Below are positions 1-64,000 of a stretch of 64,000 nucleotides of DNA, piece after piece. The stretch is from an uncultured Verrucomicrobiae bacterium (GTDB lineage Bacteria; Verrucomicrobiota; Verrucomicrobiia; Opitutales; JABDGR01): the NCBI GenBank assembly GCA_963765205.1, contig CAVXVB010000008.1, positions 288,001 through 352,000 on the forward strand. The letters are read 5' to 3'. The notes under the pieces were generated by a model, which saw only the letters and a program-made list of their open reading frames with translations, was not told the DNA's origin and did not search any database. A program made the translations under genes and the position numbers. The number at the start of each line of letters is the position of its first letter. Positions within the stretch are counted from its first letter, which is position 1.

Positions 1-629
1 ACACGACGCTGGACGACGGCCCGCTTGTCGAGCTTCATGTTGGGGATGCCATACATGAGCAGTCCGCCAATGCGGTCGGCGCGTTCGAAGACAGTGACGA
101 GGTGGCCGGCGGAATTCAATTGCGCGGCGCAGGCCAGCCCGGCCGGCCCGGAGCCGATGACGGCGACTTTTTTGCCGGTGCGGTGCGCGGGGGGCTGCGG
201 CACTATCCAACCCTCGTGCCAGCCTTTGTCGGCGATGGCGTTCTCGATGTTTTTAATGGTGACGGCCGGCTCGATGACGCCGAGCACGCAGGAGCCTTCG
301 CAGGGCGCGGGGCAGACGCGGCCGGTAAACTCGGGAAAGTTATTGGTGTGATGCAGGCGTTCGAGGGCCTCAAGCCACTGGTTCTTGAAGACCAAATCAT
401 TCCATTCGGGGATCAAGTTGTTGATCGGGCAGCCGGAGGCCATGCCGCTGATGAGCTGGCCGGTGTGGCAGAACGGGGTGCCGCAATCCATGCAGCGCGC
501 GCCCTGGGTCTGGAGTTCCTTATCCTCGCGGTGAGGATGGAATTCGAGCCAGTCCTGGATGCGTTCGGCCGGCGAGCGGGCGGGGCCGTCATCGCGCTGA
601 TAATCGAGAAATCCGGTTGTCTTACCCAT
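1..629 (-). CDS. gltD: Glutamate synthase small subunit, 5' part (runs off window start)
   Basis: Manual translation from ATG at 629: [10 protein letters not shown]...[12 protein letters not shown]...[12 protein letters not shown]...[20 protein letters not shown]...[14 protein letters not shown]; directly downstream of gltB. Confidence 0.95.
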
Positions 630-650
630 GGGGTGTGGAGGAATTTTTTT

Positions 651-721
651 ACCGCGAAGACGCGAAGGGCGCAAAGTTAATATGAATAAGCAAGGCTTTG
701 CGCTCTTGGCGTCTTGGCGGT
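651..721. repeat. Palindromic element: 26-bp inverted arms with ~9-nt internal periodicity
   Basis: ACCGCGAAGACGCGAAGGGCGCAAAG (651-676) / CTTTGCGCTCTTGGCGTCTTGGCGGT (696-721); related copy at 60386-60459. Confidence 0.8.
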
Positions 722-728
722 GAAGGAT

Positions 729-5363
<4,635 letters not shown>

Positions 5364-5520
5364 GAAAAAGTGGATGGTAAACCCGAGCCGCGGCGGGCGA
5401 CGGCGGCTCTGAAAGAGCACCCCTCACCCGCGCGGCCCGCTAGATAAAGGCAGATTGTTTTTTCACGCAACGCTAAATCTAAGCATTTTTCGGGCCGAGT
5501 CGAAACGCGACTTGATGAGT

Positions 5521-5808
5521 TTATCGTCTGGCCTCCCAATCGGGTGCCTTTTGTTTGGCGTGCCGGACATAAAGTATTCTGATGGTTTCATAATTCACTT
5601 CTTAGGTGATGATATAGTTAAAGCGCGGCAAAAAGCCTTTTCGGATATTGCGGCCAATCAGCGGGGCGCTTTCTGGAAACTGCGCGATGCCTCGCGCCCA
5701 CGTTTCGAAGGAATCCAAAAACTCCGCTCCCAACCTGGCTTCGCGTTCCAAATACTGCGCTGTGGCAATCAGCTCTGCTCGGGCCAGGCGATGGAACGAA
5801 ACTTTCAT
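5521..5808 (-). pseudogene. RelE/ParE-family toxin with in-frame premature stop
   Basis: MKVSFHRLARAEL...LGAEFLD...RKGFLPRFNYIIT*EVNYETIRILYVRHAKQKAPDWEARR*; the frame continues past TAA (5602-5604) into a typical ParE C-terminus. Confidence 0.75.
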
Positions 5809-5999
5809 TTTCGCAAGGCTTGGCGTGCATCCCGCAGGACCGCTTCCAGCGGCACGCCCGGATCGTTCTCCAAGTCCATTTGGAGCGAGCGCAAGGCGGA
5901 GACGGCGGCCAGCTCAACGTCCAGCAACCGCGAGGAAATCATCGCCGGCGAAAGAGCACGCCGGCGGCGGTTTGGCTTCGTAGGTTTGGCCAAGAGCAT
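5805..5999 (-). CDS. Putative antitoxin (addiction-module component)
   Basis: 64-aa ORF overlapping the toxin start (ATGA); C-terminal GVPLEAVLRDAR motif; promoter-like TTGACC...TAAACT upstream. Confidence 0.55.
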   Translation of the reverse strand: MLLAKPTKPNRRRRALSPAMISSRLLDVELAAVSALRSLQMDLENDPGVPLEAVLRDARQALRK

Positions 6000-6155
6000 G
6001 ATTATAGTTTAAGACCCAACCGGGTGAGGTCAATCGCGGTTTTTGAGGGAGCCGTGGAACGAGCCGTCTGGGTCTGGCTTCAGCCGCCAATACATTTAAG
6101 ATTGAACGCAACAGGGAACGGTCCTGTTGATTTTTTATGAATTTCCCGGCAAATT

Positions 6156-8150
6156 TCAGGGGGTTCCGGAGGCGGTGTTTGGGCTGACGACTGAGGCGAC
6201 CTTCGAGAGCGTTTGCGTGAGGGCGTCGCGCTGGGGATCGGTGAGGTTCGCGGACTGGATGGCGTTGAGCGCGGCGGTCAAGTCCGCGCCCGCCCAACTA
6301 GTGAGCACGGTTTGAATCTGGCTGGCGCGCAGGTCGGGGTTGCTGAGGGTGTTGGCCCAAGTGAACGAACCAGACGGGTCTTTGACGGTTTGCGCGGCCA
6401 CCAATTGCTCGACGGATGCGTCGCGCTCGGCACCGGGGGGAAGGGTGTTAATCCAATTAGATAACGCTTGCGGGTCTTGTTTCGCCCAAGTGGTGGCGAC
6501 GGCGGTTGTGGCGCTCAATTGCGTGGCATCGGCGGGGAATTGACTGAGCATTGCGGCGGCCTGGGCGGGGTTTTGCTGGGCTTCGACGCCGACCAGATTG
6601 CCCATGACGGCTTCCGGATTGTCGGTGGCCGGCAAACTGGAGGCATCGTTCCACGCGGTGGTAAAATCAGTTTTGGCCACACCCACCAACACATTGCCGA
6701 GCGCCTGGCTCTTCGCGTCACTGTCGGGCAGGCTGTTCACCCAAGTTAGCGCGGCGGCGGGGTCGGAAGACGTCCAAGTCCCGGGCGGCGGGGTGTTAGC
6801 CGATGAGGGTCCCGATCCAGCCCAAGTCTGCGCGATGGCCGGCGCGAGCGAAAGATACAGCGACGGATCGGGAGAATTTTGGATATAAGCTGCGGCGGCC
6901 ACCGGATTGATGGTTGCCCAGGAACTGACCACGGAAACGAGCGTGCCATTGCGAGTGATGCTTCCGAAATCCGTCAAATTGGCGGCCCAGGCGAGGGCTG
7001 CCTGGGGGGCCTCCGCGCCCCATTTTGTAGCAAGGGCGGTGGTCTCCGACAGGCGAGTCAGCGGGTCGGCGATATTTCCCGCCAAGGTGGCAGCGAAGGC
7101 GGTATCTTCGTCGCCATTGGATAGACATTGAATGTAGGTATCAACTGTATCATTGTAGTCGGAACTCGGGGCCGTCTGCTTGAGCCAGTCCAGGGCCACC
7201 GCGGGATCCGCTGAGGGGCCTTTGAGATAATCGAAAAAAACCGTCCGAATGGCGGATGCGCGGGTGCTGCTGTCCAGAATTTTATCCACAACGGCGGTGT
7301 CAAGTTTTAGATCCGTGCCGCCAATTACTTCCAGCAAATCATCCCAAGGCGGGTTGTCGCTGGGTGGCAAACTCAGCATCCAATTGATGGCCGCCTGGGG
7401 GTTGTCGCCGGCCAAAGTCATGGCCACCGAGTCAATGGCATCCTCTCGGGCGCGGCCGGGAGGGAGCTGGGTGGCGGCGGCTTCCGCGTCAGCCGGGTGC
7501 AATTTTGCCAAAGCCCCCAATATGTCGCCATAATTTTGTGGATCAACATCCACGGAGGGAAGCTTGGCGAACTCGCTGATGGCCAGTTGCAAGTCGCCTC
7601 CATCCTTGGGGTCATTGTCTGCCAACTCGCTCAGGGACCGATTTATCAAATCCCGGCGCAATTCGCCATTTTCCACCTGCTTACTGAGTGACAGGGCCAG
7701 CGCAGGATTTTGAACATCACCCGGGGGCCCTAACAACGAGTTAATGAGCGCCTCCTGCAGCATGGTTTTTTTCCGGCTGTTGGGCAAATCGGAAATCATT
7801 TTGAACAGGGCGGTTTTATCGGCTGAGTTTATACGATATATAATGTTCTTGATTGCCTCTGCTTTATCGTCCTGCTTGAAATCTCCTGCCAGAATTTTAG
7901 TGATGCGATCCAGGGCTGCTTTAAGCGACAGCGGTGTGTTCCAATCCTCCGCCTGCCGCAGCGGGGCGGCTAGCGCGGCGGCGCCGGGAGCCGTCCAAGT
8001 CTTGGAGATTAAACGCTGCCAGGCGGCGGGGAAGACGCCCTCCCATTTCGCCAACGGCCCCGGCCAGCGGCCCAGCACATAGGCCACCGCCAGCGCGCCA
8101 GCCAAAAAGCCGAGGCGAACAGAAAAAAGGCGGGCTGGTATTTTCATCAT
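6156..8150 (-). CDS. Membrane-anchored/secreted alpha-helical repeat protein (DPxAAxxWxxxLP repeats)
   Basis: N-terminal hydrophobic segment; many repeats such as DNPQAAINWMLSLP, DPAAALTWVNSLP, QDPQALSNWINTLP. Confidence 0.8.
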   Translation of the reverse strand: MMKIPARLFSVRLGFLAGALAVAYVLGRWPGPLAKWEGVFPAAWQRLISKTWTAPGAAALAAPLRQAEDWNTPLSLKAALDRITKILAGDFKQDDKAEAIKNIIYRINSADKTALFKMISDLPNSRKKTMLQEALINSLLGPPGDVQNPALALSLSKQVENGELRRDLINRSLSELADNDPKDGGDLQLAISEFAKLPSVDVDPQNYGDILGALAKLHPADAEAAATQLPPGRAREDAIDSVAMTLAGDNPQAAINWMLSLPPSDNPPWDDLLEVIGGTDLKLDTAVVDKILDSSTRASAIRTVFFDYLKGPSADPAVALDWLKQTAPSSDYNDTVDTYIQCLSNGDEDTAFAATLAGNIADPLTRLSETTALATKWGAEAPQAALAWAANLTDFGSITRNGTLVSVVSSWATINPVAAAAYIQNSPDPSLYLSLAPAIAQTWAGSGPSSANTPPPGTWTSSDPAAALTWVNSLPDSDAKSQALGNVLVGVAKTDFTTAWNDASSLPATDNPEAVMGNLVGVEAQQNPAQAAAMLSQFPADATQLSATTAVATTWAKQDPQALSNWINTLPPGAERDASVEQLVAAQTVKDPSGSFTWANTLSNPDLRASQIQTVLTSWAGADLTAALNAIQSANLTDPQRDALTQTLSKVASVVSPNTASGTP

Positions 8151-8152
8151 GG

Positions 8153-10457
8153 TTAGAGGCCGAAAGGGCCAACTGGAATCGGTGGCTTACCTGACGCCGC
8201 TCTGGCCGCATCAACTTTTTTGAAAACAGCGGCCTTGTCGGAGTCCGACAATTGATCAAATTCGCGAGCCTCAACCGAATAAAAACTGCCCACATCGAGT
8301 CCAAAATCCTCTCCGTTGGGGTCAGTGCTGATATAGGTGACAAATGCCGCTTGCAACTGGTCGGAACGGACTTGCGGATTGCTGATGGTGCTGGCCCAAG
8401 TCAAGGCGCTATCGGGGTTTGTTTGCATTTGAATGGGCAGCAATTGGGTAATGGCGGCGTCGCGTGCGTTGCCCGGCGGAAGCTGGTTGATTTCGGATGC
8501 CAACTGCACGGCTTGCACTTGGGCCGCCTGGGCTTGCGGATCGGCGATGCTGTTGGCCAAGGCCAGCGCGGCGGCGGGGTCGGCGGACATTTGTGCCGAG
8601 ACCAATTGGGCAGTCGCCGCATCGCGCTGCACACCTGGCGGCAGGCCATTGACCCATGTAGTGGCGGCTTGGGGATCATTCTGCGCCCAAGTCTGGACGA
8701 GCTTGGCTGTCGCTTCAGTTTGCGCGTTGGCATCGGTCAATTGCCCAATCAAGCCAGCGGCCTTGGCCGGGTCGTTATCGGTTTCATCGGAGATGAGGCC
8801 ACTCATGGCGGCGTCACGACTGCTGTCAGCCGGCAGGTTGAGGGCATCCTGCCAGGCGGTGGAAAAATCTGACTGGGCGATTGTGTTCAAAACTGTGCCG
8901 AGCGCCTTGTTCTTTTCCGCGCTGGCGGGCAGGCTTTGCGCGAAAGCCAGGGCGGCGGCGGGTTTCTCCTGCGCCAAATTGGTCGCGATACCTTCTGCCG
9001 CTTGGGAAAAAAGTGACGGGTCGGGAGAGTTTTGCACAAAGGCGGCGGCCGACTCCGGGTCCCACTCGATCCAGTTGCCAAAAATCGAATTCAACGCAAT
9101 TTTGAGTGCCGATGCGTCATTGGCAGGCAGTGCTTCCGCCCAAGTCAACGCGGCTTGGGGGTTGTCCTCGGCCCAACCCGAAATGATCCCATTCAGTGCG
9201 GCGGTGCGGGCCGCGGCGTCCGTGGCGGGCAGTGCTTGCGCCCAAGCCAGCGCGGCTTGGGGATCATCCTGCGCCAATTGGCCGACCACAGGAGCAATAA
9301 CGGAAGCACGCACGTCTGGCGCAGTTATTTTGTCCAACAAGCCGGCGACCATTGCTGGATCATCGTCATATTCGCTAAGGCTGGAAAAGACGGCTTGCAC
9401 CGCTTTGTCGTAAGTGTCGCCAGTGGCAACCTGATTGAGCCAATCGAGCGCGGTGCTGGCGCGGTCGAGGCTGGTGGTTTGGTCGCCAACATATTGATCA
9501 GTGGGGTCTTGATCAGGTCCATAAAAACTTCCGAAAGAAATCGTTTGCAGTTTATCGCCGCCGCCCGAGGCAACGACCATTTTACCCGCTATCTGCTCAA
9601 TGACCTCGTTGCGGGCCGCAGCGTCGCCAAGCTTGTCCAGATATTGCGCGGCCAATTGGGGTTGCGGGATGTCAAACAAACCTCCCGCGCCGACGTTCCA
9701 GCAAAGCCTGTTTGAGCACACCTGAATCCGTCGGCGGCAGGCCACCGGCCCAATCCAACATCGCATGAACGTCATGATAGGCCCAACCCTTTGCCACCCC
9801 GTCCAGGGCAGCAGTGCGATCCGGGCCGGCCGGCAGATTAAACGCTTCATCTGCCAAGGCCGGCGCGCTTTTGGCGTCGTCGGCGAGCGCCCGATAAAAG
9901 CTTTCGTAGTCGGCTTGTGACTGCGGTCCCGGCGGCAGTTTGGCTAATTCCTGCCGGGCCAAATCGGGGTCCTTCTTCGCGAGCGACGAAAAAATCTGTT
10001 CGGTAATTTGGTCGCGTGTCCTGGCATCGGCAATAAGCCCAACGAGGGAAAGCGCCGAGGCGGGGTCGTTGGCGACAAGGCCGCCACGAAAGAAGTCGAG
10101 GATAAGTTCGTCCCGTTGAGAACTGGGTGATAATTTTGCCAGTTGTTCCACCAGGAATGGCATGTCGGCATCATCAACAAACCTGTTTATGAGATCGTTC
10201 CAGATCGCGCTTGCCTCGTCACCTTTTTGCAAGCCATTCAGTGTTTTTTGCCATGCCTGATCGCGGGTCAGCTTGGGGGGTGGTTTGTCGGCCGCCTGCT
10301 CGGCCCGCGCTTCGTCGGCAAGTTTTTTGGCCGCGGCGTCCCCTGCCGCCGCCTCGTGCTGGGCAATCCGCTGCGACAGGCCGACGAGGTAAGCCGCAAC
10401 CAGCGCGCCGACGACAAAGCCGGCGCGCAGGACCACGCGGGGCAGGCGTGTCTTCAT
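8153..10457 (-). CDS. Paralogous alpha-helical repeat protein, split by a 1-bp frameshift near 9698
   Basis: ORFs 9672-10499 and 8153-9850 join (…VLKQALL/NVGAGGLFDIPQPQ…) if one G is removed; same repeats as the neighbour; start MKTRLP at 10457. Confidence 0.75.
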
Positions 10458-10526
10458 GGGGAAGTATCCTCCCTCGTTCCTAACGCCCGCGCAAGCCATT
10501 TGGCGGGGCAGGCGTGGCGCCTTTTC

Positions 10527-10599
10527 GTAGCGCTGAGCTTTAGCCAGCGCATTGGATTGTGAGCATCTCGAAGAAGCGCTGGCTGAGGCTCAGCGCTAC
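10527..10599. repeat. GTAG-type REP doublet (REPIN-like), 73 bp
   Basis: GTAGCGCTGAGCTTTAGCCAGCGC...GCGCTGGCTGAGGCTCAGCGCTAC inverted arms. Confidence 0.8.
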
Positions 10600-10684
10600 A
10601 AAGCACAACAGCACCGAAAATACATCACATTCTGCCACCAACGAAGCTTGAATCTCCTCCGCAAGCAGACAAAATAAACCCCTC

Positions 10685-12473
10685 ATGGACAAAGCGCAAA
10701 TCGTGGGGGTGCTGGAGGAGATCGCGACGCTGCTCGAGCTGACCGGGGAGAACCCGTTCAAGGTGCGGGCGTATCAGAATGGCGCGCGGGCGTTGGGTGC
10801 GCTCGAGGATGACTTGGGCGCGCGCATCGCGGCGGGCACGCTGGGCGAGGTCCCGGGGTTGGGCGAGGCGCTGGTGGAAAAAATCACCGCGCTCTACCAG
10901 ACCGGGCAGTTGCCTTATTACGACAAATTGAAGGCGAGCGTGCAGCCGGGCCTCATCGAAATGCTCGAGGTGCCGGGGTTGGGGCCGAAGAAAATCATGG
11001 CGCTGCACAAGCAACTCGGCGTGGATTCGCTGGCAAAACTGGCGGCGGCGTGCGCGGCGGGGAAGGTGGCGGCGCTGCCGGGCTTTGGCCAAAAGACGCA
11101 GGATAATATATTGCTGGGCATCCAGCACCGGGAGGCCTACAGCCGCCGGCATTTATGGTGGGACGCGTGGCTCGCGATGGAGCCGATTTTGCAGGGTCTG
11201 GCGAAGGTTAAGGGCGTTGAGCGCGTGTCGCACGCGGGGAGTTTGCGCCGCGCGCTGGAGACGGTGGGCGATTTGGACATTCTGGTGGCGGCGGAACATC
11301 CGGCGGCGGCGATGGCATGGTTCACGACGCAGCCGGGGGTCGCGGAGGTGACGGGCCAGGGCGAGACAAAGGCGAGCGTGCGGCTCAAGGACGGAATGCA
11401 GGCGGATTTGCGCGTGGTGCCGCTGAAGCAATATTATTTCGCGCTGCACCACTTCACCGGGTCGAAGGATCACAATGTGAAAATGCGGTCGCGCGCGCTG
11501 GCGCGGGGCCTGAGCCTGAGCGAATGGGGCCTGACCAAGAAGGACGACCCGACGGCGGGCGGGCCGGGTGCCGTCAGCGTGCTGACGCCGCACAGCGAGG
11601 ATGATATTTTTAAACAACTCGGCCTGCATCCGATCCCGCCGGAATTGCGCGAGGGGCTGGATGAAATCGAGCGCGCGGAAAAGGGACCGCTGCCGCGGTT
11701 GCTGGAGGAGGGCGATTTGCGCGGGGCCTTCCACAACCACACGGTGGCGTCCGACGGCCACGCCACGCTCGAGGAAATGGCGGCGGGGGCGGACGCGCTG
11801 GGTTGGGAATACCTGGGGCATCGCGGACCATTCGAAGTCGTCCTTCCAGGCGCATGGCTTGAGCGAGGAGCAACTGCTGGCGCAGGCGGAAAAAATCCAC
11901 GCGCTGAACTCGGCAAAGAAATTTCACGTCCACGTTTTCGCCGGCACGGAATGCGACATTCTCAAGGACGGCGAGCTGGACTACGATGACGGCGTGCTGG
12001 CGAAGCTGGATTACGTGGTGGCGTCAGTCCACAACCGTTACGGGCAGGGCGAGGACGAGGCGGCGATGACGAAGCGCCTCGTGCGCGCGCTCGAGCACCC
12101 GCGCGTGACGATGCTGGGCCACCTGACCGGGCGGCTGTTGCTGCGGCGCGAGGGCTACGCGGTGAACATCGGCAAGGTCATTGACGCCGCGGCCGCCAAC
12201 GGGAAGATGATTGAACTGAACGCGCAGCCGCAGCGGTTGGACATGGATTGGCGGCATTGGCGGCGCGCCGCGGAGCAGGGCGTGATGTGCGTCATCAACC
12301 CCGACGCGCACAGCGTGGCGGACCTGGGCTATGTGCGGCTGGGCGTGCTGATCGCGCGGAAAGGCTGGCTGGCGAAGGAGCAGGTGTTTAATACGCGCCC
12401 GCTGGCCGAGGTTGGCAAAACGCTCAAAGTCAAAACGCCGAAACACAGCGCGTCCACCCGACGAGGCACTTAA
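10685..12473 (+). CDS. polX: DNA polymerase X / PHP 3'-5' exonuclease, frameshifted at ~11815
   Basis: [33 protein letters not shown] motifs HNHT, IADHS, GTECDI, NPDAH; extra G in CTGGGGCATC joins the two ORFs. Confidence 0.93.
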
Positions 12474-12940
12474 AGGGCCTTCGCGCCAAATTTGTTGGGG
12501 CCTTCAACGCCTTTGGCCAGCCCGAGCCAGAGCATGAGGACGAGAGCAAGCGCGCCGCCGGCCACCGCCGCGCGAGCAGGATGGCTTTTCACGAACACGA
12601 GGGCCACAGCGGGCAGCATATTCAACACGATCATGGCGGCGGGCAGGCCGAGGTCGTGCCAGCGTTTGGCACAGACAGACAGCCAGATCCAGAGCGGCAG
12701 GCAGGCGAGCACCCCGCCCACCAGCCATAATTGACTCGGGATGACAACGGCGCTGGAGGCAGCTGGCTCAGAGCTGGTCGCCGGAGGGGCCGTGACAATC
12801 CACAGCCCGAGCAGGATAACACTGAAGAGCACACAGAGCAGCGCGCAGGCAGCCCAGCCGTCCCAAAACGTCGCGCGGCGGATGCGGCCGCGGAAGGAGA
12901 ACAGCACACTGCGGTCTTCAATAATGACTTCAGAAGCCAT
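12470..12940 (-). CDS. DUF805-family membrane protein
   Basis: [13 protein letters not shown]...KRWHDLG...GPNKFG. Confidence 0.88.
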
Positions 12941-12973
12941 GGGCGGAAGGGGATCGCGGCAGGCCCGGCTGGA

Positions 12974-13534
12974 TTAAGCGGCCGGCTTGCCGTATTCGTT
13001 CGCGCCGGGGTGGCCCTTGCCAAAGCCCAGGTAGAAAAAGGAGCCGATGGTGGCGCAGGCGGCGGTCAGCACCGTGGCACTCAGGAAATTAGCCCGGTAG
13101 TCGTGGTAGGCGGACGTAAAGATGGCGAAGGTGTTGGCGTGCGGGTCGGTGATCAGGTGGCGGATCGCATCGCGATCCACGGAGTCCAAGTAGGTCAACA
13201 CCGCCAGGCCGAGGCAGACCACGGGGACGATATTGACGATGGCGAGCCAGCCGGGATAGCTGAGGTCGTGCCAGCGTTTCGAGCAAATGGCGAAGAGCGT
13301 CCAATTCGCGAAGATCCAGTGCAGAAACAGCATCGCGGAGGCGAGGAAATGATAAACAACGTGCTCGGTGTCGCTGACGTTGCGGGCCAAATAATCATCA
13401 ATGGGACAGGAGATGATGGCGACCTCGATCATGAGCAGGGCGATGTTGAGCAACAGCCAAGCCACGATGCCTTCCCAAAAGGTCAAGCGCTTGAAGCGCC
13501 CGCTGGGGGAAAAAAAGTTAAGCAGAAGAGTCAT
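12974..13534 (-). CDS. DUF805-family membrane protein (tandem paralogue)
   Basis: FSPSGRFKRLTFW...KRWHDLS...GANEYG. Confidence 0.85.
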   Translation of the reverse strand: MTLLLNFFSPSGRFKRLTFWEGIVAWLLLNIALLMIEVAIISCPIDDYLARNVSDTEHVVYHFLASAMLFLHWIFANWTLFAICSKRWHDLSYPGWLAIVNIVPVVCLGLAVLTYLDSVDRDAIRHLITDPHANTFAIFTSAYHDYRANFLSATVLTAACATIGSFFYLGFGKGHPGANEYGKPAA

Positions 13535-13675
13535 GTGGGCCAACGGGGGAAACAATACCGGCCCGGCGGCGATGGAACCGGCGGGAACGGGAAGGCGGCC
13601 AGCATGGAGTTTTTTTTGGTGGCGGTCAAGAAATCTAAGTTGCCAGCCGGGGTGAATTGCGCGATACTCGGGGGC

Positions 13676-14233
13676 ATGGGACAATCGCCCTTAAAAACCT
13701 GCGCGCAGTGCGGCGCGGCCGCCAAAGTCTTTGTCAGCGTGGTTCACGGTGGCAAGGTGACGGCGGCGGCTTGGTGCGAGGAGCATGCGGCCGTGGCAGG
13801 CGTGCTGGACGGGCAGGGCTATGCGTTGCTCGAGGCGGCGGAAATACCGGGAACGCGCCGCGGGGAGAATTCCCTCCGTTGCCCGGTGTGCGATTGCAGC
13901 CAGCGGGATTTTGAGCGGCAGGGGCGCTTCGGCTGCCCGGCATGCTACACGGCCTTTGCGGGCTTGCTGCCACCGCTGTTGGGCAAAATGCACCGCGACA
14001 TCGAGCACCGCGGCAAAATTCCCCTGCGCGGCGCCGGGCCGGCCGCCGTGCGCCACCGCCTGGCCATGCTCCAGGAGGAATTGAAGCAGGCCGTCCGCAC
14101 CCAGGAATTTGAAGGGGCGGCACAGACACGGGACGCCATCGCCCTGCTCCAGACCAAGCTGCCGGCCGCGGCCGAAGCGCCCTCGCCCACCCTCTCGCCG
14201 AACTCCTTGCCGCTGAAGACGAAGGGTGCGTGA
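13676..14233 (+). CDS. McsA-like protein (CxxC motifs + UvrB/UvrC motif)
   Basis: CAQC, CEEH, CPVC, GRFGCPACY, HRGKIP, FEGAAQTRDAI. Confidence 0.85.
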   Translation: MGQSPLKTCAQCGAAAKVFVSVVHGGKVTAAAWCEEHAAVAGVLDGQGYALLEAAEIPGTRRGENSLRCPVCDCSQRDFERQGRFGCPACYTAFAGLLPPLLGKMHRDIEHRGKIPLRGAGPAAVRHRLAMLQEELKQAVRTQEFEGAAQTRDAIALLQTKLPAAAEAPSPTLSPNSLPLKTKGA

Positions 14234-14283
14234 GCCGGCCGGATTCGGTCCAGTCTTGACCGAAAAAACCCGCGAGCAAACCC

Positions 14284-14604
14284 ATGAATCTTGATAACGT
14301 CGTCCAACTGCTGCTGCAACTGCTCCACTGGCTGGCCATCTCCGCGGGAATCGGCGTTCCGCTGATTTTTTGCGCCTATGTGGTGATTACCCCGACAGAC
14401 CGCCTCGTGTTCGCTTGGCAGAATTACCGGATGCGCCGCCAACCCCACCGGGCACTGAAGGACCGGCACTTCAAGGGCTTACCGAGGAAAATCCGCTGGT
14501 GCAAATTCATCTGCGTGTTTGGCTTTCTTTTCTTCCTCGTGCTGGCCCTGGAACAGTTCCATGTGGACGTGATCAGTCTGGTCGAACGGGCCGCCAGCAA
14601 GTGA
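14284..14604 (+). CDS. Hypothetical two-TM membrane protein
   Basis: 106-aa ORF with two hydrophobic segments and coding-like codon use. Confidence 0.6.
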   Translation: MNLDNVVQLLLQLLHWLAISAGIGVPLIFCAYVVITPTDRLVFAWQNYRMRRQPHRALKDRHFKGLPRKIRWCKFICVFGFLFFLVLALEQFHVDVISLVERAASK

Positions 14605-14662
14605 GGTGGCGGTCGCACGACCGGAGATTGCCATGGGCGCGAAAGCGGCCCATGCTGCGGGC

Positions 14663-15100
14663 ATGACTGGCTGGGCCGCAAAGATACGCAAGGATATCAC
14701 CGCGCGCTGGCGGTGGTTTTGGGGGCAGCGCGGACTGCCGGATACACTGGCCAGTGAACGCGGGCGCCTCGGCGAGGAGGCCGCCGCGCGGTTTGTGCGC
14801 CAGCGGGGCTGGAAAATCGTCGCCCGCAACTGGCGGCATGGGCGCGACGAGCTGGACTTGGTGGCGTGGGACGGGGCGGTGCTGGTTTTTGCCGAGGTGC
14901 GGGCGCGAGAGGCGCGCGCAACCGTCTCCGGTTACCATTCGGTGACGAGGAGGAAAAAAAATGCGCTGGCGCGGGCCATCCGGGCCTACCGGCGGGGGAT
15001 GGCGCAGCCGCCGGCGCATTTTCGCTTCGACATTGTCGAAGTGAAAGTCTCTGATGGGGTGGCCGGCGAGGTGCTGCTGCATGCCAACATTCCGCTGTAG
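14663..15100 (+). CDS. YraN/UPF0102 family putative endonuclease
   Basis: GRLGEEAAARF...ARNWR...ELDLVA...FAEVR...RFDIVEV; TTGCCA-17-CATGCT-6-ATG upstream. Confidence 0.9.
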   Translation: MTGWAAKIRKDITARWRWFWGQRGLPDTLASERGRLGEEAAARFVRQRGWKIVARNWRHGRDELDLVAWDGAVLVFAEVRAREARATVSGYHSVTRRKKNALARAIRAYRRGMAQPPAHFRFDIVEVKVSDGVAGEVLLHANIPL

Positions 15101-15141
15101 CCGGGATACTTCCGTCCACCCATAATTTCTATTTTTCATTT

Positions 15142-16689
15142 ATGGTCGAACCTCCCCGTCATCCGTTCCTGCAAGGCTTAAGCAAGCATCGCGGCGCGCC
15201 GCCGACGATCCTCGTCATCTTCGGCGCGTCGGGCGACCTGTGCGCGCGCAAACTCGTGCCGGCCATCTTCAACCTGGCGGCGGACAACCTGCTGTCGTCC
15301 GATTTTTACCTCGTCGGCTTTGGGCGCAAGCCGATCTCCGACGACGCGTTCCGCGCGGAAACCGCCAAGGACATCAAGCAGTTTTCCCGCCGGCCGCTGA
15401 TGGAGGACGTGTGGTCGCGCGTGCAGGCGAACACGTTTTACATCGCCGGCAATTACGACGACCCGAAGGCATTCCAAACGCTGTTTGAGAAAATTGACGC
15501 GATCGAGAAAAAACTCGGGCGCGATTTGCAGAGCGTGTTCTACATCTCGACGCCGCCGACCGTGTTCAAGCCCATTCTCGAGGGCCTCGGCGCCAGCGGC
15601 CTCGCCAAGCGGCACGCCGACACGCCCATGGCCTCGAAGATGATCATTGAAAAGCCGTTCGGGCGCGACCTGGCCAGCGCGCAGGACTTGAACCGCATCA
15701 TCCGCAACCAGTTTGAGGAATCGCAGGCCTACCGCATTGACCATTACCTGGGCAAGGAGACGGTGCAGGATTTGCTCGTGCTGCGCTTTGCCAACACGAT
15801 TTTTGAGCCGATTTGGAACCGGCGCTACGTGGATTGCGTGCAAATCACCGTGGCCGAGGATTTGGGCGTCGGCGAGCGTGCCGGGTATTACGACCAGTCC
15901 GGCGCCTTGCGCGACATGATCCAGAACCACACCATGCAGTTGCTCTCGCTCGTGGCGATGGAGCCGCCGGTGTCGCTGAGCGCCGAGGACATTCGCGACG
16001 AAAAGGTCAAACTCCTCAAGGCCATCCAGCCGGTCAAACTGCGCGCGGAGGGCGGCGACGTGGTGCGTGCGCAATACGCCGAAGGACTTATTCAGGGTCA
16101 AAAGGTGCCTGGTTACATGCAGGAGGCCGACGTTCCGGCGACCTCCATTACGGAGACTTACGCGGCGGTGCGGCTGGCGATTGAAAACTGGCGCTGGCAG
16201 GGCGTGCCATTCTATCTGCGCTCGGGCAAACGCCTGGCGCGGCGCGTGTCGGAAATCGCCATCCAGTTCAAGCGCCCGGCGGGGATTTTGTTCGCGGACA
16301 ACGAGCGCTTCAACGTCGCGGCCAACACCCTCGTCATCCAAATCCAGCCGGACGAGGGGACGACGCTGCTGATGAACTCGAAGGTGCCCGGCCTCGAAAC
16401 GCGCACCCAGCCGGTGAAGATGTATTTCCGCTACGCGACGACCTTCGGCTCGAACACGCCCGAGGCCTATGAGCGCCTCATCCTCGACTGCATCATCTCC
16501 GACTCGACGCTCTTCATCCGCGGCGACGAAACAGAAACGTCCTGGCGGCTCTACACACCGATCCTCGATTTCTGGCAGGAGAGCGGGCGGCGCGGGCTGG
16601 AGAGCTACGCGGCTGGCTCGTGGGGGCCGCTCGCCTCCGAGCGACTCGTCTGGGAAAACCACCATGAATGGCGCCGCGCGGGGCCGTAA
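15142..16689 (+). CDS. zwf: Glucose-6-phosphate 1-dehydrogenase
   Basis: IFGASGDL, EKPFG, RIDHYLGKE, DMIQNH, WQGVPFYLRSGK. Confidence 0.98.
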   Translation: MVEPPRHPFLQGLSKHRGAPPTILVIFGASGDLCARKLVPAIFNLAADNLLSSDFYLVGFGRKPISDDAFRAETAKDIKQFSRRPLMEDVWSRVQANTFYIAGNYDDPKAFQTLFEKIDAIEKKLGRDLQSVFYISTPPTVFKPILEGLGASGLAKRHADTPMASKMIIEKPFGRDLASAQDLNRIIRNQFEESQAYRIDHYLGKETVQDLLVLRFANTIFEPIWNRRYVDCVQITVAEDLGVGERAGYYDQSGALRDMIQNHTMQLLSLVAMEPPVSLSAEDIRDEKVKLLKAIQPVKLRAEGGDVVRAQYAEGLIQGQKVPGYMQEADVPATSITETYAAVRLAIENWRWQGVPFYLRSGKRLARRVSEIAIQFKRPAGILFADNERFNVAANTLVIQIQPDEGTTLLMNSKVPGLETRTQPVKMYFRYATTFGSNTPEAYERLILDCIISDSTLFIRGDETETSWRLYTPILDFWQESGRRGLESYAAGSWGPLASERLVWENHHEWRRAGP

Positions 16690-16694
16690 TCCAC

Positions 16695-17690
16695 ATGTCC
16701 ACTTTACTTGATGTGCTGCCGGGGATTGCGCTGCGGGTGACCGAAGTGCCGGGGATGCTGTCGAAAATGTGGCAGGGCGACCCGGGCTCCGGGCCGGAGG
16801 CGCCGTCGGCGTTCCGCGCGTCGCAGATGAATCTGGTGCTGCAATTCGGCTTGGCGACGACGGGGGAAGAGGCGCTGCGCGTCTTCGACCAAGCCATTGA
16901 GTTCGCGCAGGTGTATCCCTGCCGCATCCTCGCGCTGTGCCCGGCCAAGGAGGCGAGCGACGCGGTGTTCATGGAGGCGAAACTTTTTTCGCAATGCTAC
17001 ATCGGGCCGAGCACGCGGCAGATGTGCTGTTGCGAGGCGCTGCTGCTCGGCTACCCCGTCCACACCGCCGGTTTTTTGGAAAACCAGGCGATGATCTGGC
17101 TTGAGAGCGATTTGCCCATCTACCACTGGCTGCACCGCGTGCCCGCCCGGCGCGTCGAGGAAATTTACCTGCCCTACCTGAAACTTTGCACGCGCGTGGT
17201 GTTCGATTCGTGCATCGAGGGGCCGGACTACGTCAAGGCCCACTGGCCCAAGCCCGACGCGGTGATGGATCTCGCCTTCGCGCGGCTGCTGCCGGTGCGC
17301 CAGTCCATCGGCCAGTTTTTGAGCGGCTACGATCCGGCCGCGCTGGTGGACGGCCTCACGCACGTCGAGTGCCGCTACGCCTTCGGCGCGGATGGCGAAG
17401 CGGCGAACCTGCTGCGCTGGCAGGAAAGCTGCCTCGAACATTGCGAAAAAAACGGCGAGCACTGCGACGAGATGACCTTTTCCACCAAGCTGCTCGACCC
17501 CGCCTCGCCCAACGCGCTCGAAGTCGAATGGCACTACGGCGCCGGCCCGAAAAATTTCCTGTGGACACACGCGAAGGATTGCGACGCCGTGCGCCTCCGC
17601 GCCAATTTCGGCAAAGGCCCGGTGGATTTGCCCCAGCACGTCAAACCCATGCCGCGGGTAAGAGAATTGGCCGAGGCGTTGTTTTTTTGA
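16695..17690 (+). CDS. opcA: G6PDH assembly protein OpcA-like
   Basis: Directly after zwf; RASQMNLV, PCRIL, LESDLPIYHW, MDLAFARL. Confidence 0.8.
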   Translation: MSTLLDVLPGIALRVTEVPGMLSKMWQGDPGSGPEAPSAFRASQMNLVLQFGLATTGEEALRVFDQAIEFAQVYPCRILALCPAKEASDAVFMEAKLFSQCYIGPSTRQMCCCEALLLGYPVHTAGFLENQAMIWLESDLPIYHWLHRVPARRVEEIYLPYLKLCTRVVFDSCIEGPDYVKAHWPKPDAVMDLAFARLLPVRQSIGQFLSGYDPAALVDGLTHVECRYAFGADGEAANLLRWQESCLEHCEKNGEHCDEMTFSTKLLDPASPNALEVEWHYGAGPKNFLWTHAKDCDAVRLRANFGKGPVDLPQHVKPMPRVRELAEALFF

Positions 17691-17748
17691 ATCTAGAATT
17701 TGGCATGATAGAACTTGATTTAATGGCTATTTTGCGTAGAATGTCCTT

Positions 17749-17979
17749 ATGAACGCCCAAGCAACTCTGAAGGAAATCCTCGCTTTGCCCGAGGAAGACC
17801 GCCGTTGGCTGGCCGAGGAAATTGCGGCCAGCCTGCCGGAACAGGACGAGGATTTTGAGCTTACGCCAGAATTTAAGGCCGAGTTAAATCGCCGCCTTTC
17901 CGAACATGAAGCCAACCCCAATTCCGGCATCCCCTGGAACGAAGCCAAAGCCCGGGTTTTGGCCCGCCTGCGCAAATGA
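17749..17979 (+). CDS. Addiction-module antitoxin
   Basis: ILALPEEDRRWLAEEI...AELNRRL...GIPWNEAKARV; ATGA overlap with toxin. Confidence 0.88.
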   Translation: MNAQATLKEILALPEEDRRWLAEEIAASLPEQDEDFELTPEFKAELNRRLSEHEANPNSGIPWNEAKARVLARLRK

Positions 17980-18275
17980 CGCGGAAAACAATCTGGCGCA
18001 GCGCTGCCTTGCAAGAATTGGCCGACGCAAGCTTGTGGTATGAAAATGAACGACCTGGCTTGGGCGAGGAATTTGTCGAAGCGGTTGACCTTTTGCTTGC
18101 TGGCGTCCAGTCCAATCCGCAGTTTTTTCGCGAAGTTTTACCGCCGATTCGGCGCGTCCTCATGAAACGATTCCCCTATCTCGTGTTCTTTTACGAAGGC
18201 AACGGCCAGATCGTTGTTCTTTCCATTCACCATGCGAAGCGTAATCCTGCAGTTTGGAGAAGCCGCCACGAATAA
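17976..18275 (+). CDS. RelE/ParE-family toxin
   Basis: ELADASLWYE...PGLGEEF...RRVLMKRFPYLVFF...IHHAKRNP. Confidence 0.9.
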   Translation: MTRKTIWRSAALQELADASLWYENERPGLGEEFVEAVDLLLAGVQSNPQFFREVLPPIRRVLMKRFPYLVFFYEGNGQIVVLSIHHAKRNPAVWRSRHE

Positions 18276-18309
18276 TTCGTGAAGTCTCCTTGCTTTATTC
18301 ATACCAACC

Positions 18310-19038
18310 ATGCGCTCAATTCCCACCGATTACGGCCTGCTGCGCGTGGGGTCGCTTGACGACACTTTTCACGCCATCGTGGATGAGTTGCGCGGCGCGG
18401 TGGCGGCGAAGGGCGCGCCGATCACCGTCGGGTTGTCGGGGGGTTCGACGCCGAAGGCGTTTTACCAATGGGCGGTGCGCACGCAGGCGCTGCCCGCCGC
18501 CGTCTGGCAAAATTGCCTCTGGCTGACGAGCGACGAGCGCTGCGTGCCGCTGGCCTCCGACGAATCGAACTTCGGCAATGCCGACCGGCTGCTGCTAACG
18601 CCGCTGGGCGTGCCGGACGCGGCGAAAATTCCGTGGCCGGTTGATTTGCCGCCCGCGGACAGCGCCACGGCTTTCAATAAAATGTGGAACGCCCGCTTAG
18701 GCCCGCAACTGGGTTTCGATGTGTGCTTCCTCGGCATGGGCGACGACGGGCACACGGCGTCGCTGTGTCCGGGCTGCCCGCTCCTCGGCTCCGGGCTGGC
18801 GGACAATTTTGCGGCGGTCGAGTGGCCGGGGCGCGGCTGGCGGCTGACCATTACCGAGGCCGGGCTGGCGCGGTGCGGGCGCGTGGTTGTCATTACCAAC
18901 GGCGCGAACAAGGCCGCGGTGCTCAAAGCGATTCTGCGCGGGCCGTATGACCCGAAAAAACTGCCGTCACAAATCCACCGGGCCTACGCGGCGCGCGTGA
19001 CCTGGCTGGTGGACGAAGCGGCGGCGGCGGAATTATAA
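18310..19038 (+). CDS. pgl: 6-phosphogluconolactonase
   Basis: LSGGSTP, DERCVP...SN, LGMGDDGHTASL, RLTIT. Confidence 0.95.
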   Translation: MRSIPTDYGLLRVGSLDDTFHAIVDELRGAVAAKGAPITVGLSGGSTPKAFYQWAVRTQALPAAVWQNCLWLTSDERCVPLASDESNFGNADRLLLTPLGVPDAAKIPWPVDLPPADSATAFNKMWNARLGPQLGFDVCFLGMGDDGHTASLCPGCPLLGSGLADNFAAVEWPGRGWRLTITEAGLARCGRVVVITNGANKAAVLKAILRGPYDPKKLPSQIHRAYAARVTWLVDEAAAAEL

Positions 19039-19186
19039 AGTTTCGAGTTTCGGGTTTCGAGTTTTCCTCTCCTCGCGTCATTAAGTACTTGAGTTCTCAT
19101 TTCGTCTTGCCGCCCCCGAGTTTCAGCATTCAGCATTCAGCATTCAGCATTCAGCATTCAGCATTCAGCATTCAGCATTCAGCATT
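19038..19186. repeat. Two heptamer arrays of opposite polarity
   Basis: AAGTTTC GAGTTTC GGGTTTC GAGTTTT (19038-19065) and perfect (CAGCATT)x9 (19124-19186). Confidence 0.92.
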
Positions 19187-19239
19187 TCCCTATTTCCCTT
19201 GCGCCAAGCCGCGCAAGGGCGTAGTTTTACCAGTTCTGC

Positions 19240-19803
19240 ATGAGCAAATCGCCCCATACCCACTCCGCCGATGCGGGGGAAAATCCCGCGCCCCAGGCCG
19301 TCCCGTCGCCGGAGACGGGGGCGTTGCTGGCGCAGTTGGACACCGCGCTGGCCGACGCGGCCAAATATAAAGACCAGTGCCTGCGCTCAATGGCGGATTT
19401 GGACAATTTCCGCCGCCGCGCCGCGCGCGACAAGGAGGACACCCGCCGCGCTGCCGCCGCCGCGCTGCTCGAGGACTTGCTGCCTGCGCTCGATAATTTG
19501 CGCCTGGGCCTCCAATCGGCGATGCAAGCACACCCGGAGGCCAAGGCCGTGATTGACGGCATCAAACTCGTCGCCGACCAGTTGCGCGGCGTGCTCACGC
19601 AGCATGGCTTGAAGGAAATCGAGCCGCTGGGCGAGGCCTTCGACGCGAAATTCCACGAGGCCGTCGCCCAGCAACCGAGCGAGCGCATCCCCGAGGGCCA
19701 CGTCATGCAAGTGCTGCGCCCAGGCTATTTGCTGAACGATCGGCTGCTCCGCGCGGCCAGCGTGATCCTGTCGTCCGGGCCGGGGCCGGAAATTAAGAAG
19801 TAA
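19240..19803 (+). CDS. grpE: Nucleotide exchange factor GrpE
   Basis: LRSMADLDNFRRR, LLPALDNL, FDAKFHEAV, GYLLNDRLLRAASV. Confidence 0.96.
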   Translation: MSKSPHTHSADAGENPAPQAVPSPETGALLAQLDTALADAAKYKDQCLRSMADLDNFRRRAARDKEDTRRAAAAALLEDLLPALDNLRLGLQSAMQAHPEAKAVIDGIKLVADQLRGVLTQHGLKEIEPLGEAFDAKFHEAVAQQPSERIPEGHVMQVLRPGYLLNDRLLRAASVILSSGPGPEIKK

Positions 19804-19921
19804 AAGTTAAGAATTAAGCAAGGCCGCCACGAGACCCAACACCATCCCTCCCGTCCATGCGTCAATTTAGTTTTGATTTCGGCATTTTAATTCTTAATTC
19901 ATAACTCTTAATTCTTACTTT
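19790..19921. repeat. Inverted pair of heptamer arrays between grpE and purA
   Basis: AAATTAA GAAGTAA AAGTTAA GAATTAA (19790-19817) / TTAATTC TTAATTC ATAACTC TTAATTC TTACTTT (19887-19921). Confidence 0.85.
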
Positions 19922-19927
19922 TCCCGC

Positions 19928-21481
19928 ATGGCCCTGCCTCCCTTCACCAGCCAGTTAATCGCCGACGTGGGCATCAGCCTCGGCGACGAAGGCAAGGGGC
20001 GCCTCGTCTATGAGATCGCCGCCGAGTTGCGCAGCCAGACGCAGCGCGACGCCGCCGTGGCGATGGTGCTCAAAGTCAACGGCGGCGCGAACTCGGGCCA
20101 CACGGCGGGCGGATTAAAACTAAACCTCTTGCCGGCGGGCGTCATTGACGTCCATGTGCCGATGCTGGCCATCGGCGCGGGCGTGGTCGCCGACCCGCGC
20201 AAATTCTGGTGGGAGCTGGAGCCGCTCGAACGCCGCGGCTACCGTGTGTTCGAGCGCCTGCTCATTGACGAACGCACCATGCTTGCCGATGTCTCCCACC
20301 GGCTGCTCGACCTCGCCTGGGAGGACTACCGCACGCATGTGCTGGGCGAACCGCAACGCGGCTCGACCGGCCGCGGCATCACTCCCGCATACAGCGACGA
20401 AGCCAACCAATGGACCATTTATTACGGGGACTTTCTCGGCCCGCGCGCGGACTTCGAGCGGCGCTTTCGCACTCGCCTGAACCGGGCCTCGCGCATCATC
20501 AAGGACATCTGCCAGGTCATCCCGGAGCATTGGGATATTTTCTTTGACCGCCTCACGCTCGCCGAAACGCGGGCGAATCAGGCCGCCATTGACGCCGGAA
20601 TTTTCCCCAAGGAGGAATTCGACTTCTGCCAGTTCCGCAGCAAGGAGCCTTATTTCCTCAACACCGACCTCCTCACCGAAACCTACTGGCAGGCCGGGCA
20701 GCGGCTGCGGGCGCGCATCGGCGACGTGCGCGAGGCCGCGCTGGCCGCGCTGGCGGGCGGCCAATACATCATCGGCGAATTCGGCCAGAGCTACTGGCTC
20801 GACAAGCGCCGCGGCTTTTCGCCCAATGTCACAGCCTCGCACACTTACACGCCGGAATTTTTTGAGAGCGCGGGCATCCCGTGCCAGCCGGTCCATACCG
20901 TGGGCTGCTGCAAGGCCTACGACACCAAGGTCGGCACGCATGTTTTCCTCACGCGGATCGAAGAGACACACCCGCTCGGCCAATTATTGCGCGAGCTGGA
21001 ATACGGCACCAGCACCGGCCGCCAGCGCATGGTCGGCTGGTTTGACGCCGTGGAAAAAGGCGACGCGCTGCGTTATGGCGGCTTCCAGGATCTCATCATC
21101 AACAAGCTCGACGCGCTCACCTATCGCGGCGCGTGGCGCGACGGCGTATTGCTCGTCTGCACGGGCTACCGCACGCCCGGCGGCGCGCTGACCGCCGGCG
21201 TCCCGCGCGACGACCGCGCGCGCCAGGCCCTGCAACCGGTTTACGCAAAACTGCCTGGCTGGCACGAGGACATCGCGGGCGTCACCTCCTTCGCCAAATT
21301 GCCGGCCAATGCGAAGCGCTATGTTGCGTTTTTGGTAAAAAGCGTGCTCAACGTCGCCACGCGTGGCGGCACCTCGGAAGTCCCCGCGCCGAATCTGCGC
21401 TATATTGGCACCGGCCCCGACCCCGACCAAGTCATCCGCGACGTGCCGGTGACCAAGGAATTGCTGAAGCTGGCGGAATGA
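19928..21481 (+). CDS. purA: Adenylosuccinate synthetase (long, divergent form)
   Basis: LGDEGKG, GGANSGHT, GSTGRGI, EYGTSTGRQRMVGWFD, NKLD, LPANAKRY. Confidence 0.92.
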   Translation: MALPPFTSQLIADVGISLGDEGKGRLVYEIAAELRSQTQRDAAVAMVLKVNGGANSGHTAGGLKLNLLPAGVIDVHVPMLAIGAGVVADPRKFWWELEPLERRGYRVFERLLIDERTMLADVSHRLLDLAWEDYRTHVLGEPQRGSTGRGITPAYSDEANQWTIYYGDFLGPRADFERRFRTRLNRASRIIKDICQVIPEHWDIFFDRLTLAETRANQAAIDAGIFPKEEFDFCQFRSKEPYFLNTDLLTETYWQAGQRLRARIGDVREAALAALAGGQYIIGEFGQSYWLDKRRGFSPNVTASHTYTPEFFESAGIPCQPVHTVGCCKAYDTKVGTHVFLTRIEETHPLGQLLRELEYGTSTGRQRMVGWFDAVEKGDALRYGGFQDLIINKLDALTYRGAWRDGVLLVCTGYRTPGGALTAGVPRDDRARQALQPVYAKLPGWHEDIAGVTSFAKLPANAKRYVAFLVKSVLNVATRGGTSEVPAPNLRYIGTGPDPDQVIRDVPVTKELLKLAE

Positions 21482-21603
21482 AATCCAGTCTGGCCCTATT
21501 CGGGAACAATGCGTGGGAAAGCGACCGTCCTTGTTCCGGGTCAAAAATTATCGCCCCACCGGCTTGCGCCGAAGGCGTGGCTTCGAACAGACTGTCCCGG
21601 AAC

Positions 21604-22014
21604 CTACTGGGCGACCACATTAACGATGAATGCAGTCGAGGTGGGCGCCCCGGTTTCCGGCGTGCCCGTGACCGCGACGCGATAATCGCCGATGGCCGCA
21701 TCCCTCGCCACATTAACTTGGAGCTGCACATCGGGCTTGTCGCTGGCTTTGACCAGGATCGCGCCCGGCGTCACGCTAATGCCATCCGTTTTGGTGTCCA
21801 GTTGCACATCCCGCTTGAAATAGGGACCCCGGTTCAGCAGGACGGTAACGGCGGTGTTGCCGCCCTGTTTGACGGTGTTGGTGGCCGGGACGGTGATGCT
21901 GAATTCTTCGTTAACAGGCACGATGCCGCCGGCGCTGCTGACATTCGTGGCGCTACTGCATCCGGAGGCAGCCAGCAAAGCCGCCAGCGTAAATATCTTG
22001 ATTAGAGTTTTCAT
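21604..22014 (-). CDS. Lipoprotein with Ig-like beta-rich domain
   Basis: Signal peptide with lipobox LAASGC; beta-strand-rich mature part. Confidence 0.75.
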   Translation of the reverse strand: MKTLIKIFTLAALLAASGCSSATNVSSAGGIVPVNEEFSITVPATNTVKQGGNTAVTVLLNRGPYFKRDVQLDTKTDGISVTPGAILVKASDKPDVQLQVNVARDAAIGDYRVAVTGTPETGAPTSTAFIVNVVAQ

Positions 22015-22211
22015 ATTTATTTAAATAATTTGGCGTTGGCTTTGGGCCATGAGCGCCGGGTGTTGGTGAACCGATACGACTCTACGCGGTTGCGCAAAAG
22101 TTTGCCATGGGGCGAAACCCTACCGGAAAGGATGACGATCCCCTCACTGAACGCGGCCTTCGGGTTTGATCGAGCCAACCCTCAACCTGGAGGCGGATTT
22201 CAGTTTCGCGC

Positions 22212-23267
22212 TCATGTCCCCTGGCTGGCGACCTTGAGCAGCACAGGGCTTTCCTCGAGTTCGGGGAATTCCTCGCGCAGGCGGCGGAGGCCCTCCGCCG
22301 AAGGGAAGGCCAGGAGCTTTTGGTCGCCCTCACCCTCGAAGCAGGCGTGGAAGGCCTTGTAATGCTTGTCGTCAATGAACTCCGCCAGCTCGGCGATGAG
22401 GTTGAAATCCTGCGCTTTGTAGTAATTGTATTGCTCCTCAACGGTGGCAAAACCCGCCTTGTGCGTCTTAAACTGGTGTTTTTTGAAGGGGGTGGATTTC
22501 CGGCGCGACGTCTCGTCCAGCGCGAGGTGGTAGAGGAGCGTGTTGGCCACGGCCGCGAAGCGCGGCTCGTCCCGGTGCGCGGTGAAAAAGTCGTGGCGCT
22601 TGCGGGCCAGGGCGATGGTCCAGGCGACCAGCTCCGTCAGCGGCTGTTTGGCGTAGCTCGCGGTCTCGCCCGCGCGGAACTCCTCCGGCGTGGCGGAATT
22701 GAGGTAGCTCAGTTCCTCGTCCACGAATTGATAGACTTGAAAGGCGTCGCCGTGTTTGTCGTACGCGGTGAACTCGCGAAAATGCTTCATGTAGAGTTCG
22801 CGGCTGCGCAGCACTTCGTAGGAGGCGTGGCCAAGGAGGATTTGTGAATCGTCGCCCATGTCCATCACGCGGCGGGCGAAGTTGATGCCCCGGCCGGCCA
22901 CGTTGTTCGCCCCGTTGATATCGCGCACGAGGTTGTCCTGGTTTTCGTTGATGCCGATGCGGACTTTGAAGCGCCACGCCTCGTCCCGCTGCTGCTTGTT
23001 GCGCTCCTGGATGAGTTCCAGCAGCTTGAACGAGAAAATCATGTTGATGTCGAAAAAATTGTAGTTGAGGAAGGCGACGCACATGCCGTCGCCGGTGGGC
23101 AGCATGAGGCGCTCCTCCTTCGGGATTTTCAACTCCTCGAAGACGCGCGCCACCATGGCGTTGAGCGCGTCAATGATGTCGGACTGCGCCTCGACGCTGC
23201 GGTTCTTCGTGTAGCCCACGATGTCCACAAAGGCGTATTTGGCCAGGGCGGTGGTTGCGGTGTTCAT
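22212..23267 (-). CDS. Class III nucleotide cyclase-domain protein with unknown C-terminal domain
   Basis: FVDIVGYT, TGDG, VRIGI, GRGINFARRVM, QILL. Confidence 0.85.
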   Translation of the reverse strand: MNTATTALAKYAFVDIVGYTKNRSVEAQSDIIDALNAMVARVFEELKIPKEERLMLPTGDGMCVAFLNYNFFDINMIFSFKLLELIQERNKQQRDEAWRFKVRIGINENQDNLVRDINGANNVAGRGINFARRVMDMGDDSQILLGHASYEVLRSRELYMKHFREFTAYDKHGDAFQVYQFVDEELSYLNSATPEEFRAGETASYAKQPLTELVAWTIALARKRHDFFTAHRDEPRFAAVANTLLYHLALDETSRRKSTPFKKHQFKTHKAGFATVEEQYNYYKAQDFNLIAELAEFIDDKHYKAFHACFEGEGDQKLLAFPSAEGLRRLREEFPELEESPVLLKVASQGT

Positions 23268-23270
23268 GGT

Positions 23271-23744
23271 TTAATTGAGGTCTCCCCAGTAGAGCGGCTC
23301 CACGACGAAGTCGCCGCCGCGCACACATTGCTTGAGGAAGGCCGGAAAAAAGCGGCAGCCGTCGAGCTGCGCCAACTCAAGCCAGGCGACGCCGACCTGC
23401 CGCCGGTCGCGCCCGGCGCCGGCGACGGGCAGGGCGCCCTCCGGCAGCGCGCAGCGGAAAACGACCTCGACTTGGTGGAAGTGCTGGTGTTCGCGCGCGA
23501 ATCCATGGTTTTTGCCAATGTATTCGCGCACATAGAGGAGGGGGCCGGGTTCGAGCGCGACGCCGATCTCTTCGTGCGTTTCGCGGCGCAAGGCGTCGGC
23601 GAGCGTTTCACCATGGCGCTGGCCGCCGCCGGGAAGGATGAAAAACTCCCCCTCGCGATCGCGCATGGTAATGGCGAGGAGCCGGCCGCCGCGCACCACA
23701 ACCGCGCGGGCGGCAGAGCGAACGCTGGACGATGCAGAAGGCAT
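23271..23744 (-). CDS. Nudix hydrolase
   Basis: Nudix box PGGGQRHGETLADALRRETHEEIG. Confidence 0.92.
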   Translation of the reverse strand: MPSASSSVRSAARAVVVRGGRLLAITMRDREGEFFILPGGGQRHGETLADALRRETHEEIGVALEPGPLLYVREYIGKNHGFAREHQHFHQVEVVFRCALPEGALPVAGAGRDRRQVGVAWLELAQLDGCRFFPAFLKQCVRGGDFVVEPLYWGDLN

Positions 23745-23825
23745 GGGGTAGGTCGGGGTCGAAACCTTAATTGCCCGGAGAGCAAAAGGCAAATGTATTA
23801 GCGCGAAAACATCACCCCAATCCAG

Positions 23826-25310
23826 TTAAAGCACCCGACCGTTATGCAGGCGCAGGACACGATTCACGCAAGCCGGCAAGTCGTCGGCGCGGTGCGCGGC
23901 GATAATAAGTTGGGTGCCGGCGCGGGCGGCGCGTTCCACGGCCCGCAGAAAACGCACACGGGCGGCCGGGGCGAGGCCGTCACAAGGTTCGTCGAGCAAA
24001 AGCAGCCGCGGTTCGGGTGCCAGCGCGCGGGCGAGCAGCGCCAGCCGCGCTTCGCCAAAAGACAATTCGCCCCAGCGCCGCCCGGCCAAGCGCCCCACGC
24101 CGAGTCGGCGCAAGGCCACCCGGGCTTGGGCTGATTCGGTGCGGGTCGGTGCCCGCAACAAGCCCACGGTGGATTGGAAGCCGGAGGCCACCACGCCGGC
24201 GACGGTGGCCGCGGCGAGATAAAAATGCTGGAGCGCCGGCGAAACATAACCCATGCAGCGGCGTGCGTCCGGCAGCGTGCGGAAATTTTCATCACCACCA
24301 AATCTTTCGAGGCTCCCGCCGCGGGCGACCGGCCAATCCCCGTAGATTGCGCGCAGCAGCGTGGATTTGCCGCTGCCGTTCGGACCCAGCACAGCCCAGT
24401 GTTCGCCGGAACGAACCGTCCAGTTGAGGTCCTGCAAAATGCGCTGGGTGCGGAGGTGGTCGCCGACGAAAACGGAGGCGCGGGTAAAGCGCAGGGTGAA
24501 ATCATCCGCTGATTGGGGCGGACGATCATGCTTGCGATTCACGCCCGCTTTGCGGACGCCTCGGCGAGGCGTCCCTGCCGCTTTTCCCATTCTTTTCAAT
24601 TTTGGAACTTCCTGCGCGCGACCCTCGTGCAGTGTCAAATGCCGCGTCAGCCCCGGCAGCGCATCACTCGCGCGGTGCGTGGCGACGATGACCGCCGTGC
24701 CCGCGCGCAACCGGCAAATAATTTCCGCGCCAACGCGCGCGCGCGCCGCATCGTCGAGTCCGTCGGAAAATTCGTCGAGTACAAGGAGGGCGGGTTTCGA
24801 CGCCAAGGCCCGCGCCAGAAGGGCGAGCCGTTGCTGGCCTTGCGACAATTCGGCAACGGGCTTCCGCCAAAACCGGGCGACTCCGAGTTTTTCGGCAAGG
24901 ACGCGCGCGCCGGCGCGTTGCGTCGGAGTCGGGCGTTGCGCGAGGAGCAGCGTGTTCGCGAAGCCGGTGAGGATGACATCGCCGGCGGTGATGAAGGTGT
25001 CGAGCCGCGCGAGACGCTGGTGCGTTTCCGGCGAAAGCCAGGCGATCCGGCCCGCCAGGCCCATGGGGCTGGCGCTGATCGCGCGGCCGAAATGATACCG
25101 GCGCACGCCGCCGCGCGGGCCCGCATCCGGCCAGATTTGCCCCGTCAACACGCGCAGCAAACTTGTCTTGCCCGAACCGTTGGGGCCGGTGACGAGCCAG
25201 CCTTCGCCACGGCCAACGGTCCACGTCACGTCGCGCAAGATCGCGCGCCCGCCCAGCGTCAGGCGCACGCCACGCAGCTCAACCAAAAGCCGAGGGGTTT
25301 TTTGGCTCAT
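23826..25310 (-). CDS. ModF-like dual-domain ABC ATPase
   Basis: Two Walker A motifs (GPNGSGKT/S), LSQGQQR and LSFGEAR, LLDEPCDGL. Confidence 0.88.
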   Translation of the reverse strand: MSQKTPRLLVELRGVRLTLGGRAILRDVTWTVGRGEGWLVTGPNGSGKTSLLRVLTGQIWPDAGPRGGVRRYHFGRAISASPMGLAGRIAWLSPETHQRLARLDTFITAGDVILTGFANTLLLAQRPTPTQRAGARVLAEKLGVARFWRKPVAELSQGQQRLALLARALASKPALLVLDEFSDGLDDAARARVGAEIICRLRAGTAVIVATHRASDALPGLTRHLTLHEGRAQEVPKLKRMGKAAGTPRRGVRKAGVNRKHDRPPQSADDFTLRFTRASVFVGDHLRTQRILQDLNWTVRSGEHWAVLGPNGSGKSTLLRAIYGDWPVARGGSLERFGGDENFRTLPDARRCMGYVSPALQHFYLAAATVAGVVASGFQSTVGLLRAPTRTESAQARVALRRLGVGRLAGRRWGELSFGEARLALLARALAPEPRLLLLDEPCDGLAPAARVRFLRAVERAARAGTQLIIAAHRADDLPACVNRVLRLHNGRVL

Positions 25311-25346
25311 GACAGCGTTGGCATACTTTGATGGATTGCTGCTTTT

Positions 25347-25419
25347 GTAGGGCGGTGCTTTAGCCCGCGCTTCTTGGACATGGGGGCGGTGCAGAGCGCG
25401 GGCTGAAGCACCGCGCTAC
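25347..25419. repeat. GTAG-type REP doublet (REPIN-like), 73 bp
   Basis: GTAGGGCGGTGCTTTAGCCCGCGC...GCGCGGGCTGAAGCACCGCGCTAC. Confidence 0.8.
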
Positions 25420-25458
25420 AAAAAATCGGGCGAAATAGCCCAACGACGTAATCACCAC

Positions 25459-27363
25459 TCATGGCGGCGGGAGCGGCTCGCCTTCCGCCGCGCTGGCGAA
25501 ATGACGGTAAAGACCCGCGTAAACGCCGTTTTGCGTGAGGAGTTGCGCGTGTGTGCCGCGCTCGATCAGGCGCCCATGATCGAGCACCAGCACCTGGCTG
25601 GCATTGCGGATGGTACTGAGGCGGTGCGCGACGACGAAGCTGGTGCGGCCTTCCAGCAGGCGCGCGAGCGCGGCCTGCAAACGCGCCTCGGTGATGGTGT
25701 CAATCGCGCTGGTGGCCTCGTCGAGGATGAGGATGCGCGGGTCGGCCAGCAACGCGCGCGCAAAACAAATGAGCTGCTGCTGGCCCGACGAGAGTCCGCG
25801 GCCTTTTTCGCCTACCGGGGTGCGCAGGCCCTGCGGCAATGATTCGAGCAAATCGAGGCAGTCGAGCCGGCGCAGGACGGCGACGACCTCCTCATCGGTC
25901 GCGGCCGGGCGCGGCAGGCGGATGTTGTCCGCGACAGTGCCGGTGAACAAAAAGCTCTGCTGAAGCACGAGGCCCATCTGCCGCCGCAGCGAGCCGCTGG
26001 CGGCGGTTTTGATTTCGCGCCCGTCGAGGAGAATTTCGCCCGACTGCGCGAGGTAAAATTTCGCGAGCAGGTTGATGATGCTGGTCTTGCCGCTGCCGGT
26101 GTGGCCGACGAGCGCGATGGTCTGGCCCGGCTCGGCGATGAACGACAAGTCGTGCAGCACGGGCCGCGCGGGATCGTAGCCGAAGGTGACATGGCGGAAT
26201 TCGACGCGGCCCCGGAGGGGCGGGAGTGGCTGCGCGTCGGGCGCGTCCTGCCATTCGGGCGCCGTGTCGAGCATGCGGAAGAGACGCTCGGCGCCGGCCA
26301 GCGCGGTCAGCGCCTGCGCGAATTGGTTGCCGAGCACGGTGATGGGGCCGAAGAACTGGTTGGCGAGAAAGAAAAACATGATGAGGTCGCCGGCCGGCAT
26401 GTGCCAGGCCGGGTGAAACGCGCAATAGCCGCCGACCAGCAACACGGTGGAAATAAAAAATTGCGAATTCACCTCGAGCAGCGGGATGAACAGCCCGCTC
26501 TGCCGCGCGAAATTCAGGTTGTAGAGTGAATGATCGTGCGCCAACCGCTTGAAAATGCCGGCGTTGACGGCCTCGCGCCCGAAGCTTTGCGTCACGCGGA
26601 TGCCCGCGACCGTCTCGGCCAGCGAGGCGGTCACCCGCGAAAAACTCTCCTGCATCATGCGCGTGGCGTCGCTGAGCCGCCCGCGAAAATAGCGGTCGAG
26701 CGCCCAGGCGGGCGGCGCGGTGAGCAGGACGACGAGGAACAATTTCCAGCTATACAGCGCCATCAGCACACAGGCGGAGAGCATCTGGCCGCATTGCACG
26801 AGGCCGACGAAGAGAAAATTCTGGACCCCGAGGCGCACGGCTTCGATGTCGCTCGTCATGCGGCTGATGACGCGCCCAAGCTTCGTGCGTTGGAAATAGG
26901 AAAGCGGCAGCGTGAAGAGGTGTTCGAGCAACAACATCCGCAAATCGCGCACCACATTTTCGCCGAGTTCGAGGGCGTAAAGCTGGCGATAATAAAGCAC
27001 CCAGTCCGTGGAACATACCAACGCGAAATAGGCGATGAGCGCCCAGACCAGTCCCGTGGCGTCGTGATGCGCGACCGGTCCTTGGATCACGGCGCCGACG
27101 CCCCACGCCAGCAGCGGCAGTTGCATCGAGCGCACCGTGACGAGCGCGAAAAGCCGGTTGCGCTTCTTCGCATACGGATGCGTGTAACTGAAGAGCCGGC
27201 GCAAAATCGCCAAATCCAGCGTGCGCGGGAGTTCGCGGCGATCGTCCTCGTCGCGGTCGCCGCGTGGCGCGCCCCGGGCGAGGGAAAAATCGTGCCGGAC
27301 GGTCGGGTGCGGCTTCGGCGGACAGTGGAAAAGTCCGCGCAGCCAATCAAGGTCGAGGCTCAT
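25459..27363 (-). CDS. ABC exporter, fused permease/ATPase (heterodimer subunit 2)
   Basis: TM domain + GHTGSGKT, LSSGQQQ, LILDEATS. Confidence 0.95.
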   Translation of the reverse strand: MSLDLDWLRGLFHCPPKPHPTVRHDFSLARGAPRGDRDEDDRRELPRTLDLAILRRLFSYTHPYAKKRNRLFALVTVRSMQLPLLAWGVGAVIQGPVAHHDATGLVWALIAYFALVCSTDWVLYYRQLYALELGENVVRDLRMLLLEHLFTLPLSYFQRTKLGRVISRMTSDIEAVRLGVQNFLFVGLVQCGQMLSACVLMALYSWKLFLVVLLTAPPAWALDRYFRGRLSDATRMMQESFSRVTASLAETVAGIRVTQSFGREAVNAGIFKRLAHDHSLYNLNFARQSGLFIPLLEVNSQFFISTVLLVGGYCAFHPAWHMPAGDLIMFFFLANQFFGPITVLGNQFAQALTALAGAERLFRMLDTAPEWQDAPDAQPLPPLRGRVEFRHVTFGYDPARPVLHDLSFIAEPGQTIALVGHTGSGKTSIINLLAKFYLAQSGEILLDGREIKTAASGSLRRQMGLVLQQSFLFTGTVADNIRLPRPAATDEEVVAVLRRLDCLDLLESLPQGLRTPVGEKGRGLSSGQQQLICFARALLADPRILILDEATSAIDTITEARLQAALARLLEGRTSFVVAHRLSTIRNASQVLVLDHGRLIERGTHAQLLTQNGVYAGLYRHFASAAEGEPLPPP

Positions 27364-29327
27364 GGCGCGCCTCCTTCCGGCAGCGGTAGGTCCGGTGGCC
27401 GCGGCGCGGCAAATGGCGGCTTAGCCGGGCGCGCGGCCCAGGGCGCGCGGGTGTTTTCCAGGATTTGGCGGCTTTCGAAATCGAGGCCCTGGATGCTGAC
27501 CGCGCGGCGATACGGGCCGGCCTGCTCCATTAATTCGCGATGGTTGCCCTGCTGGACGAGGCGGCCCTGCTCGAGAACAAAGATGCGGTCAGCGCGACGC
27601 AACGTGCTCAGGCGGTGCGCGACGATGAACGTGGTGCGGCCCTGCACCGCCCGTTCGAGGGCGTCAATAATCTCGTGCTCTGTGCCGGGGTCCACGGCGG
27701 CGGTTGGGTCGTCGAGCAGCAGAATCGCCGGGTCGAGCAGCAGCGCGCGCGCGATGGCGAGGCGCTGGCGCTGGCCGCCGGAGAGGTTCGTGCCGAGTTC
27801 GCCGAGCATCGTTTCGTAGCCCTGCGGCAACTCGCGGATGAAGACATCCGCCGCGGCGATTTGCGCGGCGCGCTCGATGCGTTCGCGCGAGGCCTCGGGG
27901 TTGCCGAAGGCGATGTTCGCCGCGACGGTGTCGGAAAATAGAAAATTTTCCTGGAAAACCAGCCCGATGGAGCGGCGGAGTTCCTCGAGGGGCAGCTCGC
28001 GCAGGTCGCGCCCATCAAGTCGGACACACCCTGCGCGCGGGTCGTAAAAACGTGGGATGAGCGACATGAGCACGCTCTTGCCGGAGCCGGTCGCGCCCGC
28101 GATGGCGATGAGTTCGCCGGGTTTGACGGTGAAGGAAATGTCCGCCAGCGCGGCATGGCCGGGCTGGTAGGAAAAACTGACGTGGTCGAAAACAATTTCC
28201 CCGCGCACTTTCCCCAAGGGCACGGGATGGGGCGGCGACTGCACCTCGATGGGCGCGTCGAGGACTTCAAAAACACGCCGCGCGCTCGTTAACGCCAGTT
28301 GAATCGAGTCGGCGACAGAGGCGATGGTGTTGACCTGGCTGGAGAATTGCTGGAGCAGGCCCGCGAAAACAACGAGGCCCGCGCCGAGGGGGATTTCGCC
28401 GCGCATGGTCATCCAGCCGCCGTAGCCGAGCAGCGCGATCATGCCGATTTGCGTCAGCAGGTCCATCGTCGGCGAATAAAGGCTGACGGCGCGAAAAATG
28501 GTGTAGCGCTGGGCGGCGACGCGGCGGTTGTCGGCGTCGAAGCGCGCCGCGGCGTCCGCTTCGAGGGCGAAGCCCTTGATCGTGCCGATGCCCTGGATGC
28601 ACTCGGCAAACGAGAGCACGAGCTGGTCCATCAAGTTGCGGCTCTCGACGTAGGCCGGGCGGATTTGGCGGGCGAAATGCACCGAACGGATCCACAGCAG
28701 CGGCATCGTCGCGAGGCACGCCAGCGTCAGCGCCGGGCTGATGTTGACCATGTAGATCGCATACACCGTCAGCGAAATGAGCATGATGAAAATCTGGATG
28801 ACCACTTGGTCCACGAACGCACGGACGTTTTGGGCGTCGCTCGTGCAGCGGTTAATGATCGAGCCGCTGGCGTTTTCATCGAAGAAGCGGAAGGACAGGC
28901 GCTGGAGCTTGTCGTAAACCCGCGCGCGCAACTCGACCACCAGCCGGTGCTGCGTCAGCAGCGCGAGGCCGACCGAATAGGTGTAATTGAGCACCGAGCG
29001 CAACAGCGCGAGGACGAGAATCGCGCCGGCCAGCATCCACAAGCCGCGCATGACCGGCGCGCCATCCGCCGGCGCCGGCAGCCACACCGGCCAGTTCGGC
29101 GCGGGCACCGACGGATCCACTGCGTGGCGCACGTAATCAATGCCAACGCCGGTCAAGTTGAGACCCATCAACCCCAGCGTGAGCAGCACCAGTTGCAGCG
29201 CCAGCACTTGCAGGCACAGGTATTTATACTGCCAGGTCAGCTTGAGCAGCCGCACGGCCAGCGCGCCATTCGAGTAATCGGGCGGCGGCGAAGTTGGGGC
29301 AGCGGACGCTGGCGCGGCGGCAGGCAT
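27360..29327 (-). CDS. ABC exporter, fused permease/ATPase (subunit 1, degenerate site)
   Basis: GATGSGKS, LSGGQRQR, LLLDDPT (D for catalytic E). Confidence 0.95.
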   Translation of the reverse strand: MPAAAPASAAPTSPPPDYSNGALAVRLLKLTWQYKYLCLQVLALQLVLLTLGLMGLNLTGVGIDYVRHAVDPSVPAPNWPVWLPAPADGAPVMRGLWMLAGAILVLALLRSVLNYTYSVGLALLTQHRLVVELRARVYDKLQRLSFRFFDENASGSIINRCTSDAQNVRAFVDQVVIQIFIMLISLTVYAIYMVNISPALTLACLATMPLLWIRSVHFARQIRPAYVESRNLMDQLVLSFAECIQGIGTIKGFALEADAAARFDADNRRVAAQRYTIFRAVSLYSPTMDLLTQIGMIALLGYGGWMTMRGEIPLGAGLVVFAGLLQQFSSQVNTIASVADSIQLALTSARRVFEVLDAPIEVQSPPHPVPLGKVRGEIVFDHVSFSYQPGHAALADISFTVKPGELIAIAGATGSGKSVLMSLIPRFYDPRAGCVRLDGRDLRELPLEELRRSIGLVFQENFLFSDTVAANIAFGNPEASRERIERAAQIAAADVFIRELPQGYETMLGELGTNLSGGQRQRLAIARALLLDPAILLLDDPTAAVDPGTEHEIIDALERAVQGRTTFIVAHRLSTLRRADRIFVLEQGRLVQQGNHRELMEQAGPYRRAVSIQGLDFESRQILENTRAPWAARPAKPPFAAPRPPDLPLPEGGAP

Positions 29328-29534
29328 AAAACCGCCCAGCCTAGTGAGCGCGCGCCGGAAGCGCAAGAATCAGTGCAGGAAAGCGTTGGGGTATTTTGGA
29401 CGGTGGCAACGCGCCGAATCAATGCTAACGCTCATGCATCACCTCAAAGCTGCCAGCAATAATCTTCATGCAAATATCTTCCTGGGCGATGCAAGCGGCT
29501 GCACGGTGCATGGCCATTGGTTGCAAAATTCCGG

Positions 29535-29840
29535 CTACGGTTTGCGCAGCACGTCGGGCGCGCGGGGGTCGGCGCCAGCGGTTTTGTGATACGCGCCGGT
29601 TTGCTTGTCGCGCACATATTTGGTGAAGCCGGCTCGCGCGACGTTTTGGTCGGATAGTTTTTTCTTGGTCGATCCCGGCGTGTATTTCGAGGCCACCGCC
29701 GTCGGCAAATAAACGCGGCGCAGGGGCAGGCCCGTGACGGGATGGCGCGCCAGCGGCGGGGCGCTCATCGGTTGCTCGACTTCGAGCAACTCACCCTCCG
29801 AGCCGTCCGCGCGGATTTCCTGGTAAACGTAAACAGGCAT
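29535..29840 (-). CDS. FmdB-family zinc-ribbon-like regulator lacking cysteines
   Basis: MPVYVYQ...EVEQPMSAPPLARHPVTG...RRVY pattern. Confidence 0.75.
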   Translation of the reverse strand: MPVYVYQEIRADGSEGELLEVEQPMSAPPLARHPVTGLPLRRVYLPTAVASKYTPGSTKKKLSDQNVARAGFTKYVRDKQTGAYHKTAGADPRAPDVLRKP

Positions 29841-29923
29841 GGGAACAAATTAGCTGACGGGCGGCGTTTTGGCAAGCGCGGCGGGACAACCGGGAACATC
29901 CTCGCGAAACGAAAGCGCCAGAT

Positions 29924-31087
29924 CTAACCCCCGGATAGCTCCGCAAACAGCCGGTTGGCCAGCGCGATGGCATTTTTTTGGTTTCTATTCAGGACAGTGA
30001 AGTGGCCCATTTTGCGGCCGGGGCGCGGTTCGCCCTTGTCGTAGAGGTGGAGTTTCACGCGCGGGTCGCGCAGCAGTTTGGCCCAATCGGGCGCATGGCC
30101 ATTGCGCCAAAGCTCGCCGAGCAAATTGACCATCACCGCCGGGCGCAGCAAATCCGGCGCGCCCAACGGCAGGCCCGCGACGCAGCGAATATGTTGCTCG
30201 AACTGGCTCATGGCGCAGGCGTCGAGTGTGTAGTGGCCGCTGTTGTGCGGGCGCGGCGCGAGTTCGTTGACCAGCAATTTTCCATCCGCGTAAAACATTT
30301 CCACGGCGAGCAATCCGACCACGCCGAGGGTCTCCGCGATTTCTTTGGCCAATGCCGCGCCGGCGCGCTGCGTTTTCTCCGTCAACCGGGCCGGGGCGAT
30401 GCTGCGGTGCAAGATGTGGCGGACGTGCTCGTTCTCCGCCATGGGGAACGCCGCCATTTTTCCGTCCAGGCCCCGTGCGACAATCACCGAACACTCGGCC
30501 GCAAACGGAATCCACTTTTCAACCACGGCCTCGTCCGCGCCAAAACTTCGCCAAACCACGTCCCAATCCGGCGTGAGGCCCGCCGGCATGGCGGGCAACT
30601 TGAGCTGCCCTTTGCCGTCGTAGCCGGAAACCGCCGTCTTAAGCACGCACGGGAAACCGAGCTTCGCCGCCGCGCGCGCCAATTGCGCCGCCGAATTCAC
30701 CACCGCGAAATCAACGCAGGGGAAGCCGTGGCGGCGCAGGAATTCCTTTTCGCGCCGGCGGTTCTGGCAGATGGCCAGCGCGCGCGAACCGGGCCGCGCG
30801 GGGACGCATTTTTCGAGCAGTTGCAGGGCCATGGCCGGCACGTTTTCAAACTCCAGCGTCACCGCCGCGATGCCGTCCGCAAACTGCGCCAGCGCCGCCG
30901 CGTCGTCCCAGGCTGCGGAAAAAGTTTTCTCCGCAACCGGCGCGGCGCAGCAGCCGGGTGCCGGCTCGTAAACATGGAAGCGGTAGCCCAGCCGCCGGCC
31001 GGCCAGCAGGGCCATACGGCCCAACTGCCCGCCACCAAGCATCCCGAGCGTCGAGCCCGGCGGCAAAAGGCGTGTGGAGAAACTCAT
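29924..31087 (-). CDS. purK: N5-carboxyaminoimidazole ribonucleotide synthase
   Basis: LGGGQLGRM, GYDGKGQ, NELAPRPHNSGH, GRKMGH. Confidence 0.97.
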   Translation of the reverse strand: MSFSTRLLPPGSTLGMLGGGQLGRMALLAGRRLGYRFHVYEPAPGCCAAPVAEKTFSAAWDDAAALAQFADGIAAVTLEFENVPAMALQLLEKCVPARPGSRALAICQNRRREKEFLRRHGFPCVDFAVVNSAAQLARAAAKLGFPCVLKTAVSGYDGKGQLKLPAMPAGLTPDWDVVWRSFGADEAVVEKWIPFAAECSVIVARGLDGKMAAFPMAENEHVRHILHRSIAPARLTEKTQRAGAALAKEIAETLGVVGLLAVEMFYADGKLLVNELAPRPHNSGHYTLDACAMSQFEQHIRCVAGLPLGAPDLLRPAVMVNLLGELWRNGHAPDWAKLLRDPRVKLHLYDKGEPRPGRKMGHFTVLNRNQKNAIALANRLFAELSGG

Positions 31088-31099
31088 GGAAAATATGTT

Positions 31100-31801
31100 T
31101 CAAGAATTCGCGGCGGCTTTCAATCCCGGAACATCCGGCGGGATCGGCGCGGGCACTCCCAGTTTTTGCGGCTGGGTATTGAGCAGCTCCGCATCGGCTA
31201 CGGCTTTCACGCGGGCGAGCCATTCGCGGAAATGCGAATCGTAAAAATCGCCGCCGGGGTCGGTCGCAATGCAGCCCACGGCGTCCAGCCCCCAGGCGCG
31301 CGCGAGGTAGAGCGCGCGGGGCAAATGAAATTCCTGGGAGACGATCACCACGGATTTCAGCCCGAAAATTTTGCGCGCGCGGGCCATCGAGTCCAACGTG
31401 CGCAGCCCGGCGTCATCCCGGGTGATGGCGCTGGCCGGAATGCCGCGGTGGCGCAAGCCCTCGACCATCAGCGCCGTTTCGCTGCCCAGCGGATCAAGCG
31501 CCACGCCATCGCCGGACACGAGGAGCTGCCGCACTTTGCCCGCCTTATATAAAGCTGCCGCCGTATCAAGCCGGTAATCAAAATAGAGCGAACCCGGCCC
31601 CGCGCCGAGCACCAGCGCGACGGGCGCGGGCGGCACGTCGGCCACGCGCGCATAAATCCGCCCGGTGGCCGCAAACACCATCCAACAATTTAACAGCACC
31701 ACGGGCAACAAACCCAGCAGCCCCAGCGCGCCCAGCGCCAGCAGCCCGCGCCTCAGGAAGCGCCGCAAGGGCCGGGGTCGGTCGGCTCGTCGTAAACTCA
31801 T
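31100..31801 (-). CDS. SanA/YdcF (DUF218) protein
   Basis: ALVLGA, LLVSGD, DDAGLRTLDS, SQEFHLPRA, REWLARVKA. Confidence 0.9.
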   Translation of the reverse strand: MSLRRADRPRPLRRFLRRGLLALGALGLLGLLPVVLLNCWMVFAATGRIYARVADVPPAPVALVLGAGPGSLYFDYRLDTAAALYKAGKVRQLLVSGDGVALDPLGSETALMVEGLRHRGIPASAITRDDAGLRTLDSMARARKIFGLKSVVIVSQEFHLPRALYLARAWGLDAVGCIATDPGGDFYDSHFREWLARVKAVADAELLNTQPQKLGVPAPIPPDVPGLKAAANS

Positions 31802-31830
31802 GGAGGAGTCGGTTGGCAAACGGCAGCGGC

Positions 31831-32328
<498 letters not shown>

Positions 32329-32400
32329 ACGCGGGACAGTCTCGCGCAAACTGACCCCCTGCGCCAAGGGAAATTTTTAGGGGCGCGGTAACGTATTTCG

Positions 32401-32429
32401 GTAGGGACGCCTCGGAGAGGCGTCCCTAC
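32401..32429. repeat. REP-like palindrome, family 2
   Basis: GTAGGGACGCCTCGGAGAGGCGTCCCTAC; related copies at 24554-24578 and 44216-44240. Confidence 0.8.
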
Positions 32430-32477
32430 CGACCCTGAGGAATTTTAACTAAAATCGCACATTTTCCATTTTCCCCC

Positions 32478-32518
32478 TTGCGCGAATGTCCTACCTGTGC
32501 TAGTGTTGGTCATACAGT
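32478..32518 (+). promoter_or_regulatory. Sigma70-type promoter overlapped by a YtrA-like operator
   Basis: TTGCGC-17 nt-TAGTGT with extended TG; CCTGTG-N13-TACAGT has the spacing of the B. subtilis YtrA box AGTGTA-N13-TACACT. Confidence 0.6.
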
Positions 32519-32909
32519 TCCATGTTACCCTTCTCCATTGAACTCCGGCCGGGCCTGCCGCTGGCCGAACAAATCGTTTACGCGGTCAAGAAGGCCGTCG
32601 TGACGGGCCAGTTGCGGCCGGGCGACGCCTTTCCCTCGGTGCGGCAATTGAGCCAGGACCTGCGCATCAACCCCAACACCGCGCAGAAGGTCGCCGCCGC
32701 GCTCGTGCACGAGGGCGTCCTCATCACCACGCCCGCCGTCGGCAGTTTCGTCGCGCGCCCCGAGGAAGGCAACCGCCGCGCGCGCGCCGCCCTGCTGGGC
32801 GCGGAACTCGAACACCTCGTCGTCGAGGCCAAGCGCCTCGGCCTCACCCTCGACGAAGTCGCCGACGGCCTCGCCGCGCATTGGGAAAAACTTTCACCCT
32901 CCCCCAAAC

Positions 32910-33817
<908 letters not shown>

Positions 33818-33821
<4 letters not shown>

Positions 33822-35647
33822 AGCTCACCTGGCACATCGCCAAAAAGGATTTCCGCCGCCTGTGGCCCCTGCTCGCGCTCTGGTGGGGTGTGCTGGCGCT
33901 GCGCGCGTTTGAGCCGACCTGGGATTTAGCCACCCCGTATAAAGATTGGGACTGGTGGGCTTTACGATTCGCAGAAATCAGGCCCATCGCCATGGTAGTT
34001 TTGGACACGCTCCTGCTGATAGCCATTGGCGCCGCCGCCATCCGCGACGATTCACCCATCCGTTCCTTTGCCCATTGGCGGACACTGCCACTGGCGGGCG
34101 GGCGGGTATTGCTGGCCAAAATTCTCTTTCTCGCGGTTTTTTGCGGGCTGACCGGCGCGCTGATCAGCATCGCCACCAAAATCGCCTACGGATTTCCACC
34201 GGCAGAATTGTTGGCCGGGTTGGCCTGGTATGAGTGGAAAATCGCCGTCTGCGTGTCGCTGGGCGCGATGCTGGCATCCTTGTTCCATCATCCGTTTTTC
34301 ACTCCGGTGGTGGCGGTGATTTTTTATTGCTGCTGCGCCGTCCTCTGCGACCTGCCCGCCATTTGGTATACTCAGGTTGAAGGAATGGGGAACGGCGACG
34401 AGGGATCCACTTTGTATTTGTCGCGCTTTCTGGTTTGGTCGAATGTGTTGCTAGTTACGACGCTGGCGGTGGTGATTTATATGTATTACTCCCGTCGCCG
34501 CTGGCCCACCATCTTGATTCTGGGCGCGGGGGTAGCATTGGCGCAAGTAGCGCAAGGATTATGGCCAATCGATTTTTTTGGCCCACCCAAGTATGATTTC
34601 ATTTATATGCCGGCGCCGCCGGCGGCAATCTCCGCCCTGGCCTTGCAATTTTCGCCACTCGGTGTGACCTGGAATGAGAACGCAAGACCCGGCGATCAAT
34701 ATCGCGCGGAATTCGACGCAAAAATCTCCGGCCTGCGCTCCAGTCGCCCTGGCGAAGCTTGGTTCGCAGATACGGGTCGTTGGGTCCTCCCCCTGCCCGA
34801 TGGCAAAAAAATAGATTTTTTGGGGGGTATGGGGTCACCCTTTCCGACCAACTACGCCGAAGTCCTGCAGACGCTCGGCTTGGACAAATTTCCCGAAGAC
34901 AAAATCGAACTCTATGGAGGCAGTGGGAAGCAATTCGCTTACGCAGCCACTCTCAATTTACTTGAACTAAATTCACTTGAACAAGCGGGAGCGCAAAAGA
35001 CCCGGCCGAAATTGCAAGGCGGTTTTATGTTCCATGCCGGGCAAATGACGCGGATTGCGGATGCCCCCGTCACCCCGGGCGCGCATTTGGCGCGCACCGA
35101 GGACGATTTCACCATCCAGAACGTCGCAGTGACGCATGATGTTGACCCCGACTCCAGCCGAATCTATCGCAGGATGCCCGCCGGCCTGACCGCGGAATAC
35201 GTCGAGATTCAACTTCTGATCCAATCGGTTGCGCCGGCCGGGGCGCCCTTAGGCACGATTCACGAATACGGGTCATCATGGTATAGGGAATACTGGGTAA
35301 AAGCGCCCAGCTACTTTTTCGTTTTATGGAATCCGCAGCGGCATGAAGTGGTGCCATCGTTTCGCCTCAAGGTCGAACCCGCGACTGAATCCGAAGATCG
35401 CTACGGGCAGAATGAAGGAAACGGGTTGAGTATACGCACCTACACCAACTCCCTGCTCTTTGAATTTTATCATGCCGCCGATTCCACCCCCTGGAGTCCG
35501 CAGGAAATCCAGGCGTGGCTGGCGGGCGCGCGGCTCGTCGAGTTGCGCTATAAATGGGAGCATGAATATTACGTGCCGGCAGACATTGATCACCTGGACA
35601 TTCCCGACCACATCACCAACCACATTCCCAAAGACCCCACCCCATGA
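33818..35647 (+). CDS. ABC-2-type membrane protein with large extracytoplasmic domain
   Basis: MKLTWHIAKKDFRRLW start, multiple TM helices, WRTLP...LLAK motif; ATGA-coupled. Confidence 0.8.
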
Positions 35648-36408
35648 ACACCCTCTGGCACATCGTAAAAAAAGACCTGCGGCGGTTTTGGCTGCTCCTC
35701 ACCGTGTTGGCCCTTGTCTTGATCGTGAAGGCCTTCTTATTGGCCGGGACCTCCTTCGGGGGGCCAGCCGTCCCGCTTAATAGCATGGATGCCTTGGGGC
35801 GAATTGCTGATACGTATTTAAGAAAAGATGGCTTACTATCCATGGCGGGAGGACTTCTGGGAATCACTGACTTTTTGATCCTATCTACCCTGATCCTCGG
35901 CATCCTGCTGGAAGACCCGCCGCTGGGCGACCGCACCTTTTGGCGCGCGCGGCCCATTGCCAGCGGGCAAATGCTAACCGCCAAGGCGATATCCCTTTTC
36001 CTCCTTAGTTGGCCGTTGCAAGCGGGGTTGCAGATACTCATTAACTTCGCCAACCATCCCTGGTATTCCGCCTTGGGCGAGCTGACGCTGATTCAAGCCA
36101 CGTGGGTCGCGGTGCTGGCGCCCATCGTGCTGTTGTGGCGAAATCCCATCACCGGCGCAGGTGCCTTGGCCGCCATCTGGGTTGGTTCCTTTATGCTGCT
36201 GGGGGAATTATTGTCACCTACTATGCCCCAGCCGGTGGGCGGGAAGCCCGATCCACTGATATCGAGGGAGGTTATATTTCTGGCCGTTTTATTCTGCACG
36301 ACCGTTGCAGTCGCGGCGTGGATGTATTTGAAAAGAAAACGTCTCATCGGCTTCCTGATTTTTAGCGCGGGCTTGGTGGCCATGTGGTGGGTGGCGGCAT
36401 GCTTTTGA
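35644..36408 (+). CDS. Paralogous membrane protein
   Basis: MNTLWHIVKKDLRRFW, FWRARPI...MLTAK. Confidence 0.8.
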   Translation: MNTLWHIVKKDLRRFWLLLTVLALVLIVKAFLLAGTSFGGPAVPLNSMDALGRIADTYLRKDGLLSMAGGLLGITDFLILSTLILGILLEDPPLGDRTFWRARPIASGQMLTAKAISLFLLSWPLQAGLQILINFANHPWYSALGELTLIQATWVAVLAPIVLLWRNPITGAGALAAIWVGSFMLLGELLSPTMPQPVGGKPDPLISREVIFLAVLFCTTVAVAAWMYLKRKRLIGFLIFSAGLVAMWWVAACF

Positions 36409-36569
36409 ACCGCGCTGCGAACTGGCGCAGGGGGACGGCGGCGAGTTTCGTGTGGCTGGGCGCCAGCCTGCTGGCTTCCATGTGGATGTATTGCCAGCGC
36501 CAACGCCGCACGGGTTTTCTCATTCTCACCCTGGGGGTGACGATCATTGTCGTGCCTTTCTTGTGGTGA
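36399..36569 (+). CDS. Small membrane protein or permease fragment
   Basis: WMYCQRQRRTGFLILTLG echoes WMYLKRKRLIGFLIFSAG of the preceding gene. Confidence 0.4.
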   Translation: MLLNRAANWRRGTAASFVWLGASLLASMWMYCQRQRRTGFLILTLGVTIIVVPFLW

Positions 36570-36794
36570 AACGCGGCGTTGTGGTTCAATTCGCGAGCGG
36601 CGTGGTTGGCGTGGCGCGATGCTTCAGCCCGCGCGGCAAATCATCGGTGGTGGAATAAGCGAGGGCTGTGGTTTATCATCCAATTATCGCGGCGCGGCCT
36701 CGCAGCGCGAGGCCACGGCCACCTCGGCAAAGACGATCGAGCCTTGCCCGGGTTTTACTTTCGGGGTCATCGAATCAACCAGCGTGAGCCGTGG

Positions 36795-39251
36795 TTAGGC
36801 TTTTTCTTCCTCCTCCGCGTCTTCGGTTTCGATGACTTTGCAGAGGCCGACGAGTTTGTCGCCGGGTTCGAGGCGGACGAGGCGCACGCCTTGCGCGACG
36901 CGGCCGGTGGTCCGGATGTCCTTGACCGGCGAGCGCACGGCCTGGCCGGAGGCGGTGAGCATCATCACTTCGTCGTTCTCGCGCACGCTGAGCGCGCCGG
37001 CGACGCCGCTTTCCGTCTTGATGGCGATGACGCCCTTGCCGCCGCGCGACTGGAGGCGGAAGACGGGGCCGTCCTCGTCGTCGAAGGGCGTGCGCTTGCC
37101 GATGCCATTGACGCCGGCGACGAGCAACGTGCAGGCCGGGTCCACGACTTCCATGGCCTTGACGGTGTCGCCTTTGTCCAACCTCATGCCGATGACGCCG
37201 GTGGCGGGGCGGCCCATTTCGCGGGCTTCCTCCTCGGGGAAACGGATGGACATGCCTTCGGCGGAAATGAGGACAACCTGCTGGCCGACGGTGATTTCCT
37301 TGACGGCGATGAGCGTGTCGCCGGCCTCAATGTTGATGGCGATGATGCCGCCCTTGCGCACGTTGGCGTATTCCTTGAGCGCGGTCTTTTTGATGACGCC
37401 GAGTTGCGTGCAGAACATGAGGCTCTTGCCCGGCTCCTCGAGGGACTTCACGCAGACCATCGCGGTCATTTTCTCGTCTTTCTGCATCTGCACGACGTTG
37501 GCGATGGCGCGGCCCTTCGAGGTGCGGGTGCCCTCGGGGATTTCGTAAACTTTTTCGACATAGACTCTGCCGTTGCTGGTGAAGAACATCATGTAGTCGT
37601 GCGTGCTGGCGGTGAAGAGGTGCTCGACAAAGTCCTCCTCGTGCTGGCCGGTGCCGATGACGCCCTTGCCGCCGCGCTTTTGCGAGCGGTAGGCGCTGAC
37701 GGCGGTGCGCTTGATGAAGCCCAGGTGCGAGACGGTGACGATGCAGCCCTCGTTGGCGACAACGTCCTCCATGCGGAACTCGCCCTCGGCGGCGACGAGC
37801 TTGGTGCGGCGCGGCGAGGGAAACTTTTCCTTCAATTCGCGCAATTCCTTCTTGATGACGCCAAGGAGTTTTTTCTCGCTGCGGAGGATTTCCTCGTATT
37901 CGAAGGCCAGCTCCATGAGCTGTTTGTATTCCTCGGTGATTTTGTCGCGCTCGAGGCCGGTCAACTGGTAGAGGCGCAGGTCGAGGATGGCGTTGGTCTG
38001 TTTTTCGGAAAGGGGGTATTTGGCCATGAGGCGCACGCGAGCCTCGTCGCGGTCGGGGGAGCTGCGGATGATTTTGACGATGTCGTCGAGGTGCTTGAGC
38101 GCAATCTGGTAGCCTTCGAGGATGTGGGCGCGGTCCTGGACCTTGCGCAGCAAAAATTTCGTGCGGCGGGTGACGACCTCGCGGCGGTGCTCGACGTAGC
38201 AGTCCAGCATCTCGCGGATGTTCATCTGCTTGGGGCGGCGCTTGTCGAGCGCGAGCAGGATGACGCCGAAGGAGGCCTCGAACTGCGTGTGCTTGTAGAG
38301 TTTGTTGACGACGACGCGGGCGGACTCACCGCGCTTGAGTTCGAGGACGATGCGGGTCTTCTCGTCGGATTCGTCGCGCAGGTCGGAGACCTCGTCGAAG
38401 GTCTTGTCCTGCACGAGCGCGGCGATGTTCTGCGTGAGGGTGGCGCGGTTGACGTTGTAGGGGATCTCGGTGATGACGATCTGCTCCTTGCCGTTTTTGA
38501 TCTCCTCGGAGTGGCATTCGCCGCGCATGTGGACGATGCCGCGGCCGGTGCGCAGGTAGCTTTCGATGCCCTCGCGCCCGGCAATCATGCCGCCGGTGGG
38601 AAAGTCGGGGCCGGGGACGAGCTTGATCAGCTCGTCCATGGACAGGCGCGGGTTGTCCATGATGGCGCAAACGGCGTCAATCAGCTCGCCGAGGTTGTGG
38701 GGCGGGATGTTGGTGGTCATGCCGACGGCAATGCCGGTCGAGCCGTTCATGAGCAAATTGGGCAGGCCGGCGGGGAAGACGGCCGGCTCGGTGGACTTTT
38801 CGTCGTAATTGGGGCCGAAATCCACGGTGTCCTCGTCAATGCCGCGGAGGAGTTCCTCGGCGATGGCGGTGAGGCGGCACTCGGTGTAGCGGTAGGCGGC
38901 GGGCGGGTCGCCGTCCACCGAGCCGAAGTTGCCCTGGGGGTCCACGAGCGGGTAGGCCATGACCCAGGGCTGGGCCATGCGCACGAGAGTGTCGTAAACC
39001 GAGCTGTCGCCGTGGGGGTGGTAAGTCTTGAGCACTTCGCCGACGACGCCGGCGCATTTGGTGGTGGAGCGGTTGTGCAGCAGGCCTTCGCGCAGCATGG
39101 CATAGAGGACGCGGCGCTGGACGGGCTTTAGGCCGTCGCGGGCGTCCGGCAGCGCGCGCGAGATGATGACCGACATTGAATAATCAATGTAGGCCGTCTG
39201 CATGATGTCGGTGATGCTGGTCGGCGTCAGTTTTTCTTTGTCGGAGTACAT
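36795..39251 (-). CDS. gyrA: DNA gyrase subunit A
   Basis: [22 protein letters not shown], GyrA-box QKRGGKG. Confidence 0.97.
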
Positions 39252-39258
39252 TAGGAAA

Positions 39259-39293
39259 GGATGAAGGATGAAGGATGAGGGATGAAGGATGAA
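39259..39293. repeat. Heptamer array (GGATGAR)x5
   Basis: GGATGAA GGATGAA GGATGAG GGATGAA GGATGAA, 7 nt upstream of the gyrA start. Confidence 0.92.
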
Positions 39294-39306
39294 GAAAGCC
39301 CGCGGG

Positions 39307-39702
39307 TTATTTTTTCGAAACGGGTTCGCGGCGTTTCACGTTTTTCACACAGGTGCTGAGGATGGAAATGAGTTCGTTGGATTCGGTTTGCAGGTCGCGC
39401 AGACGCGGTTCTGGCATCAGGCCGGACTCGATGAGCAACTCCAACCAATATTGGGTTTCATCGAGTTCCTGAAGGGCCAATTCGAGTTTGGCGATGAATT
39501 CGGCATTGGAGCGGCTGCGCCGGGCCTCGCGGTGATGGGCGCCGACCGAAATGCCGGAACGCAAAACCTGCCGGCCGATGACTTGGCCTGCCTGAGTGCG
39601 CGGTAAAGCGGTGGAAAGTTTGATGACACGAAGGGCAAATTGTTTGAGCCGCGCCGAAAGGTCCGGCGCGGTGGGTTGGGTGGGTTTGGTTTCATCCTTC
39701 AT
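39307..39702 (-). CDS. Four-helix-bundle protein (23S rRNA IVS / Avd-like family)
   Basis: RLKQFALRVIKL...IGRQVLRSGISVGAHHREA...EFIAKL...QELDETQYWLELL...ELISIL. Confidence 0.92.
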   Translation of the reverse strand: MKDETKPTQPTAPDLSARLKQFALRVIKLSTALPRTQAGQVIGRQVLRSGISVGAHHREARRSRSNAEFIAKLELALQELDETQYWLELLIESGLMPEPRLRDLQTESNELISILSTCVKNVKRREPVSKK

Positions 39703-39711
39703 CCCTCATCC
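39691..39711. repeat. Heptamer array (YTCATCC)x3, inverted relative to 39259-39293
   Basis: Abuts the gyrB stop and contains the ATG of the four-helix-bundle gene. Confidence 0.9.
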
Positions 39712-42254
<2,543 letters not shown>

Positions 42255-42373
42255 TCAAGGTAACAAGCAGGAGGCCAAAAGCCACAAAAAAGTGACCAAA
42301 AACGCAGATTTTTTGAGCCAGAAATAGGCCAGCCAAGCTATTGGTTCCCGCACCCCATTTTTCGTGCTTTCCT

Positions 42374-42452
42374 TCTACCTTCCACCTCCTACCTTCTATC
42401 TCCACGTTTTCCCCTTTCCGACCCTTCATCCTTCATCCCTCATCCTTCATCC
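42374..42452. repeat. Two heptamer arrays upstream of aldose epimerase
   Basis: TCTACCT TCCACCT CCTACCT TCTATCT and TTCATCC TTCATCC CTCATCC TTCATCC ending 6 nt before ATG. Confidence 0.85.
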
Positions 42453-42458
42453 TTTCAT

Positions 42459-43379
42459 ATGGAACTCCTTGATTACCAAAATATTAAAATCGCCCAATGG
42501 CGCCGCGGCCCCTCGACTTTCCGGGCTTGGCCGGAGGCGGGCGCGCGGCTGATGGACTGGCAGATTGCCGTCACCGGCCAGCCGACACGCGCCGTCCTGC
42601 ACTGGCCGGACAACCCCGACCTGTCGAAACCAGCCAAAATCCGCGGCGGCAACCCCATTCTTTTCCCCTTTGTGGCGCGCACGTTTGACCGGGGCGACCT
42701 CGGCTTCTGGCGTGGGCCTGACGGGCAGCGCCGGCCCATGCCGATGCATGGCTTCGCACGCGATGGAAAATTTGCCCTGGCCCGCGCCGACGACACCGGC
42801 TTCACCGCGATTTTGGAGCCGTCCGCCGCCGCGCGCGAAGCCTACCCGTTCGATTATCAATTCTCGGTCACCTATGTTTTTGCGGAGCTGTCGTTCTGGG
42901 TGCATCTGGAATTGGAAAACCGCGGCGCGGCGCCGCTGCCATGGTGCGCGGGGCATCATTTTTATTTCCGCCTGCCTTGGCACGCGCAGTTGCGGCGCGC
43001 GGACTACGCCCTGCGCGTGCCGGCCCGCAAAGCCTTCCGCCACGCCGCCGACGGGCACTTGGAGCCGGAGAAAAACGTCGCGCCCGACAGCACCTTCGCC
43101 GACCCGGGCAACGTGGACCTCATCCGCTGCAAACTGAAATCCAACCTCATCACCTTCGGCCCGAAAAACGACGAGGAAAACATCACCCTCCGCCACGGCC
43201 CCGACCCGGTGCCCGCGCCCTGGGCCAGCCTCGTCACCTGGACGGAAAGCGACACCTCGCCCTTCTATTGCGTCGAGCCCTGGATGGGCCTGCCGAATTC
43301 CCCCGAAAACGAAAAAGGTCTGCACTGTGTCGAGGCGGGAAGCACGGGGAAGTTTTCGGTGGAGGTGTCGGTGATGTGA
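42459..43379 (+). CDS. Aldose 1-epimerase / galactose mutarotase-like protein
   Basis: RGGNPILFP, MHGFARD, GHHFYF, FYCVEPW. Confidence 0.9.
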   Translation: MELLDYQNIKIAQWRRGPSTFRAWPEAGARLMDWQIAVTGQPTRAVLHWPDNPDLSKPAKIRGGNPILFPFVARTFDRGDLGFWRGPDGQRRPMPMHGFARDGKFALARADDTGFTAILEPSAAAREAYPFDYQFSVTYVFAELSFWVHLELENRGAAPLPWCAGHHFYFRLPWHAQLRRADYALRVPARKAFRHAADGHLEPEKNVAPDSTFADPGNVDLIRCKLKSNLITFGPKNDEENITLRHGPDPVPAPWASLVTWTESDTSPFYCVEPWMGLPNSPENEKGLHCVEAGSTGKFSVEVSVM

Positions 43380-43535
43380 TTAATACTTCGCCCTCGATAG
43401 AGCATCAATCAAAGTCTTACAGCGTGCAACCAAGTAGTAAATCTGATCGTCTGTTTTCTCGGAATGCTCATCATCTACAGTTGAAGCAGTATAAAGCGCC
43501 CCTGCCTTTTGCCGCATATCGCCACTGCTTCTATA

Positions 43536-43949
43536 TCAGCCGGGCATCATCAACGACAACTGCTCGCGCTCAAACCGGCGGTAAACCTTGAAATCGCGCA
43601 TGTCCACGGTCACAACTTTGGCGCGGGGGAAGAGTTCGCTTAAAACCACGAGGGAGGCGTCGGCGGCGTCCATGCGCTCGAATTTCAACATCAGTTCCTG
43701 GGTGCGCCGCAAATGTTCCGGCCAAAGCGGAAACAGCACCAGCGCGCCGTGGCGCACCAAATCCAACAAGGCATGAGACTGGGAGGTGTTGCCGCCCAGA
43801 TGATGGCAGGCTTCGCCCAAGACAATTTCGGTTGTGTGCAGCCGGCCCCGGCGACCGGAAAGCGTCCGGTGGCTCCATTCGTGCCATTGGTCGGCTGCAT
43901 CCAGCCAGCCGATGAGCGGTCCGGCATCCACTATGGTTTCAACGACCAT
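43536..43949 (-). CDS. PIN-domain (VapC) toxin
   Basis: IVDAGPL...DQWH...VLGEA...MDAADASLV...TVDMRDFKVYR. Confidence 0.9.
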   Translation of the reverse strand: MVVETIVDAGPLIGWLDAADQWHEWSHRTLSGRRGRLHTTEIVLGEACHHLGGNTSQSHALLDLVRHGALVLFPLWPEHLRRTQELMLKFERMDAADASLVVLSELFPRAKVVTVDMRDFKVYRRFEREQLSLMMPG

Positions 43950-44154
43950 AGCCCTCGCGGGTGGAGAGATCGCCCGGCCCACGGAACATGCCGAGGTAGG
44001 GTTTGGCCAGGGTGGCAAAATCCGGCTCGGGCGCGGAGAGTTCGCGTTCGAGGGCGCGCCGCGTCAACACGGACAGGTTTTCCTTCCGCTTCTGCGCCTC
44101 GGTGCGCAAACGGCGGTTGAGAGTGGCGGTTAACTTGATGGTGAGTGAAGGCAT
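43939..44154 (-). CDS. RHH/CopG-type antitoxin
   Basis: MPSLTIKL...LSVLTRRALE...GPGDLSTREGYG; upstream direct repeat GTAAGAC x2 over the promoter. Confidence 0.85.
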   Translation of the reverse strand: MPSLTIKLTATLNRRLRTEAQKRKENLSVLTRRALERELSAPEPDFATLAKPYLGMFRGPGDLSTREGYGR

Positions 44155-44261
44155 AGTGTCTTACGGTAGTCTTACTCTGGCAAAAGTCAAGACTGCATGG
44201 TTCAGGATAATCGGCGGACGCCACGGAGTGGCGTCCCTACCAAAATGCGTCCGCACGGGGT

Positions 44262-44831
44262 TCAGTCTTCGATTCCCACGCCTTCCGCCTTCAATAGCTC
44301 CCGCTTTTTCTTGGGGCCCCAAGCGTAGCCGCCGAGGTGGCCGCCGCTCGCCAGGACGCGGTGGCAGGGCACGAGCACGCCGACGGGGTTCGCGCCGACC
44401 GCGCCGCCGACGGCCCGGGCCGAGTTGGGTTGGCGCAGGCGGCGCGCGATTTCGCCGTAGGTGACGGTCGCGCCGCGCGGGATTTGCAAAAGCGCGCGCC
44501 AGACGCGGCGTTGGAAGGCAGTGCCTTTGAGGAGCACGCGCAGGGCCGCGCCCCGGCTACCGCGCCAGGCCGCGACCGCTTTTTTCAGCGCCGCCGCCGT
44601 GCCCCTGTTATCGCAGCGCACGGTCGCGCCGGGCCACGCGGCCACGAATTGATCCATCGCCGCCGCTACAGATTTGCCGCGTTCGACGAGGTGGAGCGCC
44701 GCGAGATCCGGGCCGACGAAGCCGAGCATGACCCAGCCCCAGGGGCTTTTGTGGAGGCCGACCACGAGTTCCGGTTTGCGCGCCTGTTTGGCCCAGGCCC
44801 GCGCGTCTACTTCGGCGATTTTGAGGTTCAT
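44262..44831 (-). CDS. ogt: Methylated-DNA-protein-cysteine methyltransferase
   Basis: GTAFQRRVW, TYGEIA, RAVG, active-site PCHRV. Confidence 0.93.
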   Translation of the reverse strand: MNLKIAEVDARAWAKQARKPELVVGLHKSPWGWVMLGFVGPDLAALHLVERGKSVAAAMDQFVAAWPGATVRCDNRGTAAALKKAVAAWRGSRGAALRVLLKGTAFQRRVWRALLQIPRGATVTYGEIARRLRQPNSARAVGGAVGANPVGVLVPCHRVLASGGHLGGYAWGPKKKRELLKAEGVGIED

Positions 44832-45054
44832 GCGACCAGCCAAACGTCCGCGCCGCGAATAGGCAACCCCTCAGCGCGAAAAACCCGCAAAATTCACCCG
44901 TTTGCCATATACTGAACAAATTAGCATTATTAGGCTTGCACTGCGCATTTCTCCCATTATTTTCCAAGATTGTTGCTGGCGTTTTCCCGCCTCTTCTATT
45001 TCTTAATTCAGCAGTCAGCATTCAGAACTCCTCATTCTTAACTCCCTCCCTCCC

Positions 45055-46134
45055 ATGGCCAAAGCCGCCCCCATCGAAACCCCGGCCCCGAAGGCCGCCC
45101 GCCCCATCGAGCTGGCCCTGTCGGCCATCAACAAACAATTTGGCGACGGCACGATCATGCGCCTGGGCGACGCGACCAAGATGCGCGTCTCCAGTATCTC
45201 CACCGGCTCGGTGGCGATTGACCTGGCGCTGGGCTGCGGCGGGCTGCCGCGCGGGCGCATCATCGAGATTTTTGGGCCGGAGTCGTCGGGCAAGACGACG
45301 CTGTGCCTGTCCGTCATCGCCGAGGCGCAGCGCCAGGGCGGCAACGCGGTGTTCATTGACGTCGAGCACGCGCTGGACCCGAAATACGCCAAGACGGTGG
45401 GCGTGGATCTGGGCAACCTGATGGTCTCGCAGCCGGAATCGGGTGAGGACGCGTTGAACATCGTCGAGACGCTCATCCGCTCGAACGCGATTAACGTCGT
45501 GGTGCTCGACTCGGTGGCCGCGCTGGTGTCAAAGGTGGAACTGGAGGGCCAGATGGGCGACGCGACGGTCGGCGTGCAGGCGCGGATGATGAGCCAGGCC
45601 ATGCGCCGGCTGACGGCGTGCATCAGCAAGAGCCAGTGTGTGTGCATCTTCACCAATCAAATCCGCGAAAAAATCGGCGTCATGTATGGCAACCCGGAAA
45701 CGACGCCCGGCGGGCGCGCGCTGAAGTTTTTCTCCTCGGCCCGGCTGGACATCCGCCGTGTCGCGCAAATCAAGGACCCGACGGGCAAGGTCATCGGCAA
45801 CCGCACGAAGGTGAAGGTCGTGAAGAATAAGGTCGCGCCGCCGTTCACGGAATGCGAGTTCGACATCATGTTCGACGAGGGCATCTCGCGCTCTGGTTCG
45901 CTGCTGGACCTGGGCATTGAGCACAAGATTTTGGAAAAGAAGGGCGCGTGGATCGCCTACCTGGGCAACCTCATCGGCCAGGGCCGCGAGGCGGCGAAGA
46001 AATACCTCGACGACAATCCCAAGATCGCCGCCGAGGTCAAAAAAGCCATCATGGAAAAAGTCACGGTGGCCGGCGGCGACGCCATCGCGGAAGGCGGCGA
46101 CCCGGACGAAGACGAAGGCAAGGAGAAGAAGTAG
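45055..46134 (+). CDS. recA: Recombinase RecA
   Basis: [42 protein letters not shown]. Confidence 0.99.
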
Positions 46135-46195
46135 GGCGAAACTATTTTTGAAAAATGTCTTGCATTATTCAAAATTTAGATTACCTTCTTTCACA

Positions 46196-47029
46196 ATGAA
46201 CGGCGAAATCATCATAGGGGATTGCGTCAAAGTCCTGGCCAAACTGCCGGATGAAAGTTTTCAGGCGATTATCGCCGACCCGCCCTATTTTCAAGTGCTG
46301 CTCGGAGAGGATTGGGACAACCAATGGCACTCGGAAGATGAATATCTGTCGTGGTTTGATAGTTGGGTGGGTTTGGCAAGTCGCAAGCTCAAGCACGATG
46401 GCCTGTTCTTTATTTTCGGCCAGTTGGGAAAACGCGAACATGCGTGGCTCCATGCCTGCTCGCGAACCGCCCGCCAGCTTCAATTTCATGACATGCTGAT
46501 CTGGGATCGGGCCGTGGGGTACAACGAGCGGTATGACAGTTTTACCCCTTGCTATGAAATGGTGCTGGTCTTGAGGAAGTCCGAATCGGCCAAGCCCTAT
46601 TTCAACAAAGATGTGCTCCGGGTGTCCTACGATGACGAGACGATTCAAAATTATATGCGGGATAAACGATACAAGGACATGGACGCGCGCCGCGAGCACT
46701 TGGAAAAAGGCAAATATGCCACCAACATTTTGCGCGTGCCCAGCCTCAAGGGTTCTTCCAAGGAAAAAGTCGGCCACCCCTCCCAAAAGCCGCTCAAGTT
46801 AATTCAGGACTTAGTCGCTTGTTCCACCCGCAAAGGCGATCAGGTGCTCGATCCATTTTTGGGGTCGGGAACGACCGCGGCGGCTTGTGAAAACCTTGGC
46901 CGCCATTGGACCGGCATCGAAACCCAAGCTAAATATGCCAAGCTGGCCGAGGCACGGATAAAAGATCTTGCGGCGGAAATGGCGCTTTTTAGCGATGTTA
47001 CTGCTGAAACGTCCTTGGTTGGGAGCTAA
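46196..47029 (+). CDS. Site-specific N6A/N4C DNA methyltransferase (beta order)
   Basis: DPPY catalytic motif precedes HPSQKP and LDPFLGSGTT; lower GC than flanks. Confidence 0.93.
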   Translation: MNGEIIIGDCVKVLAKLPDESFQAIIADPPYFQVLLGEDWDNQWHSEDEYLSWFDSWVGLASRKLKHDGLFFIFGQLGKREHAWLHACSRTARQLQFHDMLIWDRAVGYNERYDSFTPCYEMVLVLRKSESAKPYFNKDVLRVSYDDETIQNYMRDKRYKDMDARREHLEKGKYATNILRVPSLKGSSKEKVGHPSQKPLKLIQDLVACSTRKGDQVLDPFLGSGTTAAACENLGRHWTGIETQAKYAKLAEARIKDLAAEMALFSDVTAETSLVGS

Positions 47030-47633
47030 ACGGATTGGGTACGGCCCGGCCAAACAAAGATGATTTAACATCCACATAAGGCTGTTTGCCTGCCATTCCC
47101 CAAAATACCTCAAAAGGAAGGCTGCATTGCAGTCTGCGTTGCACTTTTGAATCAATCTTGGGATTCAAGACCATGCGGGCGTCAGAGAATGGCCGCTGCG
47201 ATTTACGAACCCGGGCCAATTCCCGCACCTCAGAATAATGCAGGCTTCGGTCTTTGATTATCTCATCAAGTTCTTGCAAGGCTTCCGCTGTAATTGGAGC
47301 GAACAAACTTCTCCATTGTGCCACTGTCACCTTGACCGCCTCAGTGGCAATGAAGTTTTTGAAAGGGCCGGTTTGTTCCCAAAACCCGACGATAAGAAGG
47401 AAATCCTCATCCAGAGCGAATTGGCGCAAAGCGTCACCAAAACCGATCGGTGATCGGTTTTTACAAGTTTTAATGGAAACGGGCAATGCCCTCATGGTGC
47501 CTGGAACGGCTTGACTGGCGTTGAATTCCGACGGAACATCCCATTTTGCCGTATAACCTTCAGGAAACGGCGCGAAAAAGCTCTTGATCACCCATTGCTG
47601 GAAATCAAAGCCGTGTCTTTGTACTTCAACCAT
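46998..47633 (-). CDS. Putative type II restriction endonuclease
   Basis: Convergent and overlapping with the MTase; PD-(D/E)xK-like KWDVP...VSIKT; low GC. Confidence 0.65.
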   Translation of the reverse strand: MVEVQRHGFDFQQWVIKSFFAPFPEGYTAKWDVPSEFNASQAVPGTMRALPVSIKTCKNRSPIGFGDALRQFALDEDFLLIVGFWEQTGPFKNFIATEAVKVTVAQWRSLFAPITAEALQELDEIIKDRSLHYSEVRELARVRKSQRPFSDARMVLNPKIDSKVQRRLQCSLPFEVFWGMAGKQPYVDVKSSLFGRAVPNPFSSQPRTFQQ

Positions 47634-47832
47634 GCGAGCTAAAAACAAACATTTACGCCAAGGTGGGCCAAGAAAAGGCGCCGGGCGCAAGCCTAAAGGT
47701 AGCGATCGCAGGAAAACGTTATCGGTTCGCATTGATCCTCAAATACTTAAGATACTTATCCAGACCGCACGCAACCAAGAAAAAAGCATGGGGGCAGTAA
47801 TTGACGAGGCCATTAATCATTTGCATGGTTAA
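47632..47832 (+). CDS. Small DNA-binding protein (GGxRxGAGRKP + RHH-like)
   Basis: MRAKNKHLRQGGPRKGAGRKPKG...TLSVRID...SMGAVIDEAI. Confidence 0.65.
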   Translation: MRAKNKHLRQGGPRKGAGRKPKGSDRRKTLSVRIDPQILKILIQTARNQEKSMGAVIDEAINHLHG

Positions 47833-48149
47833 GTTTGCAAATCCGCGAGGAGCGACTTGGCGCCGGGGTGGCGTTTCGCCTTGCGCAAGTCTTCGCGCAG
47901 CGCCTCGCGCGAGGCGCGGTTGGGCGTCCGTTCCGCGTAACGCGCCTCGATTTCTGCCAGTGTGGCATTGGTCAAATCGAGATGCGAGCGCAGGGTGACC
48001 GGAAAGGGCAACTCTTTGCGCAGCACCACTTGCACATAAAAAAGGTTGATTGCCTGCCCGGCGGACAGGCCGAGCTTGGAAAACACCGCCTCGGCGGCGC
48101 GTTTGCGCCGCGGTTCCACCCGGGCGCGCAGAATCGTGGTCGTATTTAT
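47829..48149 (-). pseudogene. Orphan RelB/DinJ antitoxin with ATA at the expected start
   Basis: (I)NTTTILRARVEPRRKRAAEAVFSKLGLSAGQAINLFY...LPF; TTGCCT-17-CACAAT-6-ATA; no toxin downstream. Confidence 0.7.
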
Positions 48150-48267
48150 GGCACAATTGTGCTTTGTTTGTGTCCGCCAGGCAAGCTCGTTTCCGGCGGA
48201 GCGGCGCAACACTCTGTCTTTGCCTCGAGGCCGTGCTTGTGCTCATAATGCCCGATTTCCTCCCCCC

Positions 48268-48633
48268 ATGAATCTCCCTTATAAAACCGCCGCCTTTTGG
48301 CAAACCGCCGGGTTGCTCGTGTGTTCGAATGTCTTCATGACGTTCGCGTGGTATGGGCACCTGAAACACCTGACCACCAAGCCGTGGGTCGTCGCCGCGC
48401 TCATCAGTTGGGGCATCGCGTTCTTTGAGTATATGCTCCAAGTGCCGGCCAACCGCATTGGCCACGCGGGCGGCCTCTCGCTGGGGCAGCTTAAAATTTT
48501 GCAGGAGATCATCACGCTGTCGGTCTTCGTGCCGTTTGCGATGCTGTATATGCACCAGCCTTTCAAGCTCGACTACCTGTGGGCGGGCTTGTGCCTGGTG
48601 GGGGCGGCGTATTTCATCTTCCGCAGCGCGTGA
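48268..48633 (+). CDS. DMT-family (DUF486-like) membrane protein
   Basis: SNVFMTFAWYGHLK, SWGIAFFEY, QVPANRIG, QLKILQE. Confidence 0.92.
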   Translation: MNLPYKTAAFWQTAGLLVCSNVFMTFAWYGHLKHLTTKPWVVAALISWGIAFFEYMLQVPANRIGHAGGLSLGQLKILQEIITLSVFVPFAMLYMHQPFKLDYLWAGLCLVGAAYFIFRSA

Positions 48634-48641
48634 GCGCCGCG

Positions 48642-48797
48642 GAATGGAAGATGGCCGGTGGAAAATGGAAAAAATCATTCGCCAGGCGGGGACTGATTTG
48701 TTTTACTTACCCCTCCCCCACCCCGCCGTGCAGGCTTGAGGCTGTTTGCTGTGCGGTTCCTGCGTTTTTTCCATCTTCCATTTTCCATCTTCCATTT
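48642..48797. repeat. Inverted pair of heptamer arrays
   Basis: GAATGGA AGATGGC CGGTGGA AAATGGA / TCCATCT TCCATTT TCCATCT TCCATTT then C-ATG. Confidence 0.85.
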
Positions 48798-48798
48798 C

Positions 48799-49485
48799 AT
48801 GAGTGAGCTTTTCGATGTCGTGGACGAACACGACCGCGTGCTGCGCCGCGAGACGCGCGCGGAAGTCCACCGCCAGCGCCTGCTGCACCGCGCCGTGCAC
48901 ATCCTCGTGTTCAATGCGCGCGGCGAAGTTTACCTCCAGCGGCGCTCCGCACAGAAGGACACCTACCCGCACCGATGGACGACCTCGTGCTCCGGCCATG
49001 TGGACGCGGGCGAGGACTACGATACGGCGGCAGTGCGCGAACTGGCGGAGGAACTGGGGTTGGCGGGGGCGAAGGTGAAGAAGGCGACTAAAGGGACTAA
49101 GGCACTGAGGCACAAAGGCACAGAGGAAAGGCCGGGAAAAGACAGAGCGCCAAAAAACCAGGCGCATTCTTCCCAATCTGCAACTTGCAACTTGCAACTT
49201 GCCGCCAACAACCTGCAACCTGCAACCCAACTCGAAACCCGAAACTCGAAACCCGAAACTATCGTCCCATTTGTAAAACACCCCCCCTGCCGCGAGACCG
49301 GCTGGGAATTTATCTGGATTTACACCCTGACCACCAACGCGGCGCCCGCGCCCGACCCGGGGGAGATTTCCGAAGGACGCTGGATCTCACCCGACGAACT
49401 CGACGCGTGGATGAGCCGCGAGCCAAAGGCCTTCACGCCGTCCTTTATACTGGTGTGGAAATTGTGGCGGGAGGCGCAGGAGTGA
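48799..49485 (+). CDS. Nudix hydrolase (IDI/YfcD-like) with ~65-aa repeat-derived insertion
   Basis: [38 protein letters not shown]; insertion ~49065-49260. Confidence 0.88.
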
Positions 49486-49573
49486 GCCGAGTCCGCGCCG
49501 CCTCCACTTTTGCTTGCGAAATTCATCGGCGGCGTTTATCGTGCAGGGTTGAACCACTAAATCTCCTATCACC

Positions 49574-50317
49574 ATGGCACTTTTTCGCACTTCCAACCCG
49601 GCCCTGCGGGGCAACACGTTTGCCCGCACTGATGCCTATGGGCCGACGATGACCCTTAACGGTACGATCAACAAGACCGGCATTCTCCTGCTGCTCTGCG
49701 TCGCCACGGCGACCTGGACCTGGCACGTCGCGGCCACGAAGAGTCCCGCGGCGGCGGGGCCGTGGATGATCGGCGGCCTCACTGGCGGCTTCATCATTTC
49801 GATGGTGGGCATTTTTGCCCGGCAGACCACGCCGGTGACCGCGCCGATTTACGCCCTGTTCGAAGGCCTGGCCCTCGGCGGCATTTCGAGCCTGATCAAT
49901 CAAAGTTACCCGGGCATCGCCATCCAGGCGGTCTCCGGCACGTTTGCGGCGTTGTTTATCATGCTGGCGCTGTATCGGACCGGCGTGGTGCGCGCGACGC
50001 CCGCCTTTGTGCGCGGCATCATCATCGCCACCGGCGCGATTTGCCTTGTTTACGTCGTGAACATGCTGCTGGGCTTCTTCGGCCACAGCATCCCAATGGT
50101 CAATGGCGGCGGCGCGATGGGCATCGGGTTCAGCATTTTCGTCGTCATCCTGGCCACGCTCAACCTGGTGCTCGACTTTGCGATGATCGAGCAGGGCGCG
50201 CAGCAAGGCGCCCCGAAATACATGGAATGGTATGGCGCTTTCAGCATCATGATCACGCTCGTGTGGCTGTATATGGAATTGCTGCGCCTCCTCGCCAAGG
50301 GCCGCAACAACCGTTAA
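49574..50317 (+). CDS. Bax inhibitor-1/YccA family membrane protein
   Basis: TSNP...MTLNGTINKT...LVLDF...TLVWLYMELLRLL. Confidence 0.9.
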   Translation: MALFRTSNPALRGNTFARTDAYGPTMTLNGTINKTGILLLLCVATATWTWHVAATKSPAAAGPWMIGGLTGGFIISMVGIFARQTTPVTAPIYALFEGLALGGISSLINQSYPGIAIQAVSGTFAALFIMLALYRTGVVRATPAFVRGIIIATGAICLVYVVNMLLGFFGHSIPMVNGGGAMGIGFSIFVVILATLNLVLDFAMIEQGAQQGAPKYMEWYGAFSIMITLVWLYMELLRLLAKGRNNR

Positions 50318-52513
50318 TATAGCCCGGCCTTGGCGCGGAACTGGTCGAAACTTTCGGGGTCGAGTTCCTCGATAAACCGGCTCGGTTCGAGGACGGCGGG
50401 CGGGCCGCCCTGGCTGACGATGCGCGGGTAGAGTACATACAGTTCGTCCCGCGCGCGCGTGGCCGCGACGTAGAAGAGGCGGCGCTCCTCCTCAACGTCG
50501 CCGGAATCAATGGCGCGCTTGAGCGGCAGCAGGCCGTCGGCTGCGCCGATAATGAAGACGACGGGGAACTCCAGCCCCTTGGCCTGGTGGATGGTGGTGA
50601 GGCGCACGGTGTCGGCGTCCGGCTCGACGGCGCGGTCGCTTGTTTCGGAATTGAGGAGCACCAGTTGCGCGAGCAATTCGTTCATGTCCGCGAAGCGGGA
50701 GGCGAAGCCGATGATGCTGTCGAGGTCTTCCCGGCGCGACTCCCAGTTGTCGTAGATGTTGCGGAGGTAATCGCCATACCAACCTTCGATGGCGAGGCGG
50801 ACGACATCGGCGGGCGAGGGGGCGGAGCCGGAAGTGTGGAGTGTGGAGTGTGGAGTGCGAAGTGGAGGACTGGAACCGTTTTTAATTTCGACATCAAACA
50901 ACGCTCCTTGCGTTCCGGGCATTCCTTCTTCATTGGGCGTTGGATGTTGAGTGTTGGATGTTGGATGTTGTCCGGGATGAAGTTGCGCCACGCCCAACTG
51001 GGCGAGGGTTTCCTCGAGATTTTGGAGGGTCAGCGCGAGGTCCTTGAAGTCGGCGCGGGCCTCGGCGGGGAGTTTCGCGGCCACGGATTCCGCCGTCAGC
51101 GCGCCAATCAAAGTTTTGCCCTGCGCGCGTGCGGTTTGCTGGGCGGCGGCCAGCGCGCTCTCCGCCTTGCGCGGGCCGACCTTGGGCAGCAGCGACGCGA
51201 GGCGGATGAAGGCCACGGTGTCGCGCGGGTTGTGCGCGAAGCGCAGGTGCGCGGTCAGGTCGCGCACATGCGCCTGCTCAAAGAACCGCACGCCGCTGGT
51301 GATGGTGAAGGGCACGCCGGCGCGCGACAGCTCGATTTGCATATCCATCGCCTGGTAATGCGCGCGGTAGAGCACGGCGATGTCGCGCAGCGCGACGCCG
51401 TCCTGGTCGTGCAATTCGCGCAGGCGCGCGATGACGAAGGCGGCCTGCTGCCGGGTGTCGAGCGCGGCGATGACGACGGGCCGGCGCCCCATTTTGCGCA
51501 CCGGGCGCAGGTGCTTGTGGAAGCCCTCGGCGACGTGTTGATGATCAAGGATGCCGTTGGCGAAGCACAGCACCTCGGGCGTGCTGCGGTAATTGATTTC
51601 GATTTTGAAAATCCGCGCGCCGGGGTGCCGCTCGGGGAAGCGGCGGATGTTGTCGAAGTTCGCGCCACGCCAGGTGTAGATGCACTGCGCGTCGTCGCCC
51701 ACGGCCATGAGCTGGTGCTCGGCGGCCAGGAGGTCCACGATTTCCGACTGCAATTTGTTGGTGTCCTGGTATTCGTCCACGAGGATGTGGCGGAACTGCC
51801 TCTGATAATGGGCGCGGGCGGCCTCGTCGCGTTGCAAAACCTGGAGCCAGTATTCGAGGAGGTCGTCATAATCGGCTACGTGCTTCTCGCGCTTGGCCTG
51901 CTGGTAGGCGGCGGCAAATTTATGCAGCGGGCCGGAAATTTCCTCGAGCCACGGGTATTTTTCGGCAATGACCTCGCCGAGGGTCTGGCGGGTGTTGCGC
52001 GCGTAGCTGATGACCTCGGCGACCACGCGGGGCTTGGGATGCTCCTTGTGTTTGGTGAAGGCCGGGTCCACGGCGCGGATCACGTCGCCAAATAGCGCGT
52101 CGGCGTCGCCCTCGTCGAGGATGGTGAAGTTCGGCGGGAGGCCGGCGGCCTCGCCGTGGCGGCGGAGCACACGCTGGCCCACGCTGTGGAAGGTGCCGCC
52201 CCAAAAGCGCGCGCGGGGCACGCCGGTCAGGGTCCTCGACGCGGCCGAGCATCTCGCGCGCGGCTTTGTTGGTGAAGGTCAGGAGCAAAATCTGCCACGG
52301 CTGCGCGCCTTGTTCGAGGAGCCAGGCCACGCGGTAGGTCAGTGTGCGCGTCTTGCCGGAGCCGGCGCCGGCGAGCACCAACGCGGGGCCGGGCGGGGCG
52401 GTGACGGCGGCCAGTTGGTCCTCGTTCAGGGCCGCAGCATAATCAATCGGCGCGAAGGCCCCCGGCGCCAGTCGCGCCAGCATGCTCTCGTTGCTTTCGA
52501 TTTCGCCAGCCAT
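50314..52513 (-). CDS. uvrD: UvrD/PcrA-family helicase, 1-bp frameshift at ~52230, internal repeat insertion
   Basis: [48 protein letters not shown]. Confidence 0.92.
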
Positions 52514-52609
52514 GGCCCTACCGTATCGCGCCCGGCCACCCCCGGCTAGAAAAAAGCCGCGTTGAATTTTTTTCTTCTTAATTCTTCAATCTTAATTCTT
52601 AATTCGGCC

Positions 52610-53626
52610 ATGCCCTTTGACCCCGCCGACCTGCGCGTCGCCCCCGGCGCGCATGACCCCCTCCGCCACCACCGCCCCGAGGCCAGCCTCGGCTTGGGCG
52701 ACAAGGACGCCGCCGTCGAGGCCCTCGCCGAACTGCTGCCCGAATTGCGCAGCCTGCACGACCGCCTCAACGCGCAGCGCACCTGGTCCTTCCTCATCAT
52801 CCTGCAGGCGATGGACGCGGCGGGCAAGGACGGCATCATCAAGCACGTACTGACCGGCTTCAACCAGCAGTCGTGCCATGTGACGAGTTTTTCCGCGCCC
52901 GTCGGGGCGGAACTGACGCACACGTTTTTGTGGCGCTGCGTGGCGGCGCTGCCGGCGCGCGGGCACATCGGCGTCTTCAACCGCTCGTATTACGAGGAAG
53001 TGCTCGTGCCCCGCGTGCGGACGGAATACCTCGTCTATCAGGGTCTGCCCCCGCCCTGCCTGCGCGGCGACATCACGGATTTGGGGCAGGGAGGGAAAAG
53101 AATGGAAGAGGGAAAATGGAAAATGGAAAAAACCGGAACGCAAAATAGTTTTGCCGAGTTCGAGGCTAAACTCGCCGCGCGCAACACGAAACCGCCTTCG
53201 CTCCCACCGCCGGCTTTCTGGCAAGCGCGACTGGACGACATCAACACCTTCGAACGCCACCTGGCGCGCAACGGCACCCGCATCGTCAAATTCTTCCTGC
53301 ACCTTTCGCGGGAGGAGCAAAAACGGCGCTTTTTCACCCGCATCGAAGACACCGCGCGCAACTGGAAATTCACCCCCTCGGACGTGCGCGACCGCCGCTA
53401 CTGGGACAAATACCACCACGCCTATTCTGAAATCCTGACGACGACCAGCACGCCGTGGGCACCGTGGTATGTCATCCCGGCCGATTACAAATATGTGGCG
53501 CGCCTGGCCGTGGCGAAAGTTCTCGTCCGCGAACTCAGCGAGCTGCACCCGCACTATCCGCGCTTGGACAAAGCCGGCCGCAAAGCCCTCATCAAAGCGA
53601 GGAAAGAATTGGAAAAGGAAGGTTGA
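52610..53626 (+). CDS. ppk2: Polyphosphate kinase 2 family protein
   Basis: QAMDAAGKDG, FNRSYYEEVL, KFFLHLS, PWYVIPAD. Confidence 0.92.
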   Translation: MPFDPADLRVAPGAHDPLRHHRPEASLGLGDKDAAVEALAELLPELRSLHDRLNAQRTWSFLIILQAMDAAGKDGIIKHVLTGFNQQSCHVTSFSAPVGAELTHTFLWRCVAALPARGHIGVFNRSYYEEVLVPRVRTEYLVYQGLPPPCLRGDITDLGQGGKRMEEGKWKMEKTGTQNSFAEFEAKLAARNTKPPSLPPPAFWQARLDDINTFERHLARNGTRIVKFFLHLSREEQKRRFFTRIEDTARNWKFTPSDVRDRRYWDKYHHAYSEILTTTSTPWAPWYVIPADYKYVARLAVAKVLVRELSELHPHYPRLDKAGRKALIKARKELEKEG

Positions 53627-53703
53627 ACAAAAGCCTTGGCCGGAGCCAAGGAATTTGTCATTGTCTCTTGCTTAGGCGCGGCCGAGGGCGTCCGCAGGAC
53701 CAC

Positions 53704-53793
53704 GGAGAGGTGACAGAGTGGCCGAATGTGCCTGACTCGAAATCAGGTGTGGGCGAAAGTCCACCGGGGGTTCGAATCCCTCCCTCTCCGCCA
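53704..53793 (+). tRNA. tRNA-Ser (anticodon CGA)
   Basis: GGAGAGG acceptor stem, CCTGA-CT CGA AA-TCAGG anticodon arm, long variable arm, GGTTCGAATCC, encoded CCA. Confidence 0.96.
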
Positions 53794-54235
53794 TTGATAG
53801 TAAATGACTTACATAATTTTCACGGCATAGATTTTGTGCCAGTTCAAAACCTGCTTATGGCGTTTCTTATGTTGAAAGGTCTTTCCGGTGCGGGAGTTCG
53901 CCGGATGCCTCAAAAGCCCCGCCGGGATAGGTTCTTTCCCGGCCTCCCCCCGTTTGCAGGTGGTCAAAACAGGCCGGTATCTCTCCGCGCGAAGAGACTT
54001 TACAAATAGATTTACACTTTCCGCACACTTTAGGGAGTCTCCTATGCTTGGCCCTTGGGCGCGGGTGCTGGCACTTGCGGACTTTCCTAGTGACCGGGCA
54101 AAATCGGGGCAGGCCCGATATTTCCCTGTTCCCACTGGCACCGACGCTTGGGAACCCTCTTTTCGGGCCACCCTCCGGGCGGGCGGGCGGAGTTGCGGAC
54201 TTCCCCCGGACGAGGTCAAAAACCGTTTCGGGCGG

Positions 54236-54529
54236 TTACTGGGGTTTGCTGCCACTGCGGATCAACTTTTTCGGCCTGCCGCTGCGCAGGTTCGCCTGCT
54301 TCAAAGGCGTGCCGCTTGGAGGTGCATCCAACAGGCTCCCCATTGACACCCCCAGCGCCCGCGCAATCGTTTCGACTGTCCCTAAATATAGTTCGCCCCA
54401 TTTCCCCGATTCAATTTTTTGGTAGTGTTTGTAACCCAGCCCGGCCCGCTCCGCCACGGCTTCCTGACTCAATCCTTTGGCAAGGCGCAGCCGCTTGGCG
54501 TTCACTCGCAAATTGGCGTGGGCCTTCAT
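54236..54529 (-). CDS. XRE-family HTH regulator
   Basis: KRLRLAKGLSQEAVAERAGL...YQKIESG...IARALGV. Confidence 0.9.
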   Translation of the reverse strand: MKAHANLRVNAKRLRLAKGLSQEAVAERAGLGYKHYQKIESGKWGELYLGTVETIARALGVSMGSLLDAPPSGTPLKQANLRSGRPKKLIRSGSKPQ

Positions 54530-54964
54530 GCCCGATTTTCGCCGTATAATCCGATTCTTGACACCCCATAGGACTGCCAGTATTTCCAAGGGCTATGAGA
54601 AGCTCCCTACTTGTCTTAGCGGGCCTTGTGGCTTTTACTGGGTTCGCCTCCGCACAGGTTACTCCGCTATCGGTAGCGGGTGACGATATAATTTTCAACA
54701 GTGTCAATTCTGACGTAGCTGACAACGGGCCGTCAATCATCCCAAGTTTCATTCTCACCGGCAACGCATATATCACGGCGATTGCCGATTACCACTTTAA
54801 CGGTGGCCCCGGAGCAACTCCCGGAACCATCGGCCTCTACTCTGATTCAACTTCGACTCTTATCGGCACTTGGAACGCAATCGGCACCTGGCCGACTGAT
54901 GCTGGTCACGTTAACCAATGGTGGTTAGCTTCTCCCGACGTTGAACTTCTGGCGGGCAACTATA

Positions 54965-56177
54965 GGGCGCCTCTATTAACCCCCAAGCCGCTTGACATTG
55001 ATAAGACAAGGTGACAGAACGTGACATGCACTACCGAAAATCCGAGTCGCAAGGAGGTTTGTTCGATTATCACCAGCATTGCGCCGGGTTGGCGGCGCGG
55101 GGCACGAGTCTGGACCGGCTGAAGGCGGCGGTGGACTGGGAAGCCTTCCGCGCCCCACTCGAGCGCCACCTGGCCTATGAGGACGGGGCCAAAGGCGGGC
55201 GTCCGGCGTGGGATCCGGTGCTGATGTTCCAGGTGCTGGTGCTGCAAAAGTTCCACGGGCTGAGCGACGCGCAGACCGAGTTTCAAATCCTCGATCGGTT
55301 CAGCTTCCAGCGGTTCATGGGCCTGCGGGCGGGCGACGCCGCGCCGGACGAGAAGACGATCTGGGTGTTCAAGGAGCGCCTCGGCCCGGACGGGGTGCGG
55401 GCGTTGTTCGAGTTGTTCAACGCGCAACTGGCCGCGCGGGGGCTGATCGGCCAGCAGGGCAAGATCGTGGACGCCACGTTTGTCGAGGCCCCGCGCCCGC
55501 GCGCCGCGCGCCAGCCGGAGCATCCCCCCGCCGCGCGGCAGCAGGACGCCGACGCCCGCTGGACCGAGCAAGGCGGCCAGGCGCACTACGGTTACAAAAA
55601 CCACGCCAAGGCCGACGCGCGCAGCAAGCTCGTGGCGGACTACACGGTGACCCCCGCCAACACCCACGACAGCCAAAAACTCGACGAGCTGGCCGCGCCC
55701 GGCGACCGCGTCATTTACGCCGACAGCGCCTACAGCGGCGGGCCCATCGCGAAACAACTCGCGACCAAAAAGCTCGCCGGGCGCATCCTGGAAAAAGCGC
55801 GGCGCGGCCATCCGCTGACCCGCGCGCAGGAAAAACGCAACCGCCGCCAAAGCGCCGTCCGCAGCCGGGTCGAGCACGTCTTCGCCCGGCTGGCCCACTG
55901 GCGGGCAGACTGGTTCCGCCGCAAAGGTTTGGCCCGCGCCCGTTTTGAAATCGGCCTGGCCAACCTGGTTTACAACCTTGACCGCTACGCCTGGCTGCAA
56001 AGTGCCGGTTAGAGCCGGACGAATCGCGCCCCGCTGCCGGTTCAGAGCAAGAAACCCACTCATCATCCCGCCAAACCACCGCGGGCAACTCATGCCGGGC
56101 GCTTCCCTCCCGGATGCCGCTAGAAAATCACGCAAAATTACCCTTGTGTGGCCCAAGCCAAGTTGTTAGAAGTGCCC
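54965..56177 (+). mobile_element. IS5-family insertion sequence (~1.2 kb)
   Basis: Imperfect TIRs GGGCGCCTCTATTAAC / GTTGTTAGAAGTGCCC; flanking duplication TATA (up to CTATAG). Confidence 0.92.
55011..56012 (+). CDS. IS5-family DDE transposase
   Basis: GGRPAWD, PDEKTIW, IVDAT, YGYKNH, YADSAY, RSRVEHVF. Confidence 0.95.
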   Translation: MTERDMHYRKSESQGGLFDYHQHCAGLAARGTSLDRLKAAVDWEAFRAPLERHLAYEDGAKGGRPAWDPVLMFQVLVLQKFHGLSDAQTEFQILDRFSFQRFMGLRAGDAAPDEKTIWVFKERLGPDGVRALFELFNAQLAARGLIGQQGKIVDATFVEAPRPRAARQPEHPPAARQQDADARWTEQGGQAHYGYKNHAKADARSKLVADYTVTPANTHDSQKLDELAAPGDRVIYADSAYSGGPIAKQLATKKLAGRILEKARRGHPLTRAQEKRNRRQSAVRSRVEHVFARLAHWRADWFRRKGLARARFEIGLANLVYNLDRYAWLQSAG

Positions 56178-56503
56178 TATAGTATTATTGATTCACAAGT
56201 CAGCACATGGTCATACAGCACAGCAAATTTATTTTCCGCAGAAGAAACCGGCCCCAATTGGGCACCCAACGTGGGCATGGCGCAAGTCGCCGTCGGCACG
56301 GTTCCAGAACCTTCTGCATTTGCGGCAATTCTAGGAATCGCATCCTTGCTGGTTGCGATAGTTCGCCAATACGTTAGACGTGTGATTTTTTAATCATTTC
56401 TGCCTCACACAGGCGAGCAAGACGGTGTGCCGCTGGCCGGGTTTTGTGATTTCTTCGCCAAAAATCGTTCACCTGCATTTTCTTCACCCTGCCATTATCG
56501 GCC

Positions 56504-56632
56504 ATGAAACTCCCTATCATCATCGTGGGTCTTTTCGCGTTTTCGATCCTGACAGCGCAAGTTACAACTTGGACAAATACTGAGGGCAAAACTACGCAAC
56601 CCCCTGAATACCAAGACAAAATCCCCGGATGA
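56504..56632 (+). other. 42-aa signal-peptide ORF, probable gene remnant
   Basis: MKLPIIIVGLFAFSILTAQVTTWTNTEGKTTQPPEYQDKIPG*. Confidence 0.35.
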
Positions 56633-57143
56633 TGCCGCACGGTCAGCCAAGTGCGGCTCGCATTGCTCGCGGTGGGTTGGGTGCAGTCACCTTTTCCTGA
56701 TTGCCTGATGTTGGGCCTCCCGGAAATCGGCACAATAACCCCAAGATGAGGTTACTGCGCCGGTTTCGGTTCTCCTGTTGCCCGCTGTGTGGGGTGGCTC
56801 CGTTTTTTACCGTGGCGATGCTTTTGGGGGAACCGTGGAACCCTCCACAACCCCTCGCGGTTAAGCGGGCATCGCCCAAGACAATCCTGCCAGTGTCAGG
56901 CAGGCTCTTTCGCCAGCCTGTTTGGGCTGACGACCTCCTAGCCGGGTATTAATCCACTAGGAGCGGTTGCGTGCGTTGCTGCGGTGTTACCCAGGGCCAG
57001 GGCACGCGGAACGATTTCACCTAAGAGTTTGGGGCCGGGGCTTGCATCCCGCCTTGCGCTCAATTGCCGGGTGGCATCGTGAATCGTGGAAGCGGACTGA
57101 ATCAGCCCGCGAAGTAGGCCATGAAAAAAAATGGGGGGCGTCT

Positions 57144-57425
57144 TTATGCCCCGCTCGCGCTGGCGCGCGGTTCCGGGGTGACAGGCTGGCCGACAAGAGC
57201 CTGGTTGACGAGGGTGGCCACGTCCGCCATGCGATAGCGGACACAACGCGCGGAAAACCGCACGGAAGGCAAAAGACCGCGCTTTTCCAAAGCCAAGACG
57301 GTTCGCCCGCAAACGCCAAGCGAAGCGGCGGCTTCCCGGCGGCTAATGAGTTTTTCGCCCGCAACGGAGTCGGGCGTGGAGGATGGCCCGCCGTGGCGCG
57401 TGAGTTGTGATAATTGGTGAGTCAT
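57144..57425 (-). CDS. Excisionase-like HTH protein (MerR/AlpA type)
   Basis: LISRREAAASLGVCGRTVLALEKRGLLPSVRF...VRYR. Confidence 0.85.
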   Translation of the reverse strand: MTHQLSQLTRHGGPSSTPDSVAGEKLISRREAAASLGVCGRTVLALEKRGLLPSVRFSARCVRYRMADVATLVNQALVGQPVTPEPRASASGA

Positions 57426-57465
57426 GGGATACGTTTTAGAGTATCCCTGAATCAATGAGAATTAT

Positions 57466-58044
57466 CTAAGCGTGACGATTTACAGATTTATTGTCACGGT
57501 TTGCGTGCAATAACGCCCGACGGCGTTTTTCCTCTTCTGCTTGTCGCAAGACTTCTCTTAGCTGGGGCAGTTTCTGGCGTAATTCTTTACGGGCCTTACG
57601 AACGTCTCCTTTTGTGACTTCGTAACCCCATTTGCCAAGTGCTTCAATTATGTCGGCTGCGCTGGGTTCAACGGTTCTGTCTAATTTCGCACCTACTTTA
57701 TCCCGCAACAAACCAAATTGGAAACTTTGCAAATATGCACGGATGAGGCCGACTTTGTTAATTTTACCATCCTCTGTTTTCAGCATTTTATTCACTTCTT
57801 TGCGTGCAAGAAACAGCGCATTAAGCACCACGTCAAAATCCTTCGCATTGAAATAGCGGTCAATTTCATCTCGGTAGGATTTTGCTGTTATCAGTGCAGG
57901 ATGACAGGCAATTTGAACAACCAACCCCACCAAGCCGTCAGGCCAGCCCTCTTTCGGCGCTGACAGACTTTTATTCAGCTTATCAATTATCGGTTGCTGA
58001 ATGAAGAAACCGTGCTGACGTGGAATTGGTTGTGGCCTACTCAT
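57466..58044 (-). CDS. Hypothetical protein coupled to integrase
   Basis: 192-aa low-GC ORF with ATGA overlap on the integrase stop. Confidence 0.65.
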   Translation of the reverse strand: MSRPQPIPRQHGFFIQQPIIDKLNKSLSAPKEGWPDGLVGLVVQIACHPALITAKSYRDEIDRYFNAKDFDVVLNALFLARKEVNKMLKTEDGKINKVGLIRAYLQSFQFGLLRDKVGAKLDRTVEPSAADIIEALGKWGYEVTKGDVRKARKELRQKLPQLREVLRQAEEEKRRRALLHANRDNKSVNRHA

Positions 58045-59168
58045 TTTGCGCCGCCTTGCGCCAACGCGGGCGCGGTTCCTTCCATGTCCACCGTAGGGCG
58101 TTCAAGAAGGGCGGCATAATGAGATTCCGTGACGGTGACGGTGGAATGGCCCAGCAATTCTTTGGCGGCATAGAGGCCAAACTGGGACGCGACAATTGCG
58201 CCGTAGGCTTTCCGCAACTCATGCACCGGCTTGGGGGCGGTGATGCCGTGCGCGCGGAGCCAATCGGCCAAGCCTTCAAAGACGGTGCGGGCGCGGCGCT
58301 CCGGCTTGTCCCGGCCCGGCGTGAGGCCGTCAGGGACAACGTAGGGGCCAAGGCTGGATACGGCGCGCACTTCCGCCAGCACGCCGGGCGGGAGGGGAAC
58401 AAAGCGGTGACGGCCCGACTTGGTTTCGTGTTCGTCGCGCGAGGTGCAAAGCACGCCGTTTTCCAACAGGTCTTCCTTGCGGAGCCATGCGGCTTCTTGC
58501 TGGCGCAACCCGGCACAGAGGCAGAGCAGGAACGCCGCCCATTGGCCGGGTTCTTTTTCGGGCAACTCTCTGCGGGCGGCTTCAATCAATTCGCGGACAA
58601 ATTGCACCGAGTAACCGCGAAATGGCTCCGGCGGCGGGGCGTAGGGGATGCCCGCCTTAAAGGGCGTCTCCCCCACCGTCAGGCCGCGCGTGCGGTAAAA
58701 GACAAGGGCGGACTCTGAAAACACGGCGGATGCCTGCCGGACAATGCTGGCAACACTCCGGCGCGAAAGGGCTTTGACGGCGGGCAGGCGGGGGAAATTG
58801 CCGATCTTGGCGGCAAGGTCTTCCACCGTGTCCACATTCAGGCGGTTGGAAAGCATTTTGAGCCAGCCGATATTTTCGCGGATAGTGCGCGGTCGGAGCG
58901 GGCGCGGGCGCTCGGTATTCATCTCTCGGTATAGCTCTATGACGCGCGCCAAGGGCGTGCGCTTGCCCGGCAAGGTGGGTTTGACCTTCTCCCAGGGTTC
59001 GTTGCGCAGCTTGCGCTCTAAGTGCTTGGCGCGTTGCGTGGCGGCGGCTTTGTTGGGCGTGCCCAGCCCTTTGACGATGCGTTTGCCGCCAATGCGAAAC
59101 TCCACGGCGAAGTTGGGGCTTTCACCAGTGAGGCCGTTGCGGGTGTATTTTGGTTTGAATAAATACAT
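58041..59168 (-). CDS. Tyrosine recombinase/integrase
   Basis: Catalytic R (GLRQQE), K (TKSG), HELR, LGH, Y (SHY). Confidence 0.95.
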   Translation of the reverse strand: MYLFKPKYTRNGLTGESPNFAVEFRIGGKRIVKGLGTPNKAAATQRAKHLERKLRNEPWEKVKPTLPGKRTPLARVIELYREMNTERPRPLRPRTIRENIGWLKMLSNRLNVDTVEDLAAKIGNFPRLPAVKALSRRSVASIVRQASAVFSESALVFYRTRGLTVGETPFKAGIPYAPPPEPFRGYSVQFVRELIEAARRELPEKEPGQWAAFLLCLCAGLRQQEAAWLRKEDLLENGVLCTSRDEHETKSGRHRFVPLPPGVLAEVRAVSSLGPYVVPDGLTPGRDKPERRARTVFEGLADWLRAHGITAPKPVHELRKAYGAIVASQFGLYAAKELLGHSTVTVTESHYAALLERPTVDMEGTAPALAQGGAK

Positions 59169-59361
59169 GGCTAAGGGTGGTAGAGGGTGAATCAGGTTTG
59201 CCGTGCTTATGTAATTGCTTATGGCAGGATTCCGGCTCCGGTTCAATACCTATTTTTCACAATCTTTCACGATGAAGTTTGGATTTCTGCTATGGAATTG
59301 CGGCGATTATCGCGCAAAGAAGGCCATAACGTGGAAAGGTAGAAAAGGCGGAATACATGAA

Positions 59362-59410
59362 TCGAAATCAGGTGTTGGCGAAAGTCCACCGGGGGTTCGA
59401 ATCTCCGCCA
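59362..59410 (+). repeat. att site: tRNA-Ser 3' fragment with internal deletion
   Basis: TCGAAATCAGGTGTTGGCGAAAGTCCACCGGGGGTTCGAATCTCCGCCA; one mismatch and 8 nt missing relative to the tRNA. Confidence 0.92.
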
Positions 59411-59550
59411 CCCAGGAAAATCCAGGCCGACAGAGGACATCGGAAAGTTTTTTTGGCGGAGCGAAGGGTGCCCGCCGTAGTCCCGCTGCGCGGGACGAAG
59501 GAGGGCGTGCTTGGCCTTGCCTGCTCCTCTGATTGCTGTAATATTTCGCC

Positions 59551-59790
59551 ATGTTCCACGTTTACCGATTGACCAGCATTCCCTTTCCCCAACGGCATTA
59601 TATCGGCTTTACCACGGACTTGCGCCAGTGGCTTGAGGAACACAATGCAGGAAAGAACATTTCCACGAAGCCCTTTGCCCCCTGGGCGCTTGATTTTTAT
59701 GCCGCGCTCCAGGACAAGACCAAAGCTTGCGCCTTCGAGCGTTACCTGAAAACCGGCTCTGGCTCGGCTTTTGGCCATAAGCGATTGTGG
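59551..59790 (+). pseudogene. Stand-alone GIY-YIG nuclease, probably inactivated
   Basis: HVYRL...HYIGFTTDLRQWLEEHN...FERYLKTGSG; W at the conserved R; no stop at the usual end (ORF runs to 60138 into trmL). Confidence 0.7.
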
Positions 59791-59800
59791 TCGCCCGTCC

Positions 59801-60373
59801 TCAGTTCTTTGGCGCGGCTGTGCGCCTCGAAGCGCTTCGAAACACGTTCCGGATCGTGCCTTGTGGCGCGAAGTGGGGCGTGTTCGTCCGGCAACCCTCG
59901 CCTCGCTTGCTCCCACTGGGGCGCAATTGGCGCAGGGCCTCATAAACGCCAATGCCGGCGGCGGTTGAAAGATTCAACGAGCGCAAGGCGGGGTCGGGTT
60001 GCGGGATGCGGACGCGGCGCGCGTCACCCGCCCAATCATGCAGCCAGGCCGGCGCGCCGGAGCTTTCGTTGCCAAAGAGGAGGCCGTCTTCGTCGGCATA
60101 GGGCACGTCCCAGAAGGTTTGCGTGGCGTGAGTGGTAAAGAGCCAGAGGCGTTTTGGCCCACGGTCGCTTTGCTGGAAGGCGGCCCAGTCGGCGTGATGA
60201 ACGAGGTCGAGCGATTTCCAGTAATCCATGCCGCTGCGCTTGAGATGCCGGTCGGTGATACGAAATCCGAGCGGATGAATCAAATGCAGGCGCGAGCGCG
60301 TCAGCGCGCAGACGCGGCCGATGTTGCCGGTGTTCTGCGGGATTTCGGGCTGGAACAAAACGATATGTAACAT
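59801..60373 (-). CDS. trmL: tRNA (cytidine/uridine-34 2'-O)-methyltransferase
   Basis: PEIPQNTGNIGR, RSGMDYW, FGNESSG, RSLNLS, YEALRQ; ~35-aa atypical C-terminal extension. Confidence 0.93.
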   Translation of the reverse strand: MLHIVLFQPEIPQNTGNIGRVCALTRSRLHLIHPLGFRITDRHLKRSGMDYWKSLDLVHHADWAAFQQSDRGPKRLWLFTTHATQTFWDVPYADEDGLLFGNESSGAPAWLHDWAGDARRVRIPQPDPALRSLNLSTAAGIGVYEALRQLRPSGSKRGEGCRTNTPHFAPQGTIRNVFRSASRRTAAPKN

Positions 60374-60385
60374 TGCGCCTAATTC

Positions 60386-60459
60386 ACCGCAAAAACGTCA
60401 AGAGCGCAAAGGAGGATTATTTTAGAATTAGTTCTTAGCGACCTTCGCGACTTTGCGGT
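60386..60459. repeat. Second copy of the 26-bp-arm palindromic element
   Basis: ACCGCAAAAACGTCAAGAGCGCAAAG / CTTAGCGACCTTCGCGACTTTGCGGT. Confidence 0.75.
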
Positions 60460-60468
60460 GAAAAGTTT

Positions 60469-60942
60469 TTATTTCCACGCCCGGATGGTGCGTTGGGCTT
60501 CGCGCAGTTCGGCTTTGCGGCGGAGGGTCTCGCGCTTGTCGGCGTGGTTCTTGCCTTTGCAGAGGGCGATTTCGGCCTTGGCGAGGCCTTCCTTGAAATA
60601 GATGCGCAGGGGGATGACAGTCATACCCTGCATTTCGGCGGCGGCTTTGATCTTGATGATTTCGTTGGCGTGCAGCAGGAGTTTGCGCGGGCGGCGCGGC
60701 GGGTGGTTGTGGATGTTACCGAGAGTGTATTCGGCGATGTGCGCGTGGTGCATCACCGGCGCGCCGTTTTCGATGCGCACAAAGGCGTCGGCCAACTGGG
60801 CCTGGCCCTGGCGGAGGGACTTCATTTCCGTGCCGCGCAGGACGATGCCGGCCTCAAAGCGCTCGCCCACGTGGTAGAGGTGGAAGGCCTTGGCGTTGCG
60901 GATTTCCGTGAAGCGGGTGGAGTCTTTGGGCGCGGCGGACAT
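60469..60942 (-). CDS. smpB: SsrA-binding protein
   Basis: EAGIVLRGTEMKSLR, RKLLLH, IPLRIYFK, GKNHADKRE. Confidence 0.96.
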   Translation of the reverse strand: MSAAPKDSTRFTEIRNAKAFHLYHVGERFEAGIVLRGTEMKSLRQGQAQLADAFVRIENGAPVMHHAHIAEYTLGNIHNHPPRRPRKLLLHANEIIKIKAAAEMQGMTVIPLRIYFKEGLAKAEIALCKGKNHADKRETLRRKAELREAQRTIRAWK

Positions 60943-61025
60943 GGTGATGGGCGGGCCGGATTGCCCTGGCCGGGCGCCGGCGGGCGGCCACCGCATCCCC
61001 CCACTCCGGCGGAGCGCGGCGCGAC

Positions 61026-61244
61026 TTACCGGTCTTTGGGTTCGATGCCGTCCCAGAGTTCGTAGTCAATCTTGCCCTCGATGACCTCGCGCAGGGCGAT
61101 GTCCTCCGGCTCCAGCTTTTCGAGCGATTCCACGAGGGGCTTCATGCCGAATTTAAGCTGTTTGACCCGGCGCGACACCACGTTGATGAGGATGTTCGGG
61201 TCGGTGATGACCTTCTGGGCTTCTTTTAGGTATTCGTCTCTCAA
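61026..61244 (-). CDS. rpoZ: RNA polymerase omega subunit
   Basis: LINVVSRRVKQL...PEDIALREVIEGKI; TTG start. Confidence 0.88.
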   Translation of the reverse strand: MRDEYLKEAQKVITDPNILINVVSRRVKQLKFGMKPLVESLEKLEPEDIALREVIEGKIDYELWDGIEPKDR

Positions 61245-61429
61245 GGGTTTCTCCTGGTGGTGATGATAGGTGGGCCGCCGGTGAGGGCGAAAGGGGTCAC
61301 AATGAAGAGCGGCGGGGGGCTTGGCAACCTCCTTTTTGGGCCCTCCTACGCCAAGGCTACGGAGGGCTGGCGGTTAACCACCCCGGGCGGAGTGGGGGGG
61401 GCGGCGGCGTTGTGGGAAGTAGGGGGGGT

Positions 61430-61755
61430 GCTGATTGCTGAATTCGGAATGCGGAGTTCGGAATTCTGAGTGCGGAATAGCGGGCAGTGTGTGTGGGGGG
61501 GATTTTTGAATGCTGATTTCTGATTGCTGAATAAGGAATGCGGAATGGAGGCTGCCATGGATTGCGGGGAAGCCGAAGGAGCCGGGAGAGGGACGGGTGA
61601 AATGGTGGCGGGAGTATAAGCTAAATGGGGCGGGCGCGCAAATGCTCGGTTGGCTGCGTTGGATCGGTTGGCTGGGTTTGATGCGTTGGAAGGAGGAGGG
61701 AAGTGTGGAGGGTGAAGTGTGGAGTGCGGAGTTCGGAATTCGGAGTGCGGAGTAA
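61430..61755. repeat. Cluster of degenerate heptamer arrays
   Basis: GAATTCG GAATGCG GAGTTCG GAATTCT GAGTGCG; GAATGCT GATTTCT GATTGCT; AAGTGTG GAGTGCG GAGTTCG GAATTCG GAGTGCG. Confidence 0.8.
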
Positions 61756-61842
61756 AGGTTGGGAGCGGGGGAAGCACGGGGACAGCATTGAATGATCGAG
61801 GCAAGAAGGTGCAGCCTCAGCCTGACCAACTCTGACCCCCTC

Positions 61843-62769
61843 TCATTTCCTTTTGATGGCATAAATAGTAGCGATTACTAACACTACTGCCAACAGTCCA
61901 TACCAAGGGTTAAACCAAAAAGCTGACACTGGCACTTGTGGCGAGCTCGATGAGCTTTCGGAAGGAATTGATGAAGGGCTGAAGCCAGTTGGGGTTGTGC
62001 TGCTGAGCGCACCAGAGGCGCTTGGCTGTTTTGATGTAGTTGTTTGCATTGTGCCTGAGGCCAATTGGTCCCGAGCTTGCAAGGCCTGACTTCTATAATA
62101 ATTGGTGTCATGTTCAGGAATAGACGGAGAGTGCGGAATCCGCGGCGGTGGATCCATGGAAACATTCTCGTAGCCCGGCGGTGGCTTGATCGGTTCCGTT
62201 AAAAACTTCATCGTCTCATCAGGATGGGGCCAGATGATAGTGGCCATAACTTCCGCTCGTGCGTCTTGCATGGAGGGAACAAGCTGAAGCCTAACCTGGA
62301 CTTCAATACCGTTTATTGTGGCATCACCTGCCCATCCAAGAGTTTTGCGACCAGGACTATCGAGCGCTTTGATATAATCGTCCAAACGATTTGTGGCGAT
62401 ACCGATAGATTGACAGATTTTCTTTGCTTGCTGGGCGGCATCTTCCAGTGGCTCAGATTCGCAGAATGCATCAAAACTGCTGAGCTCATTCCCCGCAAGT
62501 ACGGAAATATCAACATTTCCTACAATTATGCCCATACTCACATTTCCAGGAAGAATTATTTTAAGATTCTCGTTGCCAAGCTCGCAATGCATATTCTCCA
62601 ATCCTTGTAAATGCCAGGGCCTTAACCCAGCATCAAAAATTGCCTTTAGATTACTGCTCTGACTAAAATCTATTGTGCGAACAACATCGCTTTCCGTTGC
62701 AGCCGTCAACCATTGCGGCCATAAGATAATTCCCGCAAGAAGAATTAAAATCTGCCTAAAATAATTCAT
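61843..62769 (-). CDS. Low-GC secreted protein with Ser/Thr/Pro linker and C-terminal TM anchor
   Basis: Signal peptide; tail WFNPWYGLLAVVLVIATIYAIKRK. Confidence 0.75.
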   Translation of the reverse strand: MNYFRQILILLAGIILWPQWLTAATESDVVRTIDFSQSSNLKAIFDAGLRPWHLQGLENMHCELGNENLKIILPGNVSMGIIVGNVDISVLAGNELSSFDAFCESEPLEDAAQQAKKICQSIGIATNRLDDYIKALDSPGRKTLGWAGDATINGIEVQVRLQLVPSMQDARAEVMATIIWPHPDETMKFLTEPIKPPPGYENVSMDPPPRIPHSPSIPEHDTNYYRSQALQARDQLASGTMQTTTSKQPSASGALSSTTPTGFSPSSIPSESSSSSPQVPVSAFWFNPWYGLLAVVLVIATIYAIKRK

Positions 62770-62909
62770 GTGATGGGTGCAAGAGAGGGTCAGGCTGCGG
62801 CTTCTTACCTAAATTTTGAGAGAATGGATCAAGTTTTGGGCGGGAGGGAGGGTGGAAATGAATTTGGCCTGGTAGGTAGGGCGGAGCGAGGCAAAATTGG
62901 GGGGGCGGG

Positions 62910-62958
62910 GATTGTTGATTTCTGAATGCTGAATTCTGAGTGCGGAGTGCGGAATATG
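62910..62958. repeat. Heptamer array
   Basis: GATTGTT GATTTCT GAATGCT GAATTCT GAGTGCG GAGTGCG GAATATG. Confidence 0.8.
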
Positions 62959-62965
62959 GGGGCGC

Positions 62966-63205
62966 TTATAACGACTTGAGGATGGCGTCCCGGTCAACGT
63001 GTTTGGCTTGGGCCACCGCGCGGAGGATGCCGTGGAGAGTGCCCAGGCGCAGCGGCGCGTGGTCGGGCACGGAGAGGCGGTGAGGCGCGGGCGCGTCCGT
63101 TTGCAGGATGATGTGGCTGCCGACTTGATGCACCGGCCGGTAGCCCCAGTGCCGGCATAGCGCCTTGACCAGGTCGCGACCGTTGATATCGCGCGGCAGT
63201 TTCAT
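62966..63205 (-). CDS. hicA: HicA-family toxin
   Basis: KLPRDING...HQVGSHIIL...VPDH...GTLHGIL. Confidence 0.9.
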   Translation of the reverse strand: MKLPRDINGRDLVKALCRHWGYRPVHQVGSHIILQTDAPAPHRLSVPDHAPLRLGTLHGILRAVAQAKHVDRDAILKSL

Positions 63206-63405
63206 GCCAGCACTTCGTCACGCACCAAGTGCAGGCGCACGCGCGCCGGGGCGGTTTGATCGAAATAGAACGCCGCCACCGCTTCCTTGACATTGGCCCG
63301 CAACTGCTCCCAGGTATCCGCCTCGGTGAAGATGCCCTCGCCGAGGGCTTCGGCAACGTAGCCGCCGTCCGCCTCCTGGGTGACCTCGAAAATGATTTCG
63401 TGCAT
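63202..63405 (-). CDS. hicB: Short HicB-like antitoxin
   Basis: EIIFEVTQEADGGYVAEA...IFTEADTWEQLRANVKEAV; ATGA overlap. Confidence 0.85.
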   Translation of the reverse strand: MHEIIFEVTQEADGGYVAEALGEGIFTEADTWEQLRANVKEAVAAFYFDQTAPARVRLHLVRDEVLA

Positions 63406-63492
63406 GACGGCAGGTTAGCGGCCGGCGGCGCTGCAAGCAAGCCTGTCTTGCAAAAGGTAGCGGTATAGTTTGGCTATGCAGCCAGCCCTTTT

Positions 63493-63519
63493 GTAGCGCG
63501 GGCTAAAGCACTGCGCTAC
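63493..63519. repeat. Collapsed single GTAG REP
   Basis: GTAGCGCGGGCTAAAGCACTGCGCTAC matches the right arm at 25396-25419. Confidence 0.7.
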
Positions 63520-63581
63520 GAAGAAAGTGATCCTTCAATTTATACCACTACCTTGCAACAGGCGGGGTTGTTCCCGCGGGC

Positions 63582-64000
63582 TTACCCGCCCCAGGCGGGG
63601 CGGTAGCTGCCACGGCGTTGCTGGAAGTAGGAGCGGGTGCCGGGGCGGGCCGGGGGGCGGTCGCTGCGGGCGGCGGGCGTGTTGCGCGCGGGGGTGCCGA
63701 CGGAGGCGTGGAGGCGGGCGTGGGCGGGTGCGTGGGCGCGGGCGTGGCTGGGGGCGTGGGCCGGGGGCGGTGCAGAGTGGGCCGGGGCGTGGGGGCGTTC
63801 GGGGGCTTGAGAGCGTTCGGGCGATGGGGTGTGGACGGCGCGCGCCGGGGGCTGGTGGGCTGCGGCGGGGCGATGCGAGGTTTCCGGGCGGCGTTCCTGG
63901 CGATGTTCCGCACGGTGCGAGGAATCTTCGCGGCGGCGTTCCGAACGATGGGCGAAGCGCGGTTCTGGCCGGTGTTCGGCTCGGTGTTCCGATCGCGGTT
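63582..64000 (-). CDS. Disordered Arg/His/Pro-rich C-terminus of a gene beginning beyond the window
   Basis: Open frame PRSEHRAEHRPEPRF...GTRSYFQQRRGSYRPAWGG* with GC3-rich codons; resembles tails of RNA-binding enzymes, identity not determinable. Confidence 0.55.
   Translation of the reverse strand, partial: PRSEHRAEHRPEPRFAHRSERRREDSSHRAEHRQERRPETSHRPAAAHQPPARAVHTPSPERSQAPERPHAPAHSAPPPAHAPSHARAHAPAHARLHASVGTPARNTPAARSDRPPARPGTRSYFQQRRGSYRPAWGG

Follow-up and report, generated by a model that had tools for sequence, protein, structure and literature searches.

The window, by which we mean the whole stretch of 64,000 nucleotides analysed here from an uncultured Verrucomicrobiae bacterium (GCA_963765205.1, CAVXVB010000008.1:288001-352000), carries among other genes pgl, grpE, purA, gyrB, gyrA, recA, uvrD/pcrA, ppk2 and rpoZ, with a four-helix-bundle gene lying between gyrB and gyrA. 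Next to and within these genes are tandem arrays, mostly of heptamers, that are purine-rich on one strand. We refer to them as purine or pyrimidine arms, according to the strand considered, and to a gene bracketed by two of them as a cassette. The features are the following, with positions counted from the first nucleotide of the window.

19038..19064, + strand: purine arm of the GAGTTTC family, beginning at the pgl stop codon; absent in three of five relatives, other units in two
19122..19187, - strand: arm of nine GAATGCT units (pyrimidine on the + strand), ahead of the conserved grpE upstream region
19790..19817, + strand: GAATTAA arm, degenerate, overlapping the grpE stop
19887..19917, - strand: partner GAATTAA arm just ahead of the purA start
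39257..39294, + strand: GGATGAA arm of the gyr cassette; on the transcript, the pyrimidine arm just ahead of the gyrA ATG
39307..39702, - strand: four-helix-bundle gene between gyrB and gyrA (TIGR02436, 88 bits; PF05635, 68 bits; homologue PDB 2RLD, five chains)
39691..39713, - strand: GGATGAA purine arm of the gyr cassette, directly 3' of the gyrB stop used by relatives and containing the start codon of the cargo gene
42371..42454, - strand: two stacked arms (AGGTAGA and GGATGAA families) ahead of the start of an aldose-epimerase-family gene
45003..45044, - strand: mixed in-phase arm (GAATTAA, GAATGCT and GAGTTCT units) ahead of recA
48642..48797, no strand assigned: gene-less inverted pair of AAATGGA arms, the left one degenerate, in the spacer that separates a DUF486 gene from the start of NUDIX
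49075..49262, + strand: in-frame insert in the NUDIX gene, consisting of an 8/9-mer purine run, filler and two stacked pyrimidine heptamer arms
50832..50970, + strand: two arms (GAGTGTG and GGATGTT), in frame within uvrD/pcrA
52575..52605, - strand: GAATTAA arm ahead of the ppk2 start
53100..53131, + strand: in-frame AAATGGA arm within a variable ppk2 loop
61440..61753, + strand: three arms (GAATTCG, GAATGCT and GAGTGCG units) between a minus-strand gene and rpoZ
62910..62958, + strand: mixed in-phase arm 3' of a hicA-like gene

Among named relatives, the one closest to the four-helix-bundle locus of the window is an uncultured Opitutales genome. Frameshifts in uvrD and gyrB lie away from the arrays and look like assembly errors. 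The gyr cassette and the inserts in NUDIX, uvrD and ppk2 are matched by short-read contigs from runs X1, possibly the source sample, and X2.

Heptameric STRR repeats are known in cyanobacteria. The original prediction for this window described dispersed heptamer arrays of different sequence with one shared grammar, RRRTNNN (three purines, T and three free bases). All of the array positions that it listed are occupied, those at 48642 and 19790 in degenerate form, and the window contains 15 runs of at least four such units against a mean of 0.08 in 50 local shuffles. The genome-wide scan suggested along with that prediction gives 234 runs of at least four units in the 4.0-Mb genome, far over chance (4, 6 and 2 in three shuffles), while runs of the same type at other periods from 5 to 12 number only 1-15. 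A scan blind to the grammar recovers 316 period-7 arrays with 73 consensus units, and 5-87 arrays at other periods. With gene calls from a home-made caller (3210 genes), 405 of 468 arrays in the genome are intergenic. The period-7 arrays are real and lie far above chance.

Arm polarity, block length and the repeat grammar

The arrays are blocks of about 28 nt, oriented so that the purine strand runs away from the gene next to them. Among 2362 genes, pyrimidine arms outnumber purine arms by 100 to 15 before starts, and purine arms predominate by 53 to 20 after stops. Of 288 cases, 148 have the outer end no more than 20 nt from a gene and 25 have the inner end that close, compared with 41.9 expected from random placement. 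Neighbouring arrays are arranged purine-then-pyrimidine in 37 instances and in the reverse order in nine, with 31 more neighbours in a shared orientation; both arms have a unit in common in 14 of the 37 purine-then-pyrimidine pairs, against 2.2 (maximum 7) after permutation. Polarity, inverted pairing and the copies within genes had all been missed in the original prediction.

Block length is similarly constrained. Runs of AAATGGA have three, four and five units in 25, 43 and 3 cases, and those of GGATGAA in 21, 30 and 4, whereas the 9-mer CACGGAGAA occurs as three units 52 times and as four units twice; in other words, four heptamers or three 9-mers (about 27-28 nt) are the commonest run lengths, beyond which the counts drop sharply. 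The variant unit GGATGAG occupies one fixed index in 32 of 44 GGATGAA arrays. Arrays of 8- and 9-mers with the same layout as the heptamer arrays are also present in the genome.

The fillers between paired arms are mostly 3-230 nt long with 47% GC, and those of gene-less pairs are unrelated to one another. Nor are they remnants of cassettes, unlike what is expected of plain deletion derivatives. The two arms of a pair resemble each other (0.863) no more than random arms of the same unit do (0.885). We considered a local inverted duplication as the source of the pairs, for which the mirror test was negative, and capture of the filler from elsewhere in the genome, for which the first 24 of 346 matches inspected yielded nothing beyond other repeats. 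The relatives, at 75-85% identity, are too diverged for either a target duplication or a true empty site to be fixed.

The RRRTNNN grammar itself stands only in part. Of the 316 arrays of this genome, RRRT accommodates 270 (within-unit shuffles: mean 218, maximum 266) and RRRY 309. Counted by distinct unit, many of the 73 being variants of a few families, 46 fit RRRT against 37.8 in shuffles and 67 fit RRRY against 57.5, so there is a modest excess here. Across phyla, by contrast, orienting the 44 distinct units from other phyla according to the flanked gene reveals no RRRT excess over composition (24 of 44 against 21.3 shuffled), and RRRY is found in 36 against 34.0. Unsupervised alignment of these 44 units brings out a near-invariant A (97%) after a G (77%), with an information content of 3.98 against a null maximum of 3.02 in 40 shuffles. 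Because RRRT across phyla is close to the shuffled value while the A after G is nearly invariant, what is really constrained is a strand rich in purines around a GA core, better described as RRRY than as RRRT. The mixed arrays at 45003 and 62910, which were said to change sequence from unit to unit while keeping phase and mostly the grammar, do keep phase, but RRRT is broken in one of six and two of seven units.

Cassettes, free arms and their turnover

The genome contains seven TIGR02436 genes, all of them between protein genes. Six of these seven four-helix-bundle (PF05635) genes lie in co-directional operons, flanked by a purine arm where the upstream gene stops and by a complementary one where the downstream gene starts, and each cassette has a single bracketing unit (GGATGAA, AAATGGA, GAGTTTC, GAATGCT, AGATTTA and an 8-mer). 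The seventh retains one weak arm. Two of the seven have an in-frame stop, including the gene in the cassette of AAATGGA, the commonest free family. The sole gene of the GxxExxY nuclease family (PF13366) has the same bracketed layout, with 9-mer arms. The cassette heptamers are among the commonest free 7-mers of the genome, and for 8-mers and 9-mers the cassette unit ranks first among free copies. For the gyrB-gyrA cassette a stem of more than 23 bp is predicted (z -5.7). No transposase was found in the cassettes.

The association extends well beyond this genome. In the best 80 of 263 confirmed related loci, which come from many phyla, a heptamer array lies upstream in 58 and downstream in 61, and the two arms are complementary within one base in 44 of 52 pairs (8.7 after permutation); arrays occur in 8 of 150 control windows. 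On a tree of 55 proteins, from which rows without arms, with stops or of short length were excluded, the unit class changes 14 times, against 22.5 in within-phylum shuffles (minimum 15). A subclade of 15 proteins (support 94/93) spanning at least five phyla has GATTTT-type arms in common, and in the window's own family protein clades match unit types. Among metagenome loci where GGGAATC arms are 365-395 nt apart, 16 of 23 contain a four-helix-bundle gene between them. As a description, then, it is very probable that the arrays are gene-less arms of protein-plus-repeat cassettes.

A link between array counts and four-helix-bundle gene counts had been anticipated, and it is borne out by the arms on six of the seven such genes here and by a Spearman coefficient of 0.59 over 250 genomes of the phylum. 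In the reversed-pattern control for the six-unit pattern, many units fit both readings. One family, f20, shows no correlation of six-unit matches with gene count; 75 of 165 genomes with a strong gene match have fewer than ten six-unit matches, and 9 of 99 array-rich genomes have no strong gene match. Among ten genomes of the family, with the cassettes' own matches removed, the genome richest in free copies holds the matching cassette for all seven units, and the median number of free copies is 23.5 with a matching cassette and 0 without one. The p-values, 0.0002 for six-unit matches against gene count in the 250 genomes (within-family permutation) and 0.001 for the margin-preserving unit-by-genome test (0.03 without G000), are optimistic because patterns and unit classes were chosen after the cassettes had been seen and the genomes are kin and incomplete. 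Compared with the five heptamer cassettes of this genome, 116 of 326 arrays have an identical unit, 189 are within one mismatch and 137 are at least two bases off. Exceptions occur in both directions, G251 having a GAGCAGG cassette and zero free copies, and G253 and G259 having 15-18 AAATGGA matches although the AAATGGA cassette was not found there.

Orthologous sites show rapid change. The cassette at the gyrB-gyrA junction is present in G000, G253 and G256, and other arrays take its place in G251 and G252; in G254 both arms are kept but decayed, the gene is gone and the genome contains no perfect GGATGAA block. In the pgl-grpE spacer, three genomes have arm pairs, of differing units, and three have none. 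Free arms also lie in frame within genes. One NUDIX loop that is short in G254 is extended by an in-frame insert in each of G251, G252, G253, G256 and G000; the five inserts all differ from one another and always begin with the purine run and end with the pyrimidine run, and the uvrD and ppk2 loops show similar turnover. The contigs of runs X3 and X4 are too fragmentary to reveal strain-level empty sites; one ppk2 contig is without the arm, which is suggestive at most. A strict screen for genes with internal arrays lists 18, of which about 14 look genuine. We considered splicing or bypass of these inserts, but every insert seen in G000 and its relatives keeps an open frame, and we therefore read them as translated.

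Related systems and candidate mechanisms

Several known systems bear a resemblance to these arms. The closest repeats are the GGGAATC and GGGGA(C/T)T heptamers of Xanthomonas and Nostoc (PMC4692102), described in the available text as mostly intergenic tandem runs with a preference for four units, the purine strand lying after stops and its antisense before starts, and with inverted pairs. Location, four-unit mode, polarity and inverted pairing are shared with the arrays here. In contrast, however, the paper treats one unit per genome and its G4 folding, whereas many units coexist here, each tied to a cassette, and the commonest of them lack the GGG of the quadruplex-capable tract. Its main text, in the form available, makes no link to a protein family, since the word 'helix' does not occur in it. 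The 23S rRNA intervening sequence (S23p) of Coxiella burnetii, according to the accessible part of PMC4990558, has a 28-bp terminal stem and tandem GACAGAT heptamers ahead of its ORF; common to both is a PF05635 ORF (a family match by name) within a terminal stem, which is predicted in our case. That element sits in rRNA, however, whereas the cassettes here lie in mRNA operons, with hundreds of gene-less arms dispersed. The published GGGAATC repeat of Xanthomonas and the rRNA intervening sequence of Coxiella can be placed in one class with the arms described here.

In REPIN/RAYT systems, as far as the available text of PMC3116915 goes, a gene is likewise tied to its own repeat family, with several families per genome and extragenic, gene-less inverted doublets. 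Their repeats are palindromes and their protein a tyrosine transposase, in contrast to tandem 7-9-mer arrays that bracket the gene for a non-catalytic four-helix bundle or for a PD-(D/E)XK-type nuclease; our fillers, moreover, are unrelated and copies also occur in coding loops. The best-supported reading is that the cassettes work like REPIN/RAYT but are not members. Ssn/NTS, in the portion of PMC11893778 available, also pairs a small protein with dispersed repeats of its own, with a sequence specificity particular to each family, but Ssn is a GIY-YIG ssDNA nuclease of demonstrated activity, and the cargo families here are different ones. Compared with MITEs or non-autonomous IS elements, the interiors here are unrelated, and the relatives are too diverged to fix a duplication. 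A DGR has a reverse transcriptase with template and variable repeats; here there are no such repeats, and PF00078 has no match in this 92%-complete genome. We take Avd, the DGR accessory protein, to be kin of PF05635. Avd is a pentamer, all five protomers of which contact an RNA stem-loop in the part available of 10.1101/2023.10.23.563531. We did not find dispersed arrays linked to four-helix-bundle cassettes in the literature searched, a scope outside which most subscription papers fall.

We suggest that the cassettes probably constitute a REPIN/RAYT-like protein-plus-repeat system, in which each protein lineage likely recognises its own word and likely helps to spread it. The observations behind this proposal are the layout of purine arm, cargo or filler and complementary arm, the fixed block length, the single unit per cassette, the way in which the unit tracks the protein tree, the greatest abundance of free arms in genomes with the matching cassette and the turnover at orthologous sites. 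The dispersed arrays would be gene-less copies of the inverted end blocks, each of about 28 nt, that bracket the four-helix-bundle genes. Each lineage would bind its own repeat word, and the protein would likely drive the copying or upkeep of the matching free arms. The cassette transcript is predicted to fold into a long stem that places the upstream stop beside the downstream start. By analogy with Avd, a pentamer might bind RNA or single-stranded DNA at roughly one unit per subunit, which would set both the four-unit length and the GA core. The weakest step is the copying of arm blocks into gene junctions and tolerant loops, for which the bound protein may guide repair enzymes of the host; a mobilising enzyme was not found. 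Against the model speak the lack of a transposase in the cassettes and of a PF00078 match in this genome, the unrelated fillers, the paired arms that resemble each other no more than random ones, the minority of arrays whose unit is identical to that of a heptamer cassette here, the in-frame stop in the AAATGGA cassette gene, and the exceptions among the family genomes and across the phylum. The shared generating mechanism put forward in the original prediction is supported in the sense of a shared origin; a single reader of RRRT is not supported.

Other explanations have to be weighed against this. The protein could be an RNA-binding regulator, in which case selection would retain the arms at gene junctions as sites for binding or for RNase III, and they would not be spreading as selfish copies. 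The tight placement at stops and starts, the core operons, the decay of arms where the cognate gene is lost and the cleavage in vitro of the Coxiella IVS stem by RNase III (available text of PMC4990558) all favour such a role; the fast turnover, with differing units at one orthologous site and absence in close relatives, the in-frame copies in protein loops and the fact that pairs are not kept as better stems than chance speak against it, and we regard it as unlikely. Polymerase slippage could instead make the heptamer repeats and gene conversion homogenise them, the four-helix-bundle genes merely landing in repeat-rich spacers. Some long pure runs (9-23 units) do show slippage, and an excess of heptamer SSRs has been reported, as cited in the available text of PMC4692102. 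A sharp cut-off above four units, a length common to 7- and 9-mers, the fixed variant position, complementary arms and a unit that tracks the protein across phyla are not expected from slippage, which is already disfavoured and seems quite improbable; the original view that simple slippage of one motif does not account for the arrays agrees with this cut-off, with the fixed variant position and with the unit following the protein.

The proposal, also made originally, that a single universal factor is responsible for reading or writing RRRT at intervals of 7 nt could draw on the modest RRRT and RRRY excess in this genome and on the GA core conserved across phyla. Since RRRT does not exceed composition across phyla, units are specific to protein lineages and 8- and 9-mer arms share the architecture, a single protein reading RRRT at 7-nt spacing is not supported, and we consider a universal factor of this kind highly improbable. 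G-quadruplex formation, explored for GGGAATC in Xanthomonas and Nostoc, has in its favour the G4 folding of the consensus and the four-unit preference reported in the text available of PMC4692102. The four-unit peak and the polarity hold, however, for units without a G-tract (AAATGGA, GGATGAA and GAGTTTC), so that quadruplexes are very improbable as the explanation; they are not general and could be a side property of G-rich units.

Returning to the cassette model, we tentatively raise the possibility that these are a widespread class of mobile element that has neither a transposase nor a reverse transcriptase of its own, in which a pentamer might read a four-unit word at one unit per subunit, with a paralogue-specific code, and direct blocks of about 28 nt to stops, starts and protein loops. 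Such a class could have given rise to most heptamer repeats of bacteria, to the rRNA intervening sequences that carry an ORF and to new disordered segments of proteins. The cassette model would explain the long-noted excess of heptamer repeats in bacteria, tying this unexplained excess to a very large family of proteins whose function is unknown, and would supply a reason other than G4 folding for the four-unit preference. Each paralogue comes with a predicted ligand, so that both the repeats and the protein family become testable. The arms repeatedly write new sequence into enzyme loops, and the paralogue-specific code, if true, would represent a new scaffold for sequence-specific binding of RNA or single-stranded DNA.

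Frameshifts in gyrB and uvrD

Two housekeeping genes in the window depart by one base from the reading frame kept in all relatives, the gyrB gene at its 3' end (39735-39860) and uvrD at approximately position 52220. A short-read contig spanning the end of gyrB has a single gap in that region, and both frameshifts are likely to be assembly errors.

Genes in the window

The PPK2 gene encodes, at 52980-53230, an insertion of ~50 residues that is present throughout the family and missing from more distant homologues, and some genomes carry arms within this insertion. A tRNA-like gene that is kept in relatives lies 3' of ppk2 (53700-53790). The mixed heptamer arm (62910-62958, plus strand) comes immediately after a hicA-like gene, which lies with an upstream partner at 62966-63405. 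A PIN-domain gene is found at 43536-43949, and arms are absent beside the IS5-family transposase gene (55026-56012). The PolX-like DNA polymerase gene at 10685-11989, whose match falls under the curated cut-off, is possibly a repair polymerase.

Arms and repeats elsewhere

Outside the window, a GxxExxY (PF13366) gene on contig C8 of the source genome (G000:C8:182461-182736) lies between inverted 9-mer arms and appears to be frameshifted close to its end. A distinct family of ~90-nt repeats with 9-mer-like arms, found on contig C11 (G000:C11:109650-109850) and in at least six further places, sits nested within a GAATGCT arm pair. Among the metagenome loci L120-L142, with GGGAATC arms 365-395 nt apart, several cassettes appear to lie between genes that, judged by their end motifs, are putatively accB and accC.

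What the first reader, a model, noticed from the sequence alone, without database searches (positions are those of the whole stretch)
39259..39711. Four-helix-bundle (Avd/IVS-like) gene packaged between inverted heptamer arrays inside the gyrB-gyrA operon, with empty versions elsewhere
Seen: in gene orientation the order is gyrB stop, (GGATGAR)x3 (supplying the ATG), four-helix-bundle gene, (YTCATCC)x5, 7 nt, gyrA ATG. The same architecture without a gene occurs at grpE-purA (19790-19921), DMT-Nudix (48642-48797) and pgl-grpE (19038-19186): a purine-led array right after a stop codon and a complementary-type array before the next start. Known: this protein family includes the 23S IVS proteins and is structurally related to the DGR accessory protein Avd; its function is unassigned. 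Inference: a small cassette with full and empty forms whose ends are heptamer arrays instead of classical TIRs. It would slot between co-transcribed genes without breaking the operon, perhaps pairing its arms into an RNA hairpin. No transposase or reverse transcriptase is visible in the window, so the mechanism is open.
Basis: partly seen in the sequence, partly recalled or inferred. Interest (0 to 1): 0.85.

Follow-up and report, generated by a model that had tools for sequence, protein, structure and literature searches.

The report
Ring-protein gene seeding its own repeats
A small gene of unknown function sits between gyrB and gyrA inside mirror-image runs of a 7-base word, and genomes that carry such a gene tend to be strewn with gene-less copies of that same word (some even inside enzyme genes), which points to an unrecognised gene-plus-repeat system and offers a protein partner for the unexplained heptamer repeats of bacteria.

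Summary
Observation confirmed: gyrB stop, (GGATGAR)x3 holding the ATG, a TIGR02436/PF05635 four-helix-bundle (FHB) gene, (YTCATCC)x5, gyrA. Own-flank inverted arms occur at 125 of 176 FHB loci from five phyla versus 1.6% of cross-paired flanks. Full, empty, absent and differently filled gyrB-gyrA alleles exist. No RT found in this family. Best reading (0.5): a pentameric ring reads five tandem units and licenses their spread by an unidentified enzyme; binding and mobility are untested. The design is in print only for one 23S rRNA IVS; this scan noted it before on other DNA (668 notes).

The parts
39712..39714 (-). gyrB stop codon (TAA); its AA is the first part of the left arm
   Evidence: sequence; gyrB family; contigs restore the frame that ends here
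39691..39713 (-). Left arm, (GGATGAR)x3, purine-rich; second unit gives the ATG of the FHB gene
39307..39702 (-). Four-helix-bundle gene, 131 aa, TIGR02436/PF05635; dN/dS 0.09-0.13; fold of pentameric 2RLD, 2GSC and Avd
39257..39294 (-). Right arm, (YTCATCC)x5, reverse complement of the left arm including the variant unit; ends a few nt before gyrA ATG
36795..39251 (-). gyrA (downstream host gene)
19790..19921 (+). Gene-less inverted pair, AAGAATT family, grpE-purA junction
   Evidence: score 19
48642..48797 (+). Gene-less inverted pair, ATGGAAA family, DMT-Nudix junction; relatives have other arrays (G001, G003) or none detected (G004, G008)
   Evidence: score 19.5
19039..19186 (+). Hybrid: left arm of the AGTTTCG family and right arm (TTCAGCA)x9 of another family; not an inverted repeat
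   Evidence: score 9
629..732 (-). Gene-less 8/9-mer hairpin just after the glutamate synthase large-subunit gene; relatives G003 and G008 carry an armed FHB gene at this junction
   Evidence: score 19
49090..49260 (+). Four arms inserted in frame in a loop of the Nudix gene (+177 nt against G004/G008)
53101..53130 (+). Single left arm (ATGGAAA family) in frame in ppk2; no array detected at this loop in G001, G002, G004, G008
50831..50970 (-). Two arms of different families in frame in the UvrD-like helicase gene
42423..42454 (+). Single right arm of the same family as the cassette, ending 4 nt before the aldose-epimerase ATG
52575..52605 (+). Single right arm (TTCTTAA) before the ppk2 ATG

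Best explanation
The locus is the single resident 'master' gene of one repeat family, in the way a RAYT gene is master of its REPINs, but the protein is an Avd-type five-subunit ring rather than a transposase. SHOWN: armed architecture across phyla; one gene per unit; abundance of gene-less arms tracks the resident gene; whole ~30-nt arms are copied with a signature variant; arms are gained at operon junctions and in frame in enzyme loops; purifying selection on the protein; a fixed two-base core (G-A on the left arm) with free spacer positions. INFERRED: the ring wraps one single-stranded arm (4 periods plus 2 nt = five core motifs, one per subunit), which holds the core fixed while spacers drift. 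INFERRED, weakest: this binding delivers the arm or hairpin to an enzyme not identified here (host repair/recombination or a partner nuclease, not a resident RT) that copies it to new sites. Insertions persist where they do least harm: between a stop and the next start, just before starts, and in tolerant loops. The ORF-bearing 23S rRNA IVS would be one such insertion that landed in rRNA.
For: Arms at 125 of 176 FHB loci vs 1.6% of 3000 cross-paired flanks and 15 of 176 in direct orientation; 42 of 66 further Bacteroidota loci; 14 of 19 distinct loci on viral contigs. Six resident proteins compared are 19-59% identical. 184 of 314 arrays lie within one mismatch of a resident unit vs mean 81 (foreign units) and 91 (kin units), 1 of 2000 draws as high in each. 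The five genomes richest in (GGATGAR)3 out of 26, from three phyla, are exactly the five with a GGATGA-armed FHB; over four patterns 11 of 13 resident vs 7 of 91 other cells reach 10 matches, and seven genomes without a PF05635 hit have 0-3. Two 30-mers occur 13 and 9 times exactly. Nudix loop: no insert in G004/G008, different families in G000, G001, G003, partly matching units of FHBs resident there. 66 units of the window's subfamily share A in 66 and G in 54, information 5.84 vs 3.74 (max 3.94) for shuffled letters. Array length mode 30 nt. Fold matches five-chain entries 2RLD (Z 17.4), 2GSC (16.2) and Avd 4DWL (13.5); Avd grips RNA with all five protomers, bases in inter-protomer crevices (10.1101/2023.10.23.563531). 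TAACTGA test: 4 of 88 vs 0 of 284 loci.
Against: No binding, no mobility and no enzyme was shown. The fold has no known catalytic role. No insertion boundary or target duplication could be defined (relatives too distant). The residue-base match (E59 vs A/S59 with unit position 2: T in 5 of 42 vs 21 of 24) rests on two changes in the tree and one independent pair, so it is not evidence of co-evolution. Exceptions: 7 cells rich in a unit without a resident gene found (e.g. AACATC in this genome, 22 matches), 2 resident cells with only 3-5 matches, the TAACTGA-richest, single-contig genome G584 and three others have no matching FHB; 51 of 176 FHB loci lack a strong inverted repeat; the core motif is weak outside the window's subfamily (4.12 vs 3.73). 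The correlation cannot by itself give the direction (gene makes repeats, or abundant repeats capture the gene). Genomes are kin and partly chosen by FHB content, so the P values overstate.
Confidence: 0.5

Rival explanations
1. Domesticated RNA-binding regulon: the FHB ring is a TRAP-like post-transcriptional regulator, arrays are its operators near starts and stops, the gene is autoregulated by its own arms, and arrays arise by slippage and are kept by selection; nothing is actively mobilised.
For: Right arms end within 20 nt of a start in 27 of 52 cases even in long divergent regions (about 6 expected); wrong polarity only 6 of 260; gene inherited in place under purifying selection; MacGregor 2015 argued this for TAACTGA (PMC4679880); conserved core.
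Against: Exact 30-mers with a fixed variant in 13 and 9 copies are not what independent slippage gives; about 36 arrays sit in frame inside coding sequences; the family at a junction is replaced between sister genomes; broken FHB copies are common (2 of 7 here).
Confidence: 0.2
2. IVS-like mRNA hairpin: what matters is an RNA stem cut by RNase III or looping out the passenger gene so that the operon stays coupled; periodicity comes from slippage and template switching and the protein does not read the arms.
For: Stable predicted stem; the Coxiella IVS has this design and is cut by RNase III at the first heptamer (PMC4990558); left arm starts at the stop, right arm ends near the start.
Against: No G·U excess on the sense strand: 169 vs 181 A·C at 178 FHB loci, 28 vs 39 at GxxExxY loci, 58 vs 80 in co-directional empties, while terminator-like stems gave 6 vs 0 (small control, n = 29); single arms outnumber pairs; a passenger model does not explain why about 1% of other genes but most FHB genes are enclosed nor the fixed core.
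Confidence: 0.15
3. Homing-like exchange: cassettes and empties spread by recombination through conserved flanking genes, with GxxExxY PD-(D/E)XK nucleases cutting in trans; the FHB gene is carried along or acts only as a cofactor.
For: 17 of 18 junctions that hold a full cassette in a relative hold a full cassette (6) or an empty (11) here, vs 338 of 1861 junctions overall; occupants interleave on the gyrBA tree and two near-identical sisters differ; GxxExxY occurs in 70 of 81 FHB-positive genomes and fills the same gyrB-gyrA junction.
Confidence: 0.15

Closest known systems
ORF-bearing intervening sequence (IVS) of 23S rRNA, S23p/PF05635 (Coxiella burnetii, PMC4990558; Leptospira as cited there)
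   Same: Same protein family; terminal inverted stem (28 bp there, 23 bp here); tandem heptamers running into the ORF's ATG; similar size (about 430-460 nt); sporadic distribution.
   Different: Here between protein genes, not in rRNA; many unit families per genome; gene-less pairs, single arms, hybrids and in-frame arms; RNase III cutting untested; no G·U signature.
REPIN / RAYT systems (PMC3337134; PMC3116915 seen as listing only)
   Same: Single-copy, mutually divergent genes, each flanked by and matched to its own repeat family; many non-autonomous inverted doublets; purifying selection on the gene.
   Different: The gene is an all-helical Avd-type fold, not a HUH tyrosine transposase; arms are tandem 6-8-nt words, not palindromic REPs; hybrids of two families occur (that paper reports none in SBW25); single arms dominate and enter ORFs.
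DGR accessory protein Avd (4DWL, 8UB7; 10.1101/2023.10.23.563531)
   Same: Same fold (Z 13.5, rmsd 1.9 over 106 residues); pentamer that binds RNA through all five protomers.
   Different: 20% identity; no RT, template repeat or variable repeat near the gene; no RVT_1 hit in 7 of 7 genomes of this family, only 33 of 81 FHB-positive genomes have one.
Orphan heptamer arrays: TAACTGA repeats of Beggiatoaceae, Cyanobacteria and Bacteroidetes (PMC4679880); cyanobacterial STRR (recalled)
   Same: 2-6 copies of a heptamer, mostly just before start codons, some split by related units, some in ORFs, patchy across phyla.
   Different: No partner protein was named there (0 hits for 'helix bundle', 'intervening', 'IVS' in its text); here FHB genes with TAACTGA-type arms were found in 4 of 8 rich genomes.
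Rickettsia palindromic elements in coding sequences; TRAP RNA-binding ring (both recalled, not from a call)
   Same: In-frame repeat insertions in surface loops; a ring reading one short core motif per subunit with free spacers.
   Different: Unrelated sequences and proteins; only functional analogies.

Membership tests
Four-helix-bundle protein family TIGR02436 / PF05635 | HMM score above curated cut-off | tested here: met
   88.2 bits vs 24; PF05635 67.6 bits vs 33.8
Four-helix-bundle protein family TIGR02436 / PF05635 | Four long helices, fold of 2RLD/2GSC | tested here: met
   model pLDDT 87.9, four helices; Z 17.4 and 16.2
Four-helix-bundle protein family TIGR02436 / PF05635 | Homopentamer | not tested
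   inferred from five-chain entries of homologues and the Avd paper
ORF-bearing 23S rRNA IVS | Lies inside an rRNA gene | tested here: not met
   flanked by gyrB and gyrA; Rfam finds only one tRNA in the window
ORF-bearing 23S rRNA IVS | S23p ORF within terminal inverted repeats with tandem heptamers | tested here: met
   against the description in PMC4990558
ORF-bearing 23S rRNA IVS | Excision by RNase III | not testable with these tools
   needs RNA-end mapping or an in vitro assay
REPIN/RAYT | Master gene is a HUH/Y1 tyrosine transposase | tested here: not met
   all-helical FHB; the genome's PF01797 hits are elsewhere and not bracketed by matching arms
REPIN/RAYT | Single-copy divergent genes, each tied to its own repeat family | tested here: met
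REPIN/RAYT | Repeat units are short palindromes (REPs) and the doublet is the unit that moves | tested here: not met
   arms are tandem non-palindromic words; single arms 103, matched pairs 34, hybrids 15
REPIN/RAYT | Excision intermediates in population reads | tested here: inconclusive
   only assembled contigs were available; one arm-to-arm joint could come from any empty copy
Diversity-generating retroelement (Avd) | RT gene with template and variable repeats beside avd | tested here: not met
   neighbours are gyrB and gyrA; no RVT_1 hit in this genome, 92% complete
IS / MITE with terminal inverted repeats | Target-site duplication and a cognate transposase | tested here: inconclusive
   no shared boundary motif or duplication seen by eye, but relatives are too distant for exact boundaries

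The most novel reading that the evidence does not exclude
A widespread, undescribed class of selfish or semi-domesticated repeat systems in which a small oligomeric protein with no transposase or RT fold reads a tandem array with one core motif per subunit (five for the FHB ring on 6-8-nt words, about three for GxxExxY nucleases on 8-9-nt words) and drives copying of ~30-nt arms into translation junctions and protein loops by a mechanism not yet known; it would account for much of the bacterial heptamer-repeat excess, for ORF-bearing rRNA IVSs, and for recurring short peptide insertions in enzymes, and would offer a programmable single-strand-binding ring.
Probability: 0.35. Interest if true: 0.92.

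Novelty: new variant of a known kind. Interest (0 to 1): 0.78.

Why it matters
It ties three open questions together and makes them testable with one small protein: what the very common 'four helix bundle / 23S IVS' proteins do, why heptamer repeats are over-represented and patchy in bacteria (MacGregor 2015 proposed an unknown binding protein as the mobile agent), and how ORF-bearing rRNA IVSs originate. The genome offers an internal specificity matrix (several resident proteins, each with its own word) for a direct binding test. If the protein drives copying, this is a mobility route without transposase or resident RT that also writes short peptides into enzymes.

Tried and rejected
RNA evidence: no RNA holder listed; laying four DNA runs gave contigs only, and one arm-to-arm joint was set aside because any empty copy could give it. 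Complex prediction of four FHB copies with a GxxExxY protein: no answer, score 0.00; no evidence either way. Retro-mobility by a resident RT: RVT_1 not found in this genome, in 0 of 7 genomes of its family and 0 of 3 of family f32; 33 of 81 FHB-positive genomes have one. Y1 transposases as drivers: no matching arms at five loci. Locus-specific compensatory changes between arms: mirrored variants 67% in own pairs vs 60% in cross pairs, so a family signature and not local covariation. RNA-duplex selection: no G·U excess. Residue-base code: strong table, one independent pair, rejected as evidence. Cassette moving as a fixed unit: rejected as the general rule. Rfam: nothing at the locus. The GTDB scan with alignment A1 gave only 17 loci. 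First tree attempt returned nothing; period-9 part crashed and was not repeated. Literature searches listed no paper describing armed FHB genes outside rRNA or their link to gene-less arrays; the library lacks most subscription journals, only four papers were opened, and no supplements were read.

Full report
OBSERVATION. The sequence is as described. On the minus strand the gyrB stop (39714-39712) runs straight into (GGATGAR)x3, whose second unit holds the ATG of a 131-aa ORF (39702-39307); after it come five YTCATCC units and, 7 nt on, the gyrA ATG. The ORF is TIGR02436 and PF05635. The arms are exact reverse complements over 23 nt and pair in the predicted fold (z -4.84). Period 7 is strongly over-represented in this 4.0-Mb Opitutales-type genome (314 arrays vs 5-85 for other periods; 129 vs 3 after shuffling on C9).

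THE GENE FAMILY IS ARMED. The genome has seven FHB genes. Six have inverted arms, each with its own unit (five 7-mers, one 8-mer); one broken copy has a single arm. Its only GxxExxY gene has 9-mer arms. Only 32 of 3160 predicted genes (own simple gene caller) reach the flank score of 14, and the six enclosed ones are five FHBs and that GxxExxY gene. Of 256 FHB domain hits in the 388 loci then held, 176 were kept (40 partial, 28 duplicate, 12 at an edge dropped): 125 have a score of 14 or more, against 1.6% of 3000 cross-paired flanks and 15 of 176 in direct orientation; best period 7 in 104, 8 in 16, 6 in 6, other 2, none in 48. By phylum: Verrucomicrobiota 85 of 121, Bacteroidota 26 of 40, Planctomycetota 7 of 7, Acidobacteriota 5 of 6, Chloroflexota 2 of 2 (phylum assigned by me from search scope and record titles). 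For GxxExxY, 48 of 78 hits were kept: 37 have arms; periods 9 (11), 8 (9), 10 (2), 7 (1), none (25). Of 27 viral-contig loci, 19 distinct long ones were scored and 14 have arms; I did not check that they lie in phage genes rather than host flanks.

ALLELES AT gyrB-gyrA. Of 100 loci (20 of 59 genomes with a gyrA match, 80 metagenome contigs), 90 show the gyrB end. By my count from that output 49 have a gap of 60 nt or less, 5 hold an FHB, 9 a GxxExxY gene (two confirmed by Pfam; the rest by motif, or my profile), and a few hold HicAB, a methyltransferase with a second gene, or unknown ORFs. In the genus, G003 and G006 have the same cassette, G004 a 53-nt empty with the same unit, G001 and G002 gene-less hairpins of an 8-mer type. 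On a gyrBA tree these states interleave, and G006 and contig L028 are close sisters (support 99, path 0.027) with different occupants. The gene is under purifying selection (dN/dS 0.09-0.13) and its dS to G003 and G006 (0.87, 0.80) is close to that of the gyrA start (0.75, 0.63), while the arms have hardly changed. So here it was inherited in place or exchanged with its flanks, and the arms are constrained or homogenised. More widely, 18 junctions of this genome are syntenic with a full cassette in a relative: 6 are full, 11 hold an empty hairpin or array, often of another family, 1 nothing; background 338 of 1861. At moxR-DUF58 related FHBs occupy the site in six genomes with different units (flank names from my reading of the translations).

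GENE AND REPEAT FAMILY GO TOGETHER. Two 30-mers occur 13 and 9 times exactly; in the GGATGA family the variant unit sits mostly in second place, so whole arms are copied. 184 of 314 arrays are within one mismatch of a resident unit, against means of 81 and 91 for five foreign or kin units (1 of 2000 draws as high). In 26 genomes, the five richest in (GGATGAR)3 (50-170 matches; G000, G003, G006, a planctomycete, a chloroflexan) are the five with a GGATGA-armed FHB; three kin without one found have 18-33, the rest 0-3. With three more patterns, 11 of 13 resident cells and 7 of 91 others reach 10 matches. Matches overlap within long arrays, resident counts include the gene's own arms, patterns were chosen from known residents, and the genomes are kin and partly incomplete. 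As an outside test I wrote down beforehand (note, sent in the same turn as the first of the two searches) that genomes rich in the published orphan repeat TAACTGA should hold an FHB with those arms. 29 of 401 Bacteroidota have the repeat; in eight of the richer ones (chosen for several loci) 4 of 88 FHB hits, in 4 of 8 genomes, have such arms against 0 of 284 other hits (P 0.003); three of the four look alike in sequence, so they are not independent, and the richest genome has none.

WHAT SPREADS. In co-directional junctions: right arm only 65, left only 38, matched pair 34, hybrid 15. One search lists 39 arrays inside confidently called genes, of which about 36 look like these families. The Nudix loop in this window has no insert in G004 and G008, +87 nt in G003, +135 in G001 and +177 here, made of different families in each: real, repeated, in-frame gains. 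Intergenic 7-mer arrays peak at 30 nt (182 of 389 at 27-32), 9-mers at 25-26 nt (72 of 120), i.e. four periods plus two bases, five core motifs, against about three. Right arms end within 20 nt of a start in 100 of 260 typed arrays and left arms begin within 20 nt of a stop in 56, with 6 in the wrong polarity (48 of 308 untyped). For a palindromic insert in a short gap that is automatic, but in divergent regions of 150-800 nt 27 of 52 still end within 20 nt of a start where about 6 are expected.

DOES THE PROTEIN READ THE ARMS? The model matches 2RLD (Z 17.4, rmsd 1.8, 112 aligned), 2GSC (16.2) and Avd (13.5); the first two are five-chain entries, and Avd binds RNA with all five protomers, bases inserted between them (10.1101/2023.10.23.563531; passages and section 8 read). 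Period and unit follow protein clades across phyla; among cross-phylum pairs, 30% of 105 at 55-70% identity have units within one mismatch, against 1-4% below 55%. In the window's subfamily (92 of 243 loci, 66 with a callable unit) one position is A in all 66 and its neighbour G in 54, while others change up to 21 times on the tree. That is the pattern of a ring with one pocket per subunit (TRAP is my recalled analogy). The tempting residue-base match at E59 rests on two tree changes and is not counted. Against an RNA duplex as the selected form, mismatches show no G·U excess (169 vs 181; 28 vs 39; 58 vs 80), whereas a small terminator control does (6 vs 0). Periods of 6, 7 and 8 in one protein family fit a single strand better than a double helix (inference).

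MECHANISM. Best reading (0.5): master gene plus cognate repeat family; the ring binds five tandem cores of a single-stranded arm, and this licenses copying by an enzyme not found here. A resident RT is unlikely, as are the Y1 transposases. Rivals: domesticated regulon (0.2), RNase III/IVS-like hairpin with a passenger gene (0.15), homing-like exchange with GxxExxY in trans (0.15). Binding, oligomer, copying and direction of cause are inferred, not shown.

COMPARISON AND NOVELTY. The same design is in print for the Coxiella 23S IVS (PMC4990558; abstract and passages read): 28-bp terminal stem, tandem heptamers before the S23p ATG, RNase III cut, and the cited idea that the ORF served mobility. 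It works like RAYT/REPIN (PMC3337134; passages) but fails membership on the enzyme and on repeat anatomy. MacGregor 2015 (PMC4679880; abstract, introduction and passages) described orphan arrays before start codons and suggested an unknown binding protein as the mobile agent. Eight searches listed no paper on armed FHB genes outside rRNA or on the gene-to-array match; subscription journals and supplements were not seen. This scan's own notes report the architecture in many other genomes (668 notes) and the GxxExxY parallel; they gave me the IVS paper and the 'self-recognising' and 'master copy' readings, which I tested here. I file it as a new variant of a known kind, with a 0.35 chance of being a categorically new mobility system; interest 0.78.

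Noticed in passing
window 39854: gyrB changes frame near its 3' end in the window; contigs of two runs carry one extra base here, so this is most likely an assembly error.
   Followed up: yes
L206-L223 (G119), e.g. L208, L210, L216, L219: Proteins with two FHB domains in one frame of about 260-276 aa; their flanks lack arms. Possibly a domesticated branch.
   Followed up: partly
L211, L213, L239, L243, L245, L250, L276, L279: A clade of FHBs whose arms have period 6 rather than 7.
   Followed up: partly
L037, L079, L097 (gyrB-gyrA junction of other genomes): The same junction holds HicA/HicB genes or a DNA methyltransferase with a second gene; L018 holds a 93-aa ORF without Pfam match inside 9-mer arms.
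   Followed up: partly
genome C7:85095-85411: One 739-aa gene carries four arms of three families stacked in frame in one loop; loops act as accumulation sites.
   Followed up: no
window 19928-21481: purA is 517 aa and matches Pfam only in two pieces (238 bits); no repeat array inside it.
   Followed up: no
window 61400-63000: Dense cluster of degenerate 7- and 9-mer arrays around smpB, rpoZ and a HicA gene.
   Followed up: no
window 43536-44154 and 62966-63405: Two probable toxin-antitoxin pairs (PIN domain; HicA).
   Followed up: no
L001 and L003 (genome C4:217627, C2:247696): Two of the seven resident FHB genes have an internal stop; the ATGGAAA family tied to L003 is still the most numerous array family.
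   Followed up: partly
L149: An Opitutales FHB has arms with the unit that the Coxiella IVS paper reports as its fourth repeat.
   Followed up: no
window 53704-53790: One tRNA gene, the only Rfam match in the window.
   Followed up: no
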